NCBI GenBank assembly: GCA_026785925.1
Contig: JAJAZE010000316.1
Span: 1-41,684 of the forward strand
Length of the DNA: 41,684 nucleotides
Source: Pyrinomonadaceae bacterium
Lineage (GTDB): Bacteria > Acidobacteriota > Blastocatellia > Pyrinomonadales > Pyrinomonadaceae
Direction of reading: 5' to 3'
Part shown: one piece after another, positions 1 to 41,684 of the stretch
Layout: every line of letters starts with the position of its first letter
Position numbering within the stretch: position 1 is the first letter of the stretch
Position numbers and translations under genes: made by a program
Notes under the pieces: generated by a model
Databases searched by the model: none
Told to the model about the DNA's origin: nothing
Seen by the model: only the letters and a program-made list of their open reading frames with translations

Positions 1-113
1 GCAATCGGCTTTGACAAATCTTTCACGATGTCGCGGATCGAGCGCAGATTGTCCGGCAATTCGGTCAATTGATTTTCGGTTGTTTCGAGTTCGGTGGTCG
101 CTTGCGTCGTCAT
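1..113 (-). CDS. 5' end of an unidentified protein-coding gene (continues past window start)
   Basis: ATG at 111-113 (minus strand) with GAGGT about 10 nt upstream. Open frame MTTQATTELETTENQLTELPDNLRSIRDIVKDLSKPI runs to the window edge. No family recognised. Confidence 0.4.
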   Translation of the reverse strand, partial: MTTQATTELETTENQLTELPDNLRSIRDIVKDLSKPI

Positions 114-253
114 TTTTGAAATTACCTCATTAAAAAACTCTGTTGCACAGATGAAACAATAGCATTTTGATTATTTCAAATCAAACGCCTTTTAAAACTA
201 AAAACTCTCAAACACATTCCGATCCGAACAATATAACGACAGTTTTCAAATCT

Positions 254-844
254 TTAAACTTTGGCGTAGGTTAAGCCGGTTTGACCTTGATATTTCCCGC
301 CTCGATCCGAATATGAAACGGCGCAGTCTTCGTCCGATTCAAAAAATAAGATTTGTCCGATGCCTTCGTTGACGTAGACGCGCAGCGGTAAATTGGCGAG
401 ATTGGCGATTTCGACGACTAATCTGCCTTCCCAACCGGCTTCGAGCGGCGTGGCGTTCACCAGCAGACCGGCGCGGGCATATGTAGATTTTCCAATCGCC
501 AAACCTGTCACATTGCGCGGCATTTTAAAGGTTTCGACCGTCACGCCTAACCCGTAATGATGCGGCGGCAACAAATAATACCGCGCACCGTCCTCGGCGG
601 TTCTGAGCGGCGGCTCGATTAAAGAACTCTCGTCAAAGTGCTTCGGGTCTATTTCCAAACCGTAGACCGACGAGAAAATGCGAAAGCCGTCGTCGGCAAG
701 GCGCATATCGTAACCGTAACTCGATGCGCCGGCGGAGATTATTCGTTTGCCGTTTTCTTCTCTGACCAATTCGGGCAGAAAAGGCGTAATCATTTGCCGT
801 TCGACTGCCATTCGGCGCAGCCACAAATCTGATTTAATGCTCAT
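254..844 (-). CDS. dcd: dCTP deaminase
   Basis: Translation is dCTP-deaminase-like throughout (SIKSDLWLRRM..., GYDMRL, GKSTYARAGL, GWEGRLVVEI, FFESDE). I chose the internal ATG at 842-844 because the longer start at 865 would overlap the upstream terminator hairpin. Confidence 0.9.
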   Translation of the reverse strand: MSIKSDLWLRRMAVERQMITPFLPELVREENGKRIISAGASSYGYDMRLADDGFRIFSSVYGLEIDPKHFDESSLIEPPLRTAEDGARYYLLPPHHYGLGVTVETFKMPRNVTGLAIGKSTYARAGLLVNATPLEAGWEGRLVVEIANLANLPLRVYVNEGIGQILFFESDEDCAVSYSDRGGKYQGQTGLTYAKV

Positions 845-865
845 AAAGTATAAATTTAAAGACAA

Positions 866-909
866 AAAAGGAAAGCGATAAGAAAATTTAACTTAATCAC
901 TTTCCTTTT
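866..909 (-). terminator. Intrinsic terminator hairpin downstream of the DUF4097 gene
   Basis: AAAAGGAAAGCGATAAG (866-882) pairs with CTTAATCACTTTCCTTTT (892-909). On the minus-strand transcript the stem is followed by TTTTTTG. The stem contains an AAG(C/T)GAT motif like the heptamer arrays elsewhere. Confidence 0.6.
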
Positions 910-932
910 GCAAAATCCGAACCGGCGACCGT

Positions 933-1784
933 TTATTTTCCGGTTTCAAACAATTTCAAATTTCCGTCGCCGACCGTGAAGCTGAACGCCGCGCCGCCGT
1001 TCCCGGCTCTGGCGATGATGGATTTCTCGGTAAATTTCGTGCGGTCGCGCGGTTTCAAATTGGTCAGCGCATTTTCGATTTGCCCGCCGCGCAAGACTTT
1101 CGCGTCAATGTGCGCGTTCAGATTGAGCGGCATTTGAACGCTCAAATCTCCGCTTGCCAACTGCATATCAACGCTCCGCCCGCGCCAACTGCGGTTCGGA
1201 ATAACGATTTCCACCAAACCTTTGCCGACGGTGGCGACGAGACTGCCGCCGACTAAATTCAAACGAACATTCGATTCGAGATAATTTATTCGCAGTGCGC
1301 CTTCGACGTTCGAGACGGTCAAATCGCCTTTGCCGCCGTCAATCGTCACATCCGAATACACCGGAACTTTGACGACGTAATCAATCCGAAAAGGCATCGC
1401 CAGCAAATTTTTCGGCAGTTTTTTCGCCACGCGCTTGACGTAATCTTTGTCGTGTGTGCCGATGCTCGTGATTCGCAAATGTCCGAAATCGTCCTCGATG
1501 ACAAAACCGTTAATTTTGGCGAGCGTCGCTAAATCCGTTTCGTTGGCGGCTTGCGTCTCGACTTCCGCCGTAATTTCCACGACGTTTTTCTGCCAGCCTT
1601 CAACCTTAATTGAACCGTTCGGCGCACCGACGATTGAAATTGTGCCGCCGACCCCGAATTCAACCGTCTCGGTTTTGTAATTCGTGCGTTTGATTAAAGG
1701 TTTGGTTTGAGCGAAAACGGTGACGGTTAAGCTCATCGAGAAAAACGCGAATAGAAAAAGAACAAATAACTTTTGATTTTTCAT
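933..1784 (-). CDS. Secreted DUF4097-like (putative adhesin / beta-helix) protein
   Basis: N-terminal signal peptide MKNQKLFVLFLFAFFSMSLTVTVFAQ. Reiterated short beta-strand segments (GDLTVSNVEGALRIN, VGGSLVATVGKGLVEIV, GDLSVQMP) are typical of DUF4097/LiaG-like proteins. Last gene of the ECF operon. Confidence 0.7.
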   Translation of the reverse strand: MKNQKLFVLFLFAFFSMSLTVTVFAQTKPLIKRTNYKTETVEFGVGGTISIVGAPNGSIKVEGWQKNVVEITAEVETQAANETDLATLAKINGFVIEDDFGHLRITSIGTHDKDYVKRVAKKLPKNLLAMPFRIDYVVKVPVYSDVTIDGGKGDLTVSNVEGALRINYLESNVRLNLVGGSLVATVGKGLVEIVIPNRSWRGRSVDMQLASGDLSVQMPLNLNAHIDAKVLRGGQIENALTNLKPRDRTKFTEKSIIARAGNGGAAFSFTVGDGNLKLFETGK

Positions 1785-1879
1785 TGTTGGACGAAATCGA
1801 ACCGAGTCTTGAAATAAAACTTACCAAAAAAATTAACAGGTTTTGAGAGAAGAGTATGGCAAACGGGCGGCGAAATAAT

Positions 1880-2656
1880 TTACCGGCGAATGAAGGAAAT
1901 GCTGCCGCGCTGGTTAGTTACTGAAATGCTCGCGCCGCCGTCGCCCGATTGTCCGACGACGCGCCGACCGTCGCTGACGAATTTCATATTTGCGCCGCCG
2001 AAATCGCCGAGCGAAATGTTGCGCGTCGAAGGCGCGGTGGCAATCAATTTGAAGGAAGAATTAAACGGAATCCGAAGATTAATGTTGCCGCGCGTCGAGG
2101 TGAAACGATAACTTCCACCGTCGGTGACGCTGCCGTCGAAGAATATATCGCCGATGACGTTTTCCGCCGCGACATTATCCGCGCTGATATTGGTCAGAGT
2201 GATGTCGCCTTCCGATGAAATATGCGCCCGAACGAGACTGCCGCGCACGCCGCTGACGTTCAAATTGCCGATTTTCGTTTCGATGTCAACAATCGCGTCA
2301 TATGGAACTTTAATCAGAAAATTGACGTTGCCGACTTCGTTTCTGCCTTGATTGTCTCTGACGAGATTGATATAAACCGTGCCGGACAAACTCTGCGGCT
2401 CGATGTTCGCCGCCGGTGCTTCGAGATACGCCGAAATATTGATTTCCGGTTTGTCCCATCCTTCGACCGTGACCGTGCCGGTGCGATTCATCAACTGCAG
2501 ACGAACATTTTTGCTCGCCGGATAAATTTTAGAGAATTTTTTCTGCGCGGAAACCTCAACCGTCGCCGCCGCTGAAGCCGCAAAGAAAAAAACTACGCTT
2601 AAAATGAGCATCGTAGTTTTATGGCGGGCGAATAAATTTTTCAAAATCCAATTCAT
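1880..2656 (-). CDS. Secreted or anchored DUF4097-like protein (paralogous architecture)
   Basis: Hydrophobic N-terminus LILSVVFFFAASAAATVEVSAQ. Repeated G-N/D-I/L-x-V/L strands (GNLNVSGVRGSLVRAHISSEGDITLTNI, RGNINLRIP). Confidence 0.7.
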   Translation of the reverse strand: MNWILKNLFARHKTTMLILSVVFFFAASAAATVEVSAQKKFSKIYPASKNVRLQLMNRTGTVTVEGWDKPEINISAYLEAPAANIEPQSLSGTVYINLVRDNQGRNEVGNVNFLIKVPYDAIVDIETKIGNLNVSGVRGSLVRAHISSEGDITLTNISADNVAAENVIGDIFFDGSVTDGGSYRFTSTRGNINLRIPFNSSFKLIATAPSTRNISLGDFGGANMKFVSDGRRVVGQSGDGGASISVTNQRGSISFIRR

Positions 2657-2670
2657 TGCTTAAGCCTGTT

Positions 2671-3384
2671 TTACAGTTCGGAGAATTCGCGTAAGAGTGC
2701 CATTTTCTCGTTCAAAGCTGAATCCAGCATTTCACCCGAAAGGTCGTCGTGCGGGTTCTCCTGTAAAATTTTGTCGTATTCAAAAACGGTTTGGTCAATC
2801 TCGCTGAGATTGCGGTCGAACGCTTCGCGCAGATTGGCGTTCCAATTGACTCTTTTGGTTTGCACACGCTTATTCCAATAATCAATCGCCGTCTGCTGCT
2901 CTTTAATGCGATTTTCTCTGGTTTGCTGCGGTGTTTCGATGATGCCGATTTTCCCTAGTGCGCGGTCGAAAATACTCGGCGCGGTATTTCCCGAAAGTTC
3001 CTGCGCCGAAAAATTTTTAATTCCGACAATCGTCAGCAAAGAACTGATGACCGCAATTCCCAAAACCGCCGCGAAAACCTGTGAAAAAGAAAACTGCCAG
3101 CTTCGTTTCGGTTTGTTTTGTTCGGTAACTTTTACAGCAGTTGGCGGCGGGATTTCGGTTTCAATCAGGTTATTGATGCGGCACCAGAGAGCTTTGGAAT
3201 TCGGCGGCAATGAAGTTTCCACTTCGTCGAGTGTGCAAAAGTCGAGAATCATCGCAAAATCTTCGCACATCTTAGCGCATTCGGCGCAAATAGCGAGATG
3301 CGTCTGGATGCTCATCGAAACTTCCGGTTCGATCTCGTTATCCAGATAAACGCTGATTGATTTTTGACAGTCTTCGCAGTTCAT
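2671..3384 (-). CDS. Membrane anti-sigma factor with zf-HC2 N-terminal domain
   Basis: N-terminal CEDC...HLAICAEC (H-x3-C-x2-C). One TM segment (VFAAVLGIAVISSLLTIVGI). Extracytoplasmic C-terminal domain of about 110 aa. Lies directly downstream of the ECF sigma gene. Confidence 0.8.
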   Translation of the reverse strand: MNCEDCQKSISVYLDNEIEPEVSMSIQTHLAICAECAKMCEDFAMILDFCTLDEVETSLPPNSKALWCRINNLIETEIPPPTAVKVTEQNKPKRSWQFSFSQVFAAVLGIAVISSLLTIVGIKNFSAQELSGNTAPSIFDRALGKIGIIETPQQTRENRIKEQQTAIDYWNKRVQTKRVNWNANLREAFDRNLSEIDQTVFEYDKILQENPHDDLSGEMLDSALNEKMALLREFSEL

Positions 3385-3500
3385 TTCCTAAATTTTGCAG
3401 AATAATATTGACCGGTTTTGGTAATAATCACCGAATTGTGCGCTTCAACTTTAATAGATTGCCGTCGAAACTTTTAGGTTGCCTTACAAATCTTTGCAAA

Positions 3501-4166
3501 CTACTTGGCTGCTTTTTTTTGGATCAGCAAACCGCGCATTTTTAATCGCGCTTTGTGCAGTTGGGATTTCGATGTGCCGACCGAGATTCCAAGAATCCGC
3601 GCCACTTCTTCGTGTTCGTAGCCCTGAACATCGTGCAGCACGAACGCGCTTCGATAACCGGGCGGCAACTGGTCAACCGCGCGTTTCAGAGCGATGCGGT
3701 CGAGAACCGGCATTTTCGCCTGATTTTCCGTTCCCGGAACGATTTGTTCGGGAATTTCGCCGTCTTCCGAAGTCTTTTCATTTTTCACGCTGCGCCGCCG
3801 AAAGTGCATCAAAACCTGGTTGACCGTCAAACGATGAAGCCAGGTGGAAAAAGCCGAATCGCCGCGAAAACTGCCGACTTTGCGAAAAAGCTGGATGAAA
3901 ACTTCCTGCGTCAAATCTTCCGATTCGGTCTGGCTGCTCGTCATTCGCAGGCAGAGCGAATAAGTCCGGCGATGATAACGCTCGTAAAGCATTTCAAAAG
4001 CGGCGATGTTTCCCAGAGCGGCAAGTTTCGCCAATTCAAAGTCCGCCGTTTTCGCGTCGAGCGGTTCGGTTTGCGCCGCCGGAGACAAAAGAAAAATCGG
4101 ATTGCCGGTGCTTTCCTCTACCTGTAAAACGCCGTCGCGCTCCATCGCAATCGAGGTCAAGTCCAT
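3501..4166 (-). CDS. ECF-type RNA polymerase sigma-70 family factor
   Basis: Region 2 ([36 protein letters not shown]) and region 4 HTH ([30 protein letters not shown]). Carries an N-terminal extension of about 45 aa. Confidence 0.9.
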
Positions 4167-4427
4167 ATTTGCTCCTAAAAAATTGTTTTCGGGATTTAGT
4201 AAATCGTTGGTGTTTATGATGTGCCGCCTCCGAATTTTGGTTGCTTTTCGGGCAAGCGTTATTTTATGACGAAATGCGCCAAAGGTAAATACTAAATTTT
4301 ATGGTTTGCCGGAAATCTTTGACGAGAAATTTTCAACGCCGCCGATAAATCTGACATTTTCGCGGAAATCTGTTATAAACTCTCGATACCGAATTTTCAT
4401 AATCGTTTCCGTCTGAGATGAAAAAAT

Positions 4428-5996
4428 ATGCTTTTCCTGACGCAATCCGCCGCCGTCTACGGCATTGACGCGCTCATCGTGGACATCGAGGTAAATTTGC
4501 AGCCGGTCAAAGGCGAAGCCGATTCGTCACCGACCGTTTTGATCGTCGGTTTGCCCGACACCGCGATTCGTGAATCGCGTGAACGCATCCGCGCGGCAAT
4601 CACGAACAGCGGCTTTTTCTTTCCGTTTCACAAAACGACGATCAATCTCGCGCCCGCCGACGTGCGGAAAGAAGGCGCGAGTTTCGATTTGCCGATTGCT
4701 CTGGGGATTTTAGGCGCGAACGGTGATTTGGGAAATGTTGATTTGCTGAAAAACACTTTGTGCATCGGCGAATTATCGCTCGACGGGCGCGTTCGTCCGG
4801 TGCGCGGCGCACTTTCGATTGCTTTGACAGCGCGTGAAAACGGCATTAAAAATTTGCTTCTGCCCGAAGAAAACGCGACCGAAGCCGCCGTCGTCTCAGG
4901 CGTTGATGTCTATCCGGTCAAAGATTTGCGTGAAGCGGTCGAACTCTGCCGCGCTTTTCAAAGCGGAAACGAGCCGCACGTTTCGCCACTCAAACTGGAT
5001 ATTGCTTCGATGAAAGCCGTTGAGAACCGCTATCGCGTGGATTTCTCGGAAGTGCGCGGGCAGCAAAATACCAAACGCGCGCTGGAAATCGCCAGCGCGG
5101 GCGGTCATAACATTCTATTAATCGGTCCGCCCGGTTCGGGCAAAACGATGCTCGCCAAACGTCTGCCGACGATTTTGCCGCCGCTCGAATTTGAGGAATC
5201 TTTGGAAATTACGAAAATTCATTCGGTTGCCGGACTGACGGGAAAAACCGGATTGATTACCGAACGTCCGTTCAAGAATCCGCATCACACGGTTTCGCAA
5301 GCCGGACTGATCGGCGGCGGTTCGATTCCGAAACCGGGCGAAGTTTCACTGGCTCACCTCGGCGTTTTGTTTCTCGACGAACTGCCGGAATTTGATCGGA
5401 ATGTTCTCGAAGTTCTGCGCCAGCCGATGGAAGATAAACAGGTGACGATTTCACGCGCCGCCACGTCGCTGACTTTTCCATCGAGCTTTATGCTGGTCGC
5501 TTCGATGAATCCGTGTCCGTGCGGCTACTTCGGTTCACAGCGCGAATGCCAATGTTCGCCGCTGCAAATTCAGCGATACGTCGGCAGAATTTCCGGTCCG
5601 CTGCTCGATAGAATTGATATTCACATAGACGTTCCCGCCGTTAATTTCAAAGAACTGCGCGGCAAAGGCGTTGCCGTTGGCGACAGTTCCGCCACGATTA
5701 GGGCGCGGGTCATTGAAGCGCGTGACGTGCAGCTCGCAAGATTTTCCGGCGAAGGCGTTTTTTCAAATTCGGCGATGTCGCCGACGCAGATTCGCAAATT
5801 CTGCGCGATTGATGCCGAAAGTGAAAATTTGCTCGAACGCGCGATGCTCAAACAAGGACTTTCCGCCCGCGCGCACGACCGAATCTTGAAAGTCGCCCGC
5901 ACGATTGCCGATTTGGAAGGTTGCGAAAACATTCAGCCGACGCACTTGAGCGAAGCGATCAGCTATCGCTCGCTTGACCGCAGTTATTGGAGTTGA
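4428..5996 (+). CDS. comM: YifB/ComM family Mg-chelatase-like AAA+ ATPase
   Basis: N-terminal Lon-protease-like domain, Walker [18 protein letters not shown] Walker B, cysteine cluster [16 protein letters not shown], and a C-terminal helical domain. Confidence 0.92.
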
Positions 5997-6108
5997 ATAA
6001 AATAATGCGAGTTCGGAGATGAACTGTGCAGCGAGAGGAAAATTCAACTGTTCGTTATTGACTGTGCGCTGTTGAACGAGAAAAGTTTTCCGCTGAACAG
6101 CGAATAAG

Positions 6109-6250
6109 CAGGTAATTAAAAGTTTCGCGGGATTTTGCTCATCGTTCAGAGTCCGCGCTTCAACGTGTTTTTCCGCCAGCAAAGCGCGGCGGAAAAGCAA
6201 ACTAAAGTTTGGGTTCTTTTGAGTTACAAAAGACTTTGAGAATCTACAAT
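6109..6250. repeat. Nested-palindrome (MITE-like) element, copy B, inverted relative to copy A at 17742-17888
   Basis: CAGGTAA..AAAAGTTTCGC..TCGTTCAGAGTCCGCGCTTCAACGTGTTTTTCCGCCAGCAAAGCGCGGCGGAAAAGCAAACTAAAGTTTGG aligns by eye, nearly base for base, with the reverse complement of 17742-17888. The right arm is degenerate and the boundaries are approximate. Confidence 0.65.
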
Positions 6251-6268
6251 AGTCGGTCAAAAAGCTAA

Positions 6269-6490
6269 ATGTCGCGCACCACAATAAAATTACTAATCGG
6301 AGTGGGAATTCTGGTGTTCATCATCCTGTCTTTGAACATGGCGGCGGGGAATTTTTGGGCTGCTGGCGGTCCGCCTACGCCAAATCCTGAGGTATACCGA
6401 TTCCGGGGACTTATTTGGCTCTCAATTGCATTCTTTTTGATGATTCTCGTAGTATTTCTATTCTTCTCGTCAACGAAGAGGAAAAAGTAG
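6269..6490 (+). CDS. Hypothetical small membrane protein (two predicted TM helices)
   Basis: 73-aa ORF with two hydrophobic stretches (LLIGVGILVFIILSL; LIWLSIAFFLMILVVFLFF) and a Lys-rich tail. No family recognised. Sits in an AT-rich segment. Confidence 0.35.
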   Translation: MSRTTIKLLIGVGILVFIILSLNMAAGNFWAAGGPPTPNPEVYRFRGLIWLSIAFFLMILVVFLFFSSTKRKK

Positions 6491-6671
6491 TCTTACGCGA
6501 CGATGGTGACTTGCAAATAATTACAACACTTTGCAGACGACGGTTTGGACATTAGCAAATGATGTTTTCAAATGATGGCGGACATTGAGCTTGATTTGTT
6601 GAGGTTCGTCCTCAATGACTTTTGTAAGTATTTTCAACGAGTATTGAAGCTATTCTCAATGTCTTCAAGTT

Positions 6672-6735
6672 GCAACTCTGAACGAGAAGCAAACCTCTTG
6701 TTAATTTCGTTTACCTGCTTAGTTTAGTGAACAGT
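6672..6735. repeat. Partial third copy of the MITE-like element, inverted relative to copy B
   Basis: The reverse complement reads TAAGCAGGTAA...TTGCTTCTCGTTCAGAGTTGC, matching TAAGCAGGTAA...TTGCTCATCGTTCAGAGTCCGC of copy B. Only the outer roughly 60 nt are recognisable. Confidence 0.4.
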
Positions 6736-6922
6736 GCAAAGTTTTAGCTCCCGCTCACTTTCTCCGTTCGAGTAATTTATTCAGATAGCTTATTCCGAAC
6801 TCAAGCTAAAATAAGAAAAACAAATCTTTACGCAGTTTGCCAAAGCAGGACGATAGTAACCAAAAATGTTAATATCGGACGTTTGCTCTAGAAATCTGAA
6901 ATTTTACGAGTTGATTTTAATA

Positions 6923-8752
6923 ATGATTGCTGAAAATTTAATTGGATTTGAAAATCTGCCGCAGACGATTCCGCATTTTTGTCTCGAATCGTTTCGCCGC
7001 CATAATAAACCCGACGCGCTCAGTCATAAAGTCAATGATGTGTGGGAATATCTGTCGGGCGAAATTATTATTGAAAAAATCAAATTTATCGCGCTCGGAC
7101 TCGCCGATTTAGGAGTCAAAGCGGGCGACCGCATTGCCGTTATTTCGGAAAATCGCCCGGAATGGTCGCTCACCGATTTGGCGATTTTATCGCTTCGCGC
7201 CATCAACGTCCCGATTTACACGACGCAAGCCGTCGAGCAGATTCGGTATATTCTCGAAGATTCGGGCGCGAAAATGCTGTTCGTGTCGGGCAAAAAGATT
7301 TTTCGTCACGCCGAAAACGCGATTCAATCGGTCGAACGACTGGAGAAATTGATTTTCTTCGATGCCGACGCGCTGCCCGAAAACGATAACCGCGCGATGA
7401 CTTATCAAATGCTCGAAAATCGCGGCAAAGAGTTGGAAAAAGTTGACTCGCAGATTTTTGAAACGAATCTCGCGCAGATTGAAACCGACGATTTGGCGAC
7501 GATTATTTATACTTCCGGCACGACCGGCGAACCGAAAGGCGTGATGCTGACGCACCAAAATTTCATCACGCCGATTATCGGCGTTTCCAAAGCTCTGCCG
7601 ATTAAAACGACCGACCGTTCGCTGGCGGTTTTGCCGCTCTCGCATATCTTCGAGCGCACGGTTTTTTATGTCTTGTGCGCCAACGGCGTGGCAATTCATT
7701 TCTGCTCGTCGTTCGACCAAATTGGCGCGTTTCTGGCGGATGTCAAACCGACGATTATGACCGCCGTGCCGCGTCTTTTCGAGCAGGTTTATCACAAAAT
7801 CGTCAAAAAAGGGAAAGCGGCGGGCGGTTGGCGAACTTCGCTTTTCGATTGGGCTTTGACGGTCGGACAGGATTACTGGAACGCCAAAGACAAAGGCGAA
7901 TCGTTATCTTTAGGCTTATCTTTCAAACACGCCGTCGCCGGTCGGCTCGTTTTTTCCAAATGGCGGGCGGGCGTTGGCGGCAGCATTCGCTTTTTCGTAT
8001 CGGGCGGCGCACCGCTTTCCAGAAAACTCTCGAACGCATTTTGGGCGGCGGGCATTCCGGTTTTGCAGGGTTACGGAATGACCGAAGCCTGCGTGACCTG
8101 CGTTAATCGCCCGGAAGACAGCAAAGTCGGCTCAATCGGAACGCCGTTTGAAAACATCGAAATGAAAATTGCCGAATCGGACGGCGAAATTCTGATTCGC
8201 GGTAAAAACGTGATGCGCGGCTATCTCAATAACCCGGAAGAAACCGCCAAAGTCATTGACGAAGACGGCTTTTATCACACGGGCGATGTCGGCTATGTGG
8301 ACGAAGACGGACATTTTTTTATCACCGACCGCAAAAAAGATTTATTCAAATTGTCGAACGGCAAATATATCGCGCCGCAGCAAGTCGAGAGTCTTCTAAA
8401 GCAATCGCCGCTCGTCTCGCAAGCCGTCGCCGTCGGTTCCGGGCGGAAACAAGTCGGCGCGTTGATCGTGCCGGATTGGGAAACGCTCAAACAAACTTTG
8501 AAGGAAGAAGGAATCAGTGCGGAAGGTTCGCGTGAAGAACTTTGCGAAAACCCGCACGTTATCAAAAGAGTTCAGCGCGATGCCGGCGAATTTACCCGCG
8601 AGATGAACGATTACGAGCGCGTCAAAAAAGTGTATTTATTGTCGCGCGAATTTTCGATTGATAAAGGCGAAATGACTCCGACCTTAAAAATCAAACGCGG
8701 CGTGATTGACGAAAAATACGAAGAAGCGATTGACGAAATCTGCGGCAATTAG
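6923..8752 (+). CDS. Long-chain fatty-acid--CoA ligase (AMP-dependent synthetase)
   Basis: AMP-binding motif YTSGTTGEPKGV, plus GYGMTE, TGDVGYVDEDGHFFITDRKKDLFK and PTLKIKR. Start placed at ATG 6923 (MIAENLIGF...); the longer frame from 6866 is possible. Confidence 0.9.
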   Translation: MIAENLIGFENLPQTIPHFCLESFRRHNKPDALSHKVNDVWEYLSGEIIIEKIKFIALGLADLGVKAGDRIAVISENRPEWSLTDLAILSLRAINVPIYTTQAVEQIRYILEDSGAKMLFVSGKKIFRHAENAIQSVERLEKLIFFDADALPENDNRAMTYQMLENRGKELEKVDSQIFETNLAQIETDDLATIIYTSGTTGEPKGVMLTHQNFITPIIGVSKALPIKTTDRSLAVLPLSHIFERTVFYVLCANGVAIHFCSSFDQIGAFLADVKPTIMTAVPRLFEQVYHKIVKKGKAAGGWRTSLFDWALTVGQDYWNAKDKGESLSLGLSFKHAVAGRLVFSKWRAGVGGSIRFFVSGGAPLSRKLSNAFWAAGIPVLQGYGMTEACVTCVNRPEDSKVGSIGTPFENIEMKIAESDGEILIRGKNVMRGYLNNPEETAKVIDEDGFYHTGDVGYVDEDGHFFITDRKKDLFKLSNGKYIAPQQVESLLKQSPLVSQAVAVGSGRKQVGALIVPDWETLKQTLKEEGISAEGSREELCENPHVIKRVQRDAGEFTREMNDYERVKKVYLLSREFSIDKGEMTPTLKIKRGVIDEKYEEAIDEICGN

Positions 8753-8939
8753 GTGAAAAGTGATAAGTGAGAGGTGATAAGTGATAAGTAAAAAGCCGTC
8801 TGAGATAAATGTAAATGTTTATTTCAGACGGCTTTCTCACCTATCACTTATCACTTATCACTTATCACTTATCACTTATCACTTATCACTTATCACTTAT
8901 CACTTATCACTTATCACTTATCACTTATCACTTCCCACT
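8752..8939. repeat. Inverted heptamer tandem arrays flanking a terminator hairpin
   Basis: Left arm GGTGAAA AGTGATA AGTGAGA GGTGATA AGTGATA (8752-8786). Right arm TCTCACC, then 13 perfect TATCACT (8842-8932), then TCCCACT. TATCACT is the reverse complement of AGTGATA. The array touches the stop codons of both convergent genes. Confidence 0.95.
8792..8835. terminator. Bidirectional intrinsic terminator between convergent genes
   Basis: AAAGCCGTCTGA (8792-8803) pairs with TCAGACGGCTTT (8824-8835). The stem is extended by ATAAA/TTTAT, with a T-run on the minus-strand side and TTT on the plus side. Confidence 0.7.
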
Positions 8940-9251
8940 TTAAATCTTCACTCCTTCGCTTTCGCAAAGGAGTTTGTTGAGCGTGGAAAAATCTTTGTGC
9001 TTATTACCTAAAAGTGCCTCGGCAAGTTCGTAGAGCGGAATCGGAATCTCGACTTTAGCGACTGTTTCTTCGGCTTGCGGATAATGCGCGTAAAATTCGA
9101 CCTCTGATGTGCAGAACTCGCAGACGGCAAGATGCGTTTCAATTTCCTCACGTTCTTTAGCCGACTCTCGATTGTTTTCAAAAGCCAGCAGTTCCTGCGA
9201 CGAAGGGCAAGTCGGTGTTTTACAAAAAGTTACCATTTTTAACGAAAACAT
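8940..9251 (-). CDS. Small soluble zf-HC2 (anti-sigma N-terminal domain-like) protein
   Basis: CKTPTC plus HLAVCEFC (H-x3-C-x2-C) gives four Cys and one His. No TM segment. About 98-103 aa; the start may be 9251 or 9236, and no clear SD precedes either. Confidence 0.55.
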   Translation of the reverse strand: MFSLKMVTFCKTPTCPSSQELLAFENNRESAKEREEIETHLAVCEFCTSEVEFYAHYPQAEETVAKVEIPIPLYELAEALLGNKHKDFSTLNKLLCESEGVKI

Positions 9252-9748
9252 ATTACAAAAGGTTGACCGGAAATTTTACCGAATCCGTGCGCCGGAAACT
9301 TTAAGACGAAAATATTTGTGCTACAACAAAAATAAATCCGCAATGCCCGCCCGCTTCCAAAACTTGAGTAATTAAATTTCAAAATAATTATCGCATAGAT
9401 TGGCTTGATTAAAGAAGCCATTATTTAATTACTGCAATCATTAACTTTACCGAATTCGTTAAACAAATTAAAAAGATACAAAAAACTGTTGCCCAAATTG
9501 GAAATAATTGCTACCATTTAACTTGTTGTCGGGAAGAGCATCCAATCAAGCCGACCAACCTACCAGATTAACTACTAACAGATCGGAGTTAATTTAAATT
9601 TTTCTAACCAATCTTAGAAGAAATTCGCCGGAAGTGGAAGAAATATCTCAACGGGAAGAGATTTTCACTTTGGATTAGCGGCGCAGGCATAGCTTTCTAA
9701 AAAATCAATCGCCAAATCAAAATCAGCCCAATCAAACAAAGGTTAAAT

Positions 9749-10894
9749 ATGAATGCAACCAAAGAGCAGGAACGTCCGCCGAGACCGATTCAAAGCCGTC
9801 AGATCAAGGTCGGAAAATGGAACGAAAGTCTCAAGAAATCTGATGTCAACCAGATTTGGACGGAGCTTCACCGGATCGTTTCATCGCATCCGCTCGTGCG
9901 GGCTTCAAAACGCGCGGGGTTTCTCGTCGAAGAAGGAAAACACAACGCTTACACGGATTTAACGCAGGAGCTTTTCGTCGCGCTGCTGGGCAAAGAACGG
10001 TTCGCGCATTATATTGACACGCAGATGTCCGACCCGGAAATCGAAGCGGAAATCAGCCAGATCGAACTGACCAATATGCTGACCGCCGAGCTTCGCAAAC
10101 GCTATCCCGAATCGTATCGGCTGGCGCGGCGCGTCTCGACTTTGATTCAGACCGGCAAAATCTTCAAGCGGTTCGATAATATCAATAATCCCGACGTGCA
10201 TCGGCGTTTAGCCGATAGGCTTTACGGTTTGGCTGACTGGAAAAACGAGAAATCGCGGCGCAACGTCCAGGAAATGGAAGAGCGCGTCAAAACCGTTTCG
10301 TTTCAGAGCCGTGATACGCGAATGGTCGGCTGCACGGGCGACGCGCAAATCGTCATCAGCAACGTCGAACTGGAAAAATTGATCGTCCGCGTTTTCAAAG
10401 CGATTGATTCGCCGGTTGACGTGCGCTCGCTGCGCTCGTTCGTGATGTCGCGGCTGCCGATTATGGATATTTATTTGGTTCCGGTCGGCGGCGCAACCGA
10501 CGGCGGCGAAGAAGATAAAATGGAATTCGATTATCCAGACACGCGCGAGAATCCCGAACAAAATGTTCTGCGGCGCGAGGCGGAGATCACGGCGGCGGAT
10601 TTCGTCGAAAATTTCCTGGGTGAATTAAACAAATCCGTGCGTGGTAAAGCAAAACAATATAATCGGATGATCAGCGTTTTGTGGCATTGCTACTTGATTT
10701 CCGACAGCGGAACGCAGCTTGAAGTAGCGGAAATGCTCGGCGTTTCCGATTCTTTGGTTTCGGATTACCGCAAACGCATCGAGTCGAATTTACAGCGGCT
10801 TTCCTTTAACGGCGTGAACGAAGCCAGACATTTTGAAAAAGCTCTGCGCCACACCGTGCGCGGCATTATTGCGGTCGAAAATGTCACCGCCTAA
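9749..10894 (+). CDS. Atypical sigma-70-family-like protein with a long insertion between region-2-like and region-4-like segments
   Basis: Region-2-like DLTQELFVALLGKERFAHYI ... LTNMLTAELRKR near residue 70-115. C-terminal HTH resembling region 4.2 (TQLEVAEMLGVSDSLVSDYRKRIESNLQRL). About 200 aa of unassigned sequence lies between them. Assignment is by eye only. Confidence 0.5.
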   Translation: MNATKEQERPPRPIQSRQIKVGKWNESLKKSDVNQIWTELHRIVSSHPLVRASKRAGFLVEEGKHNAYTDLTQELFVALLGKERFAHYIDTQMSDPEIEAEISQIELTNMLTAELRKRYPESYRLARRVSTLIQTGKIFKRFDNINNPDVHRRLADRLYGLADWKNEKSRRNVQEMEERVKTVSFQSRDTRMVGCTGDAQIVISNVELEKLIVRVFKAIDSPVDVRSLRSFVMSRLPIMDIYLVPVGGATDGGEEDKMEFDYPDTRENPEQNVLRREAEITAADFVENFLGELNKSVRGKAKQYNRMISVLWHCYLISDSGTQLEVAEMLGVSDSLVSDYRKRIESNLQRLSFNGVNEARHFEKALRHTVRGIIAVENVTA

Positions 10895-10980
10895 AAGTGA
10901 GAAGTGAGAAGTGAGAAATGAGAAATAGAACAGTTTTTCACTTCTCACTTCTCACTTCTCACTTCTCACTTCTCACTTTT
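10895..10980. repeat. Inverted heptamer tandem arrays forming a long hairpin
   Basis: AGTGAGA x3 (10896-10916), then AATGAGA and AATAGAA; a short loop; then TTTCACT and TCTCACT x5 (10943-10977). It starts 1 nt after the stop codon of the sigma-like gene. Confidence 0.95.
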
Positions 10981-11093
10981 CTTGCTCTCGCCCGAAAATG
11001 ATAAAATGTCATTAGCGAACTTTTCACAAGAATCAATTAGAATTACCGCTAACTATAAAAATCTTCCGCCGTTGATGTTGCGAAAGTTTATTG

Positions 11094-12689
11094 ATGCCTG
11101 CCGAAAAAAACAAAAAATCAAATTATCAAACGCTCACCGCTCCGCTTAAAAAAGGCGCGACAAATTCTCACGACCAACCAACGCTTAAATTCTCAGGCAG
11201 CCGAACCAAAGAAAATTTACCAGCCGGTAAGTTAGTCGAGCCACATAAAAAAGCGGCAAATGAAATTCCGCCGGAAACGATTTTAGAAGAAATAAAATCA
11301 GTTCCGGCGGAAAATATCTTGGCGGCGGCGATCAGCAGCCCGCCCGCCGAGGAAATACCGTTTGCCCAGCAAACCAAACGGAAAAAGAAGGAAAAAAAGG
11401 CTGAGAAAGACCGCGACCTTTTGAACAACGAAAAATGGCTCACGCGCAACGGGCATACTTTAACTTATATCGGGCTTTACCTTTTTTCGATTTTAGTATT
11501 TTTTCGTCCTTACGAATTAGTTTCCGGGTTGTCGTTTCTATCAACCTCAGCTTTCATTTTCGCGCTGGCGACACTCGCCGTCTATCTTCCGACACAGCTT
11601 TCCACAGAAGGCTCGCTAACAATGTTTTCTACTGAAGTCAAATGCGTTTTAGCTTTGACTTTGATCGCGCTCGTGACGATGCCGATTGCCAAAGACCCGC
11701 CGCTCGCCTGGACGACTTTTAACGAGACGTTTATCAAGGCGGTGGTGATGTTTATCGTGATGGTCAATGTTTTGCGGACGCGGCGGCGTTTAATGGGTTT
11801 AATCTGGCTTTCCCTGGCGGTCGGAATTTATCTGAGCTACACGGCGGTTGACCTTTATATGAAAGGCGAGTTTAAGGTCGAGGGCTATCGCGTAGGCGTT
11901 GAAGTCGCCGGACTTTTCGGCAATCCGAACGATATGGCTCTGCATTTGGTGACGATGACACCGATTGCCGTCGCGCTCGGTTTCGGCAGCCGCCGCAAAC
12001 TGATGCGCGTCGTTTATTTTATGATGGCGGGACTTTTTATCGCCGCCAATATGGTGACGTTTTCGCGCGGCGGATTTCTCGGTTTGATCGCGGTCGGCGC
12101 GGTTTTAGCCTGGAAGCTCGGACGCGGAAACCGCTTCAATATCAGTCTCGCGTCAATGGTCGTCAGCGGAGCGTTTATATTATTCGCGCCCGGCAATTAC
12201 GGTTTGCGGATTTTATCGATTTTTATTCCCTCGCTCGATCCGGTCGGCTCAAACGGTCAACGCCGCGAGATTCTCGAACGCTCGATAATCGTCACTCTGC
12301 GAAATCCCTGGGGAATCGGCATCGGCAATTTTCCGATTGTCGGATTTAACAATCTGGTCTCGCATAACGCCTTCACGCAGGTTTCGTCCGAACTCGGAGT
12401 TCTCGGCTTGTTGGTTTATTTGATTTTTATGATTAGTCCGTTTCGCAAACTCGGCGCGATTGAGCGCACATTGTTTGATAAAAACGAACGGAATTGGTTT
12501 TACTATATGGCAATCGGGCTGCAGGCGAGCATCGTCGGTTATATGACTTCGAGTTTCTTCGTTTCGGTAGCGTATAATTGGTTTGTCTATTATCTAATCG
12601 GTTACGCCGTGGCTTTTAGGCGAATTTACAAAATCGAAAAAGGAATCGAGGAATCGGAAAAAGACGTGTTCGGGTTGCCGACGGTTTAG
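11094..12689 (+). CDS. O-antigen ligase / polymerase-like (Wzy_C family) membrane protein with a Lys-rich N-terminal extension
   Basis: About 10 TM segments and a periplasmic loop with FGNPNDMALHL and SHNAFTQVSSELGVLGL, typical of O-antigen-ligase-like proteins. The first roughly 125 aa are hydrophilic (KRKKKEKKAEKDR). Confidence 0.8.
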   Translation: MPAEKNKKSNYQTLTAPLKKGATNSHDQPTLKFSGSRTKENLPAGKLVEPHKKAANEIPPETILEEIKSVPAENILAAAISSPPAEEIPFAQQTKRKKKEKKAEKDRDLLNNEKWLTRNGHTLTYIGLYLFSILVFFRPYELVSGLSFLSTSAFIFALATLAVYLPTQLSTEGSLTMFSTEVKCVLALTLIALVTMPIAKDPPLAWTTFNETFIKAVVMFIVMVNVLRTRRRLMGLIWLSLAVGIYLSYTAVDLYMKGEFKVEGYRVGVEVAGLFGNPNDMALHLVTMTPIAVALGFGSRRKLMRVVYFMMAGLFIAANMVTFSRGGFLGLIAVGAVLAWKLGRGNRFNISLASMVVSGAFILFAPGNYGLRILSIFIPSLDPVGSNGQRREILERSIIVTLRNPWGIGIGNFPIVGFNNLVSHNAFTQVSSELGVLGLLVYLIFMISPFRKLGAIERTLFDKNERNWFYYMAIGLQASIVGYMTSSFFVSVAYNWFVYYLIGYAVAFRRIYKIEKGIEESEKDVFGLPTV

Positions 12690-12694
12690 AAAAA

Positions 12695-13894
12695 TTGGTG
12701 GAAAAAACCGCGCAAATAGTTTTTGGAATAAGTGCCGCCGCAATGATTTACGTTTATCTCGGCTATCCACTATTGGTGTATCTGGTCAGCCGGATGAAGC
12801 CGCTGGAAATTAAAAAATCCGCCTTCGAGCCGACCGTCACCGTTTTAATAACCGCTTATAATGAGGAAAGAGATTTGCGCGGCAAACTAGAAAACACGTT
12901 GCTGATTGAGTATCCGAAAGACAAACTCGAAATTCTCGTCGCTTCCGACTGTTCGACCGACCAGACCGACGAAATCGTCAAATCCTTTGCGGCGAGCGGC
13001 GTAAAGCTGCACCGCCAACTCGAACGGCTCGGCAAAACGATGGCGCAGAACGCGGCGGTCGAAAAGGCGGCGGGCGAAATCATTTTGTTTTCCGACGCGA
13101 CGACGATGTATGAGCCGGATGTGCTGACCGCGATGCTGCCGAACTTTGCCGACGAAACAATCGGCTGCGTGGCGGGCAGATTAATTTACGTTGACCACTC
13201 GCGCTCGACCGTCGGCAAGGGCGCGAAAAGTTATTGGAGCTACGAAACTTTTATCAAGCGAAGCGAAAGCCGCGCCTGCTCGCTGATCGGCGCGTCGGGT
13301 TGTTTATACGCCGTCAGAAAATCGGCGTATCGCCCGCTGTATGCCGAAGCGTGTTCCGATTTTCTGATTTGCACGGTAATTTACCGGCAGAATTTGCGCT
13401 CGGTTTATGAGCCGAACGCCGTCTGCACCGAGGAAACCAACCGCCGCACCGACAAAGAATTTCAGATGCGTGTGCGGGTTATTTCGCAAACCTTGACGGA
13501 TTTATGGCGCAACCGGACGATGCTTAACCCGTTCCGCGGCGGCTTTTTCGCCGTTCAACTCATCTCGCATAAACTTCTGCGTTACAGCGTATCGCTTTTC
13601 CTGATTTTAATTTTTCTTTCCTCGGCAATACTCGCTTTTTCGTCGGTTGTCTTCGCCGTTTTCACCGCGCTGCAAATTCTCTTTTATTTAATCGCCGTGA
13701 CCGGCTGGCTTTTGGAGCGCGGCGGGAAAAGCATCGGCATTTTCGCCATTCCGCTTTATTTCACGCTGACGAATTTAGCTTCGCTCGTCGCCTTTTACAA
13801 ATTTTTGAGCGGCGAACGCTACGCTCGCTGGGAGCCGATCCGCGAGGCAAAAGACGCAGAGGAAACCTCTGCCACTTTTAATCAAGCCGCTTGA
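12695..13894 (+). CDS. Family 2 glycosyltransferase, membrane-integrated (synthase-like)
   Basis: N-terminal TM segment, ITAYNEE, DCSTDQT, FSDATT (DxD-like), GASGCLYAVRK, FQMRVRV (variant of QxxRW), and 3-4 C-terminal TM segments. TTG/GTG start. Confidence 0.85.
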   Translation: MVEKTAQIVFGISAAAMIYVYLGYPLLVYLVSRMKPLEIKKSAFEPTVTVLITAYNEERDLRGKLENTLLIEYPKDKLEILVASDCSTDQTDEIVKSFAASGVKLHRQLERLGKTMAQNAAVEKAAGEIILFSDATTMYEPDVLTAMLPNFADETIGCVAGRLIYVDHSRSTVGKGAKSYWSYETFIKRSESRACSLIGASGCLYAVRKSAYRPLYAEACSDFLICTVIYRQNLRSVYEPNAVCTEETNRRTDKEFQMRVRVISQTLTDLWRNRTMLNPFRGGFFAVQLISHKLLRYSVSLFLILIFLSSAILAFSSVVFAVFTALQILFYLIAVTGWLLERGGKSIGIFAIPLYFTLTNLASLVAFYKFLSGERYARWEPIREAKDAEETSATFNQAA

Positions 13895-13915
13895 AAAACA
13901 GACAAGAGAGTCAAA

Positions 13916-15526
13916 TTGGAAGAAACTTCAATCAAAACATCTTCATTAAAAATGCAGAGCGTGTGGCTTTTGTTTGCAAAGGTCGTCGGCTTCGGCTTTA
14001 GTTTCCTGCTGCCTTTGTTGATTGTCCGGTATCTAAGTCAAGAGCAAGTCGGGGTCTACCGGCAGGTTTTTCTCGTCATCATCAACGCCAATATCATCTT
14101 GATGCTCGGCTTCGGAATGAGCGCGTATTATTTTCTCGCCCGTGAAACCGTGCGCCGTCCGGCGGTGATTATCAACACGCTGCTTTTTAATTTCACGGTC
14201 GGCGGCATTGCCTGTCTGACGCTTTATTTTTATCCGCAGCTTATCGGCAACATCTTTCACAGCGCGGAAATCACCCGGCTCGCGCCGAAAATCGGCGTAG
14301 TCATCTGGCTCTGGATATTTTCCTCTTATTTGGAAATCGTGCCGGTCGCCAACCGCGAACCGCGAGCGGCGACGGCGTTTATCATTCTCGCGCAGATGAC
14401 GAAAACCGCTTTGATGATTTCGGCAGTCATCATTTTTACGACCGTCGAAGCCTTTGTCTATGCGGCGATGGCGCAGGCGGCAATTCAAACAATCGTGCTG
14501 CTCGTTTATCTCAATTCACGGTTTCCGAAATTTTGGACGGCATTCGACGCTTCGTTTTTCCGCGAACAGCTTTTCTACGCTCTGCCGTTTGGTTTGGCGA
14601 GCTTGCTCTGGACTCTGCAAACCGACATTCACAATTATTTCGTCGGTTATCAATTCGGTTCAGCCGAATTTGCGATTTACGCCATCGGATGTTTTGAACT
14701 GCCTTTAATTGCGATGCTCGCCGAATCGGTGACATCGGTTTTGATTCCGCGAATGAGCGAATTACAGTCACGCGGCGACAAACCAGGAATAATTCGTCTG
14801 ACGGCGCGGATAATGCAAAAGCTGGCGTTTTTTTATTTCCCGATTTACATCTTTTTGATGATTACGGCGCAAACTTTTATCACGACGCTCTTTACGCGCG
14901 ATTATCTGGCGAGTGTGCCGGTTTTTCTGATTAACATCACACTTCTGCCGATGTATATTCTCGTCACCGACCCGATTGTTCGCGCCTACAAGGAACTCGG
15001 CAGACTGCTGCTGACCCTGCGCGTTTTAATCATCGTCGCGCTGATTCCCGCGCTGTATTTCGGCATTCAAAATTTCGATTTGCGCGGGATGATTGCGATT
15101 GTCGTCGTGACGGCTTTCGTTGACCGTTTGGTTTCGACCGCCATCGTTTTAAAAAAATTAAACGCCGGCAGGCGCGATTTATTTTTGCTTAAGAACATCG
15201 GCAAAATCGCCGCCGCGAGTCTGCTGGCGGGATTTTTCACCTACCTGTTTTATTGGGGATTGAGCGAACAAATTTTCTGGTGGGGCGAACATTTGCCTCC
15301 GATGATTTTCAGTGCGCCGCGCACGAGCATCGTTGATTTTATCGCGGGCAATTTGGTTTTAGGCAGTTGTGCGCTGGTTTTTGCGCCGATTTATCTTTTC
15401 GCCGTGAACTTTTTCGGGGTGATCGAGAACGACGAAAAAGAGAAAATAAAATCCTTTATTCGTCGTCTGCTGCCGTTTGTTAAAAAAGTTACAATCCAAA
15501 ATCCAAAATCTGAAGTCCAAAATTGA
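13916..15526 (+). CDS. Polysaccharide flippase (Wzx / MOP superfamily)
   Basis: About 12-14 TM helices across 536 aa, in a polysaccharide-locus context. The C-terminal 11 codons are encoded by a heptamer array. Confidence 0.8.
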   Translation: MEETSIKTSSLKMQSVWLLFAKVVGFGFSFLLPLLIVRYLSQEQVGVYRQVFLVIINANIILMLGFGMSAYYFLARETVRRPAVIINTLLFNFTVGGIACLTLYFYPQLIGNIFHSAEITRLAPKIGVVIWLWIFSSYLEIVPVANREPRAATAFIILAQMTKTALMISAVIIFTTVEAFVYAAMAQAAIQTIVLLVYLNSRFPKFWTAFDASFFREQLFYALPFGLASLLWTLQTDIHNYFVGYQFGSAEFAIYAIGCFELPLIAMLAESVTSVLIPRMSELQSRGDKPGIIRLTARIMQKLAFFYFPIYIFLMITAQTFITTLFTRDYLASVPVFLINITLLPMYILVTDPIVRAYKELGRLLLTLRVLIIVALIPALYFGIQNFDLRGMIAIVVVTAFVDRLVSTAIVLKKLNAGRRDLFLLKNIGKIAAASLLAGFFTYLFYWGLSEQIFWWGEHLPPMIFSAPRTSIVDFIAGNLVLGSCALVFAPIYLFAVNFFGVIENDEKEKIKSFIRRLLPFVKKVTIQNPKSEVQN

Positions 15527-15527
15527 T
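15493..15527 (+). repeat. Heptamer tandem array at the wzx stop / asnB start junction
   Basis: AATCCAA AATCCAA AATCTGA AGTCCAA AATTGAT. It encodes the flippase tail ...IQNPKSEVQN and contains the flippase stop TGA (15524-15526). It ends 1 nt before the asnB ATG. Confidence 0.8.
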
Positions 15528-17411
15528 ATGTGCGGAATAGCCGGATTCGTTTCCAGAGAAAAAGATGCGCCGACAGTTGAGCGAGAAATTCTGCTTGATA
15601 AAATGTGCAAAATCATCGAGCATCGCGGACCTGACGAACAAGGTTTATGCGTCGAAGGACGTGCCGCGCTCGGAATGCGGCGGCTTTCGATTATTGATTT
15701 GAAAGGCGGACAGCAGCCGATTTACAGCGAAGACGCAAATTTAGTCATCGTTTTTAACGGCGAAATTTACAACTACCGCGAACTCAAAGCCGAACTCGAA
15801 TCTCTCGGACACCGCTTTAAAACCAACTCCGACACCGAAACGATTTTGCTGGCTTACCGTGAATTCGGCGCGGCGTGTCTGGAAAAACTGCGCGGAATGT
15901 TCGCGTTTGCGATTTGGAATAAACGTGAAGAATCGCTGTTTATCGCCCGCGATAGAGTCGGCAAAAAGCCACTTTTCTACGCTTTGACCGAAAAAGGAAA
16001 TTTCGTTTTCGGTTCGGAGTTAAAAGTTTTGCTCGCGCACGGCGAAATAGAAAAAACGGTGGATCGCGCCGCGCTCGACGCTTATTTGACTTTCGGTTAC
16101 GTGCCGGAAGAATTCTGCATTTTCAAAACGGTGCGAAAGCTCGCGCCCGCCAATTATTTGATTTTCAAAAACGGCGAAATCGAAACGCACAAGTATTGGG
16201 ATTTCCAATACGAAAAAATTACAACGATCAAAAGCGAAGCCGAATACGTCGAAGAATTGCGCGAACTATTAAGAGAAGCGGTTAAAATTCGCTTGATTTC
16301 CGAAGTTCCGTTGGGGGCGTTTCTGTCGGGCGGCGTTGATTCGAGCGCGATTGTCGGAATAATGGCGCAGCTTTCCGACCAGCCGGTCAAAACTTTTTCC
16401 ATCGGTTTTAACGAAGATTCGTTCAACGAGTTGAAATACGCCCGCCTGGCGGCAAAACATTTTAAGACCGAACATCACGAATTCGTCGTGACACCGGATT
16501 TAGTCGAGATGATTGACGAACTCGTCTGGCATTTTGACGAACCGTTTGCCGATCCGTCGAGTTTGCCGACGTTTATGGTTTCCAAAATGGCGCGTGAATA
16601 CGTCACCGTCGTGCTGTCGGGCGACGGCGGCGACGAGCTTTTCGCCGGTTACACGCGCTACGTCACCGACAAACGACGCAGCGGTTTGAACAAACTGCCG
16701 CGCACCTTTCGGGAAAATCTCTTAAAACCTTTGAGCGAAAATCTGCCGCACGGCGCGAAAGGGAAAAATTACCTTTATAACGCTTCGCTCGACGCGGTTG
16801 ACCGTTACATTGACAGCGTTTCGCATTTTAACGGAATGCAGCGCAAATCGCTTTATAAAAAAGAGTTTTTGAACGAACTGAACGGCGATTTCGGCGCGGG
16901 CGAAAAGTCATTTCGGAGCATCGCCGCCCGCATCTCGACCGGCAATCCGCTCGATAATCTGCTTTATCTCGACAGCAAAACTTATCTGCCCTCGGATATT
17001 TTGACGAAGGTTGACCGGATGAGTATGGCGGCATCGCTCGAAGCGAGAGTGCCTTTGCTCGACCATAAATTGATTGATTTCGTGATGCAAATTCCGACGG
17101 ATTTGAAACTGAAAGGTTTGGAAACAAAGTATATTTTCAGGAAAGCCGTGCGCGGAATCGTTCCCGACGCGATTCTCGACCGCCCGAAACAAGGCTTCGG
17201 TGTGCCGATTAACGAGTGGATAAATTCGCATCTGCGGCAGCGAATCCACGAAACTTTGTTTGAAAAAAGAACTTTGGAGCGCGGCTATTTCGAGCCGAAA
17301 TACATCAAAACGCTGCTCGACGAACACGAAAAACAGCGGCGCGATCATTCCTACGCGCTCTGGGTTTTATTTATGCTGGAACTTTGGCATCGAAAATTTA
17401 CGGACGCTTGA
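15528..17411 (+). CDS. asnB: Asparagine synthase (glutamine-hydrolysing)
   Basis: N-terminal MCGIAGF nucleophile, PP-loop SGGVDSS, and full-length similarity in architecture. Start placed at the MCGI methionine (15528). Confidence 0.92.
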   Translation: MCGIAGFVSREKDAPTVEREILLDKMCKIIEHRGPDEQGLCVEGRAALGMRRLSIIDLKGGQQPIYSEDANLVIVFNGEIYNYRELKAELESLGHRFKTNSDTETILLAYREFGAACLEKLRGMFAFAIWNKREESLFIARDRVGKKPLFYALTEKGNFVFGSELKVLLAHGEIEKTVDRAALDAYLTFGYVPEEFCIFKTVRKLAPANYLIFKNGEIETHKYWDFQYEKITTIKSEAEYVEELRELLREAVKIRLISEVPLGAFLSGGVDSSAIVGIMAQLSDQPVKTFSIGFNEDSFNELKYARLAAKHFKTEHHEFVVTPDLVEMIDELVWHFDEPFADPSSLPTFMVSKMAREYVTVVLSGDGGDELFAGYTRYVTDKRRSGLNKLPRTFRENLLKPLSENLPHGAKGKNYLYNASLDAVDRYIDSVSHFNGMQRKSLYKKEFLNELNGDFGAGEKSFRSIAARISTGNPLDNLLYLDSKTYLPSDILTKVDRMSMAASLEARVPLLDHKLIDFVMQIPTDLKLKGLETKYIFRKAVRGIVPDAILDRPKQGFGVPINEWINSHLRQRIHETLFEKRTLERGYFEPKYIKTLLDEHEKQRRDHSYALWVLFMLELWHRKFTDA

Positions 17412-17741
17412 TTTATTAAGGAATTTTTTGAACAATTTGAGAAATACTCTTTGCGGCTCGCGCGTCAGCCGTTTATTCGCGCCGGACAACGCGCCGGTTT
17501 CGATGCTCAATCAAATTCAGGAGGCGGTTTGCCGTTGAGGAAAAAGTGCGGCGTTGAACGGCACATCGTGTTTCGACTTCTGGAATTTAACTGCGATTGC
17601 CACTTATATTTACCGGACTGCCGGTTTTCAACCGGACGCGGCGTTTTTAAATGGCATTCTCGTTTCAAAATTTGATGGCGAGTTAGTTTCGGTTGGCAGC
17701 CGACGAATTTGTCAAAACCGAATCGTCAGCGGTTAAATAAA

Positions 17742-17888
17742 CAGGTGAGAAAAAGTATATCGGGATTTTGGTTTTCGTTCAGAGTCCAAACTTTAGTTTG
17801 TTTTCCGCCGCGCTGCGCTGGCGGAAAAACACGCTCAAGCGTGGACTCTGAACGAAAACCAAAACGCTGCGAAACTTTTTCTCACCTG
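17742..17888. repeat. Nested-palindrome (MITE-like) element, copy A
   Basis: Outer IR CAGGTGAGAAAAAGT (17742-17756) / ACTTTTTCTCACCTG (17874-17888). Inner IR TTTTGGTTTTCGTTCAGAGTCCA (17766-17788) / TGGACTCTGAACGAAAACCAAAA (17842-17864). Central hairpin TTTTCCGCC-GCGCTGCGCT-GGCGGAAAA (17801-17828). Confidence 0.85.
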
Positions 17889-17957
17889 CATATAAATAAA
17901 AGTTTAGGCGAAAACTCAAAAATAAAACTGTTTATGTTAGTGGCAACAGTAGAAAAG

Positions 17958-20402
17958 ATGACAAACCCGCTCGATAAAATCAAAAAAATAAAAGGACGCA
18001 GTTTGAAGGAACTTCGCACACGCGGCGAACAAGCCGTTTTTGCCCGCGCCGAGCAAATCGGGTTGAGCGGCAAACTGCCGTCGGATGCGGATTTTGTTCA
18101 ACTGATTGACGGCGCGGCGTTCGGCGGCGAAAATGTTACGGCGGGAAATCTGTTCGAGAAATTTTACGAAGACGCGCAGTTTAATTTTTTTCCGGCTTTT
18201 CGAGAGAAAAAAGAAATTTTAGAAATTTACGAAAGTCGGTTCGGCGCGAGCGCGAAGACGTTCATCGAAAAAGCCGAAAAAATCGTCGTCGGCAAATTCG
18301 ATTTGCTCGGCTATCAGGATTTAGATTTCGGCACGCCGGTTAATTGGCATTACGAACCGCTTGCCGACAAACATATTCCGCGCAAGCATTGGAAACAGTT
18401 CGACGACCTGGCGACGACCGAAACCGGCGACAAAAAAATCGTTTGCGAGCTTAGTCGTCACCAATACTTTTTCACGCTCGGTGTCGCCTACTGGCTGACC
18501 GGCGACGAGCGTTACGCGAAAACTTTCGCCGCGCATCTCGACGACTGGATGCGGAAAAATCCGCCCGGCAGCGGCATCAATTGGGCGAGCAGTCTGGAAG
18601 TGGCGTTTCGGGTGATCTCGTGGACTTGGGCGTTCCATTTTTTCAAAGATTCGGTTCACTTCACGCCGGAGATTTTTCAGAAAGCTCTGAAATTCGTTCA
18701 TCAGCACGGCAGACATCTTTTGAAATACCTTTCGACTTATTACAGCCCGAATACGCATCTGACGGGTGAAGCGTTGGGACTTTACTATCTCGGAACGCAG
18801 TTTCAATTTTTCAAAGCGGCGAAAAACTGGCGCGAAACGGGCGAGAGAATTCTTTTTGAAGAACTGGGTCGGCAAATTTTGCCCGACGGCGTATATTTCG
18901 AGCAGTCAACCTGGTATCAGCGTTACACGGCGGATTTTTACACGCATTTTCTTATTCTGAAAACTCTCGGCGGCGAAGAAGCCGAAAAGGATTTGCAGAT
19001 GGAACTCGGCGCGAAACTACAGTCGCTGACTGATTTTCTGATGGCGGCGACTCGTCCCGACGGCACGACACCGCTGATCGGTGACGACGACGGCGGCAGT
19101 TGTCTGCCGCACGGCAGCCGGAAATGCGTTGACTTTCGCGCTGTTCTGTCAACCAATGCGATTTTGTTCGAGCGCGGCGATTACAAATTGGTTGCCGGTG
19201 AATTTGCCGAAGAAACGCTATGGCTGCTCGGCGGCGCGGGCGCACAAAGTTACGATTTTTTGCGGGCGCGAAAACCGGTTGAGGATTCGTCGGCATTTGC
19301 CGACGGCGGCTATTTCGTAATGCGCGACGGCTGGCTGGAGACGGATAATTATCTGCTGGTTGACTGCGGCAAACTCGGCTCTTTAAGCGGCGGACACGGA
19401 CACGCCGACGCACTCTCGATTGATTTAGCGGTCGGCGGCAAAACGATGCTGGTTGACGCGGGAACTTACACTTATCACGAATCGCCTGCCTTGCGCGATG
19501 CGTTTCGTTCGACCGCCGCGCACAATACTTTAATGATTGACGGCGTATCGCAGTCGGAACCGGGCGGGAAATTTAGCTGGACGACCAAAGCGAACGCCGA
19601 TTTGAAAAAGTGGATTGCCCAGGATCGTTTCGATTTTTTTGAAGGTTCGCACGACGGCTACGAACGGCTCGCCGCGCCCGCGACGCACACGCGCAGCATT
19701 TTATCTTTGAAAAACGATTATTGGATTGTCAGGGATTTTGTCAAAACGGCGGGCAAACACGATTATCAACTGAATTTTCACTTTAATCACGAAACTAATC
19801 CGCAGATCGAAACGGCGGAAAACGGCATCGTGTGCGTCGGCGAAGCGAGCGATGCGGAAAGCGGTCTGCGGCTTTTCACCTTTGGCGACAACGGAAATTG
19901 GCAGAAAAACGAAGGCTCGATTTCCGATTGTCTTGGCAGAAAACTCGCCGCGCCGCTTTTGCAATACGCTTCGAGCGGAACCGGCGCACAAGAATTTTTT
20001 ACGTTTCTGCTGCCGGTCGAAACCGGAATTGACGCGCCGCAGGTTTATGAAACTCCGGTTTGCGGCGGACGCGCTTTCGTTATTAATTTTCGAGGTTATC
20101 AGGATTTGCTGGTTTTCGCCGACGGCGGGCAAATCGTTCGCACCGAAATTTTCAACACGAACTTTCGTTTTTTGTGGGCGCGTCTGAGCGCGGGCGAAAT
20201 TTTGCCGGAAGAATTTGTCTTAATCGGCGGCACGGACTTTTCCCTCGGCGGCAGGGAAGTCGTCAACTATCCGGTCGAATTGGAATTTGCGACCGCGCGG
20301 CGTTTCGGCAATAAGCTAAATGTCCAGACACCGGAAAGCATTTTTCGGGTTTCGCTGCCGCAAAAACATTCGACCGCTTATATTTTGAAAAACCAAAGGT
20401 AG
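17958..20402 (+). CDS. Heparinase II/III-like (alginate-lyase superfamily) protein
   Basis: GGHGHADALSIDL motif, WASSLEVAFRVISW, and an N-terminal alpha/alpha toroid-like region. Start placed after the palindromic element at MTNPLDKIKK (17958); ATG 17934 is also possible. The track start at 17709 reads through the repeat. Confidence 0.8.
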   Translation: MTNPLDKIKKIKGRSLKELRTRGEQAVFARAEQIGLSGKLPSDADFVQLIDGAAFGGENVTAGNLFEKFYEDAQFNFFPAFREKKEILEIYESRFGASAKTFIEKAEKIVVGKFDLLGYQDLDFGTPVNWHYEPLADKHIPRKHWKQFDDLATTETGDKKIVCELSRHQYFFTLGVAYWLTGDERYAKTFAAHLDDWMRKNPPGSGINWASSLEVAFRVISWTWAFHFFKDSVHFTPEIFQKALKFVHQHGRHLLKYLSTYYSPNTHLTGEALGLYYLGTQFQFFKAAKNWRETGERILFEELGRQILPDGVYFEQSTWYQRYTADFYTHFLILKTLGGEEAEKDLQMELGAKLQSLTDFLMAATRPDGTTPLIGDDDGGSCLPHGSRKCVDFRAVLSTNAILFERGDYKLVAGEFAEETLWLLGGAGAQSYDFLRARKPVEDSSAFADGGYFVMRDGWLETDNYLLVDCGKLGSLSGGHGHADALSIDLAVGGKTMLVDAGTYTYHESPALRDAFRSTAAHNTLMIDGVSQSEPGGKFSWTTKANADLKKWIAQDRFDFFEGSHDGYERLAAPATHTRSILSLKNDYWIVRDFVKTAGKHDYQLNFHFNHETNPQIETAENGIVCVGEASDAESGLRLFTFGDNGNWQKNEGSISDCLGRKLAAPLLQYASSGTGAQEFFTFLLPVETGIDAPQVYETPVCGGRAFVINFRGYQDLLVFADGGQIVRTEIFNTNFRFLWARLSAGEILPEEFVLIGGTDFSLGGREVVNYPVELEFATARRFGNKLNVQTPESIFRVSLPQKHSTAYILKNQR

Positions 20403-20598
20403 TTGATTCGGACAAAACCGACTTTTTAATCGGTTGAATATCGGCGCGGGTCGTCTGCCCGCCTGCTCGCTTGCGTTGCGATTCGATCTGACTTGCCGGA
20501 CTGAAACAGTTGCGCCGGTGACTTTATTCGATACGAATTTCACAGGCACGAGGTTTGCACCTATCGCTTCTAAATTTAGCAAAAGGAGACATTCGATT

Positions 20599-20817
20599 AT
20601 GCAGGACGTGCAAAACATTCCAAACCCGGACGTAAATTCAACTGAAACGGAAGATGATTTCGGCAGTCATCCGCGCCATCAAGACGTTGAAAGACCGGAT
20701 GAAGATATTCCCGTGCCGCCGGACGGCAGCCGCAGCGTACCGATTGAAGAACCGCCGGACGAAGAAGACAAACCGCCGATTGAGGAAGACGAAGCCGAGC
20801 CGAAACTTATCGTTTAG
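20599..20817 (+). CDS. Hypothetical small, highly acidic, Pro-rich protein (72 aa)
   Basis: AAGGAG lies 10 nt upstream of ATG 20599. The sequence MQDVQNIPNPDV...PPDEEDKPPIEEDEAEPKLIV is low-complexity and acidic. Its stop codon TAG is the first 3 nt of the following palindromic element. Confidence 0.45.
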   Translation: MQDVQNIPNPDVNSTETEDDFGSHPRHQDVERPDEDIPVPPDGSRSVPIEEPPDEEDKPPIEEDEAEPKLIV

Positions 20818-21060
20818 AAGCTGTTTGGAAACTCGAAAATTATCGTTGTTGGTCATCGAAGATGACCAACATTATAGCCCAGCGAGAATCGCTGGGTTGG
20901 CGTTCGGTCAGCGTCCCGACGCTGAAAGCGTCGAACAATCAATCTGATGTTGCTCGCTTTCAGCGAGCGTTGAATTGTTTTCCGTCAGACCAGCGATTCT
21001 CGCTGGGCTATAATGTTGGTCGTCTTTGGCGACTAAACCCAAGTTTCCAAACAGCTTCTA
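20815..21060. repeat. 246-bp long-palindrome element (MITE-like or structured RNA), family distinct from A/B
   Basis: Outer IR TAGAAGCTGTTTGGAAACT (20815-20833) / AGTTTCCAAACAGCTTCTA (21042-21060). Inner 30-nt IR 20866-20895 / 20990-21019. Each arm also holds local hairpins (CCCAGCGAGAATCGCTGGG; CGACGCTGAAAGCGTCG / GCTCGCTTTCAGCGAGC). TA dinucleotides sit at both ends. Confidence 0.85.
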
Positions 21061-21140
21061 AGAAAATTTGGGAGTAACTTTTATTACAATTTTAGCTTCT
21101 CCAGCGTCGCTTGCAATGAAAACAATAAAGTGGTGAAAAA

Positions 21141-21213
21141 TCAGAAACCAGAAAGCAGAAGTCAGCATCGCTTTCAGATTAGAATTTCGGCTTCTGGATT
21201 CTGACTTCTACTT
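21141..21213 (-). terminator. Heptamer-array hairpin, likely terminator of the MATE gene
   Basis: TCAGAAA CCAGAAA GCAGAAG TCAG (21141-21165) faces TTCTGGA TTCTGAC TTCTACT (21192-21212). The 5-bp CAGAA/TTCTG helices are separated by 2x2 mismatches. The minus-strand transcript continues with TTTTTC. It abuts the MATE stop codon (21214). Confidence 0.7.
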
Positions 21214-22689
21214 TTAGACAACTTTCAGCTTCCACTTTCCGCGTCTGAAAAGAAACGCCGAAACGATTGCCAGCACCGAAAATGCCACGGTTATCGCCCA
21301 GAAAACGCCGTCCGGTCCAAGTCCGAAATGATACGCCAGCAAGTAGGCGAGCGGAATCTCGAACATCCAGAAAATAAAAAGATTCAAATAAGTCGGTGTC
21401 CAAGTGTCGCCCGCGCCGTTAAATGACGATTCCAAAACCATCCCGAAAGCGTAGAACACGAAACCGTAGGCGACGATGTGCAAACAGTTTGTGCCGTAAG
21501 CTAAAACTTCCGCTTCGTCGGTGAAAAATCCGACGATTCGATTTGAGAAAAATAAAAATATCAAACTGACCGCGCCGAGAACCGCCGCATTGACGAACGC
21601 CGCTTTCCACACTGACGCTTCGGCGCGTTCCGGTTTGCCCGCGCCCAGGTTTTGCCCGACGAGCGTTGCCGCCGCGTTGCTCAAACCAATCGCCGGCAGC
21701 AGCGCGAACATAATCACGCGCAGACCAATGACGTAACCGGCAATCGCTCCGCTGCCGAATCCGGCGACGACGCGAACTAACGCGCTCCAACTTGCCGTCG
21801 CAATCGTGAACTGCAAAACGGCGGGCGCGGCGATTTTAACCAAACTCGACATAATTTCCGAATCATACCGCCAATACTCTTTGCGAATCGTGATGCGCCC
21901 GCCCGGACGAAACAGCCAATATGCCGCGAACAGAACGCCGACCCCGCGCCCGATGGTCGTGCCGATTGCCGCGCCGGTCACGCCGAGTTTCGGAAAAATC
22001 CAATTATCAATCAACCACTGCGGCGCGCCGATTCCCAAAAAAGCGAAAATATCCGCGCCCATAATAAAACACGGCGCGAGAACGATGTTCAAAAGATTTG
22101 CCAGAAACAAAACGCGCATCGCAATCGCCGCGTCGCCCGCGCCGCGAAAAATCGCGTTCAGCAGAAACAGAAAAACGATGACCGCGTTGCCGCCGAGCAT
22201 AATCCTGGTGAACGTCGTGCCTTCAGCGATCACCTGCGGTTCCGCGCCGAGCAGCCGCAGAAAAACGGGCGCGAAAACGATGCCGACGACGCTCATCACC
22301 AGCGAAACAATCACACCCAAATAGATGGCGTGTGCCGCCGTTCGCGCCGCGCCTTCCTGGTCTTTTTCGCCGGTTCGTCGGGCGACTGTTGCCGTCGCGC
22401 CGATGCTCAAACCGATGGCGACGGCGTAGACAATCGCCAGCATTGATTCGGTCAAACCGACAATCGCCACCGAATCCGCGCCCAGATGCCCGACGAAATA
22501 AATGTCTACGATGGCGAAAACGCTCTCCATAAACATTTCCAAAATCATCGGAACGCTCAATAAAAAAATCGCTAAACCGATTGAGCCGGTCGTAAAGTCG
22601 CGCTCGGAACCGGCGACGGCTTCGCGCAGAATTGACCAGAAAGAATTATTCTCCGTCTGCCCGGCAGAATTATCCGTATTTATAGACAT
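21214..22689 (-). CDS. MATE family efflux transporter
   Basis: 491 aa and 12 TM helices. The N-terminal SIGLAIFLLSVPMILEMFMESVFAIVDIYFVGHLG is typical of NorM/DinF-type MATE proteins. Confidence 0.9.
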   Translation of the reverse strand: MSINTDNSAGQTENNSFWSILREAVAGSERDFTTGSIGLAIFLLSVPMILEMFMESVFAIVDIYFVGHLGADSVAIVGLTESMLAIVYAVAIGLSIGATATVARRTGEKDQEGAARTAAHAIYLGVIVSLVMSVVGIVFAPVFLRLLGAEPQVIAEGTTFTRIMLGGNAVIVFLFLLNAIFRGAGDAAIAMRVLFLANLLNIVLAPCFIMGADIFAFLGIGAPQWLIDNWIFPKLGVTGAAIGTTIGRGVGVLFAAYWLFRPGGRITIRKEYWRYDSEIMSSLVKIAAPAVLQFTIATASWSALVRVVAGFGSGAIAGYVIGLRVIMFALLPAIGLSNAAATLVGQNLGAGKPERAEASVWKAAFVNAAVLGAVSLIFLFFSNRIVGFFTDEAEVLAYGTNCLHIVAYGFVFYAFGMVLESSFNGAGDTWTPTYLNLFIFWMFEIPLAYLLAYHFGLGPDGVFWAITVAFSVLAIVSAFLFRRGKWKLKVV

Positions 22690-22972
22690 AAAAATTTATT
22701 ATTTTATAGAGAAAGTGAAACCAAAGACGGAGTTGCGCGACCTCTCTTAACAAGGACGAAACAAATGTTGAAAGCGACGGCTGTCTTAACGGATGCAGGT
22801 AAGGATTTTCATAATGTTTGGGAGTTTTGCACAATCGAAAAAAATGTAAAATGCGTCGGACGTAAATAATTTGAAACAGTTTTAGGAAAAAATTGCTTGA
22901 AACTTGTTTGCGAAAATATGCGTGTAACGGTCTTAAAACCATTGGTCACAGAGAGTTGTAAGTTCACGCAAA

Positions 22973-23000
22973 GCGCGTTCCGAAACCTTTCAGAACGCGC
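22973..23000 (-). terminator. Possible clpA terminator hairpin
   Basis: GCGCGTTC (22973-22980) / GAACGCGC (22993-23000), an 8-bp stem 20 nt past the clpA stop. Only a short T-run (TTTG) follows on the minus strand. Confidence 0.4.
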
Positions 23001-23019
23001 CCAAATTTTTCATCGCAAA

Positions 23020-25278
23020 TCAAAATTCCAAAACCAACTCGTCGTCTTTGACAGTAACTGCAACGCTGCCGCCGTCGGAGAGTTTGCCAAAAAGGATTTC
23101 GTGCGCGAGCGGCTGTTTGATTTTATCGTGAATCAGCCGCGCCATCGGACGTGCGCCGTATTTGCCGTCGAAGCCGTTTTTCGCCAGCCATTCTTTCGCC
23201 AAATCGTCAAGTATAATTAACACGCGCTTTTCGGCGAGCTGCCCGTTTAACTCCTTGATAAATTTATCAACGATTGACGTGATATTTGCCAAATCAAGAG
23301 CTTTGAACGGAACCCAAGCGTCGAGCCGATTGCGAAATTCGGGCGAGAATGTGCGTTCAATCGCGCCTTTCGCTTGTCCTTTCGATTCGCTCTGATTGCG
23401 GAAACCGACACCGCCGCTCGACAACTCTCGTGCGCCCGCGTTGGTTGTCATAATCAAAATCACGTTGCGAAAATCGGCTTTTTTGCCGTTATTGTCGGTC
23501 AGAGTCGCCGAGTCCATCACCTGCAAAAGTAAATTGAAAAGATTCGGATGCGCCTTTTCGATTTCGTCTAAAACTAAAACGGCGTGCGGCGTTCGCATAA
23601 TCGCTTCGGTCAAAAGTCCGCCCTGATCGAATCCGACGTAGCCCGGCGGCGCACCGATTAAGCGCGAAACCGTGTGCGGTTCGGCGTATTCGCTCATATC
23701 GTAGCGCATAAATTCGATGCCGAGTTGTTCCGCCAACTGTTTCGATAATTCGGTTTTGCCGACTCCGGTCGGACCGGAAAACAGAAACGAGCCGACGGGT
23801 TTGGTTTGCACTCCGAGACCGGCGCGGGAAATTTGAATCGCGTCCACGACTTTATTGATCGCGTCGTCCTGTCCGAAAATGACGTTTTTCAAATCATCGC
23901 GCAGCGATTTCAAACGGTCTTTTTCATCGGCGACCACGCTTTTCGGCGGAATTTTCGCCATTCGCGCAATCGTGTTTTCGACCATTTGCACGGAAATCAT
24001 TTTCGGGCGTTTGTCTTCCGATAAAAGTTTCGTCGCCGCCCCGACTTCATCAATCACATCAATCGCTTTGTCGGGCAAATGCCGGTCGTTGATATATTTT
24101 CCGGCGAGTTCGGCGGCGACTTTCAAGGATTCGTCCGAGTATTTAACGCCGTGATGCGCTTCGTAAAACTTTTTCAAACCTTTAAGTATTTCGTAAGTTT
24201 CGTCAATCGTCGGCTCGCCGATTTCGATTTTCTGAAAACGTCTGGCTAAAGCGCGGTCGCGTTCAAACGCCGATTTATATTCGGCGTAAGTCGTCGAACC
24301 GATACAGCGCAAAGTGCCGTCGGCAAGCGCGGGTTTTAAGATGTTGGAGGCATCCATCGAACCGCCGGAAACCGCGCCCGCGCCGACGATGGTGTGAATC
24401 TCGTCAATAAAAAGAATCGCGTTCTCCTCTTTTTTGAGATCGGTGATAATCGCTTTGAACCGCTGTTCAACATCGCCGCGATAGCGAGTTCCGGCGAGAA
24501 CCGCGCCCATATCGAGAGCGAAAACCTTCGCGCCCTGCAAAACTTCCGGCACGTCGCCTTCGGAAATTTTCAACGCCAAACCTTCCGCCAACGCCGTTTT
24601 CCCAACGCCCGGTTCGCCGACATAAAGCGGATTGTTTTTCTTGCGCCGACAAAGCACCTGCACCGTTCTTTCGATTTCTTCCATTCGCCCGATGATCGGG
24701 TCAATCTCGCCGTTCGCCGCTTTCGCCACGAGTTCGACGGTGAACGATTCGAGCGGCTTTTTCCGCTTGCCGCCGTTGGCGCGTTCTTCGGCAAATTCCT
24801 CGTCTTCAATGCCTTCGCCGACACCTTCAAAGTTCTGCCCGCTCTCGACTTTAGAAATCCCGTGCGCGATGTAATTCAGCATATCGAGCCGTGAAACGCC
24901 CTGCTGTTTCAACAGATAAACGGCGTAAGATTGCTCGGCTTGATAAAGCGCGGCAAGGATATTCCCGCCGTCAACCGCCTTCTGTCCGCTGCCTTCCGCC
25001 TGCAACAGTGCGTATTGAATAGTGTTTTGAAAAGTCGCCGTCAACTCCGGCATCATCTGCACACCGTCGGGCGTTTTCTCCAAAACATCGCGGAAATAAT
25101 CGCCGAGCGAAGCACTAATTTCTTCAACTTTCGCCCCGCAATTAAATAAAATATCGCGGGCGGCGGCATCTTCGAGCAGCGCGAACAGCAGATGCTCCAA
25201 CGTCACGTATTCGTGTTTGTGTTTGACGGCTTCATCAACCGCGTAGCTTAATGTTTCTTCTAATTCTCTGGTTAACAT
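23020..25278 (-). CDS. clpA: ATP-dependent Clp protease ATP-binding subunit ClpA
   Basis: N-terminal Clp_N repeat and two AAA+ modules (GEPGVGKT and GPTGVGKT Walker A motifs). No middle coiled-coil of ClpB length. 752 aa. Confidence 0.95.
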
Positions 25279-25287
25279 ATTTCAAAA

Positions 25288-25755
25288 CTATTTACTTTTG
25301 ATGCAAACTAAGCCGTTTTTTTCCGGGTTAAAATTCTTAGGAAAGATTGTTTTATCATCGTAGCGAGTTGCGTCAAATTGCGCCCCGTCCAAATTTGCAT
25401 CGGTAAAATTTGTTCCGCTCACATCAGCCGAACCTCCAAGATTAGATTTTCCGAAGTTCGCGTTCTTCAAGTTTGCACCCGTAAAATCAACTTCCTTTAA
25501 ATTCGCTCCCTGAAATTTCGCTCCCTCACAATTTGTTTCGCTCAAATCAGACATAAAAAGAAATGCCCAATAAAAATCGGCTTCTCTGAGATTCGCCCGA
25601 TGCAAATTTACATCTTCCCACAAGATGCCCTGAAGATTCGCTTTCTCTAAATTTATGCCGGATAAAACTTGTTCTCTTAAAATCCATCTTTCATCGTGTT
25701 CGTCATAACTAAAAATAACTTCTTCGTTAATGTTTTTAATTTCTCTGATTTTCAT
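25288..25755 (-). CDS. Pentapeptide-repeat protein
   Basis: Consecutive A(D/N)LxX quintets (ANLQG ILWED VNLHR ANLRE ADFYW ... ANLKE VDFTG ANLKN ANFGK SNLGG). 155 aa, visibly AT-rich gene. Confidence 0.85.
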   Translation of the reverse strand: MKIREIKNINEEVIFSYDEHDERWILREQVLSGINLEKANLQGILWEDVNLHRANLREADFYWAFLFMSDLSETNCEGAKFQGANLKEVDFTGANLKNANFGKSNLGGSADVSGTNFTDANLDGAQFDATRYDDKTIFPKNFNPEKNGLVCIKSK

Positions 25756-25768
25756 TTCCAGCTTATTT

Positions 25769-26038
25769 CTAGTTTTTTGTAACTTCCTGATTCATCTTTT
25801 CCTGTAGCCAAAGATTAAGCAATGTTTCCGCCGACACGCCGCGCCGTTCGGCAATCGTGTGAAGTTTCGACGAAAGCGAAGTTTCCACCGCGTAATAAAA
25901 AACGTCGGACTGTAAATCAACTGCAAACTCAACTTCTTCGGTTTTCTCCCAAATTTCATCGGCATCGTGCAAATCCCAATACTCGCCGATTTCCTTGTAT
26001 GATTTTGCTTCTGAAATTGAACTTTTATTTTCTTGCAT
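25769..26038 (-). CDS. brnA: BrnA/CopG-like type II antitoxin
   Basis: 89 aa. EIGEYWDLHDADEIWEKTEEVEF, followed by a C-terminal ribbon-helix-helix-like segment (LSSKLHTIAERRGVSAETLLNLWLQEK). Overlaps the upstream DUF497 gene by 14 nt. Confidence 0.65.
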   Translation of the reverse strand: MQENKSSISEAKSYKEIGEYWDLHDADEIWEKTEEVEFAVDLQSDVFYYAVETSLSSKLHTIAERRGVSAETLLNLWLQEKMNQEVTKN

Positions 26039-26309
26039 ATCGTTTTCTCTCCGCGCCGGTCATATCTCGCGCCGACAAAATCAATGCGCGATGGTCTTCT
26101 TTATGAACAAAGTAACAAGCCAAATAGCGTCCGCCGTCGGTTTGACCGAATGCCGCATAAACATTTTCGTCTTTTCGATGCCCTTTTTCAATAAAACGAA
26201 AGCGCGGATTGTTGAGAAAAATTTCGCGGACTTCTCCGGTTTCGACCGAGTGCTTCCAAATTAGTTTCTGAACTATTTCCTCCAGCCAGACAAAACCCGT
26301 AATTTTCAT
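26025..26309 (-). CDS. brnT: BrnT-like (DUF497) ribonuclease toxin
   Basis: 94 aa. FVWLEEIVQKLIWKHSVETGEVREIF ... ALILSARDMTGAERKRYARK matches the DUF497 pattern (F-W-D...KHGV..EE..EVF ... IISAR.at..Er..Y). Its ATG directly abuts the clpS stop codon. Confidence 0.75.
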   Translation of the reverse strand: MKITGFVWLEEIVQKLIWKHSVETGEVREIFLNNPRFRFIEKGHRKDENVYAAFGQTDGGRYLACYFVHKEDHRALILSARDMTGAERKRYARK

Positions 26310-26627
26310 CTATTCTTCCTCGACCGTGCAAAGCAGCGGATATTCCTGTGCGCGGGCGAGGTTCATCGCTTTCTCGGCTTTCATATTGGCGATTTCAAAT
26401 GAATAAACGCCCGCGATGCCGATGCCTTCGTGATGGACTTTGAGCATAATCGCAAACGCTTCGTCGGCGGAACGCAGAAAAACGTGGTTTAGAACGAAAA
26501 CGACGAACTCCATCGTCGTAAAATCGTCGTTGTGCAAAACGGCTTTGTAAAGCGGCGGTTTTTCGAGGCGCGTTGCGCTTTCGGTCATCACCGCGCCGTC
26601 GTCTTCAAATTCGGGGAAATCCGGCAT
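26310..26627 (-). CDS. clpS: ATP-dependent Clp protease adaptor ClpS
   Basis: 105 aa. YKAVLHNDDFTTMEFVVFVL...AFAIMLKVHHEGIGIAGVYSFEIANMKA is the canonical ClpS core. Confidence 0.92.
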   Translation of the reverse strand: MPDFPEFEDDGAVMTESATRLEKPPLYKAVLHNDDFTTMEFVVFVLNHVFLRSADEAFAIMLKVHHEGIGIAGVYSFEIANMKAEKAMNLARAQEYPLLCTVEEE

Positions 26628-26673
26628 AATTTAATTTAACCACAGATGAATACACATTTACACGGACGACTTT

Positions 26674-26739
26674 AACAGGATGGACAGGATATTCAGGATG
26701 AAATCAAAAAATTATCCTGCTCATCCTGTCCATCCTGTT
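26674..26739. repeat. Inverted 9-nt tandem arrays forming a hairpin
   Basis: CAGGAT recurs at 26676, 26685 and 26694 (period 9). ATCCTG recurs at 26714, 26723 and 26732 (period 9). AACAGGATGGACAGGAT (26674-26690) is perfectly complementary to ATCCTGTCCATCCTGTT (26723-26739). It lies between the gdh-like stop and the clpS start. Confidence 0.85.
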
Positions 26740-26751
26740 AAAATTTTTCGA

Positions 26752-27870
26752 CTAGATTTTACTCACTTCAAAATACGCCTTGATCGCTTTGTATTTCCCG
26801 GCGTTATTGAGAATGTCGAAGGCTTCGGCGAAATTCTCCAAGCCGTTGACTTTATGTGTCATTATTTTTCCGAGCCAGCCCGCGAACGTCGCTTCGCATA
26901 ATGCTAAATCCTTCACGCCCATCTCAAAATGTTCGCGGTTGGCGTTGACCGTGCCGACCATCGCTCGATTTCCCAAAACGAACATTTGATTGATTTTGTC
27001 GGACGGCACAGCATCGGTTTTGCGCTCGCCGCCGGTCACGCTGGCTAAAATCAGAATGCCGTTTTCGTTTAAACTCTGCATCGCGTCAAAGACGATTGGC
27101 GAAAAACCCGTGCATTCAAAAACAAGATCGTATTCGCCGTATTTCTTCGTCGAATCGGCAACCGTGATTTCGGCAGTCGAATCGTAAGTCGCGCCGATTT
27201 CTTCGAGCAGTTCGGCGTTAAAATAACCGTCCCGCACGTCGCGCCCGAAGCCGTGAACTTCGCAGCCGCGCATTCGCAAAGCCATCGCCGTTAAAATTCC
27301 GACGCTCCCAACTCCTAAAACCGCCGCCGTTTTCGGCTGCCAGATGTCGAGGCGTTTTTGAATGTCTTCGGCTTGCTTCAAACCTTTTTCGATAATCGAA
27401 AGCGGTTCGAGCAGCACGGCGATCTCGGCAATCGCGGGCGGAATTTTGACAAGAAAATCTGCGCTTTCAACGTAAAATTCCGCCATATAACCGTGCAGCC
27501 GCGAGATGCCGCGTTCCCAATATTCCGCGTCGGTCGTAAAATCCTGCTGACCAATCGTGTCATAAATGCTGTGTCCGAATGGTCGCCGAACGGTCGCCAC
27601 GACGAAATCGCCCGCTTTCAGTTCTCTAAAATTTTCACCAACTTCGACGACGCGCCCGAAATTTTCGTGTCCGAGAATCAAAAAATCAAAACCGTCGGGC
27701 GCAACACCGTATTCGCCGTTGTTGATTTCCCGATCCGTGCCGCACGCGCCGACGCGCAGAACTTCGACTAAAACGCCGCGCCCGTCTTTGATTTCTTCGA
27801 TTTTCGGTTTGTCCGTCTCGACCAGATGAACGCTGTTCGGTTGTTTCGGTGTAACGGCGATTGCCTTCAT
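26752..27870 (-). CDS. Zinc-dependent MDR-family dehydrogenase, glucose 1-dehydrogenase-like
   Basis: VGACGTDRE, GHENFGRVVEVG, and Rossmann motif LGVGSVG. Overall resemblance to archaeal-type glucose dehydrogenases, judged from memory only. Confidence 0.75.
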   Translation of the reverse strand: MKAIAVTPKQPNSVHLVETDKPKIEEIKDGRGVLVEVLRVGACGTDREINNGEYGVAPDGFDFLILGHENFGRVVEVGENFRELKAGDFVVATVRRPFGHSIYDTIGQQDFTTDAEYWERGISRLHGYMAEFYVESADFLVKIPPAIAEIAVLLEPLSIIEKGLKQAEDIQKRLDIWQPKTAAVLGVGSVGILTAMALRMRGCEVHGFGRDVRDGYFNAELLEEIGATYDSTAEITVADSTKKYGEYDLVFECTGFSPIVFDAMQSLNENGILILASVTGGERKTDAVPSDKINQMFVLGNRAMVGTVNANREHFEMGVKDLALCEATFAGWLGKIMTHKVNGLENFAEAFDILNNAGKYKAIKAYFEVSKI

Positions 27871-28027
27871 AATTTTTTATTTACGCGAAAAAATAATTGC
27901 CAAATCCTCGTTTGGTTGCCACACTTGAATCATACTTTTAATTGTTAAATTTCAAAAATGAGACAACAGTTTTTTGAAGTATTCAGACGCTCCGGGAGCG
28001 GTTAAAAATTAAACAAGGGAGAAAAAA

Positions 28028-30190
28028 ATGGCAGCCAAAAAAGAAAATAACAGTAACGAAACGAACGCAAAAATCGAACAGTTAGCACAGCACACGACCG
28101 ACGGCGCAGACCAGCCGCTGACGACCAATCAGGGCTTGAAAATCAACGACAACCAGAATTCACTAAAAGCGGGGACGCGCGGTCCGACGCTTTTGGAAGA
28201 TTTTATAATGCGCGAGAAAATCACGCATTTCGACCACGAACGAATTCCCGAACGCATCGTTCACGCTCGCGGCGTGGCGGCGCACGGTTATTTTGAATTG
28301 ACCGAATCTTTGGAAAAATATACGAAAGCGAAATTTCTAACGCAGGTCGGCAAGAAAACGCCGGTCTTTACGCGCTTTTCGACGGTCGCCGGTTCGCGCG
28401 GCTCAAGCGATTTGGCGCGTGATGTGCGCGGTTTCGCGGTCAAATTTTATACCGAAGAAGGTAATTATGATTTAGTCGGAAACAACATTCCCGTCTTTTT
28501 TATTCAGGACGCGATAAAATTTCCCGATTTGATTCACTCGGTCAAACCCGAACCGCACAACGAAATTCCGCAGGCGGCTTCAGCGCACGATACATTTTGG
28601 GATTTTATCAGCTTGATGCCCGAATCAATGCATATGATTATGTGGGCGATGTCCGACCGCGCGATTCCGCGTTCTTTGCGAATGATGGAAGGTTTCGGCA
28701 TTCACACTTTTCGCCTGATAAATGACGAAGGCAAAGCGACGTTCGTCAAATTTCATTGGAAACCGCGACTCGGCGTGCATTCGGTGGCGTGGAACGAAGC
28801 GCAGAAAATCTCCGGTTTCGATGCCGATTTTCACCGCCGCGATTTGTGGGAAGCGATTGACGGCGGCGATTTCGCCGAATGGGATTTCGGCGTGCAGCTT
28901 GTCGCCGAAGCAGACGAACACAAATTCGATTTCGACTTGCTCGACGCGACGAAAATCATTCCCGAAGAACTCGTTCCCGTCAAAATCGTCGGCAAGATGG
29001 TTTTAAACCGCAATACCGATAATTATTTCGCGGAAACCGAACAAGTCGCTTTTCTGCCTTCAAACATCGTTCCGGGAATTGATTTTTCCAATGACCCTTT
29101 GCTTCAGGGCAGACTACATTCGTATCTCGACACGCAGATTTCTCGCTTGGGCGGACCGAATTTTCACGAAATTCCGATTAACCGCCCCGTTGCGCCGCTT
29201 CACAACAATCAACGTGATTCGGCATTTCGCCAGACAATCAATAAAGGGAAAGTCGCGTATGAGCCGAACACGCTCGGCGGCGGCTGTCCGTTTCAATCAA
29301 TGGCGCAGGACGGCGGTTTTACATCGTATCAGGAAAAGATTGACGGCAATAAAATCCGCGTTCGCAGCGACAGTTTCCGTGACCATTTCACGCAAGCCGC
29401 GTTGTTTTTTAACAGTCAAACCGAATACGAACAAACACATATTGTTGACGCTTTGAGTTTTGAACTCGGCAAACTCGAAGTCGGCGCGATTCGTGAAAGA
29501 GTCGTGTATATTTTGAATCAAATTGACGAAACGCTCGCTTCAAAAGTCGCCGACAATCTCGGCATCGAAATTCCCGCGAAACTCGATTTGCCGATGAATA
29601 TGAGTTTTCCGGCGGACGCGAACCCGGACGATTATCAGCCGATTCCGAAAAAGGACGCGAAAGTCAAAAAATCCGCCGCGCTTTCGATGGCGAACACCGT
29701 TAAAGATACGATAAAAACCCGTCAAATTGCGTTTCTGGTTGCCGACGGTTTTGATGCCGACGATGTGAAAACGATGAAAAACGCTCTCGAAAATCAAGGC
29801 GCGAAGGCGAAAATTATCGGTTTGAAATCGAAATCGGTCAAGGACGCGAGCGGCAATGAAATGAAGGTTGACCACGCGCTTCGCACGGTTGCCTCGGTTT
29901 TATTCGACGCGGTTTATATTCCGGGCGGCGAGCAAAGCATCGCGGCTTTGAGCGAAGAAGCCGACGCGATTGAATTCGTCAACGAAGCGTTTCGCCATTG
30001 CAAAGCGATTGCCGCTTCAGGCGCGGGCGTGAACTTCTTAAAGGAAGAAACTTACGTTCGTAAGGCAGCCAACGATAAAGCCGTCATTTTAAACGAAAAC
30101 GGCGCAAAAGACGCGGCGCAGAATTTTATCAAAGCCATCGCCGAACATCGCAACTGGGACCGAGAAAAAGCCCGCAAGGTTCCGGCTTAA
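28028..30190 (+). CDS. katE: Large-subunit catalase (HPII type)
   Basis: FDHERIPERIVHARG, VRFSTV-like RFSTVAGSRGS, and the proximal-Tyr region GRLHSYLDTQ. 720 aa with a C-terminal flavodoxin/DJ-1-like domain. Confidence 0.95.
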   Translation: MAAKKENNSNETNAKIEQLAQHTTDGADQPLTTNQGLKINDNQNSLKAGTRGPTLLEDFIMREKITHFDHERIPERIVHARGVAAHGYFELTESLEKYTKAKFLTQVGKKTPVFTRFSTVAGSRGSSDLARDVRGFAVKFYTEEGNYDLVGNNIPVFFIQDAIKFPDLIHSVKPEPHNEIPQAASAHDTFWDFISLMPESMHMIMWAMSDRAIPRSLRMMEGFGIHTFRLINDEGKATFVKFHWKPRLGVHSVAWNEAQKISGFDADFHRRDLWEAIDGGDFAEWDFGVQLVAEADEHKFDFDLLDATKIIPEELVPVKIVGKMVLNRNTDNYFAETEQVAFLPSNIVPGIDFSNDPLLQGRLHSYLDTQISRLGGPNFHEIPINRPVAPLHNNQRDSAFRQTINKGKVAYEPNTLGGGCPFQSMAQDGGFTSYQEKIDGNKIRVRSDSFRDHFTQAALFFNSQTEYEQTHIVDALSFELGKLEVGAIRERVVYILNQIDETLASKVADNLGIEIPAKLDLPMNMSFPADANPDDYQPIPKKDAKVKKSAALSMANTVKDTIKTRQIAFLVADGFDADDVKTMKNALENQGAKAKIIGLKSKSVKDASGNEMKVDHALRTVASVLFDAVYIPGGEQSIAALSEEADAIEFVNEAFRHCKAIAASGAGVNFLKEETYVRKAANDKAVILNENGAKDAAQNFIKAIAEHRNWDREKARKVPA

Positions 30191-30200
30191 TTGCTTGACC

Positions 30201-30250
30201 AAATTAAAAACGAGGTGATTTCTTAATTGAAATCACCTCGTTTTTAATTT
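30201..30250. terminator. Bidirectional terminator (perfect 22-bp inverted repeat)
   Basis: AAATTAAAAACGAGGTGATTTC / loop TTAATT / GAAATCACCTCGTTTTTAATT T. T-runs on both strands. Lies between the convergent katE and mqn genes. Confidence 0.85.
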
Positions 30251-30266
30251 GTAACGGATTTATAGA

Positions 30267-31115
30267 TTATTCGACAAAACTAACTTCGACCTGATGCGGA
30301 ATAATTCCTTTCTCATAGCCTTCTCTGAGCAAAAGTCTCACGCCTTCTCTGCCTCTTTCACCGTAATCGAGCGTTAAATCGTTGACCCACATTGCGACAA
30401 ACCTGTCGGCTAATTCCGGCGGCATATCGCGGGCGAACTGCATCGCGTAGGAAAGCGCGTCTTCGCGGTTGTCGAGCGAGTATTTGATGCTTTTGTGCAG
30501 GCAGTTGGAAACTTTCAGCATCAGTTCTTCGCCCAAGTCGCGGCGAATGACGTTGCCGCCCATCGGCAGCGGCAAGCCGGTTTTCTCAAACCACCATTCG
30601 CCTAAATCAAGGACTTTGTTTAAGCCCATACTTTTGTAAAAAAGCTGACCTTCGTGAATCAGTAGTCCCGCGTCGGCTTTGCCTTTCTGCACCGCCTCGA
30701 TGATCTCGTCGAACGGCACGATTATGTATTCAAAATCCTGATTGTAGATTCGCATTGCCAGAAACGCGCTCGTCAGTTCGCCCGGTATGGCGATTTTCAG
30801 GTTCGGAATATCTTCGGGTTTATGGTGTTCTTTGGAAACGAGAATCGGACCGTATTTGTCGCCGATGCTCGCGCCGTGCGGCAGCAGCGCATATTTATCG
30901 GAAATATAAGCGTAGGCGTGAAAGCTGATCGCCGTGACATCGAACACGCCGTTTTTCGCGTCTTCGTTCAGCGATTGAATATCTTTTAAGGTGTGTTCAA
31001 ATTTTAATCCGTTGGTTTCGAGCTTGTTCGTCGCCAAGCCGTAAAACATAAAGGCATCGTCCGAGTCGGGCGAGTGCGCGACGGTAATCGTTCTTTTTTC
31101 TGGTGTTGCGTTCAT
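30267..31115 (-). CDS. MqnA/MqnD family (futalosine-pathway menaquinone biosynthesis) protein
   Basis: [17 protein letters not shown]-terminal motif and a periplasmic-binding-protein-like fold length (282 aa). I cannot separate MqnA-type from MqnD-type by eye. Confidence 0.75.
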
Positions 31116-31132
31116 ATGTAAAGTCGGGCAAA

Positions 31133-31897
31133 TTAGAGTTGCTCGTAGAAAATTTTGGTGTCGTATAAGATGTCTATTCTACCGTTTTCCGCGTGTTCTG
31201 CAAAAAGCGTTTCGAGATTTTTCAGCATCGCCGGAAAACGCGGATTTTCCGGCGACGGAACGTAAGACGCGGAAAGCATTCTGCCTTTTAAGCCGTCAAA
31301 ATCAACCGTTTGCTTATTTTGAAAAACGGCTTCGGCGAAAGCGGTCTGGAAGAAATCGCGCAGAGTTTCCTTTGTGATAGTGTCGTGGCGAATCGTTTCG
31401 TAATCCGTGCCGAATTCAATTAAATGTTTCTCGTAATCTTTCAGAAACGCCGTCGAATCGAGTTGACGTTCATTCCAGAGCAAGGCGACAGAGCCGCCGT
31501 TTTTCAAAATCCGCTTAAATTCTTTTCTGGTTTCCTTTTGTTTGAACCAGTGAAACGCCTGCGCCGCGACGATGAAATCAATCGAATTCGCTTCGAGCGT
31601 CGTGTTTTCCGACGTGCCGTTAACGAGAGTCAAATCCGGGTAATCTTTGAGAAAAACTTTCGCCGCCTCGCGCATTGCGGCGTTTGGTTCGACTCCGAAA
31701 ACCCGGTTGCCGTTTTCGAGAAAAATCCTTGCGGAGATTCCCGTTCCCGCGCCGATGTCGGCAACCGTCGAATCAGTTTGCAAGTCCATTTTATCTCTAA
31801 ATAACTGCAAAACCTCCGGCGGATAAATCGGACGATACTTAACGTAATTTTCGACGCGATTGGAAAATCTTTCGACCGTATTTTGCATAAACTTCAA
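31133..31897 (-). CDS. Class I SAM-dependent methyltransferase
   Basis: Motif [16 protein letters not shown], plus post-I GVEPN and motif II/III segments. 254 aa. Confidence 0.8.
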
Positions 31898-31920
31898 TTA
31901 GCAGCGAGAAAAATCGCTTT

Positions 31921-32547
31921 TCAAGAGTCGCCTCGCTGCGAAACTTCGTCGCCCGTCCACTGCGTTTTTTTCGAATGCGGAATGTCGAATTGGTCTAAAA
32001 TCCGGTAACACAAATGAGTGACCAAATCGTCAATCGTCTGCGGTTTGTGATAAAAACTCGGACTCGCTGACAAAATCGTCGCGCCGGCGCGGGCGACCCG
32101 CAGCATATTTTCCAGATGAATCTGATTAAAAGGCGTTTCGCGCGGCACTAAAATCAGCTTTCGGTTTTCCTTCAAACAGACATCGGCGGCGCGGTGAATC
32201 AGATTCGTTCCCGCGCCCGAAGCGATTGCGCCGAGCGTTCCCATCGAACACGGCACGATAATCATTCCCGCTTGTTTGTTCGAGCCGGACGCGGGTTTTG
32301 CCGCCAAATTATCCAAACGCCAGAAGCGAATCAGTTTAGAATTTGCCTCTAAACCGAGCCATTCGTTAATTTTTTCCGTGTTCGGGTCTTTCAGATTAAC
32401 GCCGAGTTCGACTTGCGCGACCGTCGGCACGACACCTGAAAAAATTAGATTTATCGTTTCGACCGCGCCGCTTTGCGCCAGCAACTGCAAGGTTCGCTGC
32501 CCGTAAATCGTGCCGGACGCGCCCGTGATTCCAACCGTTATTTCCAT
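31921..32547 (-). CDS. ubiX: Flavin prenyltransferase UbiX
   Basis: MEITVGITGASGTIYG, MIIVPCSMGTLGAIASG, LILVPRETP. Start placed at ATG 32545-32547. Confidence 0.9.
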   Translation of the reverse strand: MEITVGITGASGTIYGQRTLQLLAQSGAVETINLIFSGVVPTVAQVELGVNLKDPNTEKINEWLGLEANSKLIRFWRLDNLAAKPASGSNKQAGMIIVPCSMGTLGAIASGAGTNLIHRAADVCLKENRKLILVPRETPFNQIHLENMLRVARAGATILSASPSFYHKPQTIDDLVTHLCYRILDQFDIPHSKKTQWTGDEVSQRGDS

Positions 32548-32637
32548 AGCTTTTCTCAATGCTACAAAAATTCGGCGCGAATGAAAACGCATCGGGCGGT
32601 TTTATTTTTGCCGCGCCAGCTAATAAGATTTTAATCA

Positions 32638-33402
32638 ATGCAGACGAAAGATATAAAAAAAATTTTGGAAACCTACGCGACCGGCGAAATTTCCATCGGC
32701 ACAGCAACTGAACAATTAAAAAATCTGTCTTTTGAAAACCTCGGCTACGCCCGCGTTGACCACGCCCGCGCCGACCGGCAGGGTTTTCCCGAAGTGATTT
32801 TCGGTCAGGGAAAAACCAAAGAACAAATCGTCGGAATTTTTGAAAAACTCGCCGCCAAATCGCCGAATGTTTTAATCACGCGCACGACGGCGGAAGTTTT
32901 CGGCGAAATTCGCAACATTTTCACCGAAGCCGAATGGCACGAAGCCGCCGGACTGATTCGGCTGCACCGCGATCAAACAAAACTCGGCGCGGGCGAAATC
33001 GCCGTCGTCACCGCCGGAACTTCCGACATTCCCGTCGCCGAAGAAGCCGCACTGGTCAGCGAGACGATGGGCAACACGGTCACGCGAATCTGGGACGCGG
33101 GCGTTGCCGGAATTCACCGAATTTTAGCGGAAAGGGAAGTTCTGCAAACGGCGCGCGTCGTCATCGTCGTCGCCGGAATGGAAGGTGCATTACCGTCGGT
33201 CGTCGGCGGTTTAGTCAAAGTTCCGGTGATCGCCGTGCCGACTTCCATCGGCTACGGCGCGTCATTCGGCGGCATCGCCGCGCTTTTGGGAATGCTCAAC
33301 TCGTGCGCGTCGAACGTCACGGTCGTCAACATTGATAACGGTTTCGGCGCGGGTTTCGTGGCGAGTTTGATAAATCGGCGGCAGGAAAACGAAAACATCT
33401 AA
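32638..33402 (+). CDS. larB: LarB-type (AIR-carboxylase-like) nickel-pincer cofactor biosynthesis protein
   Basis: N-terminal helical domain plus a PurE-like domain ([44 protein letters not shown]). Confidence 0.85.
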
Positions 33403-33551
33403 CTGCCAAGAGGCGGACATTTTGAGAACATAATGTTTTCCAACAATTCTTTTATTTTCGGGCGGCGGCGGCGAAAATCCTTATTCAATACTTAAGCGCA
33501 ACTACTGAGATTGCAATTAGATTTTACTTGGATTTTTGCTAACATTTCGAT

Positions 33552-35123
33552 ATGTCATTAGAAACGGATTTTATCGTGATCGGTAGCGGAGTCGCCGGGC
33601 TGCGCGCTTCGATTGAACTGGCGAAAAGCGGTGCGCGGGTTTCGGTCTTAACCAAAGATAAGGCGCAGGAGTCGAACACCGAATACGCGCAGGGCGGCGT
33701 GGCGGTCGTTCTCTCGGATGATGACAATGCCGAACTACACGAAGAAGACACGCTTTACGCGGGCGCGGGTTTGTGCGATGTCGAAGCAGTCGAAACGCTG
33801 GTCGCCGACGGCACGAAATATATCAAACAACTGATCGAATGGGGAATCGAATTTGACCGCGAAGGCGGCAAACTCGCCTTCACGCAGGAAGCGGCGCATT
33901 CGCGGCGGCGAATTCTGCACGCGCACGGCGATTCGACCGGCAAGGAAATCGTCCGCGCTTTGATTGCCCGCGCCCGCCAGGAAAAAAACATCGTTTTGAT
34001 GCCGTTTGCCAATACCGAAAGTTTGATTGTAAATGACGGCAGATGCGTCGGTGTAAGATTTTTAGACCCGATTCTTCGTGCGCCGCGTGAGATTTTCGCT
34101 AAGGCGGTAATTTTATGCACGGGCGGCGCGGGGCAATTATTTCTGCACACGACGAATCCGCCGGTGGCGACGGGCGACGGAATGGCAATGGCGTATTTCG
34201 CGGGCGCGGAAATGGCGGATATGGAATTTATCCAATTTCATCCGACGGCATTAAATTTGGAAAACGCGCCCAGATTTCTATTAAGCGAGGCGATGCGAGG
34301 CGAAGGCGGAATTTTGCGGAACGCGCAGGGCGAACGGTTTATGTCGCGCTATGACGATTTGCTCGAACTCGCGCCGCGTGATGTCGTCAGCCGTTCGATT
34401 GTTGCCGAAATGCGCCGGACGGGAACGCGCACGGTTTTCTTGGATATGACCGCGCACGACGAAAAGTTTCTTAAAGAACGATTTCCGAAAATTTATGAGA
34501 CGTGCAAATTTTACGATTTAAACGTCGCTAAAGATTTGCTGCCCGTCTCGCCCGCGTCGCATTATTGTATGGGCGGCGTTCGGACGGATTTGCACGGCAG
34601 AACGACTCTCAAAGGACTTTATGCGGCGGGCGAAGTCGCCTGCACGGGCGTTCACGGCGCGAATCGTCTGGCTTCAAATTCTTTATTAGAAGGCTTGGTT
34701 TTCGGTGCGCGGTCGGGCGAAGCCGCGATAAAAGACAATTACGAATTACGAATTACAAATTACGAATCGCCACCCGAAGACCAAAGACCGAAGACCAAAA
34801 ACCAATCTTCCGAAATTTCGACGGCGGTGAAAAAGCGCGTCAAGCGTGTGATGTGGGAGCGCGTCGGGATTTTGCGCGATAGAGATTCTTTACAAAGAGC
34901 GTTAAAAGAATTCGCGCAAATCGAACAGTCGAATCTCGGCACGTCGTCGCGCAATTTCGTCACGCTCGCCAAACTCGTCGCAGCCTCGGCGTTATGGCGC
35001 GAGGAATCACGCGGCGGACATTTCCGCAACGATTTTCCCGAACGTGACGACGTTAATTTTGACAAACATTCGATTCAAAAAATCGATGCGGAAATCTCTT
35101 CGAGCGAGAAAATAAACTTTTAA
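33552..35123 (+). CDS. nadB: L-aspartate oxidase
   Basis: FAD motif VIGSGVAGL, plus QGGVA, HPTAL, RGEGG, GEVACTGVHGANRLASNSLLEGLVFG, ESRGGHFR. Confidence 0.93.
   Translation: MSLETDFIVIGSGVAGLRASIELAKSGARVSVLTKDKAQESNTEYAQGGVAVVLSDDDNAELHEEDTLYAGAGLCDVEAVETLVADGTKYIKQLIEWGIEFDREGGKLAFTQEAAHSRRRILHAHGDSTGKEIVRALIARARQEKNIVLMPFANTESLIVNDGRCVGVRFLDPILRAPREIFAKAVILCTGGAGQLFLHTTNPPVATGDGMAMAYFAGAEMADMEFIQFHPTALNLENAPRFLLSEAMRGEGGILRNAQGERFMSRYDDLLELAPRDVVSRSIVAEMRRTGTRTVFLDMTAHDEKFLKERFPKIYETCKFYDLNVAKDLLPVSPASHYCMGGVRTDLHGRTTLKGLYAAGEVACTGVHGANRLASNSLLEGLVFGARSGEAAIKDNYELRITNYESPPEDQRPKTKNQSSEISTAVKKRVKRVMWERVGILRDRDSLQRALKEFAQIEQSNLGTSSRNFVTLAKLVAASALWREESRGGHFRNDFPERDDVNFDKHSIQKIDAEISSSEKINF
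34738..34807 (+). repeat. Two abutting heptamer tandem arrays inside the nadB reading frame
   Basis: AATTACG AATTACG AATTACA AATTACG AATCGCC ACCCGAA GACCAAA GACCGAA GACCAAA AACCAAT. Translated in frame as NYELRITNYESPPEDQRPKTKNQ. Confidence 0.85.
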
Positions 35124-35183
35124 GAAAGTGGTAAGTGCTAAGTGAAAAACAAAAACTTGCCACTTGCCACTTACCACTTTTCT
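35124..35183. terminator. Heptamer-array hairpin, bidirectional terminator between nadB and the TolC-like gene
   Basis: GAAAGTG GTAAGTG CTAAGTG (35124-35144) faces CTTGCCA CTTGCCA CTTACCA CTTTTCT (35156-35183). A 13-bp plus a 5-bp helix. Spans exactly from stop codon to stop codon. Confidence 0.8.
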
Positions 35184-37078
35184 CATTTTCTCAGACGCGC
35201 TTCGACGTTGTTGGCTTTCAGTGAATTTCCGGTTGCTCTCTGCAAATCGGCAATTGATTTATTCAGTTCGGTTTGGGCGCGAAGCTCACTGCTTCTGGCG
35301 ACGGTTAAAGCCGTCTGGCGTTCGAGAACTTTGTAAATGTCCGTCTGTCCTTCATCGAATTTGCGCTGTTCGGATTCGTATTGTTTGACCGAATTTTCTC
35401 GCGCAATCGCCGCACTTCTTAACCTTGCTTCGGCAGTGCGGACAAATTGCAGGGCGTTTCGAACATCAACCTGAATGTTTTGCTCGATTTGCTCGCGCTG
35501 CGTTTTTATTTTTTCGCCTTCGACCAGCGATTTGCCGAGTTGCGCTTTGGTGGTTTTGTCGCCGAACAGCGGCAGATTGAACTGTACGCCGACGCGGTAA
35601 GTCGGATAACGATTTGCCAGCAGATTGCCCAACGCCGCGCCGTAACCGCCGATTAAATTGTCGGGCAGGCGCGGCGCGGGCGTTGCCGGAATGATCGGAA
35701 TCGGCGGCAGAGACGGATTCACCTGCGCGTAAAGCGTATTGACGCGCCCGATCACCGTGTTGAGCGTCTGCGTCGTATTCGTCGAACCGATTGGATTAAC
35801 CGCGCCCGAATTAAAAGTTCCCGCCGCGCCGGTCAGCGTGTAATTGGCGATCAAATCAATTTGCGGCTTCGTCTGCTCGCGGAAAAATTTCTGGTCAATC
35901 GCGTTAATGTCTTTCTGCGTTCGATTCAGTTCGAGTTCGGGACGATTGGCGAGCGCGGCTTGCAGAGCTTCGTTTAAAGTCGTGTTCGGCGCATCCAAAT
36001 CAACCGGGTCAACCGGCGTAATCGCTTCGCTCCAGAGCGCGTCGTCTTTGTTTTGGGCAATCAAATTTTTAAGAGTGTTTTCCGCTTGCCCGACCGTGTT
36101 GAGCGCGTCATAGACGGCTTGCTCGAAATTGGCGACCTGCGTTTCGGCGGCGACAATATCAATCGGCGCAAGTTGTCCTTCTTCGACCAGACGGCGATTG
36201 TGTTCGAGTTGGTCTTTTGCGTCTTTGACCGAATCGCGCTGCACCTGCAAATTCCGCAGCGCGTAAGTCAAATCCCAATAAGCCCTCTGGACGCTGGCAA
36301 TAACTTCAATCGAACGCTGCCGAAACTGCGTGTCGGTCAAACTCAAGTTGCGCTTGGCGATTTCAATCGTGCGGCGATTTTGGTCAAACTTGCGTCCACG
36401 TAAAAGCGGCTGCGTGAATTGAAACCGCAGATTCTGCGTATAAGTCGGATTAACCGCCGAAAAAACATTGTTCGTCGCGCCGCGTGAACTGTCGGTCTGC
36501 ACGGCAAATCTGCCGCCGGTTTGCCGGATATTGCCGTCCAAACCGACGTTGCCGACCAAGCCCGAAGTCGTCAAAGAGCCGTCGGAGCCGCCGCCGAAAA
36601 AGCTGAAGACCGGAACTTTAGCGTGTTCGTAATAAGTTTGTCCGGTAAAATGCGGTTCGTAAAAACCGCGCGCCGCCTGCAAATCAAACTCCGCGCCGCG
36701 CACGTTCTGGCGCGTCACTTCGATGTCTTTGTTGTTTTCCAAAGCGAGCGTAATCGCTTCGCGCAAAGTCAGTGGTCGCTGTGCCATCATATCCACGCCG
36801 ACGCGACCGAGTTCGGGCAGCGTTTTATCGTTCGATTGATAATTCGGCGCGATTGCCGGAACGCCGCTCAGATTTTCCGGCTGAACCTGTTGCGCGTCGG
36901 TCGGCTTGTTTTCGACGGTCGGCAAATTGTCTTTGTTCTCAATCATCGGTGTCGGCGTTGCGGTCGGCGCGACCACGACTGTCTGCGCCCGCGCTTCGCC
37001 GGAAATCAAAAAAGCAGATAAAACCAGACTCAAACCGGACAGTATGAAATTAAATTTGAAAGATAATTGCTCATTCAT
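35183..37078 (-). CDS. TolC-family outer-membrane efflux protein with an extended N-terminal linker
   Basis: Signal peptide FNFILSGLSLVLSAFLISGEARAQ. Two OEP repeats (LTLREAITLALENNKDIE...; ...LNEALQAALANRPELE...). Start placed at ATG 37076-37078. Confidence 0.85.
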   Translation of the reverse strand: MNEQLSFKFNFILSGLSLVLSAFLISGEARAQTVVVAPTATPTPMIENKDNLPTVENKPTDAQQVQPENLSGVPAIAPNYQSNDKTLPELGRVGVDMMAQRPLTLREAITLALENNKDIEVTRQNVRGAEFDLQAARGFYEPHFTGQTYYEHAKVPVFSFFGGGSDGSLTTSGLVGNVGLDGNIRQTGGRFAVQTDSSRGATNNVFSAVNPTYTQNLRFQFTQPLLRGRKFDQNRRTIEIAKRNLSLTDTQFRQRSIEVIASVQRAYWDLTYALRNLQVQRDSVKDAKDQLEHNRRLVEEGQLAPIDIVAAETQVANFEQAVYDALNTVGQAENTLKNLIAQNKDDALWSEAITPVDPVDLDAPNTTLNEALQAALANRPELELNRTQKDINAIDQKFFREQTKPQIDLIANYTLTGAAGTFNSGAVNPIGSTNTTQTLNTVIGRVNTLYAQVNPSLPPIPIIPATPAPRLPDNLIGGYGAALGNLLANRYPTYRVGVQFNLPLFGDKTTKAQLGKSLVEGEKIKTQREQIEQNIQVDVRNALQFVRTAEARLRSAAIARENSVKQYESEQRKFDEGQTDIYKVLERQTALTVARSSELRAQTELNKSIADLQRATGNSLKANNVEARLRK

Positions 37079-37097
37079 AATACTTTCCAAAAACCGA

Positions 37098-37115
37098 TAA
37101 GTAAGCACTTACTTA
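37098..37115. repeat. Short AAGTAAG/CTTACTT palindrome upstream of the TolC-like gene
   Basis: TAAGTAAG-CA-CTTACTTA. It shares the AAGT core of the 8.8, 10.9 and 35.1 kb arrays. Confidence 0.5.
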
Positions 37116-37258
37116 CTTTATATTTTGTCTCATTTTCAAAGACTCAAGTCAAATTCAGACTGTCAGAAAACCTTATGTCAATAAACACTTTCCAGATTGA
37201 GCGCGAAACCGTCGAATCTGTCCGCGAACGAATCGTTCAAGACGATAATTTTTTTGAA

Positions 37259-38395
37259 TCAGTCGCCCGTCGAAATAAATGCGTCAACGCGCAAACCCAA
37301 AGGCAATTTTTGATTCGGCTCCAACTCAAGTAAAACTTCCAAAATCTTCGTGTCAACCTTTTCGGTCGGGCGTTCGGTGCGAAAGTTTTTTCTGCCGAGA
37401 ATTCGTCCGATTTTGACGACTCGCGCCGCGAATTTCTGCTCGCCGAAAGCGTCTGCCGTGACATAAGCCGTTTGATTTTCGCGGACTTTAGCGACATCGG
37501 TTTCGTCCAAATCCACGCGGACGCGCAACTTGGAGGTGTCGGCAATCGTGACGATTCCGGTCGGATTTTCCGGCGAAACCGATTCGCCGTCTTTCAAACG
37601 CTTTCTGAGAACTATGCCGGAAATCGGAGCGCGGACGATGGTTTTCGCCAGATTTGCTTCCGCCGTGCGAACTCGCGTTTCGGCTTCGCTGATTGAAGCG
37701 TCGAATTCACGGGTGTTTGCTTCGGCGAGATGAATCGCGGCATCGGCTCGCGCTAAATCATCCATACGCGCTTCGGCGTTGACGACGTTGTATTTTTCTT
37801 TGACCGTCTGGCTTTGCTTTTGCGCGTTCTCGAAAGCGTTGGCGGCGCGTTCGAGTTCTTCGCGCGAAACGTCGCCGGTCTGGTGTAGTTTTCGGCGGCG
37901 TTCGAGTTCGCGCCGGGCGTTTTCGACGTTCGGCAAAGTTTGCTCAAAATCGGCTCGCGCCTCGCGCCGTTCTTCGGTTCGTGCGCCGTTGGCGATGCGC
38001 TGTCGTTCGGCGGCGGCTTGCCCGACTCGCGCCCGCGCCGTTTCCCGTCCGCTTTGCAAAGTTTCGATGTTTGCCCGCGCTGTGCGAATCTGCGCTTCAA
38101 AGTCGGAGTTTTCGAGAACGGCAATTGTTTGACCTTTGACAACTTCGTCACCTTCTTCGACCAAAACGCTTCGCAATTTCCCGGCGATTTCCGTCCCGAC
38201 TTCGATTTCTTCAGAAATCGCTTCGACCACTCCGGGCGCGGCGACTACACTTTTCGCCGTAGTTTTTTGTTCGGTTTTTTCCTTTTCCGCCGAAACTTTC
38301 TGCTCGACCTGCGCCGGACTAAACCAGAGAAAATAGCCGAGCGAAAAAGCAATCAAAACAGATGCGATTGCCGATAAAATAATTGTTCGTTTCAT
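37259..38395 (-). CDS. HlyD/MacA-family periplasmic adaptor (membrane fusion protein)
   Basis: N-terminal TM segment, lipoyl-like VKGQTIAVLE, a long coiled-coil (about residues 100-250), and a beta-barrel C-terminus. ATG 38395 is preceded by GAGGTG. Confidence 0.85.
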   Translation of the reverse strand: MKRTIILSAIASVLIAFSLGYFLWFSPAQVEQKVSAEKEKTEQKTTAKSVVAAPGVVEAISEEIEVGTEIAGKLRSVLVEEGDEVVKGQTIAVLENSDFEAQIRTARANIETLQSGRETARARVGQAAAERQRIANGARTEERREARADFEQTLPNVENARRELERRRKLHQTGDVSREELERAANAFENAQKQSQTVKEKYNVVNAEARMDDLARADAAIHLAEANTREFDASISEAETRVRTAEANLAKTIVRAPISGIVLRKRLKDGESVSPENPTGIVTIADTSKLRVRVDLDETDVAKVRENQTAYVTADAFGEQKFAARVVKIGRILGRKNFRTERPTEKVDTKILEVLLELEPNQKLPLGLRVDAFISTGD

Positions 38396-38409
38396 ATACA
38401 CCTCAAATT

Positions 38410-39159
38410 TCACGCGGTTTGCGGAATATTTACCGAAGCCGAAGGCACTGCCATCCAGGTCGCGGCATCGGTTTGTTCATTTGACTCATCCTTTGAAATT
38501 CTGCCGTCTTCGATTTTCACGATGCGGTCAGCGTAATCGAAAATGCGGTTGTCGTGCGTTACGACGACGATAGCGCGGTTTTGTTCGTGCGCGAGTTCCT
38601 GCAACAAATCCATAATCAATCTGCCTGACTCGGAATCGAGCGCGGCGGTCGGCTCGTCTGCCAGGATAATCGGCGGTTCTCCGGCGAGTGCGCGGGCGAT
38701 GGCGACGCGCTGTTTTTGTCCGCCCGATAAATCTGCCGGAAAGGTTTTCAGTTTTTCCTTCAAGCCGACTCGTTCGAGCAATTCGGCGGCGCGTTTTTTA
38801 GCTTTTCCGCCGCGCACGCCTTTCAAATCAAGAGCGATTTCGACATTTTCCTGAGTCGTCAGCGCGGGGAAAAGATTAAAACCCTGAAAAATAAACCCGA
38901 TATTTTCGAGCCGGATTTTCGGCAGTTTCGATTGCGGCAGTCCGACGATTTCCCGTCCGCGAATTACACAATTCCCCGAAGTCGCCGACAAAATTCCGCC
39001 GACAATCGAAATCAAAGTCGTTTTGCCCGAACCACTCGCGCCGAGCAGCAAAAGCAGTTCGCTTTCAAACACATCGAGGTCAACGCCTTTGAGTGCGTGA
39101 ACCGCCGTCTCGCCCGCGCCGTAGGTTTTTACCAAATTTACAACTTCGATTGCTTTCAT
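38410..39159 (-). CDS. ABC transporter ATP-binding protein (MacB/DevA/LolD-like)
   Basis: Walker A GASGSGKTT, signature LSGGQKQRVAIARAL, Walker B ILADEPT, H-loop VTHD. Confidence 0.92.
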   Translation of the reverse strand: MKAIEVVNLVKTYGAGETAVHALKGVDLDVFESELLLLLGASGSGKTTLISIVGGILSATSGNCVIRGREIVGLPQSKLPKIRLENIGFIFQGFNLFPALTTQENVEIALDLKGVRGGKAKKRAAELLERVGLKEKLKTFPADLSGGQKQRVAIARALAGEPPIILADEPTAALDSESGRLIMDLLQELAHEQNRAIVVVTHDNRIFDYADRIVKIEDGRISKDESNEQTDAATWMAVPSASVNIPQTA

Positions 39160-39164
39160 AATTT

Positions 39165-40295
39165 TTAACCTTTAAAAACCATCGCCGGATCAATCGTCGT
39201 CGCTTTGCGAATCGCCACGACGCTCGAGCCGCAGCACATTAAAATCGTCAAAACGAACAACGCCAGGACGAGTTGCCAATTAACGATAATCGCTAAAGTT
39301 CCTTCCAGACTGATTCTCGAAATGACGAGCGAAACGCTGATGCCGATGACAAACGCAATCAAACCGCTGACAATCGCCTGCGTGATAATAATTCGGTAAA
39401 GATAAAAATTCGTCGCGCCCATCGCCTTCAAAGTTCCGTATTCGCGGATGTGGTCAACCGTCGCGCTGTAAATCGTCTGCGCGACAATCACGATGCCGAC
39501 GATAATCGCCAGAGCCGCCGCGACCAGCACCGTAATTCCCGCGCCCGTGCCGATGACCCAATATATGCCTTGCCGGTAAACGAGTTCCGAGCGCGTCAAC
39601 ACCTCGACGTTTTCGAGTTTGGCGGCGATTTCACTTTTGAGTTCGTCCAGATTTTTCCCCTCAACGGCTTTAATAACGATGTAGAGCGTTTCGTCTTCGC
39701 GCATATTCAGAAAACTCTGCGCGTTTTTGAAACTCGTAAAAACCGCCGGCTGCGAGGTGAAAATCCTGATGCCTTTGGTAAATCCGGCGACGCGGGCGCG
39801 GCGTTTGTTGAGTTCGACGACCTGCCCGATTTTGGTGATGCCGAGTTTGCTTTCGGCGTAAAGTTTATCCACGAAAATCGCGTCAGGCTTTTTCAAATCC
39901 TCTAAACTACCTTCGACGATGTTCCACGCGCCGCCCATTCCGCCGTCCAAATCCGAACCGACGAGCGTGATGCCTTCATCCGAACCGTCGGACTTTTTCA
40001 TCTGCGCTCCCAACGAAACGATTTGTTTTTCAGCGCGTTCGATGCCTTTGATTTCGACGATTTTATACAGATTGCTTTCGGAAAATTCCACGCCCTGCTC
40101 GACGTGCGTGACATTCTGCGAAACAATCCATAAATCGGCGTTCGATTTGCCGACAATATCAGTCGAAGCGGCAATAAAGCCCTGAAAAATACCGAGTTGC
40201 ACAGCAGTTAGAATCACCGAAAAAACAATGCCGGTCAGCGTCACGACGAGCCGCACTTTTTCGTGAAATAAATTTTTAATCGCTAAAGAAGCCAT
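39165..40295 (-). CDS. ABC transporter permease, FtsX/MacB-type (DevC-like)
   Basis: One N-terminal TM segment, a periplasmic domain of about 200 aa, and three C-terminal TM segments (FtsX fold). 376 aa. Confidence 0.88.
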   Translation of the reverse strand: MASLAIKNLFHEKVRLVVTLTGIVFSVILTAVQLGIFQGFIAASTDIVGKSNADLWIVSQNVTHVEQGVEFSESNLYKIVEIKGIERAEKQIVSLGAQMKKSDGSDEGITLVGSDLDGGMGGAWNIVEGSLEDLKKPDAIFVDKLYAESKLGITKIGQVVELNKRRARVAGFTKGIRIFTSQPAVFTSFKNAQSFLNMREDETLYIVIKAVEGKNLDELKSEIAAKLENVEVLTRSELVYRQGIYWVIGTGAGITVLVAAALAIIVGIVIVAQTIYSATVDHIREYGTLKAMGATNFYLYRIIITQAIVSGLIAFVIGISVSLVISRISLEGTLAIIVNWQLVLALFVLTILMCCGSSVVAIRKATTIDPAMVFKG

Positions 40296-40354
40296 CTTTT
40301 AACTCTAAATTTTCTTTCGTAACGGATTAAATCAAAGTTACAAAGTTATAACTA

Positions 40355-40367
40355 TTAACGGTGTTAA
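40355..40367. promoter_or_regulatory. Candidate TetR operator upstream of the ABC exporter operon
   Basis: Palindrome TTAAC-GGT-GTTAA, 60 nt upstream of the permease start. Near-identical to the palindrome at 41005-41017. Confidence 0.4.
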
Positions 40368-40385
40368 GCGCGACGGCAAAAAAAT

Positions 40386-40997
40386 TTACTCGCGCAAACC
40401 TTTAATCATCGTTTCGACGAGTTCGCCGACTAATTTATCTTTTTCAACAAACGGAAAATCCAGATGATTGTTGAGCAGGGAAACGACTCCGTGAATGCCC
40501 GCCCAAAGCACTTGGCTCATCGCGTCAACGTCGCCTTTTTTCAACTTTCCCGCCTGGACACACGCCGAAACCTGCGACCGCAAATAATCGAATGTGCGCT
40601 GTCCCATCGAACCTTCATACTTGTATTCGTCGTCGTGCGGCTGATTAAAAATCGGCATATTGAAAACGACTTCGTAATGATTCGGATGTTCCAAACCGAA
40701 ATTCACATATGCGTGTAAACCTTTTTTCAAAGACTCGATTTCGTCAATTTCCGGTTCGGAAATTTCGCGGATTTGTTCGCCGAGTTTGGCAAAAGTCTCT
40801 TCACAAATGAATTTCAAAAGCTCGTTTTTGTCTTTGAAATAAAGATAAATCGTCGTCGGGCTGTATTCGATTTTTTCCGCGATTTTCCGCATCGAAACAT
40901 TCGCGTAACCTTCCTGCGCGAAAAGTTCGCTCGCCGCGTCGAAGATTTCCTGCCGCAGATTTTCTTTTTGTCTTTCTTTTCGCTCTTTAACGCCCAT
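40386..40997 (-). CDS. TetR/AcrR family transcriptional regulator
   Basis: N-terminal HTH (SMRKIAEKIEYSPTTIYLYFKDKNEL) plus a helical ligand-binding domain. 203 aa. Confidence 0.9.
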   Translation of the reverse strand: MGVKERKERQKENLRQEIFDAASELFAQEGYANVSMRKIAEKIEYSPTTIYLYFKDKNELLKFICEETFAKLGEQIREISEPEIDEIESLKKGLHAYVNFGLEHPNHYEVVFNMPIFNQPHDDEYKYEGSMGQRTFDYLRSQVSACVQAGKLKKGDVDAMSQVLWAGIHGVVSLLNNHLDFPFVEKDKLVGELVETMIKGLRE

Positions 40998-41004
40998 ATA
41001 AAAA

Positions 41005-41017
41005 TTAACACTGTTAA
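41005..41017. promoter_or_regulatory. Candidate TetR autoregulatory operator
   Basis: Palindrome TTAACA-C-TGTTAA, 8 nt upstream of the tetR ATG. Confidence 0.45.
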
Positions 41018-41035
41018 GTTAGCAAACAACAAAAA

Positions 41036-41065
41036 GCCTTGTCAAGCGAATTTTCCTGACAAGGC
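41036..41065 (-). terminator. Intrinsic terminator after the RND gene
   Basis: GCCTTGTCA (41036-41044) / TGACAAGGC (41057-41065). The minus-strand transcript continues with TTTTTGTTG. Confidence 0.7.
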
Positions 41066-41092
41066 AATTTCTTACTTTTATTTTATCGTTTC

Positions 41093-41684
41093 CTATTTCG
41101 TGTTAAAAAGGGAACTCGTCGCCGTCGCAAATTTTCGCTTTAATCCGCCGAACGTCCGCGATGAGAAATTATTCAGACGGCTGAAAATTTTCCATTCGAT
41201 CACATCATCAAAGAGCGAATAAAAAACCGGAACCGCCAGCAGCGTCAGAAGCAAACACAACGATTGCCCGCCGACCACCAGTACGCCGATTGAGCGATTC
41301 GTTCCCGCGCCCGCGCCGGTCGAGACGACGAGCGGAATCATTCCGGCGACAAGCGCAATCGTCGTCATCAAAATCGGTCGTAGACGGTCGCGGTTCGCTT
41401 GGATAATCGCGTCGTAGCGCGACATTCCGCGCTCGCGCAAAGTGTTCGTGTGGTCAATCTGCAAAATCGCGTTTTTCTTCACCACGCCGAACAAAAGCAA
41501 TAAACCTAAACCCGAAAAAATGTTCACGGTTTGTCCCATCACGAGCAGGCTGACGATGCCGAACGGAATCGAAAGCGGCAAGGTCAGCAGAATCGTAATC
41601 GGATGGATGAACGATTCAAACTGCGCCGCCAGCACGATATACATAAAAATAAACGACAGAGAAATGGCGAGCGCGAAATAAAAC
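41093..41684 (-). CDS. RND (AcrB/HAE1-type) efflux permease, C-terminal part (gene continues past the window end)
   Basis: [61 protein letters not shown]. The frame stays open to position 41684. Confidence 0.9.

Follow-up and report, generated by a model that had tools for sequence, protein, structure and literature searches.

Inverted arrays of heptameric repeats at gene ends in a Pyrinomonadaceae bacterium and its relatives

Introduction

Several gene ends in a contig of a Pyrinomonadaceae bacterium (Acidobacteriota; GCA_026785925.1, contig JAJAZE010000316.1) are occupied by hairpins whose arms are tandem arrays of a short unit and its complement, which raises the question of how such structures arise and why they sit beside stop codons. 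The host is a soil acidobacterium. We analyzed a 41,684-nt stretch of this contig (hereafter the window), in which arrays were sought with TRF, arm pairing was determined with an inverted-repeat search, and the folding energies of the sites were scored against 200 dinucleotide shuffles. A set of 153 relatives (2.06 Mb in total) was used for comparison, with the chance level for their arrays set by dinucleotide shuffles of 221 kb of intergenic DNA.

Results and Discussion

Inverted Arrays in the Window

A first-pass annotation had proposed inverted periodic arrays at gene ends, and TRF, inverted-repeat search, and folding bore this out at five sites, four with a period of 7 nt and one with a period of 9 nt, all folding much more stably than their shuffles. 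The features of the window are as follows:

866–912, minus strand: gene-end hairpin, AAAAGGAAAGTGAT...ATCGCTTTCCTTTT, followed by a T-run (T6), non-periodic
8753–8795, no strand assigned: site 1 first arm, degenerate heptamers GTGAAAA GTGATAA GTGAGAG GTGATAA GTGATAA
8792–8835, no strand assigned: site 1 inner hairpin, non-periodic AAAGCCGTCTGAGATAAAT...GTTTATTTCAGACGGCTTT, A-run on one side and T-run on the other
8837–8939, no strand assigned: site 1 second arm, TCACTTA x13.9 (TRF 8837–8933, 98% matches, score 187)
10895–10980, plus strand: site 2, AAGTGAG x4, loop, TCACTTC x6, then TTTTCTT
15493–15523, plus strand: orphan heptamer array, AATCCAA x4.4 (TRF), no partner arm
21138–21209, no strand assigned: site 3, CAGAAAC CAGAAAG CAGAAGT, loop, TTCTGGA TTCTGAC TTCT
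26674–26739, minus strand: site 5, 9-nt version, ACAGGATGG-type units and their complement
35124–35182, no strand assigned: site 4, GAAAGTGGT AAGTGCT AAGTGAA, loop, CTTGCCA CTTGCCA CTTACCA CTTTTC

Site 1 is a composite, in which a hairpin with an A-tract, GC-stem, and T-tract (8792–8835), which looks like an ordinary bidirectional terminator, is nested within heptamer arms. The first arm (TRF period 7, 8753–8789, GTGATAA x5.3; paired by the inverted-repeat search) is immediately preceded by the TAG stop codon of an acyl-CoA ligase gene (6866–8752), and the second arm runs up to the stop codon (8940–8942) of a convergent gene encoding 103 a.a. Taken as a unit, site 1 reaches −77.4 kcal/mol (z −12.9), the centroid structure retaining the inner hairpin only and the outer arms pairing in several registers. 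Site 2 (−48.8 kcal/mol, z −8.7) directly follows a TAA stop codon (10892–10894) and comprises TRF arrays at 10895–10930 and 10938–10978 (TCACTTC x5.9, 100% matches), with 10893–10924 pairing with 10949–10980 at 97% complementarity; a conserved extended −10-like motif lies ~20 nt downstream of the hairpin.

Site 3 (TRF period 7, 21138–21160, x3.3) ends at the minus-strand stop codon (21214–21216) of a MATE transporter gene and is the weakest of the five (−22.2 kcal/mol, z −3.1). Site 4 (TRF arrays at 35126–35144 and 35155–35179; −26.0 kcal/mol, z −6.0) occupies the entire gap between the stop codon of nadB (35121–35123) and that of a convergent TolC-like gene (35183–35185). Site 5 (TRF period 9, 26714–26738; −45.8 kcal/mol, z −10.2) lies between a dehydrogenase gene (stop codon 26752–26754) and clpS, 44 nt upstream of the latter, and its sequence is identical in L163, an independent short-read contig. 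The adjacency to stop codons claimed earlier is correct at every coordinate: at sites 1–4, stop codons end at 8752, 10894, and 35123, and minus-strand stop codons start at 8940, 21214, and 35183, with site 5 beginning 13 nt past its stop. Seven period-7 arrays were observed in the window, against ~0.1 predicted for its ~5 kb of spacers.

Two further positions, 866–909 and 37098–37115, had been taken for small versions of the same architecture, and both are plain, non-periodic hairpins. The first (866–912, z −5.9) is terminator-like and of the AAAGTG sequence type, but has no tandem array; the second, an 8-bp hairpin (z −2.9) located at a gene's 5′ end, is unconvincing as a family member. The statement that the unit differs at each site does not hold in full. 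Sites 1, 2, and 4 have an AAGTG core in common, all begin and end alike (GAAA(A)GTG...CACTTT(T)C), and have 3′ arms that form one family in a repeat-family search. Three of the five window units are variants of a single AAGTGNN family.

Abundance, Placement, and Polarity among Relatives

Across the relatives the architecture is pervasive, though unevenly distributed. Their intergenic DNA contained 124 period-7 arrays by TRF, compared with 4.6 in shuffles, together with excesses at period 8 (27 vs. 3) and period 9 (16 vs. 2); periods 5 and 6 showed no enrichment over dinucleotide shuffles of this DNA. Inverted arrays were found in 54/647 co-directional, 24/180 convergent, and 2/234 divergent spacers (Fisher p = 4e-7), with 78 of the 827 spacers holding a gene 3′ end carrying such arrays. 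Promoter constraint could account for the depletion in divergent spacers as an alternative to a 3′-end benefit. The hairpins start at a median of ~4 nt past the stop codon (between −9 and +7 nt in 30/54).

The label of terminators fares less well. Four or more T in the 8 nt past the stem were counted at only 11 of 54 sites, so that the majority do not qualify as canonical intrinsic terminators. Furthermore, in several apparent operons the whole stop-to-start spacer is the hairpin, a position in which a full terminator would silence the downstream gene. Hairpins reach exactly from stop to start codon in L024 at 18188, L026 at 18350, L068 at 16870, and L035 at 13933.

The stems span 20–45 bp and are A/T-rich and periodic, with 72 distinct canonical heptamers among 118 site-units, mostly without a G3 run. 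The first arm carries more G than C at 62 sites (vs. 10) and is purine-rich at 54 (vs. 22), and the A-rich side precedes the T-rich side at 49 sites (vs. 27). Variant units are mirrored across the arms, the native order being more stable than the permuted order at 28 sites vs. 9 (Wilcoxon p = 0.003), a pattern of palindromic arm evolution. The RNA folds of the two strands, sense and antisense, were equal in stability and in numbers of G:U pairs, giving no sign of RNA-level over DNA-level selection.

Turnover and Local Origin

The spacer 3′ of the ligase gene carries GTGATAA, AAGGCAA, AAAGTGA, GGTTAGT, GATTCCA, CACAGAGG, or GATTTCA in various genomes, always with a complementary partner arm, and a second orthologous spacer series likewise shows units changing while the architecture is kept. 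Periodicity plus inverted symmetry, proposed earlier as the conserved property, is indeed what persists across the window loci and, more strongly, at these orthologous spacers. Array-less genomes have plain hairpins at the ligase-downstream spacer, some with A or T tracts, indicating that the periodic hairpins occupy a terminator position. Automatic classification assigned 10/111 loci to plain hairpins with A or T tracts, with canonical-looking examples at the ligase spacer.

Two relatives, L026 and L035, are ~90% identical, yet whole hairpins have been gained, lost, or replaced between them. In one spacer, L026 has a GGTTTCT hairpin and L035 none, and the gene's final bases (GAAACCGGTTTCTAG) already contain part of the 5′-arm unit. 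In another, a GATCTTT hairpin in L026 stands against a GGGATGA x4 array in L035 that includes a Shine–Dalgarno (SD)-like motif and start codon, and at a third, copy number alone differs (5 vs. 6). Such differences at the same junction, with arrays seeded from local sequence and variant units mirrored, support the local generating mechanism suggested at the outset. At 97.5–99.9% identity, 4/4 heptamer sites are unchanged, giving no sign of fast slippage.

Origin and Possible Role

The explanation we favor, with roughly even confidence, is that these are STRR-like heptamer repeats generated by local slippage and palindromic copying, and retained at positions where a hairpin at the gene end is of use or is tolerated. 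A short segment at a stop codon, or a pre-existing gene-end hairpin, would be duplicated in place by 7-nt slippage, with the complementarity of the opposite arm kept by hairpin-templated copying, selection for pairing, or both. Drift and homogenization of the units would then lead to quick unit turnover within a stable architecture, with persistence nearly confined to spacers holding a gene 3′ end. Two inverted heptamer SSR arrays would allow the DNA, or a through-transcript, to form a long periodic-armed stem, in any register.

We infer a putative function in termination, transcript stabilization, or 3′-end protection, in which the hairpins may stop or pause RNA polymerase from both directions and shield 3′ ends; those filling a stop-to-start spacer would also couple or insulate adjacent cistrons. 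Also in favor are the canonical hairpin inside the arms of site 1 and the −10-like motif following the site 2 hairpin. From the established thermodynamics of such hybrids, a pyrimidine-rich RNA arm forms a weak RNA:DNA hybrid, and the purine/G-first polarity, by placing such an arm at the 3′ side, may permit transcript release without a U-tract.

A rather unlikely alternative, though the strongest, is that lineage-specific 7-nt slippage and a fold-back copying bias inflate hairpins and repeats that are functionless and tolerated only 3′ of genes. The distribution is patchy, with arrays in the syntenic region of 41/66 relatives of at least 15 kb and none in 25/66, which argues that periodicity is dispensable and may be a mere lineage-specific mutational bias. 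The replacement of whole hairpins at ~90% identity fits this, as do orphan arrays (31/95 period-7 arrays in co-directional spacers), for which no strand preference was found, and arrays in tolerant coding DNA, namely the nadB linker (34737–34805) and the AATCCAA array, which supplies the final codons of a flippase-like gene and stops 4 nt short of the asnB start. An excess of heptamers, seen in several phyla, has also been put down to polymerase slippage (Mrazek 2007, cited in PMC4692102). However, a neutral, strand-symmetric process predicts neither the G/purine-first polarity nor the mirrored order of variant units, nor the tenfold per-spacer gap between 3′-end and divergent spacers, and the arrays sit at the positions of terminator-like hairpins in relatives.

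Less probable still are small palindromic elements, mobile or copied (REP/BIME-like or MITE-like), that insert at gene ends and whose arms are, or become, heptamers. Some families in relatives do look more like copied elements than local products, such as CACAGAGR, of which L049 and L121 each have two sites identical over ~45 nt, a stretch that takes in the non-repeat flank AAATTCAC as well as the loop ATTTTTAATAA; a TTGATAA element occurs twice in L024, MITE-like palindromes are present in the same genomes, and the three AAGTG sites of the window have common ends. Against this, the five window sites have no common loop or flank, no target-site duplications, and unequal arm lengths, the heptamers are highly diverse, and unrelated arrays with locally derived units occupy the same junction in close relatives. 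No transposase was found among the window genes scanned with Pfam/NCBIfam, about a dozen other ORFs lying outside the scan. The arrays are, as first argued, not copies of a single mobile element with terminal inverted repeats (TIRs); in relatives, some families are dispersed copies, flank and loop included.

Least probable is a role for the arrays as targets of a sequence-specific protein or small RNA, or mainly as structures for translational coupling, which would suit the exact stop-to-start hairpins, the SD-like motif and start codon in the L035 array, and Beggiatoaceae TAACTGA repeats just upstream of start codons (PMC4679880), but the units are far too diverse for a single binding specificity, about a third of sites lie in convergent-gene gaps with no downstream cistron, and the distance to the next start codon (median ~22 nt) scatters widely.

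Relation to Known Repeats

The repeats thus favored as STRR-like have precedents, and the suggestion of an undescribed phenomenon was overstated. Xanthomonas genomes each carry GGGAATC repeats at 70–75 sites with opposed, stem-loop-capable arrays that adjoin stop codons, are depleted in divergent spacers and coding DNA, and differ in length and sequence among close species (Rehm et al. 2015, PMC4692102). The arrays described here share the tandem heptamers, inverted pairing, placement, and polarity. In contrast to the single genome-wide Xanthomonas consensus with G3 tracts, read as G-quadruplex-forming (PMC4692102), dozens of A/T-rich units are seen here, mostly without a G3 run, which makes G-quadruplex formation unlikely; phylum and genomic G+C also differ.

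In cyanobacteria, a role in stabilizing the transcript or coupling translation has been suggested for the STRR hairpins that lie between hupS and hupL (PMC2670836), and STRR heptamer families are listed in PMC2408588. The likeness lies in intergenic 7-bp tandem units, several families per genome, and some inter-gene hairpins. STRR are, however, defined as few genome-wide families in heterocystous cyanobacteria, inverted pairing was reported to be rare for Nostoc GGGGAYT arrays (PMC4692102), and the cited STRR papers (PMC2670836, PMC2408588) make no mention of tight stop-codon abutment or G-first polarity. TAACTGA repeats of Beggiatoaceae, Cyanobacteria, and Bacteroidetes, proposed as post-transcriptional regulator sites (MacGregor 2015, PMC4679880), are similarly intergenic heptamer arrays by ORF boundaries with a patchy phylogeny, but comprise a single unit just upstream of start codons, nearly always in direct repeats (one inverted case in 170 sets).

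Intrinsic (Rho-independent) bidirectional terminators resemble these hairpins in being stable stem-loops just past stop codons, often between convergent genes and mostly with the A-rich side first; plain hairpins occur at the same positions in relatives, and one is enclosed by the site 1 arrays. Their stems are GC-rich and 5–12 bp long, unlike the long A/T-rich periodic stems here, mostly without a U-tract and some intra-operon. REP/BIME elements and MITEs are likewise gene-end extragenic palindromes with some dispersed copies and possible termination or mRNA-stabilizing roles, but the present arms consist of tandem units in varying copy number, and we saw no genome-wide consensus, GTAG/CGTC tag, TIR with target duplication, or linked transposase.

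The architecture is therefore not novel in kind; it extends the heptamer phenomenon of cyanobacteria and Xanthomonas to another lineage, in a form of its own. What is new is the phylum (Acidobacteriota), the diversity of the units, and the absence of G-quadruplex potential.

Inverted heptamer arrays in the window

The genes of the window are of housekeeping and envelope type, including an acyl-CoA ligase, nadB, clpS/clpA, a MATE transporter, a TolC-like protein, and polysaccharide-synthesis genes, and the nearest genomes are all Pyrinomonadaceae MAGs (Acidobacteriota, Blastocatellia; up to 91–92% protein identity). A BrnT-toxin-like small gene and then an 89-aa gene (26025–26309, minus strand) lie directly downstream of clpS (Pfam matches on the short-read contig L163). 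The five inverted arrays noted at gene ends in the first-pass annotation proved real by TRF, by inverted-repeat pairing (e.g., 97% between the site 2 arms at 10893–10924 and 10949–10980), and by RNA folding against 200 dinucleotide shuffles per site, and every stop codon was correctly placed. Four of the five sites are of period 7, the longest array reaching 13.9 copies at 98% matches; the feature is statistically overwhelming.

Inverted arrays of the window (arrays by TRF; fold energy and z score against the shuffles)
8753–8939, site 1: period-7 arrays at 8753–8789 (GTGATAA ×5.3) and 8837–8933 (TCACTTA ×13.9, 98% matches); −77.4 kcal/mol, z −12.9
10895–10980, site 2: period-7 arrays at 10895–10930 and 10938–10978 (the latter TCACTTC ×5.9, 100%); −48.8 kcal/mol, z −8.7
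21138–21209, site 3: period-7 array at 21138–21160 (×3.3); −22.2 kcal/mol, z −3.1
26674–26739, site 5: period-9 array at 26714–26738; −45.8 kcal/mol, z −10.2
35124–35182, site 4: period-7 arrays at 35126–35144 and 35155–35179; −26.0 kcal/mol, z −6.0

The units are AAGTGAT, AAGTGAG, CAGAAAC, AAGTGGT, and CAGGATGGA, none with a G3 run. The earlier view that the unit differs at each site needs correction for sites 1, 2, and 4, which form one AAGTGNN family and have their ends in common (GAAA(A)GTG...CACTTT(T)C). Two hairpins previously counted as small members do not belong here, as 866–909 is a good hairpin followed by T6, yet non-periodic, and 37098–37115 is an 8-bp hairpin at the 5′ end of a gene.

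Site 1 is composite, with an ordinary A-run/GC-stem/T-run hairpin (8792–8835) between the heptamer arms. Given that the arms are unequal (~5 vs. 14 units) and pair in several registers, the centroid structure retains the inner hairpin only. The inner hairpin carries GCCGTCTGA and TCAGACGGC at 8796–8804 and 8824–8832. GCCGTCTGA matches the 9-mer core of the Neisseria DNA uptake sequence, which we judged to be chance; both the gene content and the relatives are acidobacterial.

Distribution among related genomes

The comparison set comprised 160 related loci with 10-kb flanks (154 sequences and 2.06 Mb after duplicate removal), in which arrays were called by TRF and a search for a reverse-complement partner within 200 nt. 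The architecture belongs to the lineage and not to the window alone. With 2.8 copies as the lower limit, TRF detected 124 period-7 arrays in the set's intergenic DNA against a mean of 4.6 in dinucleotide-preserving shuffles, followed by 27 of period 8 (shuffle mean 3), 16 of period 9 (2), 7 of period 6 (4.4), and 6 of period 5 (3); the period-8 and -9 units resemble heptamers with a lengthened A or T run (e.g., AAAAAGTG). Non-coding DNA held 151 period-7 arrays and "coding" DNA 72, though the latter makes up 87% of the sequence, and ~60% of these 72 fell at ORF starts called too far upstream or within 60 nt of an ORF's end. A short-read artefact was rejected, given that arrays also occur in long-read complete chromosomes (e.g., the related locus L016 from OZ244585.1).

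Inverted arrays were found in 54 of 647 co-directional, 24 of 180 convergent, and 2 of 234 divergent spacers, that is, in 78 of 827 spacers holding a gene 3′ end compared to the 2 of 234 divergent ones (Fisher p = 4 × 10⁻⁷). The median distance from stop codon to stem in co-directional spacers is ~4 nt, with 30 of the 54 stems lying within −9 to +7 nt, while in convergent spacers the stem usually abuts both stop codons. No single consensus unit emerged; the relatives carry 72 canonical heptamers among 118 site-units, a few of them containing G3 (GGGATGA, GGGGAAAA). Clustering of the units was uninformative; single-mismatch links join nearly all of them, as chance alone would do for 72 units when every rotation and both strands are admitted.

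Polarity of the arms

Across 78 hairpins, the first arm (that nearer the 5′ end) has more G than C in 62 vs. 10 sites (p = 3 × 10⁻¹⁰), is purine-rich in 54 vs. 22, and has more A than T in 49 vs. 27, with an overall composition of A.34, T.30, G.26, and C.105. This polarity runs 5′ to 3′ and is common to both strands, so that it holds no information on gene orientation; the G-rich 5′ arm as an orientation signal was rejected because the first arm of a palindrome is the same on both strands. Stop triplets, which lack C and turn up more often in the first arm, account for part of the G over C excess, but not for all of it, as 5′ arms without a stop triplet still show it (14 vs. 5). Orphan arrays, which have no partner arm, displayed no strand preference, and in a test of the RNA strand, sense and antisense folds were equally stable, with G:U counts no different.

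Turnover and origin

The spacer orthologous to site 1 carries GTGATAA, AAGGCAA, AAAGTGA, GGTTAGT, GATTCCA, CACAGAGG, GATTTCA, and others depending on the genome, each facing its complement across the spacer, and the spacer orthologous to site 2 shows a second series of changing units. In 111 relatives, the site 1 spacer held 18 periodic hairpins, 14 partnerless arrays, and 33 plain hairpins, 10 of the latter with A or T tracts; clear canonical terminators occupy it in three related loci (L019, L023, and L051). The arrays are patchy: of the 66 loci that span 15 kb or more, 41 hold one array or several, and the others none across the same syntenic genes.

Two related loci that are ~90% identical, L026 and L035, illustrate the kinds of change. 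At one site, copy number alone differs (5 vs. 6 units). At another, L026 has a GGTTTCT hairpin where L035 has just 23 unrelated bases, and the last bases of the gene (GAAACCGGTTTCTAG) already hold part of the 5′-arm unit. At one stop-to-start junction, a GATCTTT hairpin in L026 has as its counterpart GGGATGA ×4 in L035, where (at ~17700, orthologous to L026 18350–18425) the GGGATGA unit itself contains the start ATG and an SD-like GGGA. All four heptamer sites compared at 97.5–99.9% identity were identical. Short contigs with exact window proteins, probably from the same project, are identical at site 5 and end at site 2; the Logan short-read contig L164, with an exact 381-aa protein, ends inside the site 2 5′ arm (1215–1244).

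Variant units are mirrored between the arms, the native order being stabler than a unit-permuted 3′ arm at 28 vs. 9 sites (Wilcoxon p = 0.003). Some families are dispersed as copies with flank and loop included; the CACAGAGR element, for instance, occurs at two sites each in the related loci L049 and L121. Taken together, the turnover, patchiness, close pair, near-identical strains, mirrored units, and dispersed families lead us to prefer an origin in place, by 7-nt steps and with the palindrome maintained, along with some copying from site to site. The arrays would grow by slippage in 7-nt steps, and the complementarity of the arms may be maintained via fold-back templating, selection, or both. 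Derivation from canonical terminators was rejected, as a strong inner hairpin was present in just 12 of the 44 long loops, which also makes site 1 of the window atypical.

Other repeats and hairpins of the window

The presumed heptamer slippage extends to tolerant coding DNA. The interior of nadB (33552–35123) contains AATTACG ×4.4 and AAGACCA ×4.1 (34737–34805, 69 nt together), in frame and encoding the linker (...NYELRITNYESPPEDQRPKTKNQ...) that joins the FAD-binding domain to the C-terminal one. An orphan array at 15493–15523 (AATCCAA ×4.4) forms the final codons of a flippase-like gene (stop 15524–15526), and the start of the asnB-like gene is the ATG at 15528, not the TTG at 15477 given by the ORF finder.

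Several other elements were also noted. A non-periodic palindrome of ~230 nt at 20812–21050 (core arms 20849–20902 and 20983–21036, 54 nt, 85% complementary, with outer pairing), in the convergent spacer beside site 3, may be a MITE-like element. Another at 17737–17893, with 68-nt arms (81%), lies upstream of a heparinase-like gene and has a 69-nt half copy at 6103–6171 (75% identical); the two share the core CGTTCAGAGTCC, which occurs three times against 0.17 expected, and represent a MITE-like family that is dispersed and separate from the heptamer hairpins. The ORF start at 17709 probably lies too far out, taking in this palindrome. At 30200–30251, a perfect 23-bp non-periodic hairpin (z −12) with A-/T-rich shoulders between convergent genes looks like an ordinary bidirectional terminator, and a canonical intrinsic terminator at 41024–41060 (minus strand; GCCTTGTCAGG...CTTGACAAGGCTTTTTG) indicates that ordinary terminators are also used by the organism.

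Comparison with known repeat families

The arrays resemble the STRR (short tandemly repeated repetitive sequences) of cyanobacteria in their head-to-tail 7-nt units (by TRF), their 7-bp step, their intergenic position at many sites in excess over chance, and the presence of several families per genome. They differ in host and in diversity, as STRR1-3 are a small set of families from heterocystous cyanobacteria, whereas the Pyrinomonadaceae show the 72 canonical units. Cyanobacterial STRR occasionally form hairpins between genes (hupS-hupL), for which a stabilising or coupling role has been proposed (PMC2670836).

The nearest description is that by Rehm et al. of the Xanthomonas GGGAATC arrays (PMC4692102), whose G-rich strand overlaps or just follows stop codons and whose C-rich strand sits immediately ahead of ORF starts. 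In common are inverted pairs, placement, polarity, and fast variation; our arrays likewise face their complements near ORF ends, are depleted in divergent spacers, and place the G-rich array on the coding strand just past the stop codon (G over C in the 62 vs. 10 sites, at ~4 nt). In contrast to the single G3-containing unit of Xanthomonas, taken to be a G-quadruplex former (PMC4692102), the window units lack G3 and the relatives have no consensus. The TAACTGA repeats are direct repeats upstream of start codons (PMC4679880), and the heptamer excess among bacterial SSRs has been tentatively ascribed to the polymerase (Mrazek 2007, as cited in PMC4692102). We found no description of such arrays for Acidobacteria in the literature. 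The architecture, of which the first-pass annotation knew no description, is of a known kind, with the lineage and the variant (many units, mostly without G3, and stems touching stop codons) being new.

Our data do not support placing the arrays in REP/BIME, MITE, or any Rfam family. For REP/BIME the observations are mixed: the window shows no common consensus or GTAG/CGTC tag, and a scan of window genes that covered about two thirds of the main ORFs turned up no transposase, but sites 1, 2, and 4 have their ends in common and the CACAGAGR family is dispersed in relatives. As for MITEs, no two of the five window sites agree in loop and flanks, and we saw no target-site duplications. The window had no Rfam match at gathering thresholds over its whole length. 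Mobile palindromic families as the explanation appear improbable.

Possible roles at gene ends

The anatomy, placement, turnover, mirrored units, and polarity of the stems are direct observations; that they act as functional gene-end hairpins is a reading to which we give an even chance. Stable stem-loops stand within a few tens of nt 3′ of stop codons, as do intrinsic terminators, and the relatives' plain hairpins, some with A or T tracts, occupy the same positions. A terminator-like position is also supported by site 1, a canonical hairpin with heptamer arms, and by the conserved extended −10-like motif (GAAAATGNTAAAATG) that follows site 2 in many genomes. In the window, GAAAATG(N)TAAAATG (~10996–11010) lies ~20 nt downstream of site 2 and upstream of an O-antigen-ligase-like gene, and is kept in many relatives.

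In the window, sites 2 and 4 have T-rich tails, as has the inner hairpin of site 1, and a consensus terminator scan gave no excess in the window. A terminator role is weakened on three counts: at least four T in the 8 nt after the stem occur at only 11 of 54 sites, so that most sites are not canonical intrinsic terminators for want of a U-tract; several stems take up the exact stretch between stop and start codons within apparent operons; and the patchy distribution implies that the periodicity is dispensable. For the stop-to-start stems, we find full termination less plausible than a part in coupling or differential stability.

Persistence at gene 3′ ends would mean that stable stems are useful there, or at least harmless. 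Their use could be termination from either side or the shielding of 3′ ends from exonucleases, and periodic arms could zip in any register. Purine-rich RNA forms stabler RNA:DNA hybrids than pyrimidine-rich RNA; a pyrimidine-rich 3′ arm might thus leave a weak hybrid and allow transcript release without a U-tract, a model that predicts the observed polarity. That the arrays are instead a neutral mutational by-product we consider unlikely. That they serve mainly as binding sites or in translational coupling we consider very unlikely.

Implications

The record of heptameric intergenic repeats goes back to 1990 (STRR), their over-representation in several phyla was reported in 2007, and, to our knowledge, both their 7-nt step and their function are unexplained. 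The present arrays add a third, unrelated phylum, with Xanthomonas-like placement and G-first polarity. As the units mostly lack G3 runs, quadruplex formation is unlikely, which weakens the quadruplex explanation and suggests hairpin and periodicity as the common denominator; what the phyla have in common is the geometry and polarity of the hairpin rather than the sequence of the unit or a potential for quadruplexes. In practice, periodic stems break short-read assemblies (as in the contig L164) and blur ORF starts and ends in MAG annotation.

Close syntenic genomes with or without arrays, and with replacements at fixed junctions, provide a natural experiment by which the generating mechanism and its genetic determinant become testable through comparative genomics. 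It is conceivable, if a long shot, that the purine-first periodic stems form a distinct class of transcript end, a bidirectional, U-tract-independent terminator zipping behind RNA polymerase in any register by virtue of its two heptamer arms, and that production of the stems depends on a trans-acting factor peculiar to the lineage, such as a variant polymerase, helicase, or nuclease, that sets the 7-nt step. If true, the patchy syntenic distribution in the Pyrinomonadaceae would let phylogenetic profiling find that factor, and the prevalence of heptamers among bacterial intergenic repeats would have its explanation.

Follow-up and report, generated by a model that had tools for sequence, protein, structure and literature searches.

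The analysed window, a stretch of 41,684 nucleotides from the chromosome of a soil acidobacterium of the Pyrinomonadaceae, carries on its minus strand a block of five closely spaced genes, in which clpS and clpA are separated by a predicted toxin-antitoxin pair and a gene coding for a pentapeptide-repeat protein (PRP). The initial annotation had placed five minus-strand open reading frames here, and both their coordinates and, on the basis of family profiles, their identities were borne out. The features of the block and its boundaries are as follows:

26310..26627, minus strand: clpS, 105 aa, the ClpAP N-degron adaptor (PF02617, 100 bits)
26025..26309, minus strand: brnT, 94 aa, a predicted DUF497/BrnT ribonuclease toxin (PF04365, 36.0 bits)
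25769..26038, minus strand: brnA-like antitoxin gene (brnA), 89 aa, with a putative C-terminal ribbon-helix-helix (PF12441, 22 bits, sub-threshold)
25288..25755, minus strand: PRP gene, 155 aa, coding for a small, cytoplasmic protein (PF00805, 86 bits)
23020..25278, minus strand: clpA, 752 aa, the ClpAP AAA+ unfoldase (TIGR02639, 1063 bits)
25279..25310, minus strand: remnant of the ancestral clpS-clpA spacer, with the motif TTTGCATCAAA...TTTTGAAAT
26656..26757, minus strand: long hairpin composed of tandemly repeated short units, in the interval that separates clpS from the ADH-like gene upstream
22971..23002, minus strand: terminator-like hairpin 18 nt past the clpA stop codon, followed by CUUUG

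The genes run in the order clpS, brnT, brnA, PRP and clpA, with spacings of 0, -14, 13 and 9 nt. As originally described, the clpS stop codon (TAG, 26312-26310) abuts the brnT start codon (ATG, 26309-26307), brnT and brnA overlap, and short gaps precede the PRP gene and clpA. No terminator-like hairpins were found at the four gene junctions of the block, in agreement with the initial annotation; strong hairpins flank the block instead. The inverted-repeat arms of the upstream hairpin (26656-26699 and 26714-26757) fold as RNA with -34.4 kcal/mol (z=-6.2), and the orthologous spacers of other species also contain hairpins, built from other repeat sequences, both where brnTA is present and where it is absent. 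The hairpin 3' of clpA has a 14-bp perfect stem (-23.2 kcal/mol; z=-3.3), with 0/200 shuffles folding as well. These two structures are likely the upstream and downstream limits, respectively, of the transcription unit. The tight spacing and the flanking hairpins uphold the anatomy of a single transcription unit, and co-transcription of all five genes may be inferred from this arrangement.

The outer genes encode a bona fide ClpS and ClpA on one strand and form a clpS-clpA operon. The ClpA protein scores above the family cut-off (1063 vs 993 bits) and contains the Clp_N, AAA, AAA_lid_9, AAA_2 and ClpB_D2-small domains. Orthologues of ClpS, with 61-91% identity, occur in approximately ninety Pyrinomonadaceae and Blastocatellia contigs. 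Adjacency of clpS and clpA, taken as the norm in the initial annotation, holds only in part in this family: of the 80 closest ClpS loci, over half lack clpA within 6 kb. In twenty related species a spacer of ~15-105 nt without an ORF separates the two genes. The motif of the spacer remnant also precedes the clpA ATG at empty spacers of 43-67 nt (L006, L012, L014 and L021), and the reading frame of the PRP terminates inside this remnant.

The BrnT protein matches PF04365 just above the gathering score (36.0 vs 34.5 bits; profile positions 6-77 of 77), and its homologues are named BrnT family toxin (NCBI) or DUF497 family protein (JGI). Its AlphaFold model (pLDDT 90.8) is predicted to adopt the BECR/RelE-like fold of the solved BrnT structure; the only Foldseek PDB matches at E<=1e-3 are 7vd7_A (TM 0.85), a Salmonella toxin-antitoxin complex, and 3u97 (TM 0.64/0.76), Brucella BrnT, and the identity to solved BrnT structures is 19-22%. 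Among twenty BrnT homologues, K19, H20 and E87 are invariant and F31 is conserved in at least 90%. In the BrnT homologue Aave_1720, residues K17, H18, F29 and E86 are essential for RNase activity (PMC10714953). The spacing of K19/H20/F31/E87 matches that of these residues, which were equated by position and motif rather than by structural superposition, and direct alignment to a canonical BrnT covers the C-terminal motif with E87 only. The protein is a predicted RNase toxin whose toxicity is presumed. The brnT gene is under strong purifying selection (dN/dS 0.084), tighter than clpS (0.154) or clpA (0.112), and this is best explained by an RNase toxin kept intact by selection.

The assignment of the BrnA-like protein is less direct. 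It scores below the cut-offs of both PF12441 (22 vs 28 bits; E=2.8e-4; profile positions 4-79 of 79) and the NCBIfam BrnA_antitoxin_add profile (16.8 vs 60). Many of its homologues (67-85% identity) bear precomputed PF12441 matches, and for a few of them the source gives the name BrnA or CopG family antitoxin; homology to CopG/BrnA antitoxins is therefore likely, with the window protein itself remaining sub-threshold. The monomer model is poor (pLDDT 52), with helices at residues 58-66 and 70-88, and conservation is highest at residues 44-80. The two genes show the layout of a type II toxin-antitoxin (TA) system, in that they are adjacent, overlapping and co-inherited (Mantel r between BrnT and BrnA 0.69), and a BrnA relative lies directly 3' of a BrnT relative in nearly all related loci with enough sequence. 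The dN/dS of brnA is 0.165.

The PRP exceeds the cut-off of PF00805 by a wide margin (86 vs 20.2 bits), as it does those of PF13599 and PF13576. Identity as a Qnr or MfpA protein was rejected, given the scores against Qnr (31.9 vs 240), QnrA (38 vs 450) and MfpA (20.6 vs 360); the best NCBIfam match is Alr5209 (78 bits vs a cut-off of 125). A C-terminal tail, TIFPxNFNPEKNGL, is conserved. Homologues with 50-84% identity are encoded right next to clpA, on its 5' side, in L085, L178/L179, the P0246 contig and L180, so that the PRP directly precedes clpA in 5/5 visible contexts, two of which (L178/L179 and L180) lack the TA pair. This position, with or without the TA genes, suggests that the PRP is expressed together with ClpA, and it may act on or through ClpA. 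The gene is under purifying selection (dN/dS ~0.10), and in strain L003 its allele has been replaced by recombination with sharp boundaries. BrnTA occurs in turn without a PRP between clpS and clpA in L086, L092 and L094, and in other species the third position of the slot is filled by unrelated genes. The PRP is a separate module from BrnTA, and the single three-gene cassette of 1 kb proposed in the initial annotation does not hold.

The insert of ~1.0 kb is low in G+C (40.6%; brnT 43.9, brnA 41.9 and PRP 37.6%) relative to clpS (51.9%), clpA (51.5%) and the whole window (49.1%), with 1.6% of 1022-nt windows having as low a value, and its GC3 is likewise low (0.37-0.44 vs ~0.6). Early hand counts had given ~39-41% for the insert, ~50% for clpS and ~58% for clpA; the last of these is too high for the gene as a whole, although local 200-nt windows reach 57% G+C. 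The composition is foreign, as had been claimed, and is what a recent, genome-specific horizontal insertion of one cassette would predict. Such an event is nevertheless very improbable and is refuted by the conserved linkage, the high synonymous divergence, the single BrnT clade involved and the separate occurrence of TA and PRP. One monophyletic BrnTA clade sits directly upstream of clpA in at least sixteen contigs, behind clpS as a rule and behind thrB in three of them. The order clpS-brnT-brnA-(0 or 1 gene)-clpA is found in L005, L009, L025, L085, L086, L090, L092 and L094, while in L013, L097, L100 and L101 the clpS-brnT junction is visible before the contig ends. In L096 and L126 the order is thrB-brnT-brnA-clpA, and L103 shares this upstream arrangement, its contig ending before clpA. 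All clp-linked copies belong to a single BrnT clade, and no clp neighbour was found for 24 more distant BrnT relatives with enough flank on both sides. The linkage thus extends across many species, which was the principal test put forward in the initial annotation. The TA genes have median dS values of 1.26 and 1.14, compared to 0.93 and 0.87 for the clp genes, and BrnT distances track those of ClpA (Mantel r 0.83; p=1e-4). The insert is therefore not a recent acquisition; BrnTA co-diverges with ClpA and is neither recent nor unique to this genome.

The clpS-clpA spacer is a variable slot. Of the species in which clpS and clpA are adjacent, approximately a third carry cargo, which comprises at least six unrelated families, including pairs of DUF5678 and aspartyl-protease-like genes, secreted proteins, and nuclease-like (NucS-like), SEC-C and SWIM genes, all of it low in G+C. 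The DUF5678/aspartyl-protease-like pair is a two-gene cassette of its own, which occurs once as two tandem copies and precedes brnTA in L098 and L099. Close relatives, L006 (88% ClpA identity) among them, have an empty slot, and slot content differs between sister species (L005 vs L006; L009 vs L019), which implies fast turnover and requires many independent losses. This could describe an insertion hot-spot for selfish cargo, that is, a permissive, recombination-prone spacer in which mobile two-gene modules and miscellaneous genes are exchanged between relatives via the conserved flanks, and BrnTA persists by addiction, with no benefit to the host or to Clp. The PRP allele replacement and the direct repeats around one E2-docked BrnT copy (see below) are in keeping with such exchange. 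However, addiction alone would not keep a toxin intact, and brnT is more constrained than clpS and clpA at dS >1, with BrnT distances that co-vary with ClpA. Furthermore, no flanking repeats, integrase or transposase were found at the window locus, and the modules are arranged in a conserved order within the slot, a pattern that speaks for differential loss and not for repeated insertion at random. We therefore regard this account as possible but unlikely.

No promoter/operator region of its own was found for brnTA, with 0 nt separating the clpS stop codon from the brnT ATG, and promoter-like matches are at chance level (6 found vs 4.9 expected). A promoter may conceivably be buried within the clpS coding sequence; synonymous sites in the last twelve clpS codons of TA-bearing loci are slightly more conserved than those upstream (0.24 vs ~0.31), which would be weak evidence of one. 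The median gap upstream of brnT is 0 nt in fifteen clp-linked copies, compared to 92 nt in others (p=9e-5). Members of the same BrnT family dock at the stop codons of other genes, namely those of an E2 acyltransferase, thrB, a selA-like gene and rho, the copies at the E2 acyltransferase, selA-like and rho ends lying no more than 16 nt away or overlapping by 1-4 nt. At one E2-docked copy, 65 nt from the 3' end of the host gene recur as a flanking repeat. As these housekeeping genes are unrelated, operon docking seems to be a general behaviour of the element and not an indication of coupling to Clp in particular.

This docking bears on the idea, raised in the initial annotation, of a switch coupled to ClpAPS. 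Here BrnA or BrnT would be a dedicated ClpAP/ClpAPS substrate and the embedding between adaptor and unfoldase would set the ratio of antitoxin synthesis to protease capacity, such that altered operon output or ClpS/ClpA activity frees the RNase; the PRP would modulate ClpA, or be a decoy or substrate. Wherever the context is visible, the BrnTA clade directly precedes clpA, even in L096 and L126 with thrB in the place of clpS; purifying selection on the toxin is strong at a synonymous divergence that is saturating, and an unrelated PRP family is independently fixed directly before clpA down to 50% identity. L092 contains a further BrnT pair, of the canonical type, which overlaps the stop codon of clpA. 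ClpAP is also documented as the protease of a type II antitoxin, RK2 ParD (PMC6191456), a precedent for a possible link between BrnA and ClpAP. Against this, sister BrnT lineages dock in like manner behind an E2 acyltransferase, a selA-like gene and rho, close relatives have an empty slot and other species fill it with unrelated genes. Inspection of BrnA and the PRP revealed no N-degron or ssrA-like tag, none of the PADLOC-DB 2.0 defence models was matched (no match for BrnT and the PRP; a weak partial AbiEii match of 15.8 bits for BrnA), and no paper tying BrnTA to Clp was found in the literature searched. A dedicated switch of this kind is accordingly given a low probability.

TA modules tied to stress or proteostasis genes include E. 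coli relA-mazEF, the toxin-antitoxin-chaperone (TAC) systems with a SecB-like chaperone, and Caulobacter SocAB with ClpXP. The clp-linked BrnTA shares with these the physical or functional coupling of a TA pair to such a gene, and none among them is known to sit between a protease adaptor and its unfoldase. For TAC and SocAB mechanistic dependence has been demonstrated, whereas the coupling here is one of gene arrangement. The TAC systems are also mentioned in PMC11980606. Brucella brnTA, summarised in PMC11980606 and PMC10714953, is bicistronic, autoregulated and driven by a promoter of its own. The pair analysed here resembles it in the toxin-first order with an overlapping antitoxin, the PF04365 domain with a 3u97-like fold, conservation of the Lys-His, Phe and Glu residues equated with those of RNase activity, and the putative CopG/RHH-like C-terminal half of the antitoxin, but differs in its mid-operon position without a promoter/operator region and in its vertical stability across species. 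RK2 ParDE is, in turn, plasmid-borne, with its own promoter and without genetic linkage to clpA. Variable or defence hot-spots between conserved core genes offer a further parallel: here too, conserved flanks (clpS and clpA) enclose interchangeable low-G+C cargo, with TA-like pairs as well as genes of the nuclease-like, SEC-C and SWIM types; the content varies between sister species, and recombination exchanges alleles. Unlike such hot-spots, the slot is internal to an operon, its genes are a few nt apart and all encoded on the operon strand, its cargo does not exceed ~2.4 kb, and neither integrase nor att sites are present. The PRP shares pentapeptide repeats with the DNA mimics Qnr and MfpA and the cyanobacterial Alr5209 family, but is smaller, has the conserved C-terminal tail, is fixed beside clpA and falls far below the cut-offs of these families.

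On balance, the reading that appears somewhat more probable than all others together is that two independent, long-resident cargo modules occupy a variable clpS-clpA slot within one transcription unit, with a promoter-less TA pair riding on the host operon. The first module would be a genuine type II BrnT/BrnA pair of a lineage without a promoter region of its own, which settles at a host gene's stop codon or across it; the host operon would therefore provide its transcription and probably also translational coupling. The module would have entered the position upstream of clpA in the ancestor of the sub-clade, co-diverged with clpA afterwards and been lost or replaced repeatedly. As is generic for such modules, expression of the operon would replenish a labile BrnA and keep BrnT neutralised, while a collapse of operon transcription or translation, for example upon phage takeover or severe stress, would lead to proteolysis of BrnA by Lon or ClpAP, cleavage of RNA by BrnT and cell arrest. 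The data require no specific mechanistic dependence on ClpS or ClpA. The second module would be the small PRP, expressed with ClpA; any role of this protein, like the activation route of the toxin, is conjectural.

Several observations sit uneasily with these long-resident modules. Low G+C and GC3 at saturating dS fit simple vertical descent poorly, and the persistent low G+C could reflect repeated re-import by recombination via the conserved clpS/clpA flanks. The differences between sister species call for many losses, and the assignment of BrnA draws on a sub-threshold HMM match and on its homologues, its structure model being poor. Finally, the adjacency to clpA kept after thrB replaced clpS and the independent PRP-clpA adjacency hint at something beyond passive hitch-hiking and keep alive, as a minority hypothesis, a functional tie of BrnTA and the PRP to ClpA. 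In its fullest form, which we consider quite unlikely, the BrnTA lineage and the unrelated PRP would have been recruited as built-in ClpA accessories, BrnA and/or the PRP would be dedicated ClpAP(S) substrates or modulators, and the clpS-brnTA-PRP-clpA operon would work as a self-contained, protease-timed RNase switch for stress or phage defence. If true, this would be the first case of a pentapeptide-repeat protein that takes part in regulated proteolysis.

The block consists of five open reading frames (ORFs) on the minus strand, and their positions, as placed by the initial annotation, were confirmed by ORF inspection:

26627-26310, minus strand: clpS (PF02617, 100 bits)
26309-26025, minus strand: brnT, a 94-aa ORF (BrnT_toxin PF04365, 36.0 bits against a cut-off of 34.5)
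26038-25769, minus strand: brnA, an 89-aa ORF (CopG_antitoxin PF12441, sub-threshold at 22 bits against a cut-off of 28)
25755-25288, minus strand: a 155-aa pentapeptide-repeat protein (PRP; PF00805, 86 bits)
25278-23020, minus strand: clpA (TIGR02639, 1063 bits against a cut-off of 993)

The junctions are likewise as first described, with the TAG stop codon of clpS abutting the ATG of brnT, an overlap of 14 nt between brnT and brnA, and gaps of 13 and 9 nt on either side of the PRP gene. Terminator-like hairpins are absent at all junctions, in agreement with the earlier reading, promoter-like matches across the block occur at chance level, and a synonymous-site test for a promoter buried in clpS gave a weak signal. 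The G+C content of the insert is 40.6 %, compared to 51.9 % for clpS, 51.5 % for clpA and 49.1 % for the window, and only 1.6 % of windows of the same size are as low; the reported compositional contrast thus stands, although the value of ~58 % given for clpA was too high. The block is bounded upstream of clpS by a hairpin (-34.4 kcal/mol), while a 14-bp-stem hairpin located 18 nt past the clpA stop codon forms the other edge. The surrounding genes are ordinary chromosomal ones, including a catalase, menaquinone biosynthesis genes, a MATE transporter and a heparinase-like gene, and no mobile-element genes occur among them.

Single-sequence phmmer comparison of BrnT and BrnA against the PDB sequences yielded no meaningful match, and a fold search was therefore used for BrnT. 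The only significant PDB fold matches of its confident structure model (pLDDT 90.8) are a Salmonella toxin-antitoxin (TA) complex (7vd7_A; TM 0.85) and the Brucella BrnT (3u97). Residues K19, H20 and E87 do not vary among twenty homologues, F31 hardly does, and their spacing fits, by position and motif, that of K17, H18, F29 and E86, which were found to be essential in a BrnT homologue (PMC10714953). The C-terminal motif containing E87 aligns directly to a canonical BrnT. The monomer model of BrnA is poor (pLDDT 52); many of its homologues sharing 67-85 % identity contain PF12441, several of them being annotated at source as BrnA or CopG antitoxin.

A genome scan with ClpS as query gave the eighty closest species-level loci, belonging to the Pyrinomonadaceae, Blastocatellia or other Acidobacteriota, the neighbourhoods of which were read by tblastn and ORF inspection. 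In more than half of these, clpA does not occur within 6 kb of clpS (e.g. the related loci L007, L011, L015 and L017), showing that the clpS-clpA adjacency is itself unstable in this family. Such solitary clpS copies are often followed by genes of the opposite strand, including at loci that keep the ADH-like gene in synteny upstream. If clpS and clpA do adjoin, the spacer is empty (~15-105 nt) in twenty species, including one of the closest relatives (L006; ClpS 89 %, ClpA 88 %), and carries cargo in approximately ten. Among the scanned loci, clpS is followed by brnT-brnA in L005, L009, L013 and L025; further cases, from exact-protein look-ups and a metagenome scan, are L085, L086, L090, L092, L094 and L097-L101. 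The brnT gene starts 0-4 nt past the clpS stop codon in nearly all of these, except for L098 and L099, in which a different two-gene cassette precedes it. In three further loci thrB takes the place of clpS ahead of brnT-brnA; in L096 and L126 the pair directly precedes clpA and clpS is absent within 4 kb, while the contig of L103 stops before clpA could show. All clpS- and clpA-linked copies fall within one clade of a neighbour-joining tree of BrnT relatives, and none of twenty-four relatives outside this clade (55-71 % identity, with enough flank on both sides) has a clp neighbour; in L087 and L088, for example, brnT occurs in ordinary TA-rich neighbourhoods. The linkage therefore extends beyond this genome to many species, and clpS-brnTA-PRP-clpA is a real, conserved feature. 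A TA pair between clpS and clpA was not found described in a full-text literature search, no relatives were found in phage records, those on plasmids share at most 38.5 % identity, and PADLOC holds no matching model for the insert. It is the organisation of the TA pair within clpS-clpA that is new, this kind of TA itself being already known.

Comparison of nine species with the full arrangement showed a mean dN/dS of 0.084 for brnT (median dS 1.26), 0.165 for brnA (1.14), 0.154 for clpS (0.93) and 0.112 for clpA (0.87). On this substitution pattern the predicted BrnT toxin is being kept intact. Its distances follow those of ClpA (Mantel r = 0.83, p = 1e-4) as well as those of ClpS do (r = 0.75). 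The high dS, above that of the clp genes, and the correlation with ClpA indicate that BrnTA is an old resident co-diverging with its flanks and not a recent acquisition. Neither a target-site duplication nor a duplicated clpS 3' end was observed around the insert, whether in the window or in seven related loci, and no repeats flank the insert in the window. The explanation we favour, with somewhat better than even confidence, is that a promoter-less BrnTA rides on the clpSA transcription unit, has been inherited with clpA since an ancestor of the sub-clade, and is retained by virtue of its own TA function, the slot being one where other cargo gathers as well. Failure of operon expression would leave BrnA to be proteolysed, resulting in growth arrest or abortive infection, and this function would keep the pair in place.

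The PRP has a history of its own. Its closest homologues (50-84 % identity, 155-173 aa) are encoded immediately upstream of clpA in every visible context, namely clpS-brnTA-PRP-clpA in L085, clpS-PRP-clpA without the TA pair in L178 and L179, a 216-aa gene, PRP and clpA on the P0246 contig, and clpS, a 224-aa gene, PRP and clpA in L180. The PRP is thus a module separate from BrnTA, and the view of brnT-brnA-PRP as a single cassette does not hold. The protein is under purifying selection (dN/dS ~0.10), scores far under the Qnr, MfpA and Alr5209 cut-offs, and its reading frame terminates inside a motif of the ancestral clpS-clpA spacer. The strain-level relative L003 shares 95-100 % nucleotide identity with the window in clpS, brnT and brnA and 100 % at the start of clpA, while its PRP gene (610-1077, against 25288-25755 in the window) shares only 63-80 % (dS = 1.48), the PRP allele having been replaced by homologous recombination. 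A link between a PRP and clpA was not found described in the full-text literature, and the 'pentapeptide' in a Clp review refers to GUN1 and has no bearing here. The PRP beside clpA is a new gene-neighbourhood lead.

Clustering of all proteins encoded in the slot distinguished BrnT/BrnA, a DUF5678 protein with a retropepsin-like aspartyl protease, a secreted protein, the PRP, and singletons comprising a TPR protein, a SWIM protein, a SEC-C protein and a weak NucS-like protein. Two of these families occur in the related loci as follows:

L008:6331-7858: DUF5678/aspartyl protease cassette, two tandem copies
L020:971-1719: DUF5678/aspartyl protease cassette
L030:6299-7044: DUF5678/aspartyl protease cassette, protease gene broken
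L098:14-707: DUF5678/aspartyl protease cassette, ahead of brnTA
L099:177-920: DUF5678/aspartyl protease cassette, ahead of brnTA
L025:1081-1842: secreted protein
L030:7056-7727: secreted protein
L019:5828-6277: secreted protein, shorter (149 aa)
L180:3312-3986: secreted protein

The cassette encodes, in tightly spaced or overlapping genes, a ~114-aa DUF5678 protein and a ~135-aa aspartyl protease with a DTG motif (PF13650, 22.6 bits, just under the cut-off of 24.3). It has no PADLOC match, and a full-text literature search for DUF5678 matched only an unrelated plant-pathogen study; it may represent an undescribed TA-like or defence pair. The secreted proteins (~220-250 aa) contain a signal peptide, have no Pfam match, and are variably partnered by BrnTA, DUF5678/aspartyl protease or the PRP. 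Modules that share a slot always follow one order: clpS, DUF5678/aspartyl protease, BrnTA, secreted protein, PRP or other gene, clpA. All slot cargo is low in G+C, and sister species by ClpA differ in slot content (L005 and L006; L009 and L019). Such turnover and base composition would fit purely selfish cargo in an insertion hot-spot, which is nonetheless considered unlikely and leaves the strong constraint on the toxin unexplained. Past clpA, L092 encodes another BrnT, of the canonical type (PF04365, 85 bits), paired with a CopG-like protein (6892-7489); its 4-nt overlap with the clpA stop codon places a BrnTA pair on both sides of this clpA. A UPF0175/DUF3368 pair lies ~180 nt past clpA in L094 (6484-7152).

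Members of the same BrnT family are docked at other housekeeping genes, at the end of an E2 (dihydrolipoamide) acyltransferase gene in L104, L105, L111 and L118, of a selA-like gene in L119 and of rho in L154. At these and the thrB loci, brnT runs 1-4 nt into the host gene or begins no more than 16 nt behind it; upstream gaps have a median of 0 nt for clp-linked and 92 nt for other copies (p = 9e-5). In L104, brnT-brnA and ~270 nt are enclosed by a direct repeat of the E2 3' end (65 nt, 92 % identical; 2820-2887 and 3640-3705), which is a trace of insertion at the host gene's 3' end that restored the reading frame. Loss of its own promoter and docking in host operons thus look like properties of the BrnT element, and much of how the locus is built can be put down to generic operon docking. 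This docking at the stop codons of E2, selA-like, rho and thrB genes weighs against the ClpAPS-gated TA switch put forward initially. The pair stayed beside clpA after thrB took the place of clpS, the PRP was independently fixed before clpA, the second BrnT pair of L092 overlaps the stop codon of the same gene, and the antitoxin ParD is a known ClpAP substrate (PMC6191456), all of which speak for such a switch; on balance it seems improbable.

A large inverted repeat upstream of clpS was rejected as BrnA operator, since orthologous spacers hold such hairpins with or without brnTA and their sequence is species-specific. In an Rfam scan of 22000-28200, sub-threshold microRNA-precursor look-alikes were found on the upstream hairpin only. 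The window contains intergenic hairpins at 26656-26757, 8753-8933, 10895-10978 and 34737-34805, formed by inverted blocks of ~7-nt tandem repeats, e.g. (GTGATAA)n/(TCACTTA)n. A hairpin likewise separates the ADH-like gene from clpS in L085, L090, L092, L014, L021, L011 and L030, with a wholly different repeat in each species, the structure being conserved while the sequence turns over. These hairpins are probably terminators or insulators and may constitute a family-wide element. Downstream (3') of the species-specific hairpin, 10-20 nt before the clpS ATG, the motif CTGTGG(C/T)(A/T)AAAT is conserved (window 26630-26650, with orthologous positions in L005, L006, L012, L025, L092 and L094), and could serve as the -10 region of a promoter whose leader is very short.

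The usual view of chromosomal type II TA modules is that they are autonomous, self-regulated and short-lived. Here a BrnTA lineage has lost its own promoter, occupies a housekeeping stop codon and has diverged in step with clpA to the point of synonymous saturation, with the predicted BrnT RNase under stronger constraint than the surrounding host genes. The locus thus represents a clean natural case in which to ask which selective pressure maintains a chromosomal toxin, and whether coupling of its expression to a protease operon matters. To our knowledge almost no functions of pentapeptide-repeat proteins have been established, and the PRP fixed before clpA provides a new, testable lead for this family. 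Should neither module be tied to Clp, the locus would still illustrate, in compact form, a cargo slot within an operon.

What the first reader, a model, noticed from the sequence alone, without database searches (positions are those of the whole stretch)
34738..34807. Heptamer tandem arrays embedded in frame inside an essential-pathway gene (nadB)
Ten consecutive 7-nt units lie within the L-aspartate oxidase ORF: four AATTACR, a transition AATCGCC ACCCGAA, three GACCRAA, then AACCAAT. They are translated as NYELRITNYESPPEDQRPKTKNQ. The segment falls just after the conserved GANRLASNSLLEGLVFG motif, in the variable linker before the C-terminal helical domain, where sequence is probably tolerated. 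It has no inverted partner. This shows the repeat-generating process also acts within coding DNA. Any change that is not a multiple of 3 units would frameshift nadB, giving a potential on/off switch for de novo NAD synthesis.
Basis: partly seen in the sequence, partly recalled or inferred. Interest (0 to 1): 0.66.

Follow-up and report, generated by a model that had tools for sequence, protein, structure and literature searches.

The report
Heptamer-repeat linker inside the nadB gene
Two short 7-base tandem repeats really do encode the flexible linker of the NAD-synthesis enzyme NadB; nearly all related soil Acidobacteria (Pyrinomonadaceae) build this linker the same way, often as a hairpin-forming inverted pair, but nothing indicates that it works as an on/off switch.

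Summary
Window 34737-34806 holds AATTACG x4.4 and GAAGACC-type x4.1 arrays in frame in nadB, residues 396-418. This is far beyond chance: no codon shuffle out of 2000 reached the observed score.

The arrays are not a local accident. In 136 distinct nadB linkers from Pyrinomonadaceae genomes and metagenomes, lag-7 identity is 0.54 against about 0.25 in the flanks. Repeat units differ between lineages.

In about a quarter to a third of lineages the second array is the reverse complement of the first. These give 25-33 bp hairpins (-40 to -59 kcal/mol) with compensatory unit changes in both arms. The window's copy is a non-hairpin form. The complement of AATTACG would carry TAA, so a perfect partner array is not possible in an ORF.

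The phase-variation idea is not supported:
- None of 146 copies is frameshifted in the arrays.
- Near-identical strains show no copy-number differences.
- The tracts are short, imperfect and lie 76% into the gene.

Most likely this is a slippage-maintained heptanucleotide microsatellite pair, tolerated in an unconstrained inter-domain linker. It is shaped by two constraints: the net length must stay a multiple of three, and all three reading phases must be stop-free. Whether the hairpin in relatives is functional remains open.

The parts
33552..35123 (+). nadB (L-aspartate oxidase), 523 aa, intact
   Evidence: ORF listed. Pfam FAD_binding_2 at 6.6e-104 and Succ_DH_flav_C at 9.5e-21. PDB 1chu E=1.1e-109. 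120 homologues at 83-89% identity, named L-aspartate oxidase from Pyrinomonadaceae.
34707..34829 (+). Variable inter-domain linker coding region, residues A386-V426, between the conserved ...LVFG and KKRVKRVMWERVGI motifs
   Evidence: Alignments of 121 proteins and 146 loci: the flanks are nearly invariant and the linker is hypervariable. Lag-7 identity is 0.538 in the linker against 0.246/0.224 in the flanks.
34737..34767 (+). Array 1: AATTACG x4.4 (third copy AATTACA). It starts at codon N396, directly after the nearly invariant D395, and encodes NYELRITNYE
   Evidence: TRF score 55. Lag-7 run score 15 against a maximum of 9 in 2000 codon shuffles. The 5' boundary GAY-A[AG]T is the same in relatives.
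34768..34773 (+). Short non-repeat spacer between the two arrays
   Evidence: Direct reading. In relatives with a hairpin, the corresponding spacer is the loop.
34774..34806 (+). Array 2: (C)CGAAGA/CCAAAGA-type heptamers (GACCRAA) x about 4, decaying into AACCAAT. Not complementary to array 1
   Evidence: TRF period 7 score 44 and period 14 score 53. Unit complementarity to array 1 is 3/7.
35124..35181 (.). Heptamer-armed hairpin immediately 3' of the nadB stop codon, between convergent nadB and an outer-membrane efflux (OEP) gene. Arms are AAGTGST x about 3 and CTTRCCA x about 3. Terminator-like, followed by a T-rich run
   Evidence: TRF rows 35126-35144 and 35155-35179. Inverted repeat I4, 20 nt, 90% complementary. 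RNA fold -26 kcal/mol, z=-4.7. A homologous 7-periodic hairpin is present in L005. OEP domain.
8753..8933 (.). Intergenic heptamer hairpin of the same kind. GTGATAA x5 and TCACTTA x14 flank an inner palindrome (about 8792-8836). It starts at the first base after the stop codon of an AMP-binding enzyme gene
   Evidence: TRF scores 53 and 187. Sequence. Fold -77.4 kcal/mol, z=-14.8. Pfam.
10895..10978 (.). Intergenic heptamer hairpin: AAGTGAG x4 / TCACTTC x6. It starts at the first base after the stop codon of ORF 9749-10894
   Evidence: TRF. Sequence. Fold -50.3 kcal/mol, z=-9.5.
15493..15523 (+). AATCCAA x4.4 array forming the last codons (...IQNPKSEVQN*) of a polysaccharide-biosynthesis gene, just before the asparagine synthase start. 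This is the same unit as nadB array 2 in relatives L003 and L019
   Evidence: TRF. Sequence. ORFs. Pfam. Linker DNAs.

Best explanation
The segment is a pair of short heptanucleotide microsatellites that encode the poorly constrained linker between the FAD-binding and C-terminal helical domains of NadB.

It is the local form of a feature shared by most Pyrinomonadaceae. The linker has been made of two 7-nt arrays at the same position since early in the family. The first array always starts right after the conserved Asp395 codon, and the second ends at the conserved I-S-T-A-V codons.

Inferred steps:
- The arrays turn over by replication slippage and homogenisation, so that the unit sequence is replaced lineage by lineage.
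- In many lineages, intrastrand template switching between the two arms keeps them reverse-complementary, as in the heptamer-armed hairpins that follow genes in the same genomes.

Shown filters that coding imposes:
- The net length stays a multiple of three.
- The unit must be free of stop codons in all three phases.

In the window's lineage the first unit became AATTACG. Its complement CGTAATT contains TAA, so a perfect partner array cannot exist in the ORF. The second array has drifted to GAAGACC, and no hairpin remains on either strand.

At the protein level the repeats simply supply a hydrophilic spacer of about 23 residues. A 7-nt slip would inactivate nadB, but this is a mutational liability that selection purges, not a used switch.
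For: Period-7 signal across the family:
- Lag-7 identity is 0.538 in 136 distinct linkers against about 0.25 in the flanks.
- 83 of 136 linkers have a lag-7 run of at least 10, against 0-1 for lags 4-6 and 8-12.

Common position, changing units:
- The 5' boundary is the same (GAY-A[AG]T) but units differ: AATTACG, AATTCAA, AATTCCA, GATTCCA, AGTTCCG, AGTCCCA, AGTGGTC, AGTTGGC and others.
- Intermediate arrays show stepwise unit change. Examples are AATCCGA AATCCGA AATCCAA AATCCAA in L004 and L020.

Length changes respect the reading frame:
- Linker lengths are 105-153 nt, all multiples of 3.
- P0048 has exactly +7 aa, which is 3 units.

Stop-codon filter:
- Only 4 of 156 array units carry a sense stop in any phase, against 31% of random heptamers.
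- 26 of 33 non-hairpin loci have an arm whose complement would contain a stop, against 5 of 17 hairpin loci (Fisher p=0.0016).
- The window's AATTACG gives TAA in its complement.

Not a switch:
- 0 of 146 copies are frameshifted in the arrays.
- Pairs with at least 98% flank identity differ only by point changes.

DNA level rather than mRNA level:
- Stem mismatches on the sense strand are A.C 80 against G.U 36.
- The antisense strand folds better in 80 of 108 array-bearing loci.

The same genome makes heptamer hairpins after genes at 8753-8933, 10895-10978 and 35124-35181.

The linker is unconserved in solved NadB homologues.

Over-representation of heptamer simple-sequence repeats (SSRs) in bacteria, and a slippage explanation for it, are established (Mrazek 2007 as cited in PMC4692102).
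Against: - The arrays persist at one mid-gene site across a family-level clade (76-91% NadB identity). Among about 450 neighbouring genes in 584 kb no other truly internal coding array was seen. That is more than a purely neutral 'tolerated anywhere' model predicts.
- The two arms show real compensatory change. 16 of 21 stem pairs change on both sides, with 79 double-change cells against 30 +/- 6 in shuffles. Ten unit classes have matched partners. This could reflect selection for a structure rather than a mutational mechanism.
- Slippage and template switching are inferred, not observed.
- The ancestral state (hairpin or not) is unresolved by my neighbour-joining tree.
- The claim that the linker is a surface loop rests on alignments only, because the AlphaFold run failed (mean pLDDT 39.8).
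Confidence: 0.64

Rival explanations
1. The paired arrays are a functional nucleic-acid hairpin embedded in nadB. It could be a DNA cruciform or template-strand structure, or an antisense or sense RNA element affecting nadB expression, replication or transcription. Selection maintains it across Pyrinomonadaceae, and the window's copy is a degenerate derivative that has lost it.
For: - Very stable hairpins occur in relatives: L031 -56.0, L039 -50.3 and L089 -58.7 kcal/mol, z about -11.
- 24 of 129 loci have z<-3.5 on the sense strand, and 34 of 129 on either strand.
- 34% of two-array loci have at least 6/7 complementary units, against 7.4% for swapped pairs and 0.9% for random heptamers.
- Compensatory changes occur at 16 of 21 stem pairs, and slid-register controls collapse.
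- The site is conserved while other coding arrays are essentially absent.
Against: - Most lineages (about 70%), including the window, lack the hairpin and still keep an intact nadB.
- The mismatch spectrum favours A.C over G.U on the mRNA strand, which is the opposite of a selected mRNA helix.
- By inspection, no T-run follows the intragenic hairpins.
- There is no Rfam match.
- Intrastrand template switching in quasi-palindromes can produce the same covariation without selection (established mutational mechanism, from my own knowledge).
- The sequences were chosen for having a stem and are phylogenetically related.
Confidence: 0.17
2. The heptamer tracts are a contingency locus. Gain or loss of one or two units frameshifts nadB, giving reversible on/off switching of de novo NAD synthesis.
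For: - The units are 7 nt, so any change that is not a multiple of three units shifts the frame.
- Long-term unit turnover implies that slippage does occur.
- Five metagenome contigs end at or near the start of this linker or within it (L143, L144, L146, L147, L148). This could reflect repeat-length heterogeneity as well as assembly difficulty.
- A precedent exists in neuO.
Against: - 0 of 146 assembled copies are out of frame in the arrays, against 65.6% OFF genomes for neuO.
- Tracts are 4 units and imperfect, against 3-53 units (mode 20) in neuO.
- Pairs with at least 98% flank identity show no unit-number difference.
- The position is 76% into the ORF rather than the 5' end, where phase-variable SSRs are enriched (PMC3315296).
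- Many lineages have mutated the arrays into non-repetitive sequence without loss of the gene (21 of 129).
Confidence: 0.05
3. Heptamer-hairpin elements were inserted repeatedly and independently into this permissive site, acting as a mobile or copy-pasted repeat, rather than evolving in situ from one ancestral array pair.
For: - Units differ sharply between close relatives. L126 and L136 have 96.5% identical flanks but unalignable linkers.
- The same unit pairs (AATTCCA/TGGAATT, AGTCCCA/TGGGACT) recur in distant parts of the tree.
- nadB array-2 units also occur elsewhere in genomes, for example AATCCAA at window 15493-15523.
Against: - The array boundaries are fixed to the same codons in all lineages, and total linker length is held at about 117-126 nt.
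- There are no target-site duplications or flanking element sequences.
- Intermediate mixed arrays document gradual unit replacement.
- Recurrence of units can be convergence, since only about 50% of heptamers are stop-free on both strands.
Confidence: 0.1
4. Selection acts on the protein. A 7-residue peptide repeat is favoured in the linker, and the nucleotide periodicity is a by-product.
For: Peptides are 7-aa periodic (NYELRITNYE). Linker length is conserved.
Against: - The period is 7 nt, not 21. Each peptide heptad is simply the three reading phases of one heptamer.
- Unrelated peptides replace each other between lineages.
- Identical-period arrays occur in non-coding DNA of the same window.
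- The same NYELRIT string appears in spurious mini-ORFs over heptamer arrays in Nostocales and Bacteroidota.
Confidence: 0.02

Closest known systems
Bacterial heptanucleotide simple-sequence repeats: cyanobacterial STRR arrays (Calothrix/Nostoc), GGGAATC arrays of Xanthomonas, and TAACTGA arrays of Beggiatoaceae, Cyanobacteria and Bacteroidetes
   Same: - Head-to-tail 7-nt units.
- Genome-level excess of period 7 over other periods (literature).
- Mostly intergenic and close to gene ends.
- Occasional inverted pairs (Xanthomonas).
- Occasional overlap with the ends of ORFs.
- The very unit AATTACG (peptide NYELRIT) forms long arrays in Nostocales, including Tolypothrix PCC 7601, and in Bacteroidota.
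   Different: - Here the host is an acidobacterial family for which I found no report.
- Units are not a few fixed genome-wide families but differ from locus to locus.
- The nadB arrays lie mid-ORF in a conserved enzyme, at an orthologous site across a whole family.
- They come as two arrays that co-vary as hairpin arms.
neuO of E. coli K1 (CUS-3 prophage O-acetyltransferase): in-frame heptanucleotide AAGACTC repeats causing phase variation
   Same: Seven-nt units are translated in all three phases into a heptad peptide. The protein is full length only when the tract length keeps the frame (PMC13001214).
   Different: - neuO has 3-53 perfect repeats in the 5' region, measurable minority tract lengths within cultures, and 65.6% of genomes OFF.
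- nadB has two imperfect tracts of about 4 units at 76% of the ORF, 0 of 146 OFF, and no length variation among near-identical strains.
Quasi-palindrome or hairpin-associated template-switch mutagenesis, and REP-like or terminator hairpins
   Same: Inverted arms kept complementary through coordinated changes. Hairpins sit directly after stop codons in the same window.
   Different: The stems are internally 7-nt periodic. One such pair sits inside a coding sequence, where it must also stay stop-free in three phases on the coding strand. The template-switch mechanism is inferred from general knowledge and was not tested here.

Membership tests
SSR-mediated phase-variable (contingency) gene, neuO type | Tract of non-triplet units inside the ORF, so that gain or loss of a unit shifts the frame | tested here: met
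   7-nt units in frame in nadB.
SSR-mediated phase-variable (contingency) gene, neuO type | Long, essentially perfect tract giving a high slippage rate | tested here: not met
   4.4 copies at 91% matches and 4.1 copies at 86%. neuO has 3-53 repeats, most commonly 20.
SSR-mediated phase-variable (contingency) gene, neuO type | OFF-frame alleles found among natural genomes | tested here: not met
   0 of 146 nadB copies are frameshifted in the arrays, against 65.6% OFF for neuO. Assemblies are consensus sequences, so rare variants would be missed.
SSR-mediated phase-variable (contingency) gene, neuO type | Tract-length polymorphism between very closely related strains | tested here: not met
   12 pairs have at least 98% flank identity. 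9 have identical linkers and 3 differ only by point substitutions, with no unit-number change. The sample is small and some pairs may come from the same sample.
SSR-mediated phase-variable (contingency) gene, neuO type | Tract near the 5' end of the ORF | tested here: not met
   Residues 396-418 of 523, about 76% into the ORF. N-terminal enrichment in phase-variable species per PMC3315296.
SSR-mediated phase-variable (contingency) gene, neuO type | Measured reversible switching | not testable with these tools
   Needs reads or cultures.
Bacterial heptanucleotide SSR arrays (STRR-like) | Head-to-tail 7-nt units with period-7 excess in the genome | tested here: met
   The window has 5-6 period-7 arrays against 0 at other periods and 0.04 expected. 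Related loci have 70 arrays at lag 7 against 0-6 at other lags.
Bacterial heptanucleotide SSR arrays (STRR-like) | A few fixed unit sequences repeated genome-wide (STRR1-3, TAACTGA, GGGAATC) | tested here: not met
   Units differ at each locus of the window (AATTACG, GAAGACC, GTGATAA, AAGTGAG, AAGTGCT, AATCCAA) and between orthologous linkers. Only 42 kb of this genome was seen.
Bacterial heptanucleotide SSR arrays (STRR-like) | Predominantly intergenic location | tested here: met
   Three of the window's array sites are intergenic hairpins starting at or within 3 nt after a stop codon. The nadB pair is the exception.
L-aspartate oxidase (NadB) | FAD_binding_2 plus Succ_DH_flav_C architecture, and closest solved homologues are NadB | tested here: met
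Conserved structured nucleic-acid element (hairpin with covariation) | Stable hairpin in the window's own sequence | tested here: not met
   z=-0.39 for RNA on the sense strand, z=-0.6 on the antisense strand, and DNA parameters give z about -1 on both strands.
Conserved structured nucleic-acid element (hairpin with covariation) | Stable hairpin and compensatory changes in orthologues | tested here: met
   24-34 of 129 loci. Energies of -50 to -59 kcal/mol, z about -11. 16 of 21 pairs change on both sides, and 0 of 500 shuffles reach the observed covariation. Caveat: the loci were selected for having a stem and the sequences are related.
Conserved structured nucleic-acid element (hairpin with covariation) | Wobble pattern consistent with a helix in the mRNA | tested here: not met
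   A.C 80 against G.U 36 on the sense strand, p=5e-5. The antisense strand is more stable in 80 of 108 array-bearing loci.

The most novel reading that the evidence does not exclude
Pyrinomonadaceae nadB carries a conserved intragenic 'coding hairpin microsatellite'. It consists of two heptamer arrays whose units are replaced in concert, so that a 25-33 bp stem is preserved while all three reading phases stay open. This would imply either selection for a DNA or antisense-strand structure inside a housekeeping ORF, or a lineage-specific repeat-generating and repeat-correcting mechanism akin to whatever makes cyanobacterial STRRs. The window shows the decayed end-state that arises when the unit acquires a complement containing a stop codon.
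Probability: 0.2. Interest if true: 0.75.

Novelty: new variant of a known kind. Interest (0 to 1): 0.55.

Why it matters
Non-triplet microsatellites are normally purged from the middle of essential-pathway genes or exploited as switches. Here a pair of them has persisted at one orthologous site through the diversification of a whole bacterial family.

This gives a natural time series of how 7-nt arrays are born, homogenised, mirrored into hairpins and decay under a three-phase coding constraint. It extends the puzzling bacterial heptamer-repeat phenomenon to Acidobacteria. That phenomenon is known from cyanobacteria, Xanthomonas and Beggiatoaceae, and its mechanism is still unknown.

It also offers a tractable locus for separating mutational causes of hairpin covariation (slippage or template switching) from selective ones.

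For annotation, the result is a warning in two directions. Such tracts break assemblies: five metagenome contigs end at or near this linker. They also spawn spurious mini-ORFs.

Tried and rejected
- Exact-sequence look-up of the window's NadB found no record.
- AlphaFold2 with a 47-sequence alignment gave mean pLDDT 39.8 and is unusable, because all members are at least 83% identical. The model was not used, and no fold search was run.
- An Rfam scan of the whole window found no family at gathering score.
- Literature searches for heptamer repeats in Acidobacteria or Pyrinomonadaceae found nothing relevant.
- A search for a NadB structure paper describing domain boundaries found nothing in the library.
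- I looked for frameshifted nadB copies. L151 has a 64-nt gap, but it lies upstream of the linker in conserved sequence, so it is probably an assembly problem or pseudogene. L127 has one in-frame TAA at the start of the linker. Neither is a 7-nt slip.
- I tested whether the window's array 2 pairs instead with the conserved LVFG-coding segment (34686-34714 against 34786-34814, 72% complementary). Extended folds are not significant (z=-1.0 to +1.0 in most relatives; z about -1). I left this as an unexplained resemblance.
- I considered an intragenic intrinsic terminator for the relatives' hairpins. By inspection no T-run follows them.
- My neighbour-joining tree is too poorly resolved to say whether the hairpin state is ancestral.
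Full report
**The observation**

Reading the window and splitting it by script gives ten consecutive 7-nt units at 34737-34806. They are AATTACG AATTACG AATTACA AATTACG AATCGCC ACCCGAA GACCAAA GACCGAA GACCAAA AACCAAT.

Tandem Repeats Finder reports 34737-34767 (period 7, 4.4 copies, score 55). It also reports 34777-34805 (period 7, 4.1 copies, score 44), and 34774-34803 at period 14 with score 53.

The segment is in frame in ORF 33552..35123 (+) and is read as NYELRITNYESPPEDQRPKTKNQ, residues 396-418 of 523. The ORF is L-aspartate oxidase:
- Pfam FAD_binding_2 at 6.6e-104 and Succ_DH_flav_C.
- E. coli NadB 1chu at E=1.1e-109.

Chance is excluded. The best lag-7 run in nadB scores 15, against a maximum of 9 in 2000 codon shuffles. 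The window holds 6 lag-7 runs of at least 10, against 0.04 expected. At a fixed threshold there are five arrays at period 7 and none at periods 4-6 or 8-12.

**Position in the protein**

The repeats begin right after D395, ten codons after the conserved ...NSLLEGLVFG motif. They end before the conserved I-S-T-A-V-K-K-R-V-K-R-V-M-W stretch that opens the C-terminal helical domain.

In alignments to solved structures, the E. coli and Salmonella enzymes have an unrelated stretch of similar length here. The Sulfurisphaera tokodaii enzyme is several residues shorter. So the repeats replace an ordinary variable linker and are not an insertion.

An AlphaFold run on 47 close homologues failed (mean pLDDT 39.8). 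'Surface loop' therefore remains an inference from non-conservation.

**The organism, and the same site in relatives**

The 120 best protein matches (83-89% identity) are named L-aspartate oxidase of Pyrinomonadaceae or Acidobacteriota. Their linkers all show 7-residue periodic peptides, but with different sequences: NYELRIT, NSKFKIQ, DSRFQIP, GKWKMEN, then EDQRPKT, NPKSKIQ, ESGIWNL, PQSAIRN and others.

I fetched 80 nadB loci from species-representative genomes and 80 from metagenomes. These yielded 146 linkers, of which 136 are distinct DNAs.
- Identity at lag 7 is 0.538 in the linker, against 0.246 and 0.224 in the 300 nt on either side.
- Harmonics appear at lag 14 (0.482) and lag 21 (0.421).
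- 83 of 136 linkers contain a lag-7 run of at least 10, against 0-1 at any other lag from 4 to 12.
- 32 linkers contain two such runs.

The peptides are thus the three-phase read-out of different heptamers:
- Array 1 uses AATTACG, AATTCAA, AATTCCA, GATTCCA, AATTTCA, AGTTCCG, AGTCCCA, AGTGGTC or AGTTGGC.
- Array 2 uses AATCCAA, AATCCGC, AATCTGG, GAAGACC, GAAACCG, CGGAACT or TGGGACT.

The first array always starts at the same codon (GAY then A[AG]T), and total linker length is held near 117-126 nt. A more distant acidobacterial NadB (L159, 53% identity) and about 21 of 129 family members show no periodicity.

**The site is special**

In 584 kb of window plus related loci there are 70 period-7 arrays. 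57 of them lie in the nadB linker. Of the other 13, eight are intergenic. The five that fall in long ORF frames lie within about 90 nt of the frame's 5' end, probably upstream of the real start codon. This is therefore a conserved feature of this gene in this family, not random spill-over of a repeat-generating process into coding DNA.

**The two arrays are often inverted partners**

Among 50 linkers with two well-defined arrays, 17 (34%) have units that are at least 6/7 reverse-complementary. The figure is 7.4% for pairs swapped between loci and 0.9% for random heptamers. Ten different first-arm unit classes have a matching second arm.

Folding gives long hairpins in the coding sequence:
- L031 -56.0 kcal/mol, L039 -50.3 and L089 -58.7, each with z about -11 against dinucleotide shuffles.
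- 24 of 129 loci have z<-3.5 on the sense strand, and 34 of 129 on either strand.

I then took 25 loci that have a stem and aligned them in register on the first 21 nt of arm 1 and its partners.
- 16 of 21 pairs change on both sides.
- There are 79 double-change cells, against 30.2 +/- 6.2 in shuffles (0 of 500 reach the observed value).
- Slid registers collapse.

The caveats are that these loci were selected for having a stem, the sequences are related, and each unit position is counted three times.

The window itself is not of this type. Its units match 3/7. RNA folds of the linker alone give z=-0.39 on the sense strand and z=-0.6 on the antisense strand. DNA-parameter folds of the linker plus 36 upstream bases give z about -1 on both strands.

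**Why the window has no partner**

An array of three or more units is read in all three phases, so it must be free of stop codons in every phase. Only 4 of 156 linker arrays have a unit with a sense-strand stop, against 31% of all heptamers. Those four are short or interrupted.

A complementary second arm must meet the same condition. AATTACG contains TTA, so its complement CGTAATT contains TAA. AATTCAA, AATTTCA and AGTGGTC contain TCA, so their complements contain TGA.

Accordingly, 26 of 33 non-hairpin loci have an arm whose perfect complement would carry a stop, against 5 of 17 hairpin loci (Fisher p=0.0016, not phylogenetically corrected). All six loci with 7/7 complementary units have a first-arm unit whose complement is stop-free.

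The window's lineage (AATTACG with GAAGACC; also L081-L084, L086, L139 and P0001) is therefore a state in which hairpin complementarity and an open reading frame are incompatible.

**DNA or RNA**

In the stems, mismatches one transition away from a pair are A.C 80 against G.U 36 on the mRNA strand (p=5e-5). The antisense strand folds more stably in 80 of 108 array-bearing loci. Ten loci are significant hairpins only on the antisense strand (for example L009: -12.7 sense against -41.4 antisense), while one is significant only on the sense strand.

That is the opposite of what a selected mRNA helix would show. It fits a DNA-level or template-strand property. Alternatively, it may simply reflect protein-level selection for A-rich hydrophilic codons in both arms. 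None of the intragenic hairpins is followed by a T-run (by inspection), and Rfam has no match in the window.

**Dynamics**

- Twelve locus pairs have at least 98% identical flanks. Nine of them have identical linkers, and three differ by two to six point substitutions with no change in unit number. Some of these pairs may come from the same sample.
- At 96.5% flank identity (L126/L136) the linkers are already unalignable. At 93% (L013/L022) they differ at 36 of 120 positions.
- Mixed arrays such as AATCCGA AATCCGA AATCCAA AATCCAA (L004, L020) show stepwise unit replacement.
- P0048 has exactly seven extra residues, which is three units.
- All linker lengths are multiples of three.

So the tracts turn over much faster than the rest of the gene, but not on the time scale of strain diversification.

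**The switch hypothesis**

A 7-nt slip would indeed frameshift nadB. However:
- None of 146 copies is out of frame in the arrays.
- The only defects seen are a 64-nt gap upstream of the linker in L151 and a single in-frame TAA in L127.
- The comparator is neuO of E. coli K1, which has 3-53 perfect AAGACTC repeats in the 5' region. Of 64 complete genomes, 65.6% are OFF, and minority tract lengths are measurable within a culture (PMC13001214).
- Phase-variable SSRs are enriched near N-termini (PMC3315296).
- The nadB tracts are four imperfect units, 76% into the ORF.

Five metagenome contigs end at or near the start of this linker or within it. That is compatible with repeat-induced assembly breaks and proves nothing about heterogeneity. 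I put the switch at about 5%.

**Context in the window**

The same genome carries heptamer-armed hairpins directly after stop codons:
- 8753-8933: GTGATAA x5 and TCACTTA x14 around an inner palindrome, -77.4 kcal/mol, z=-14.8.
- 10895-10978: AAGTGAG / TCACTTC, -50.3 kcal/mol, z=-9.5.
- 35124-35181: right after nadB and between convergent genes, -26 kcal/mol, z=-4.7. A homologous 7-periodic hairpin is present in L005.

An AATCCAA x4.4 array forms the C-terminal tail of a polysaccharide-biosynthesis gene at 15493-15523.

**Comparison with what is known**

[quoted passage not shown] Xanthomonas GGGAATC arrays (including inverted pairs) and Nostoc arrays have been described (PMC4692102). TAACTGA arrays occur in Beggiatoaceae, Cyanobacteria and Bacteroidetes, and the few that lie in ORFs are confined to protein termini (PMC4679880).

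A search with (NYELRIT)x6 returned mostly 30-75-residue 'hypothetical proteins' over AATTACG arrays. The named hits are from Cylindrospermopsis, Nostoc, Anabaena, Sphaerospermopsis, Tolypothrix PCC 7601 and some Bacteroidota. The same unit is therefore recurrent in other heptamer-rich phyla.

I found no report for Acidobacteria. What appears to be new:
- The host family.
- The orthologous mid-ORF site conserved across that family.
- The two-array architecture with compensatory arm evolution.
- The explicit three-phase stop-codon filter.

**Verdict**

The best explanation (about 0.64) is a slippage-maintained pair of heptanucleotide microsatellites occupying a tolerant inter-domain linker. It is inherited from the family's ancestor and mirrored into a hairpin where the code allows. 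In this window it has decayed to a non-hairpin form because the complement of its unit would encode a stop codon.

A functional DNA or antisense hairpin in relatives remains possible (about 0.17). This is a new variant of a known kind, of moderate interest.

Noticed in passing
window 8753-8933: A large intergenic hairpin begins at the first base after a stop codon. GTGATAA x5 on the left and TCACTTA x14 on the right (strongly asymmetric) flank an ordinary GC-rich palindrome (AAAAAGCCGTCTGA...TCAGACGGCTTT). The fold is -77.4 kcal/mol, z=-14.8. The heptamer arms look like outward extensions of a normal terminator stem.
   Followed up: partly
window 10895-10978 and 35124-35181: Two more heptamer-armed hairpins start at or within 3 nt after stop codons. 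All three intergenic hairpins share an AAGTG core in one arm (AAGTGAT, AAGTGAG, AAGTGCT/AAGTGGT) and CACTT in the other. The nadB units are unrelated to this core. The one after nadB is conserved as a 7-periodic hairpin in L005, but most other relatives examined have ordinary (non-7-periodic) hairpins or none there.
   Followed up: partly
window 15493-15523: An AATCCAA x4.4 array encodes the last residues (...IQNPKSEVQN*) of a Polysacc_synt-family gene and ends 4 nt before the asparagine synthase start codon. The unit is identical to nadB array 2 in relatives L003 and L019. Whether this reflects exchange between loci or convergence is unknown.
   Followed up: no
window 34686-34714 versus 34786-34814: Array 2 (ACCGAAGACCAAAAACC) is 72% complementary over 29 nt to the conserved codons for EGLVFGAR (GGCTTGGTTTTCGGT). 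The reverse complement of TTGGTTTTCGG differs from CCGAAGACCAA at one base. MFE folds pair these segments in the window and several GAAGACC-type relatives, but the z-scores are not significant (-2.3 to +1.0). This is a possible trace of where this unit was templated from, or coincidence.
   Followed up: partly
L143, L144, L146, L147, L148 (metagenome contigs): Five contigs end at or near the start of the nadB linker or within it. L144 and L148 stop in the conserved codons a few bases before it. The likely cause is assembly breaks at the repeats, but strain-level heterogeneity cannot be excluded.
   Followed up: no
L127 linker start; L151 about 1090-1160 of the gene: L127 has an in-frame TAA (ARAG*AAS) just before a perfect AGTTCCA/TGGAACT hairpin. 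L151 lacks 64 nt of conserved sequence upstream of the linker. These are possible pseudogenes or assembly errors. Neither is a 7-nt slip.
   Followed up: partly
proteins P0121-P0240: The peptide NYELRIT repeated, which is the AATTACG array, occurs in dozens of 30-75-residue 'hypothetical proteins'. The named ones are from Nostocales (including Tolypothrix PCC 7601, the classical STRR organism) and some Bacteroidota. They are evidently spurious ORFs called over heptamer arrays. The same heptamer therefore recurs in three phyla.
   Followed up: partly
window 32638-33402: The gene directly upstream of nadB has an AIR-carboxylase (PurE-like) domain and resembles LarB. From my own knowledge, LarB acts on nicotinic acid adenine dinucleotide, so this may be a functional neighbourhood with NAD metabolism. 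A UbiX-type flavoprotein gene lies divergently upstream (31921-32592).
   Followed up: no
L126 versus L136; L013 versus L022: The nadB flanks are 96.5% and 93% identical, but the linkers are unalignable or differ at 36 of 120 positions. Linker turnover therefore looks episodic (replacement of whole arrays) rather than clock-like.
   Followed up: partly
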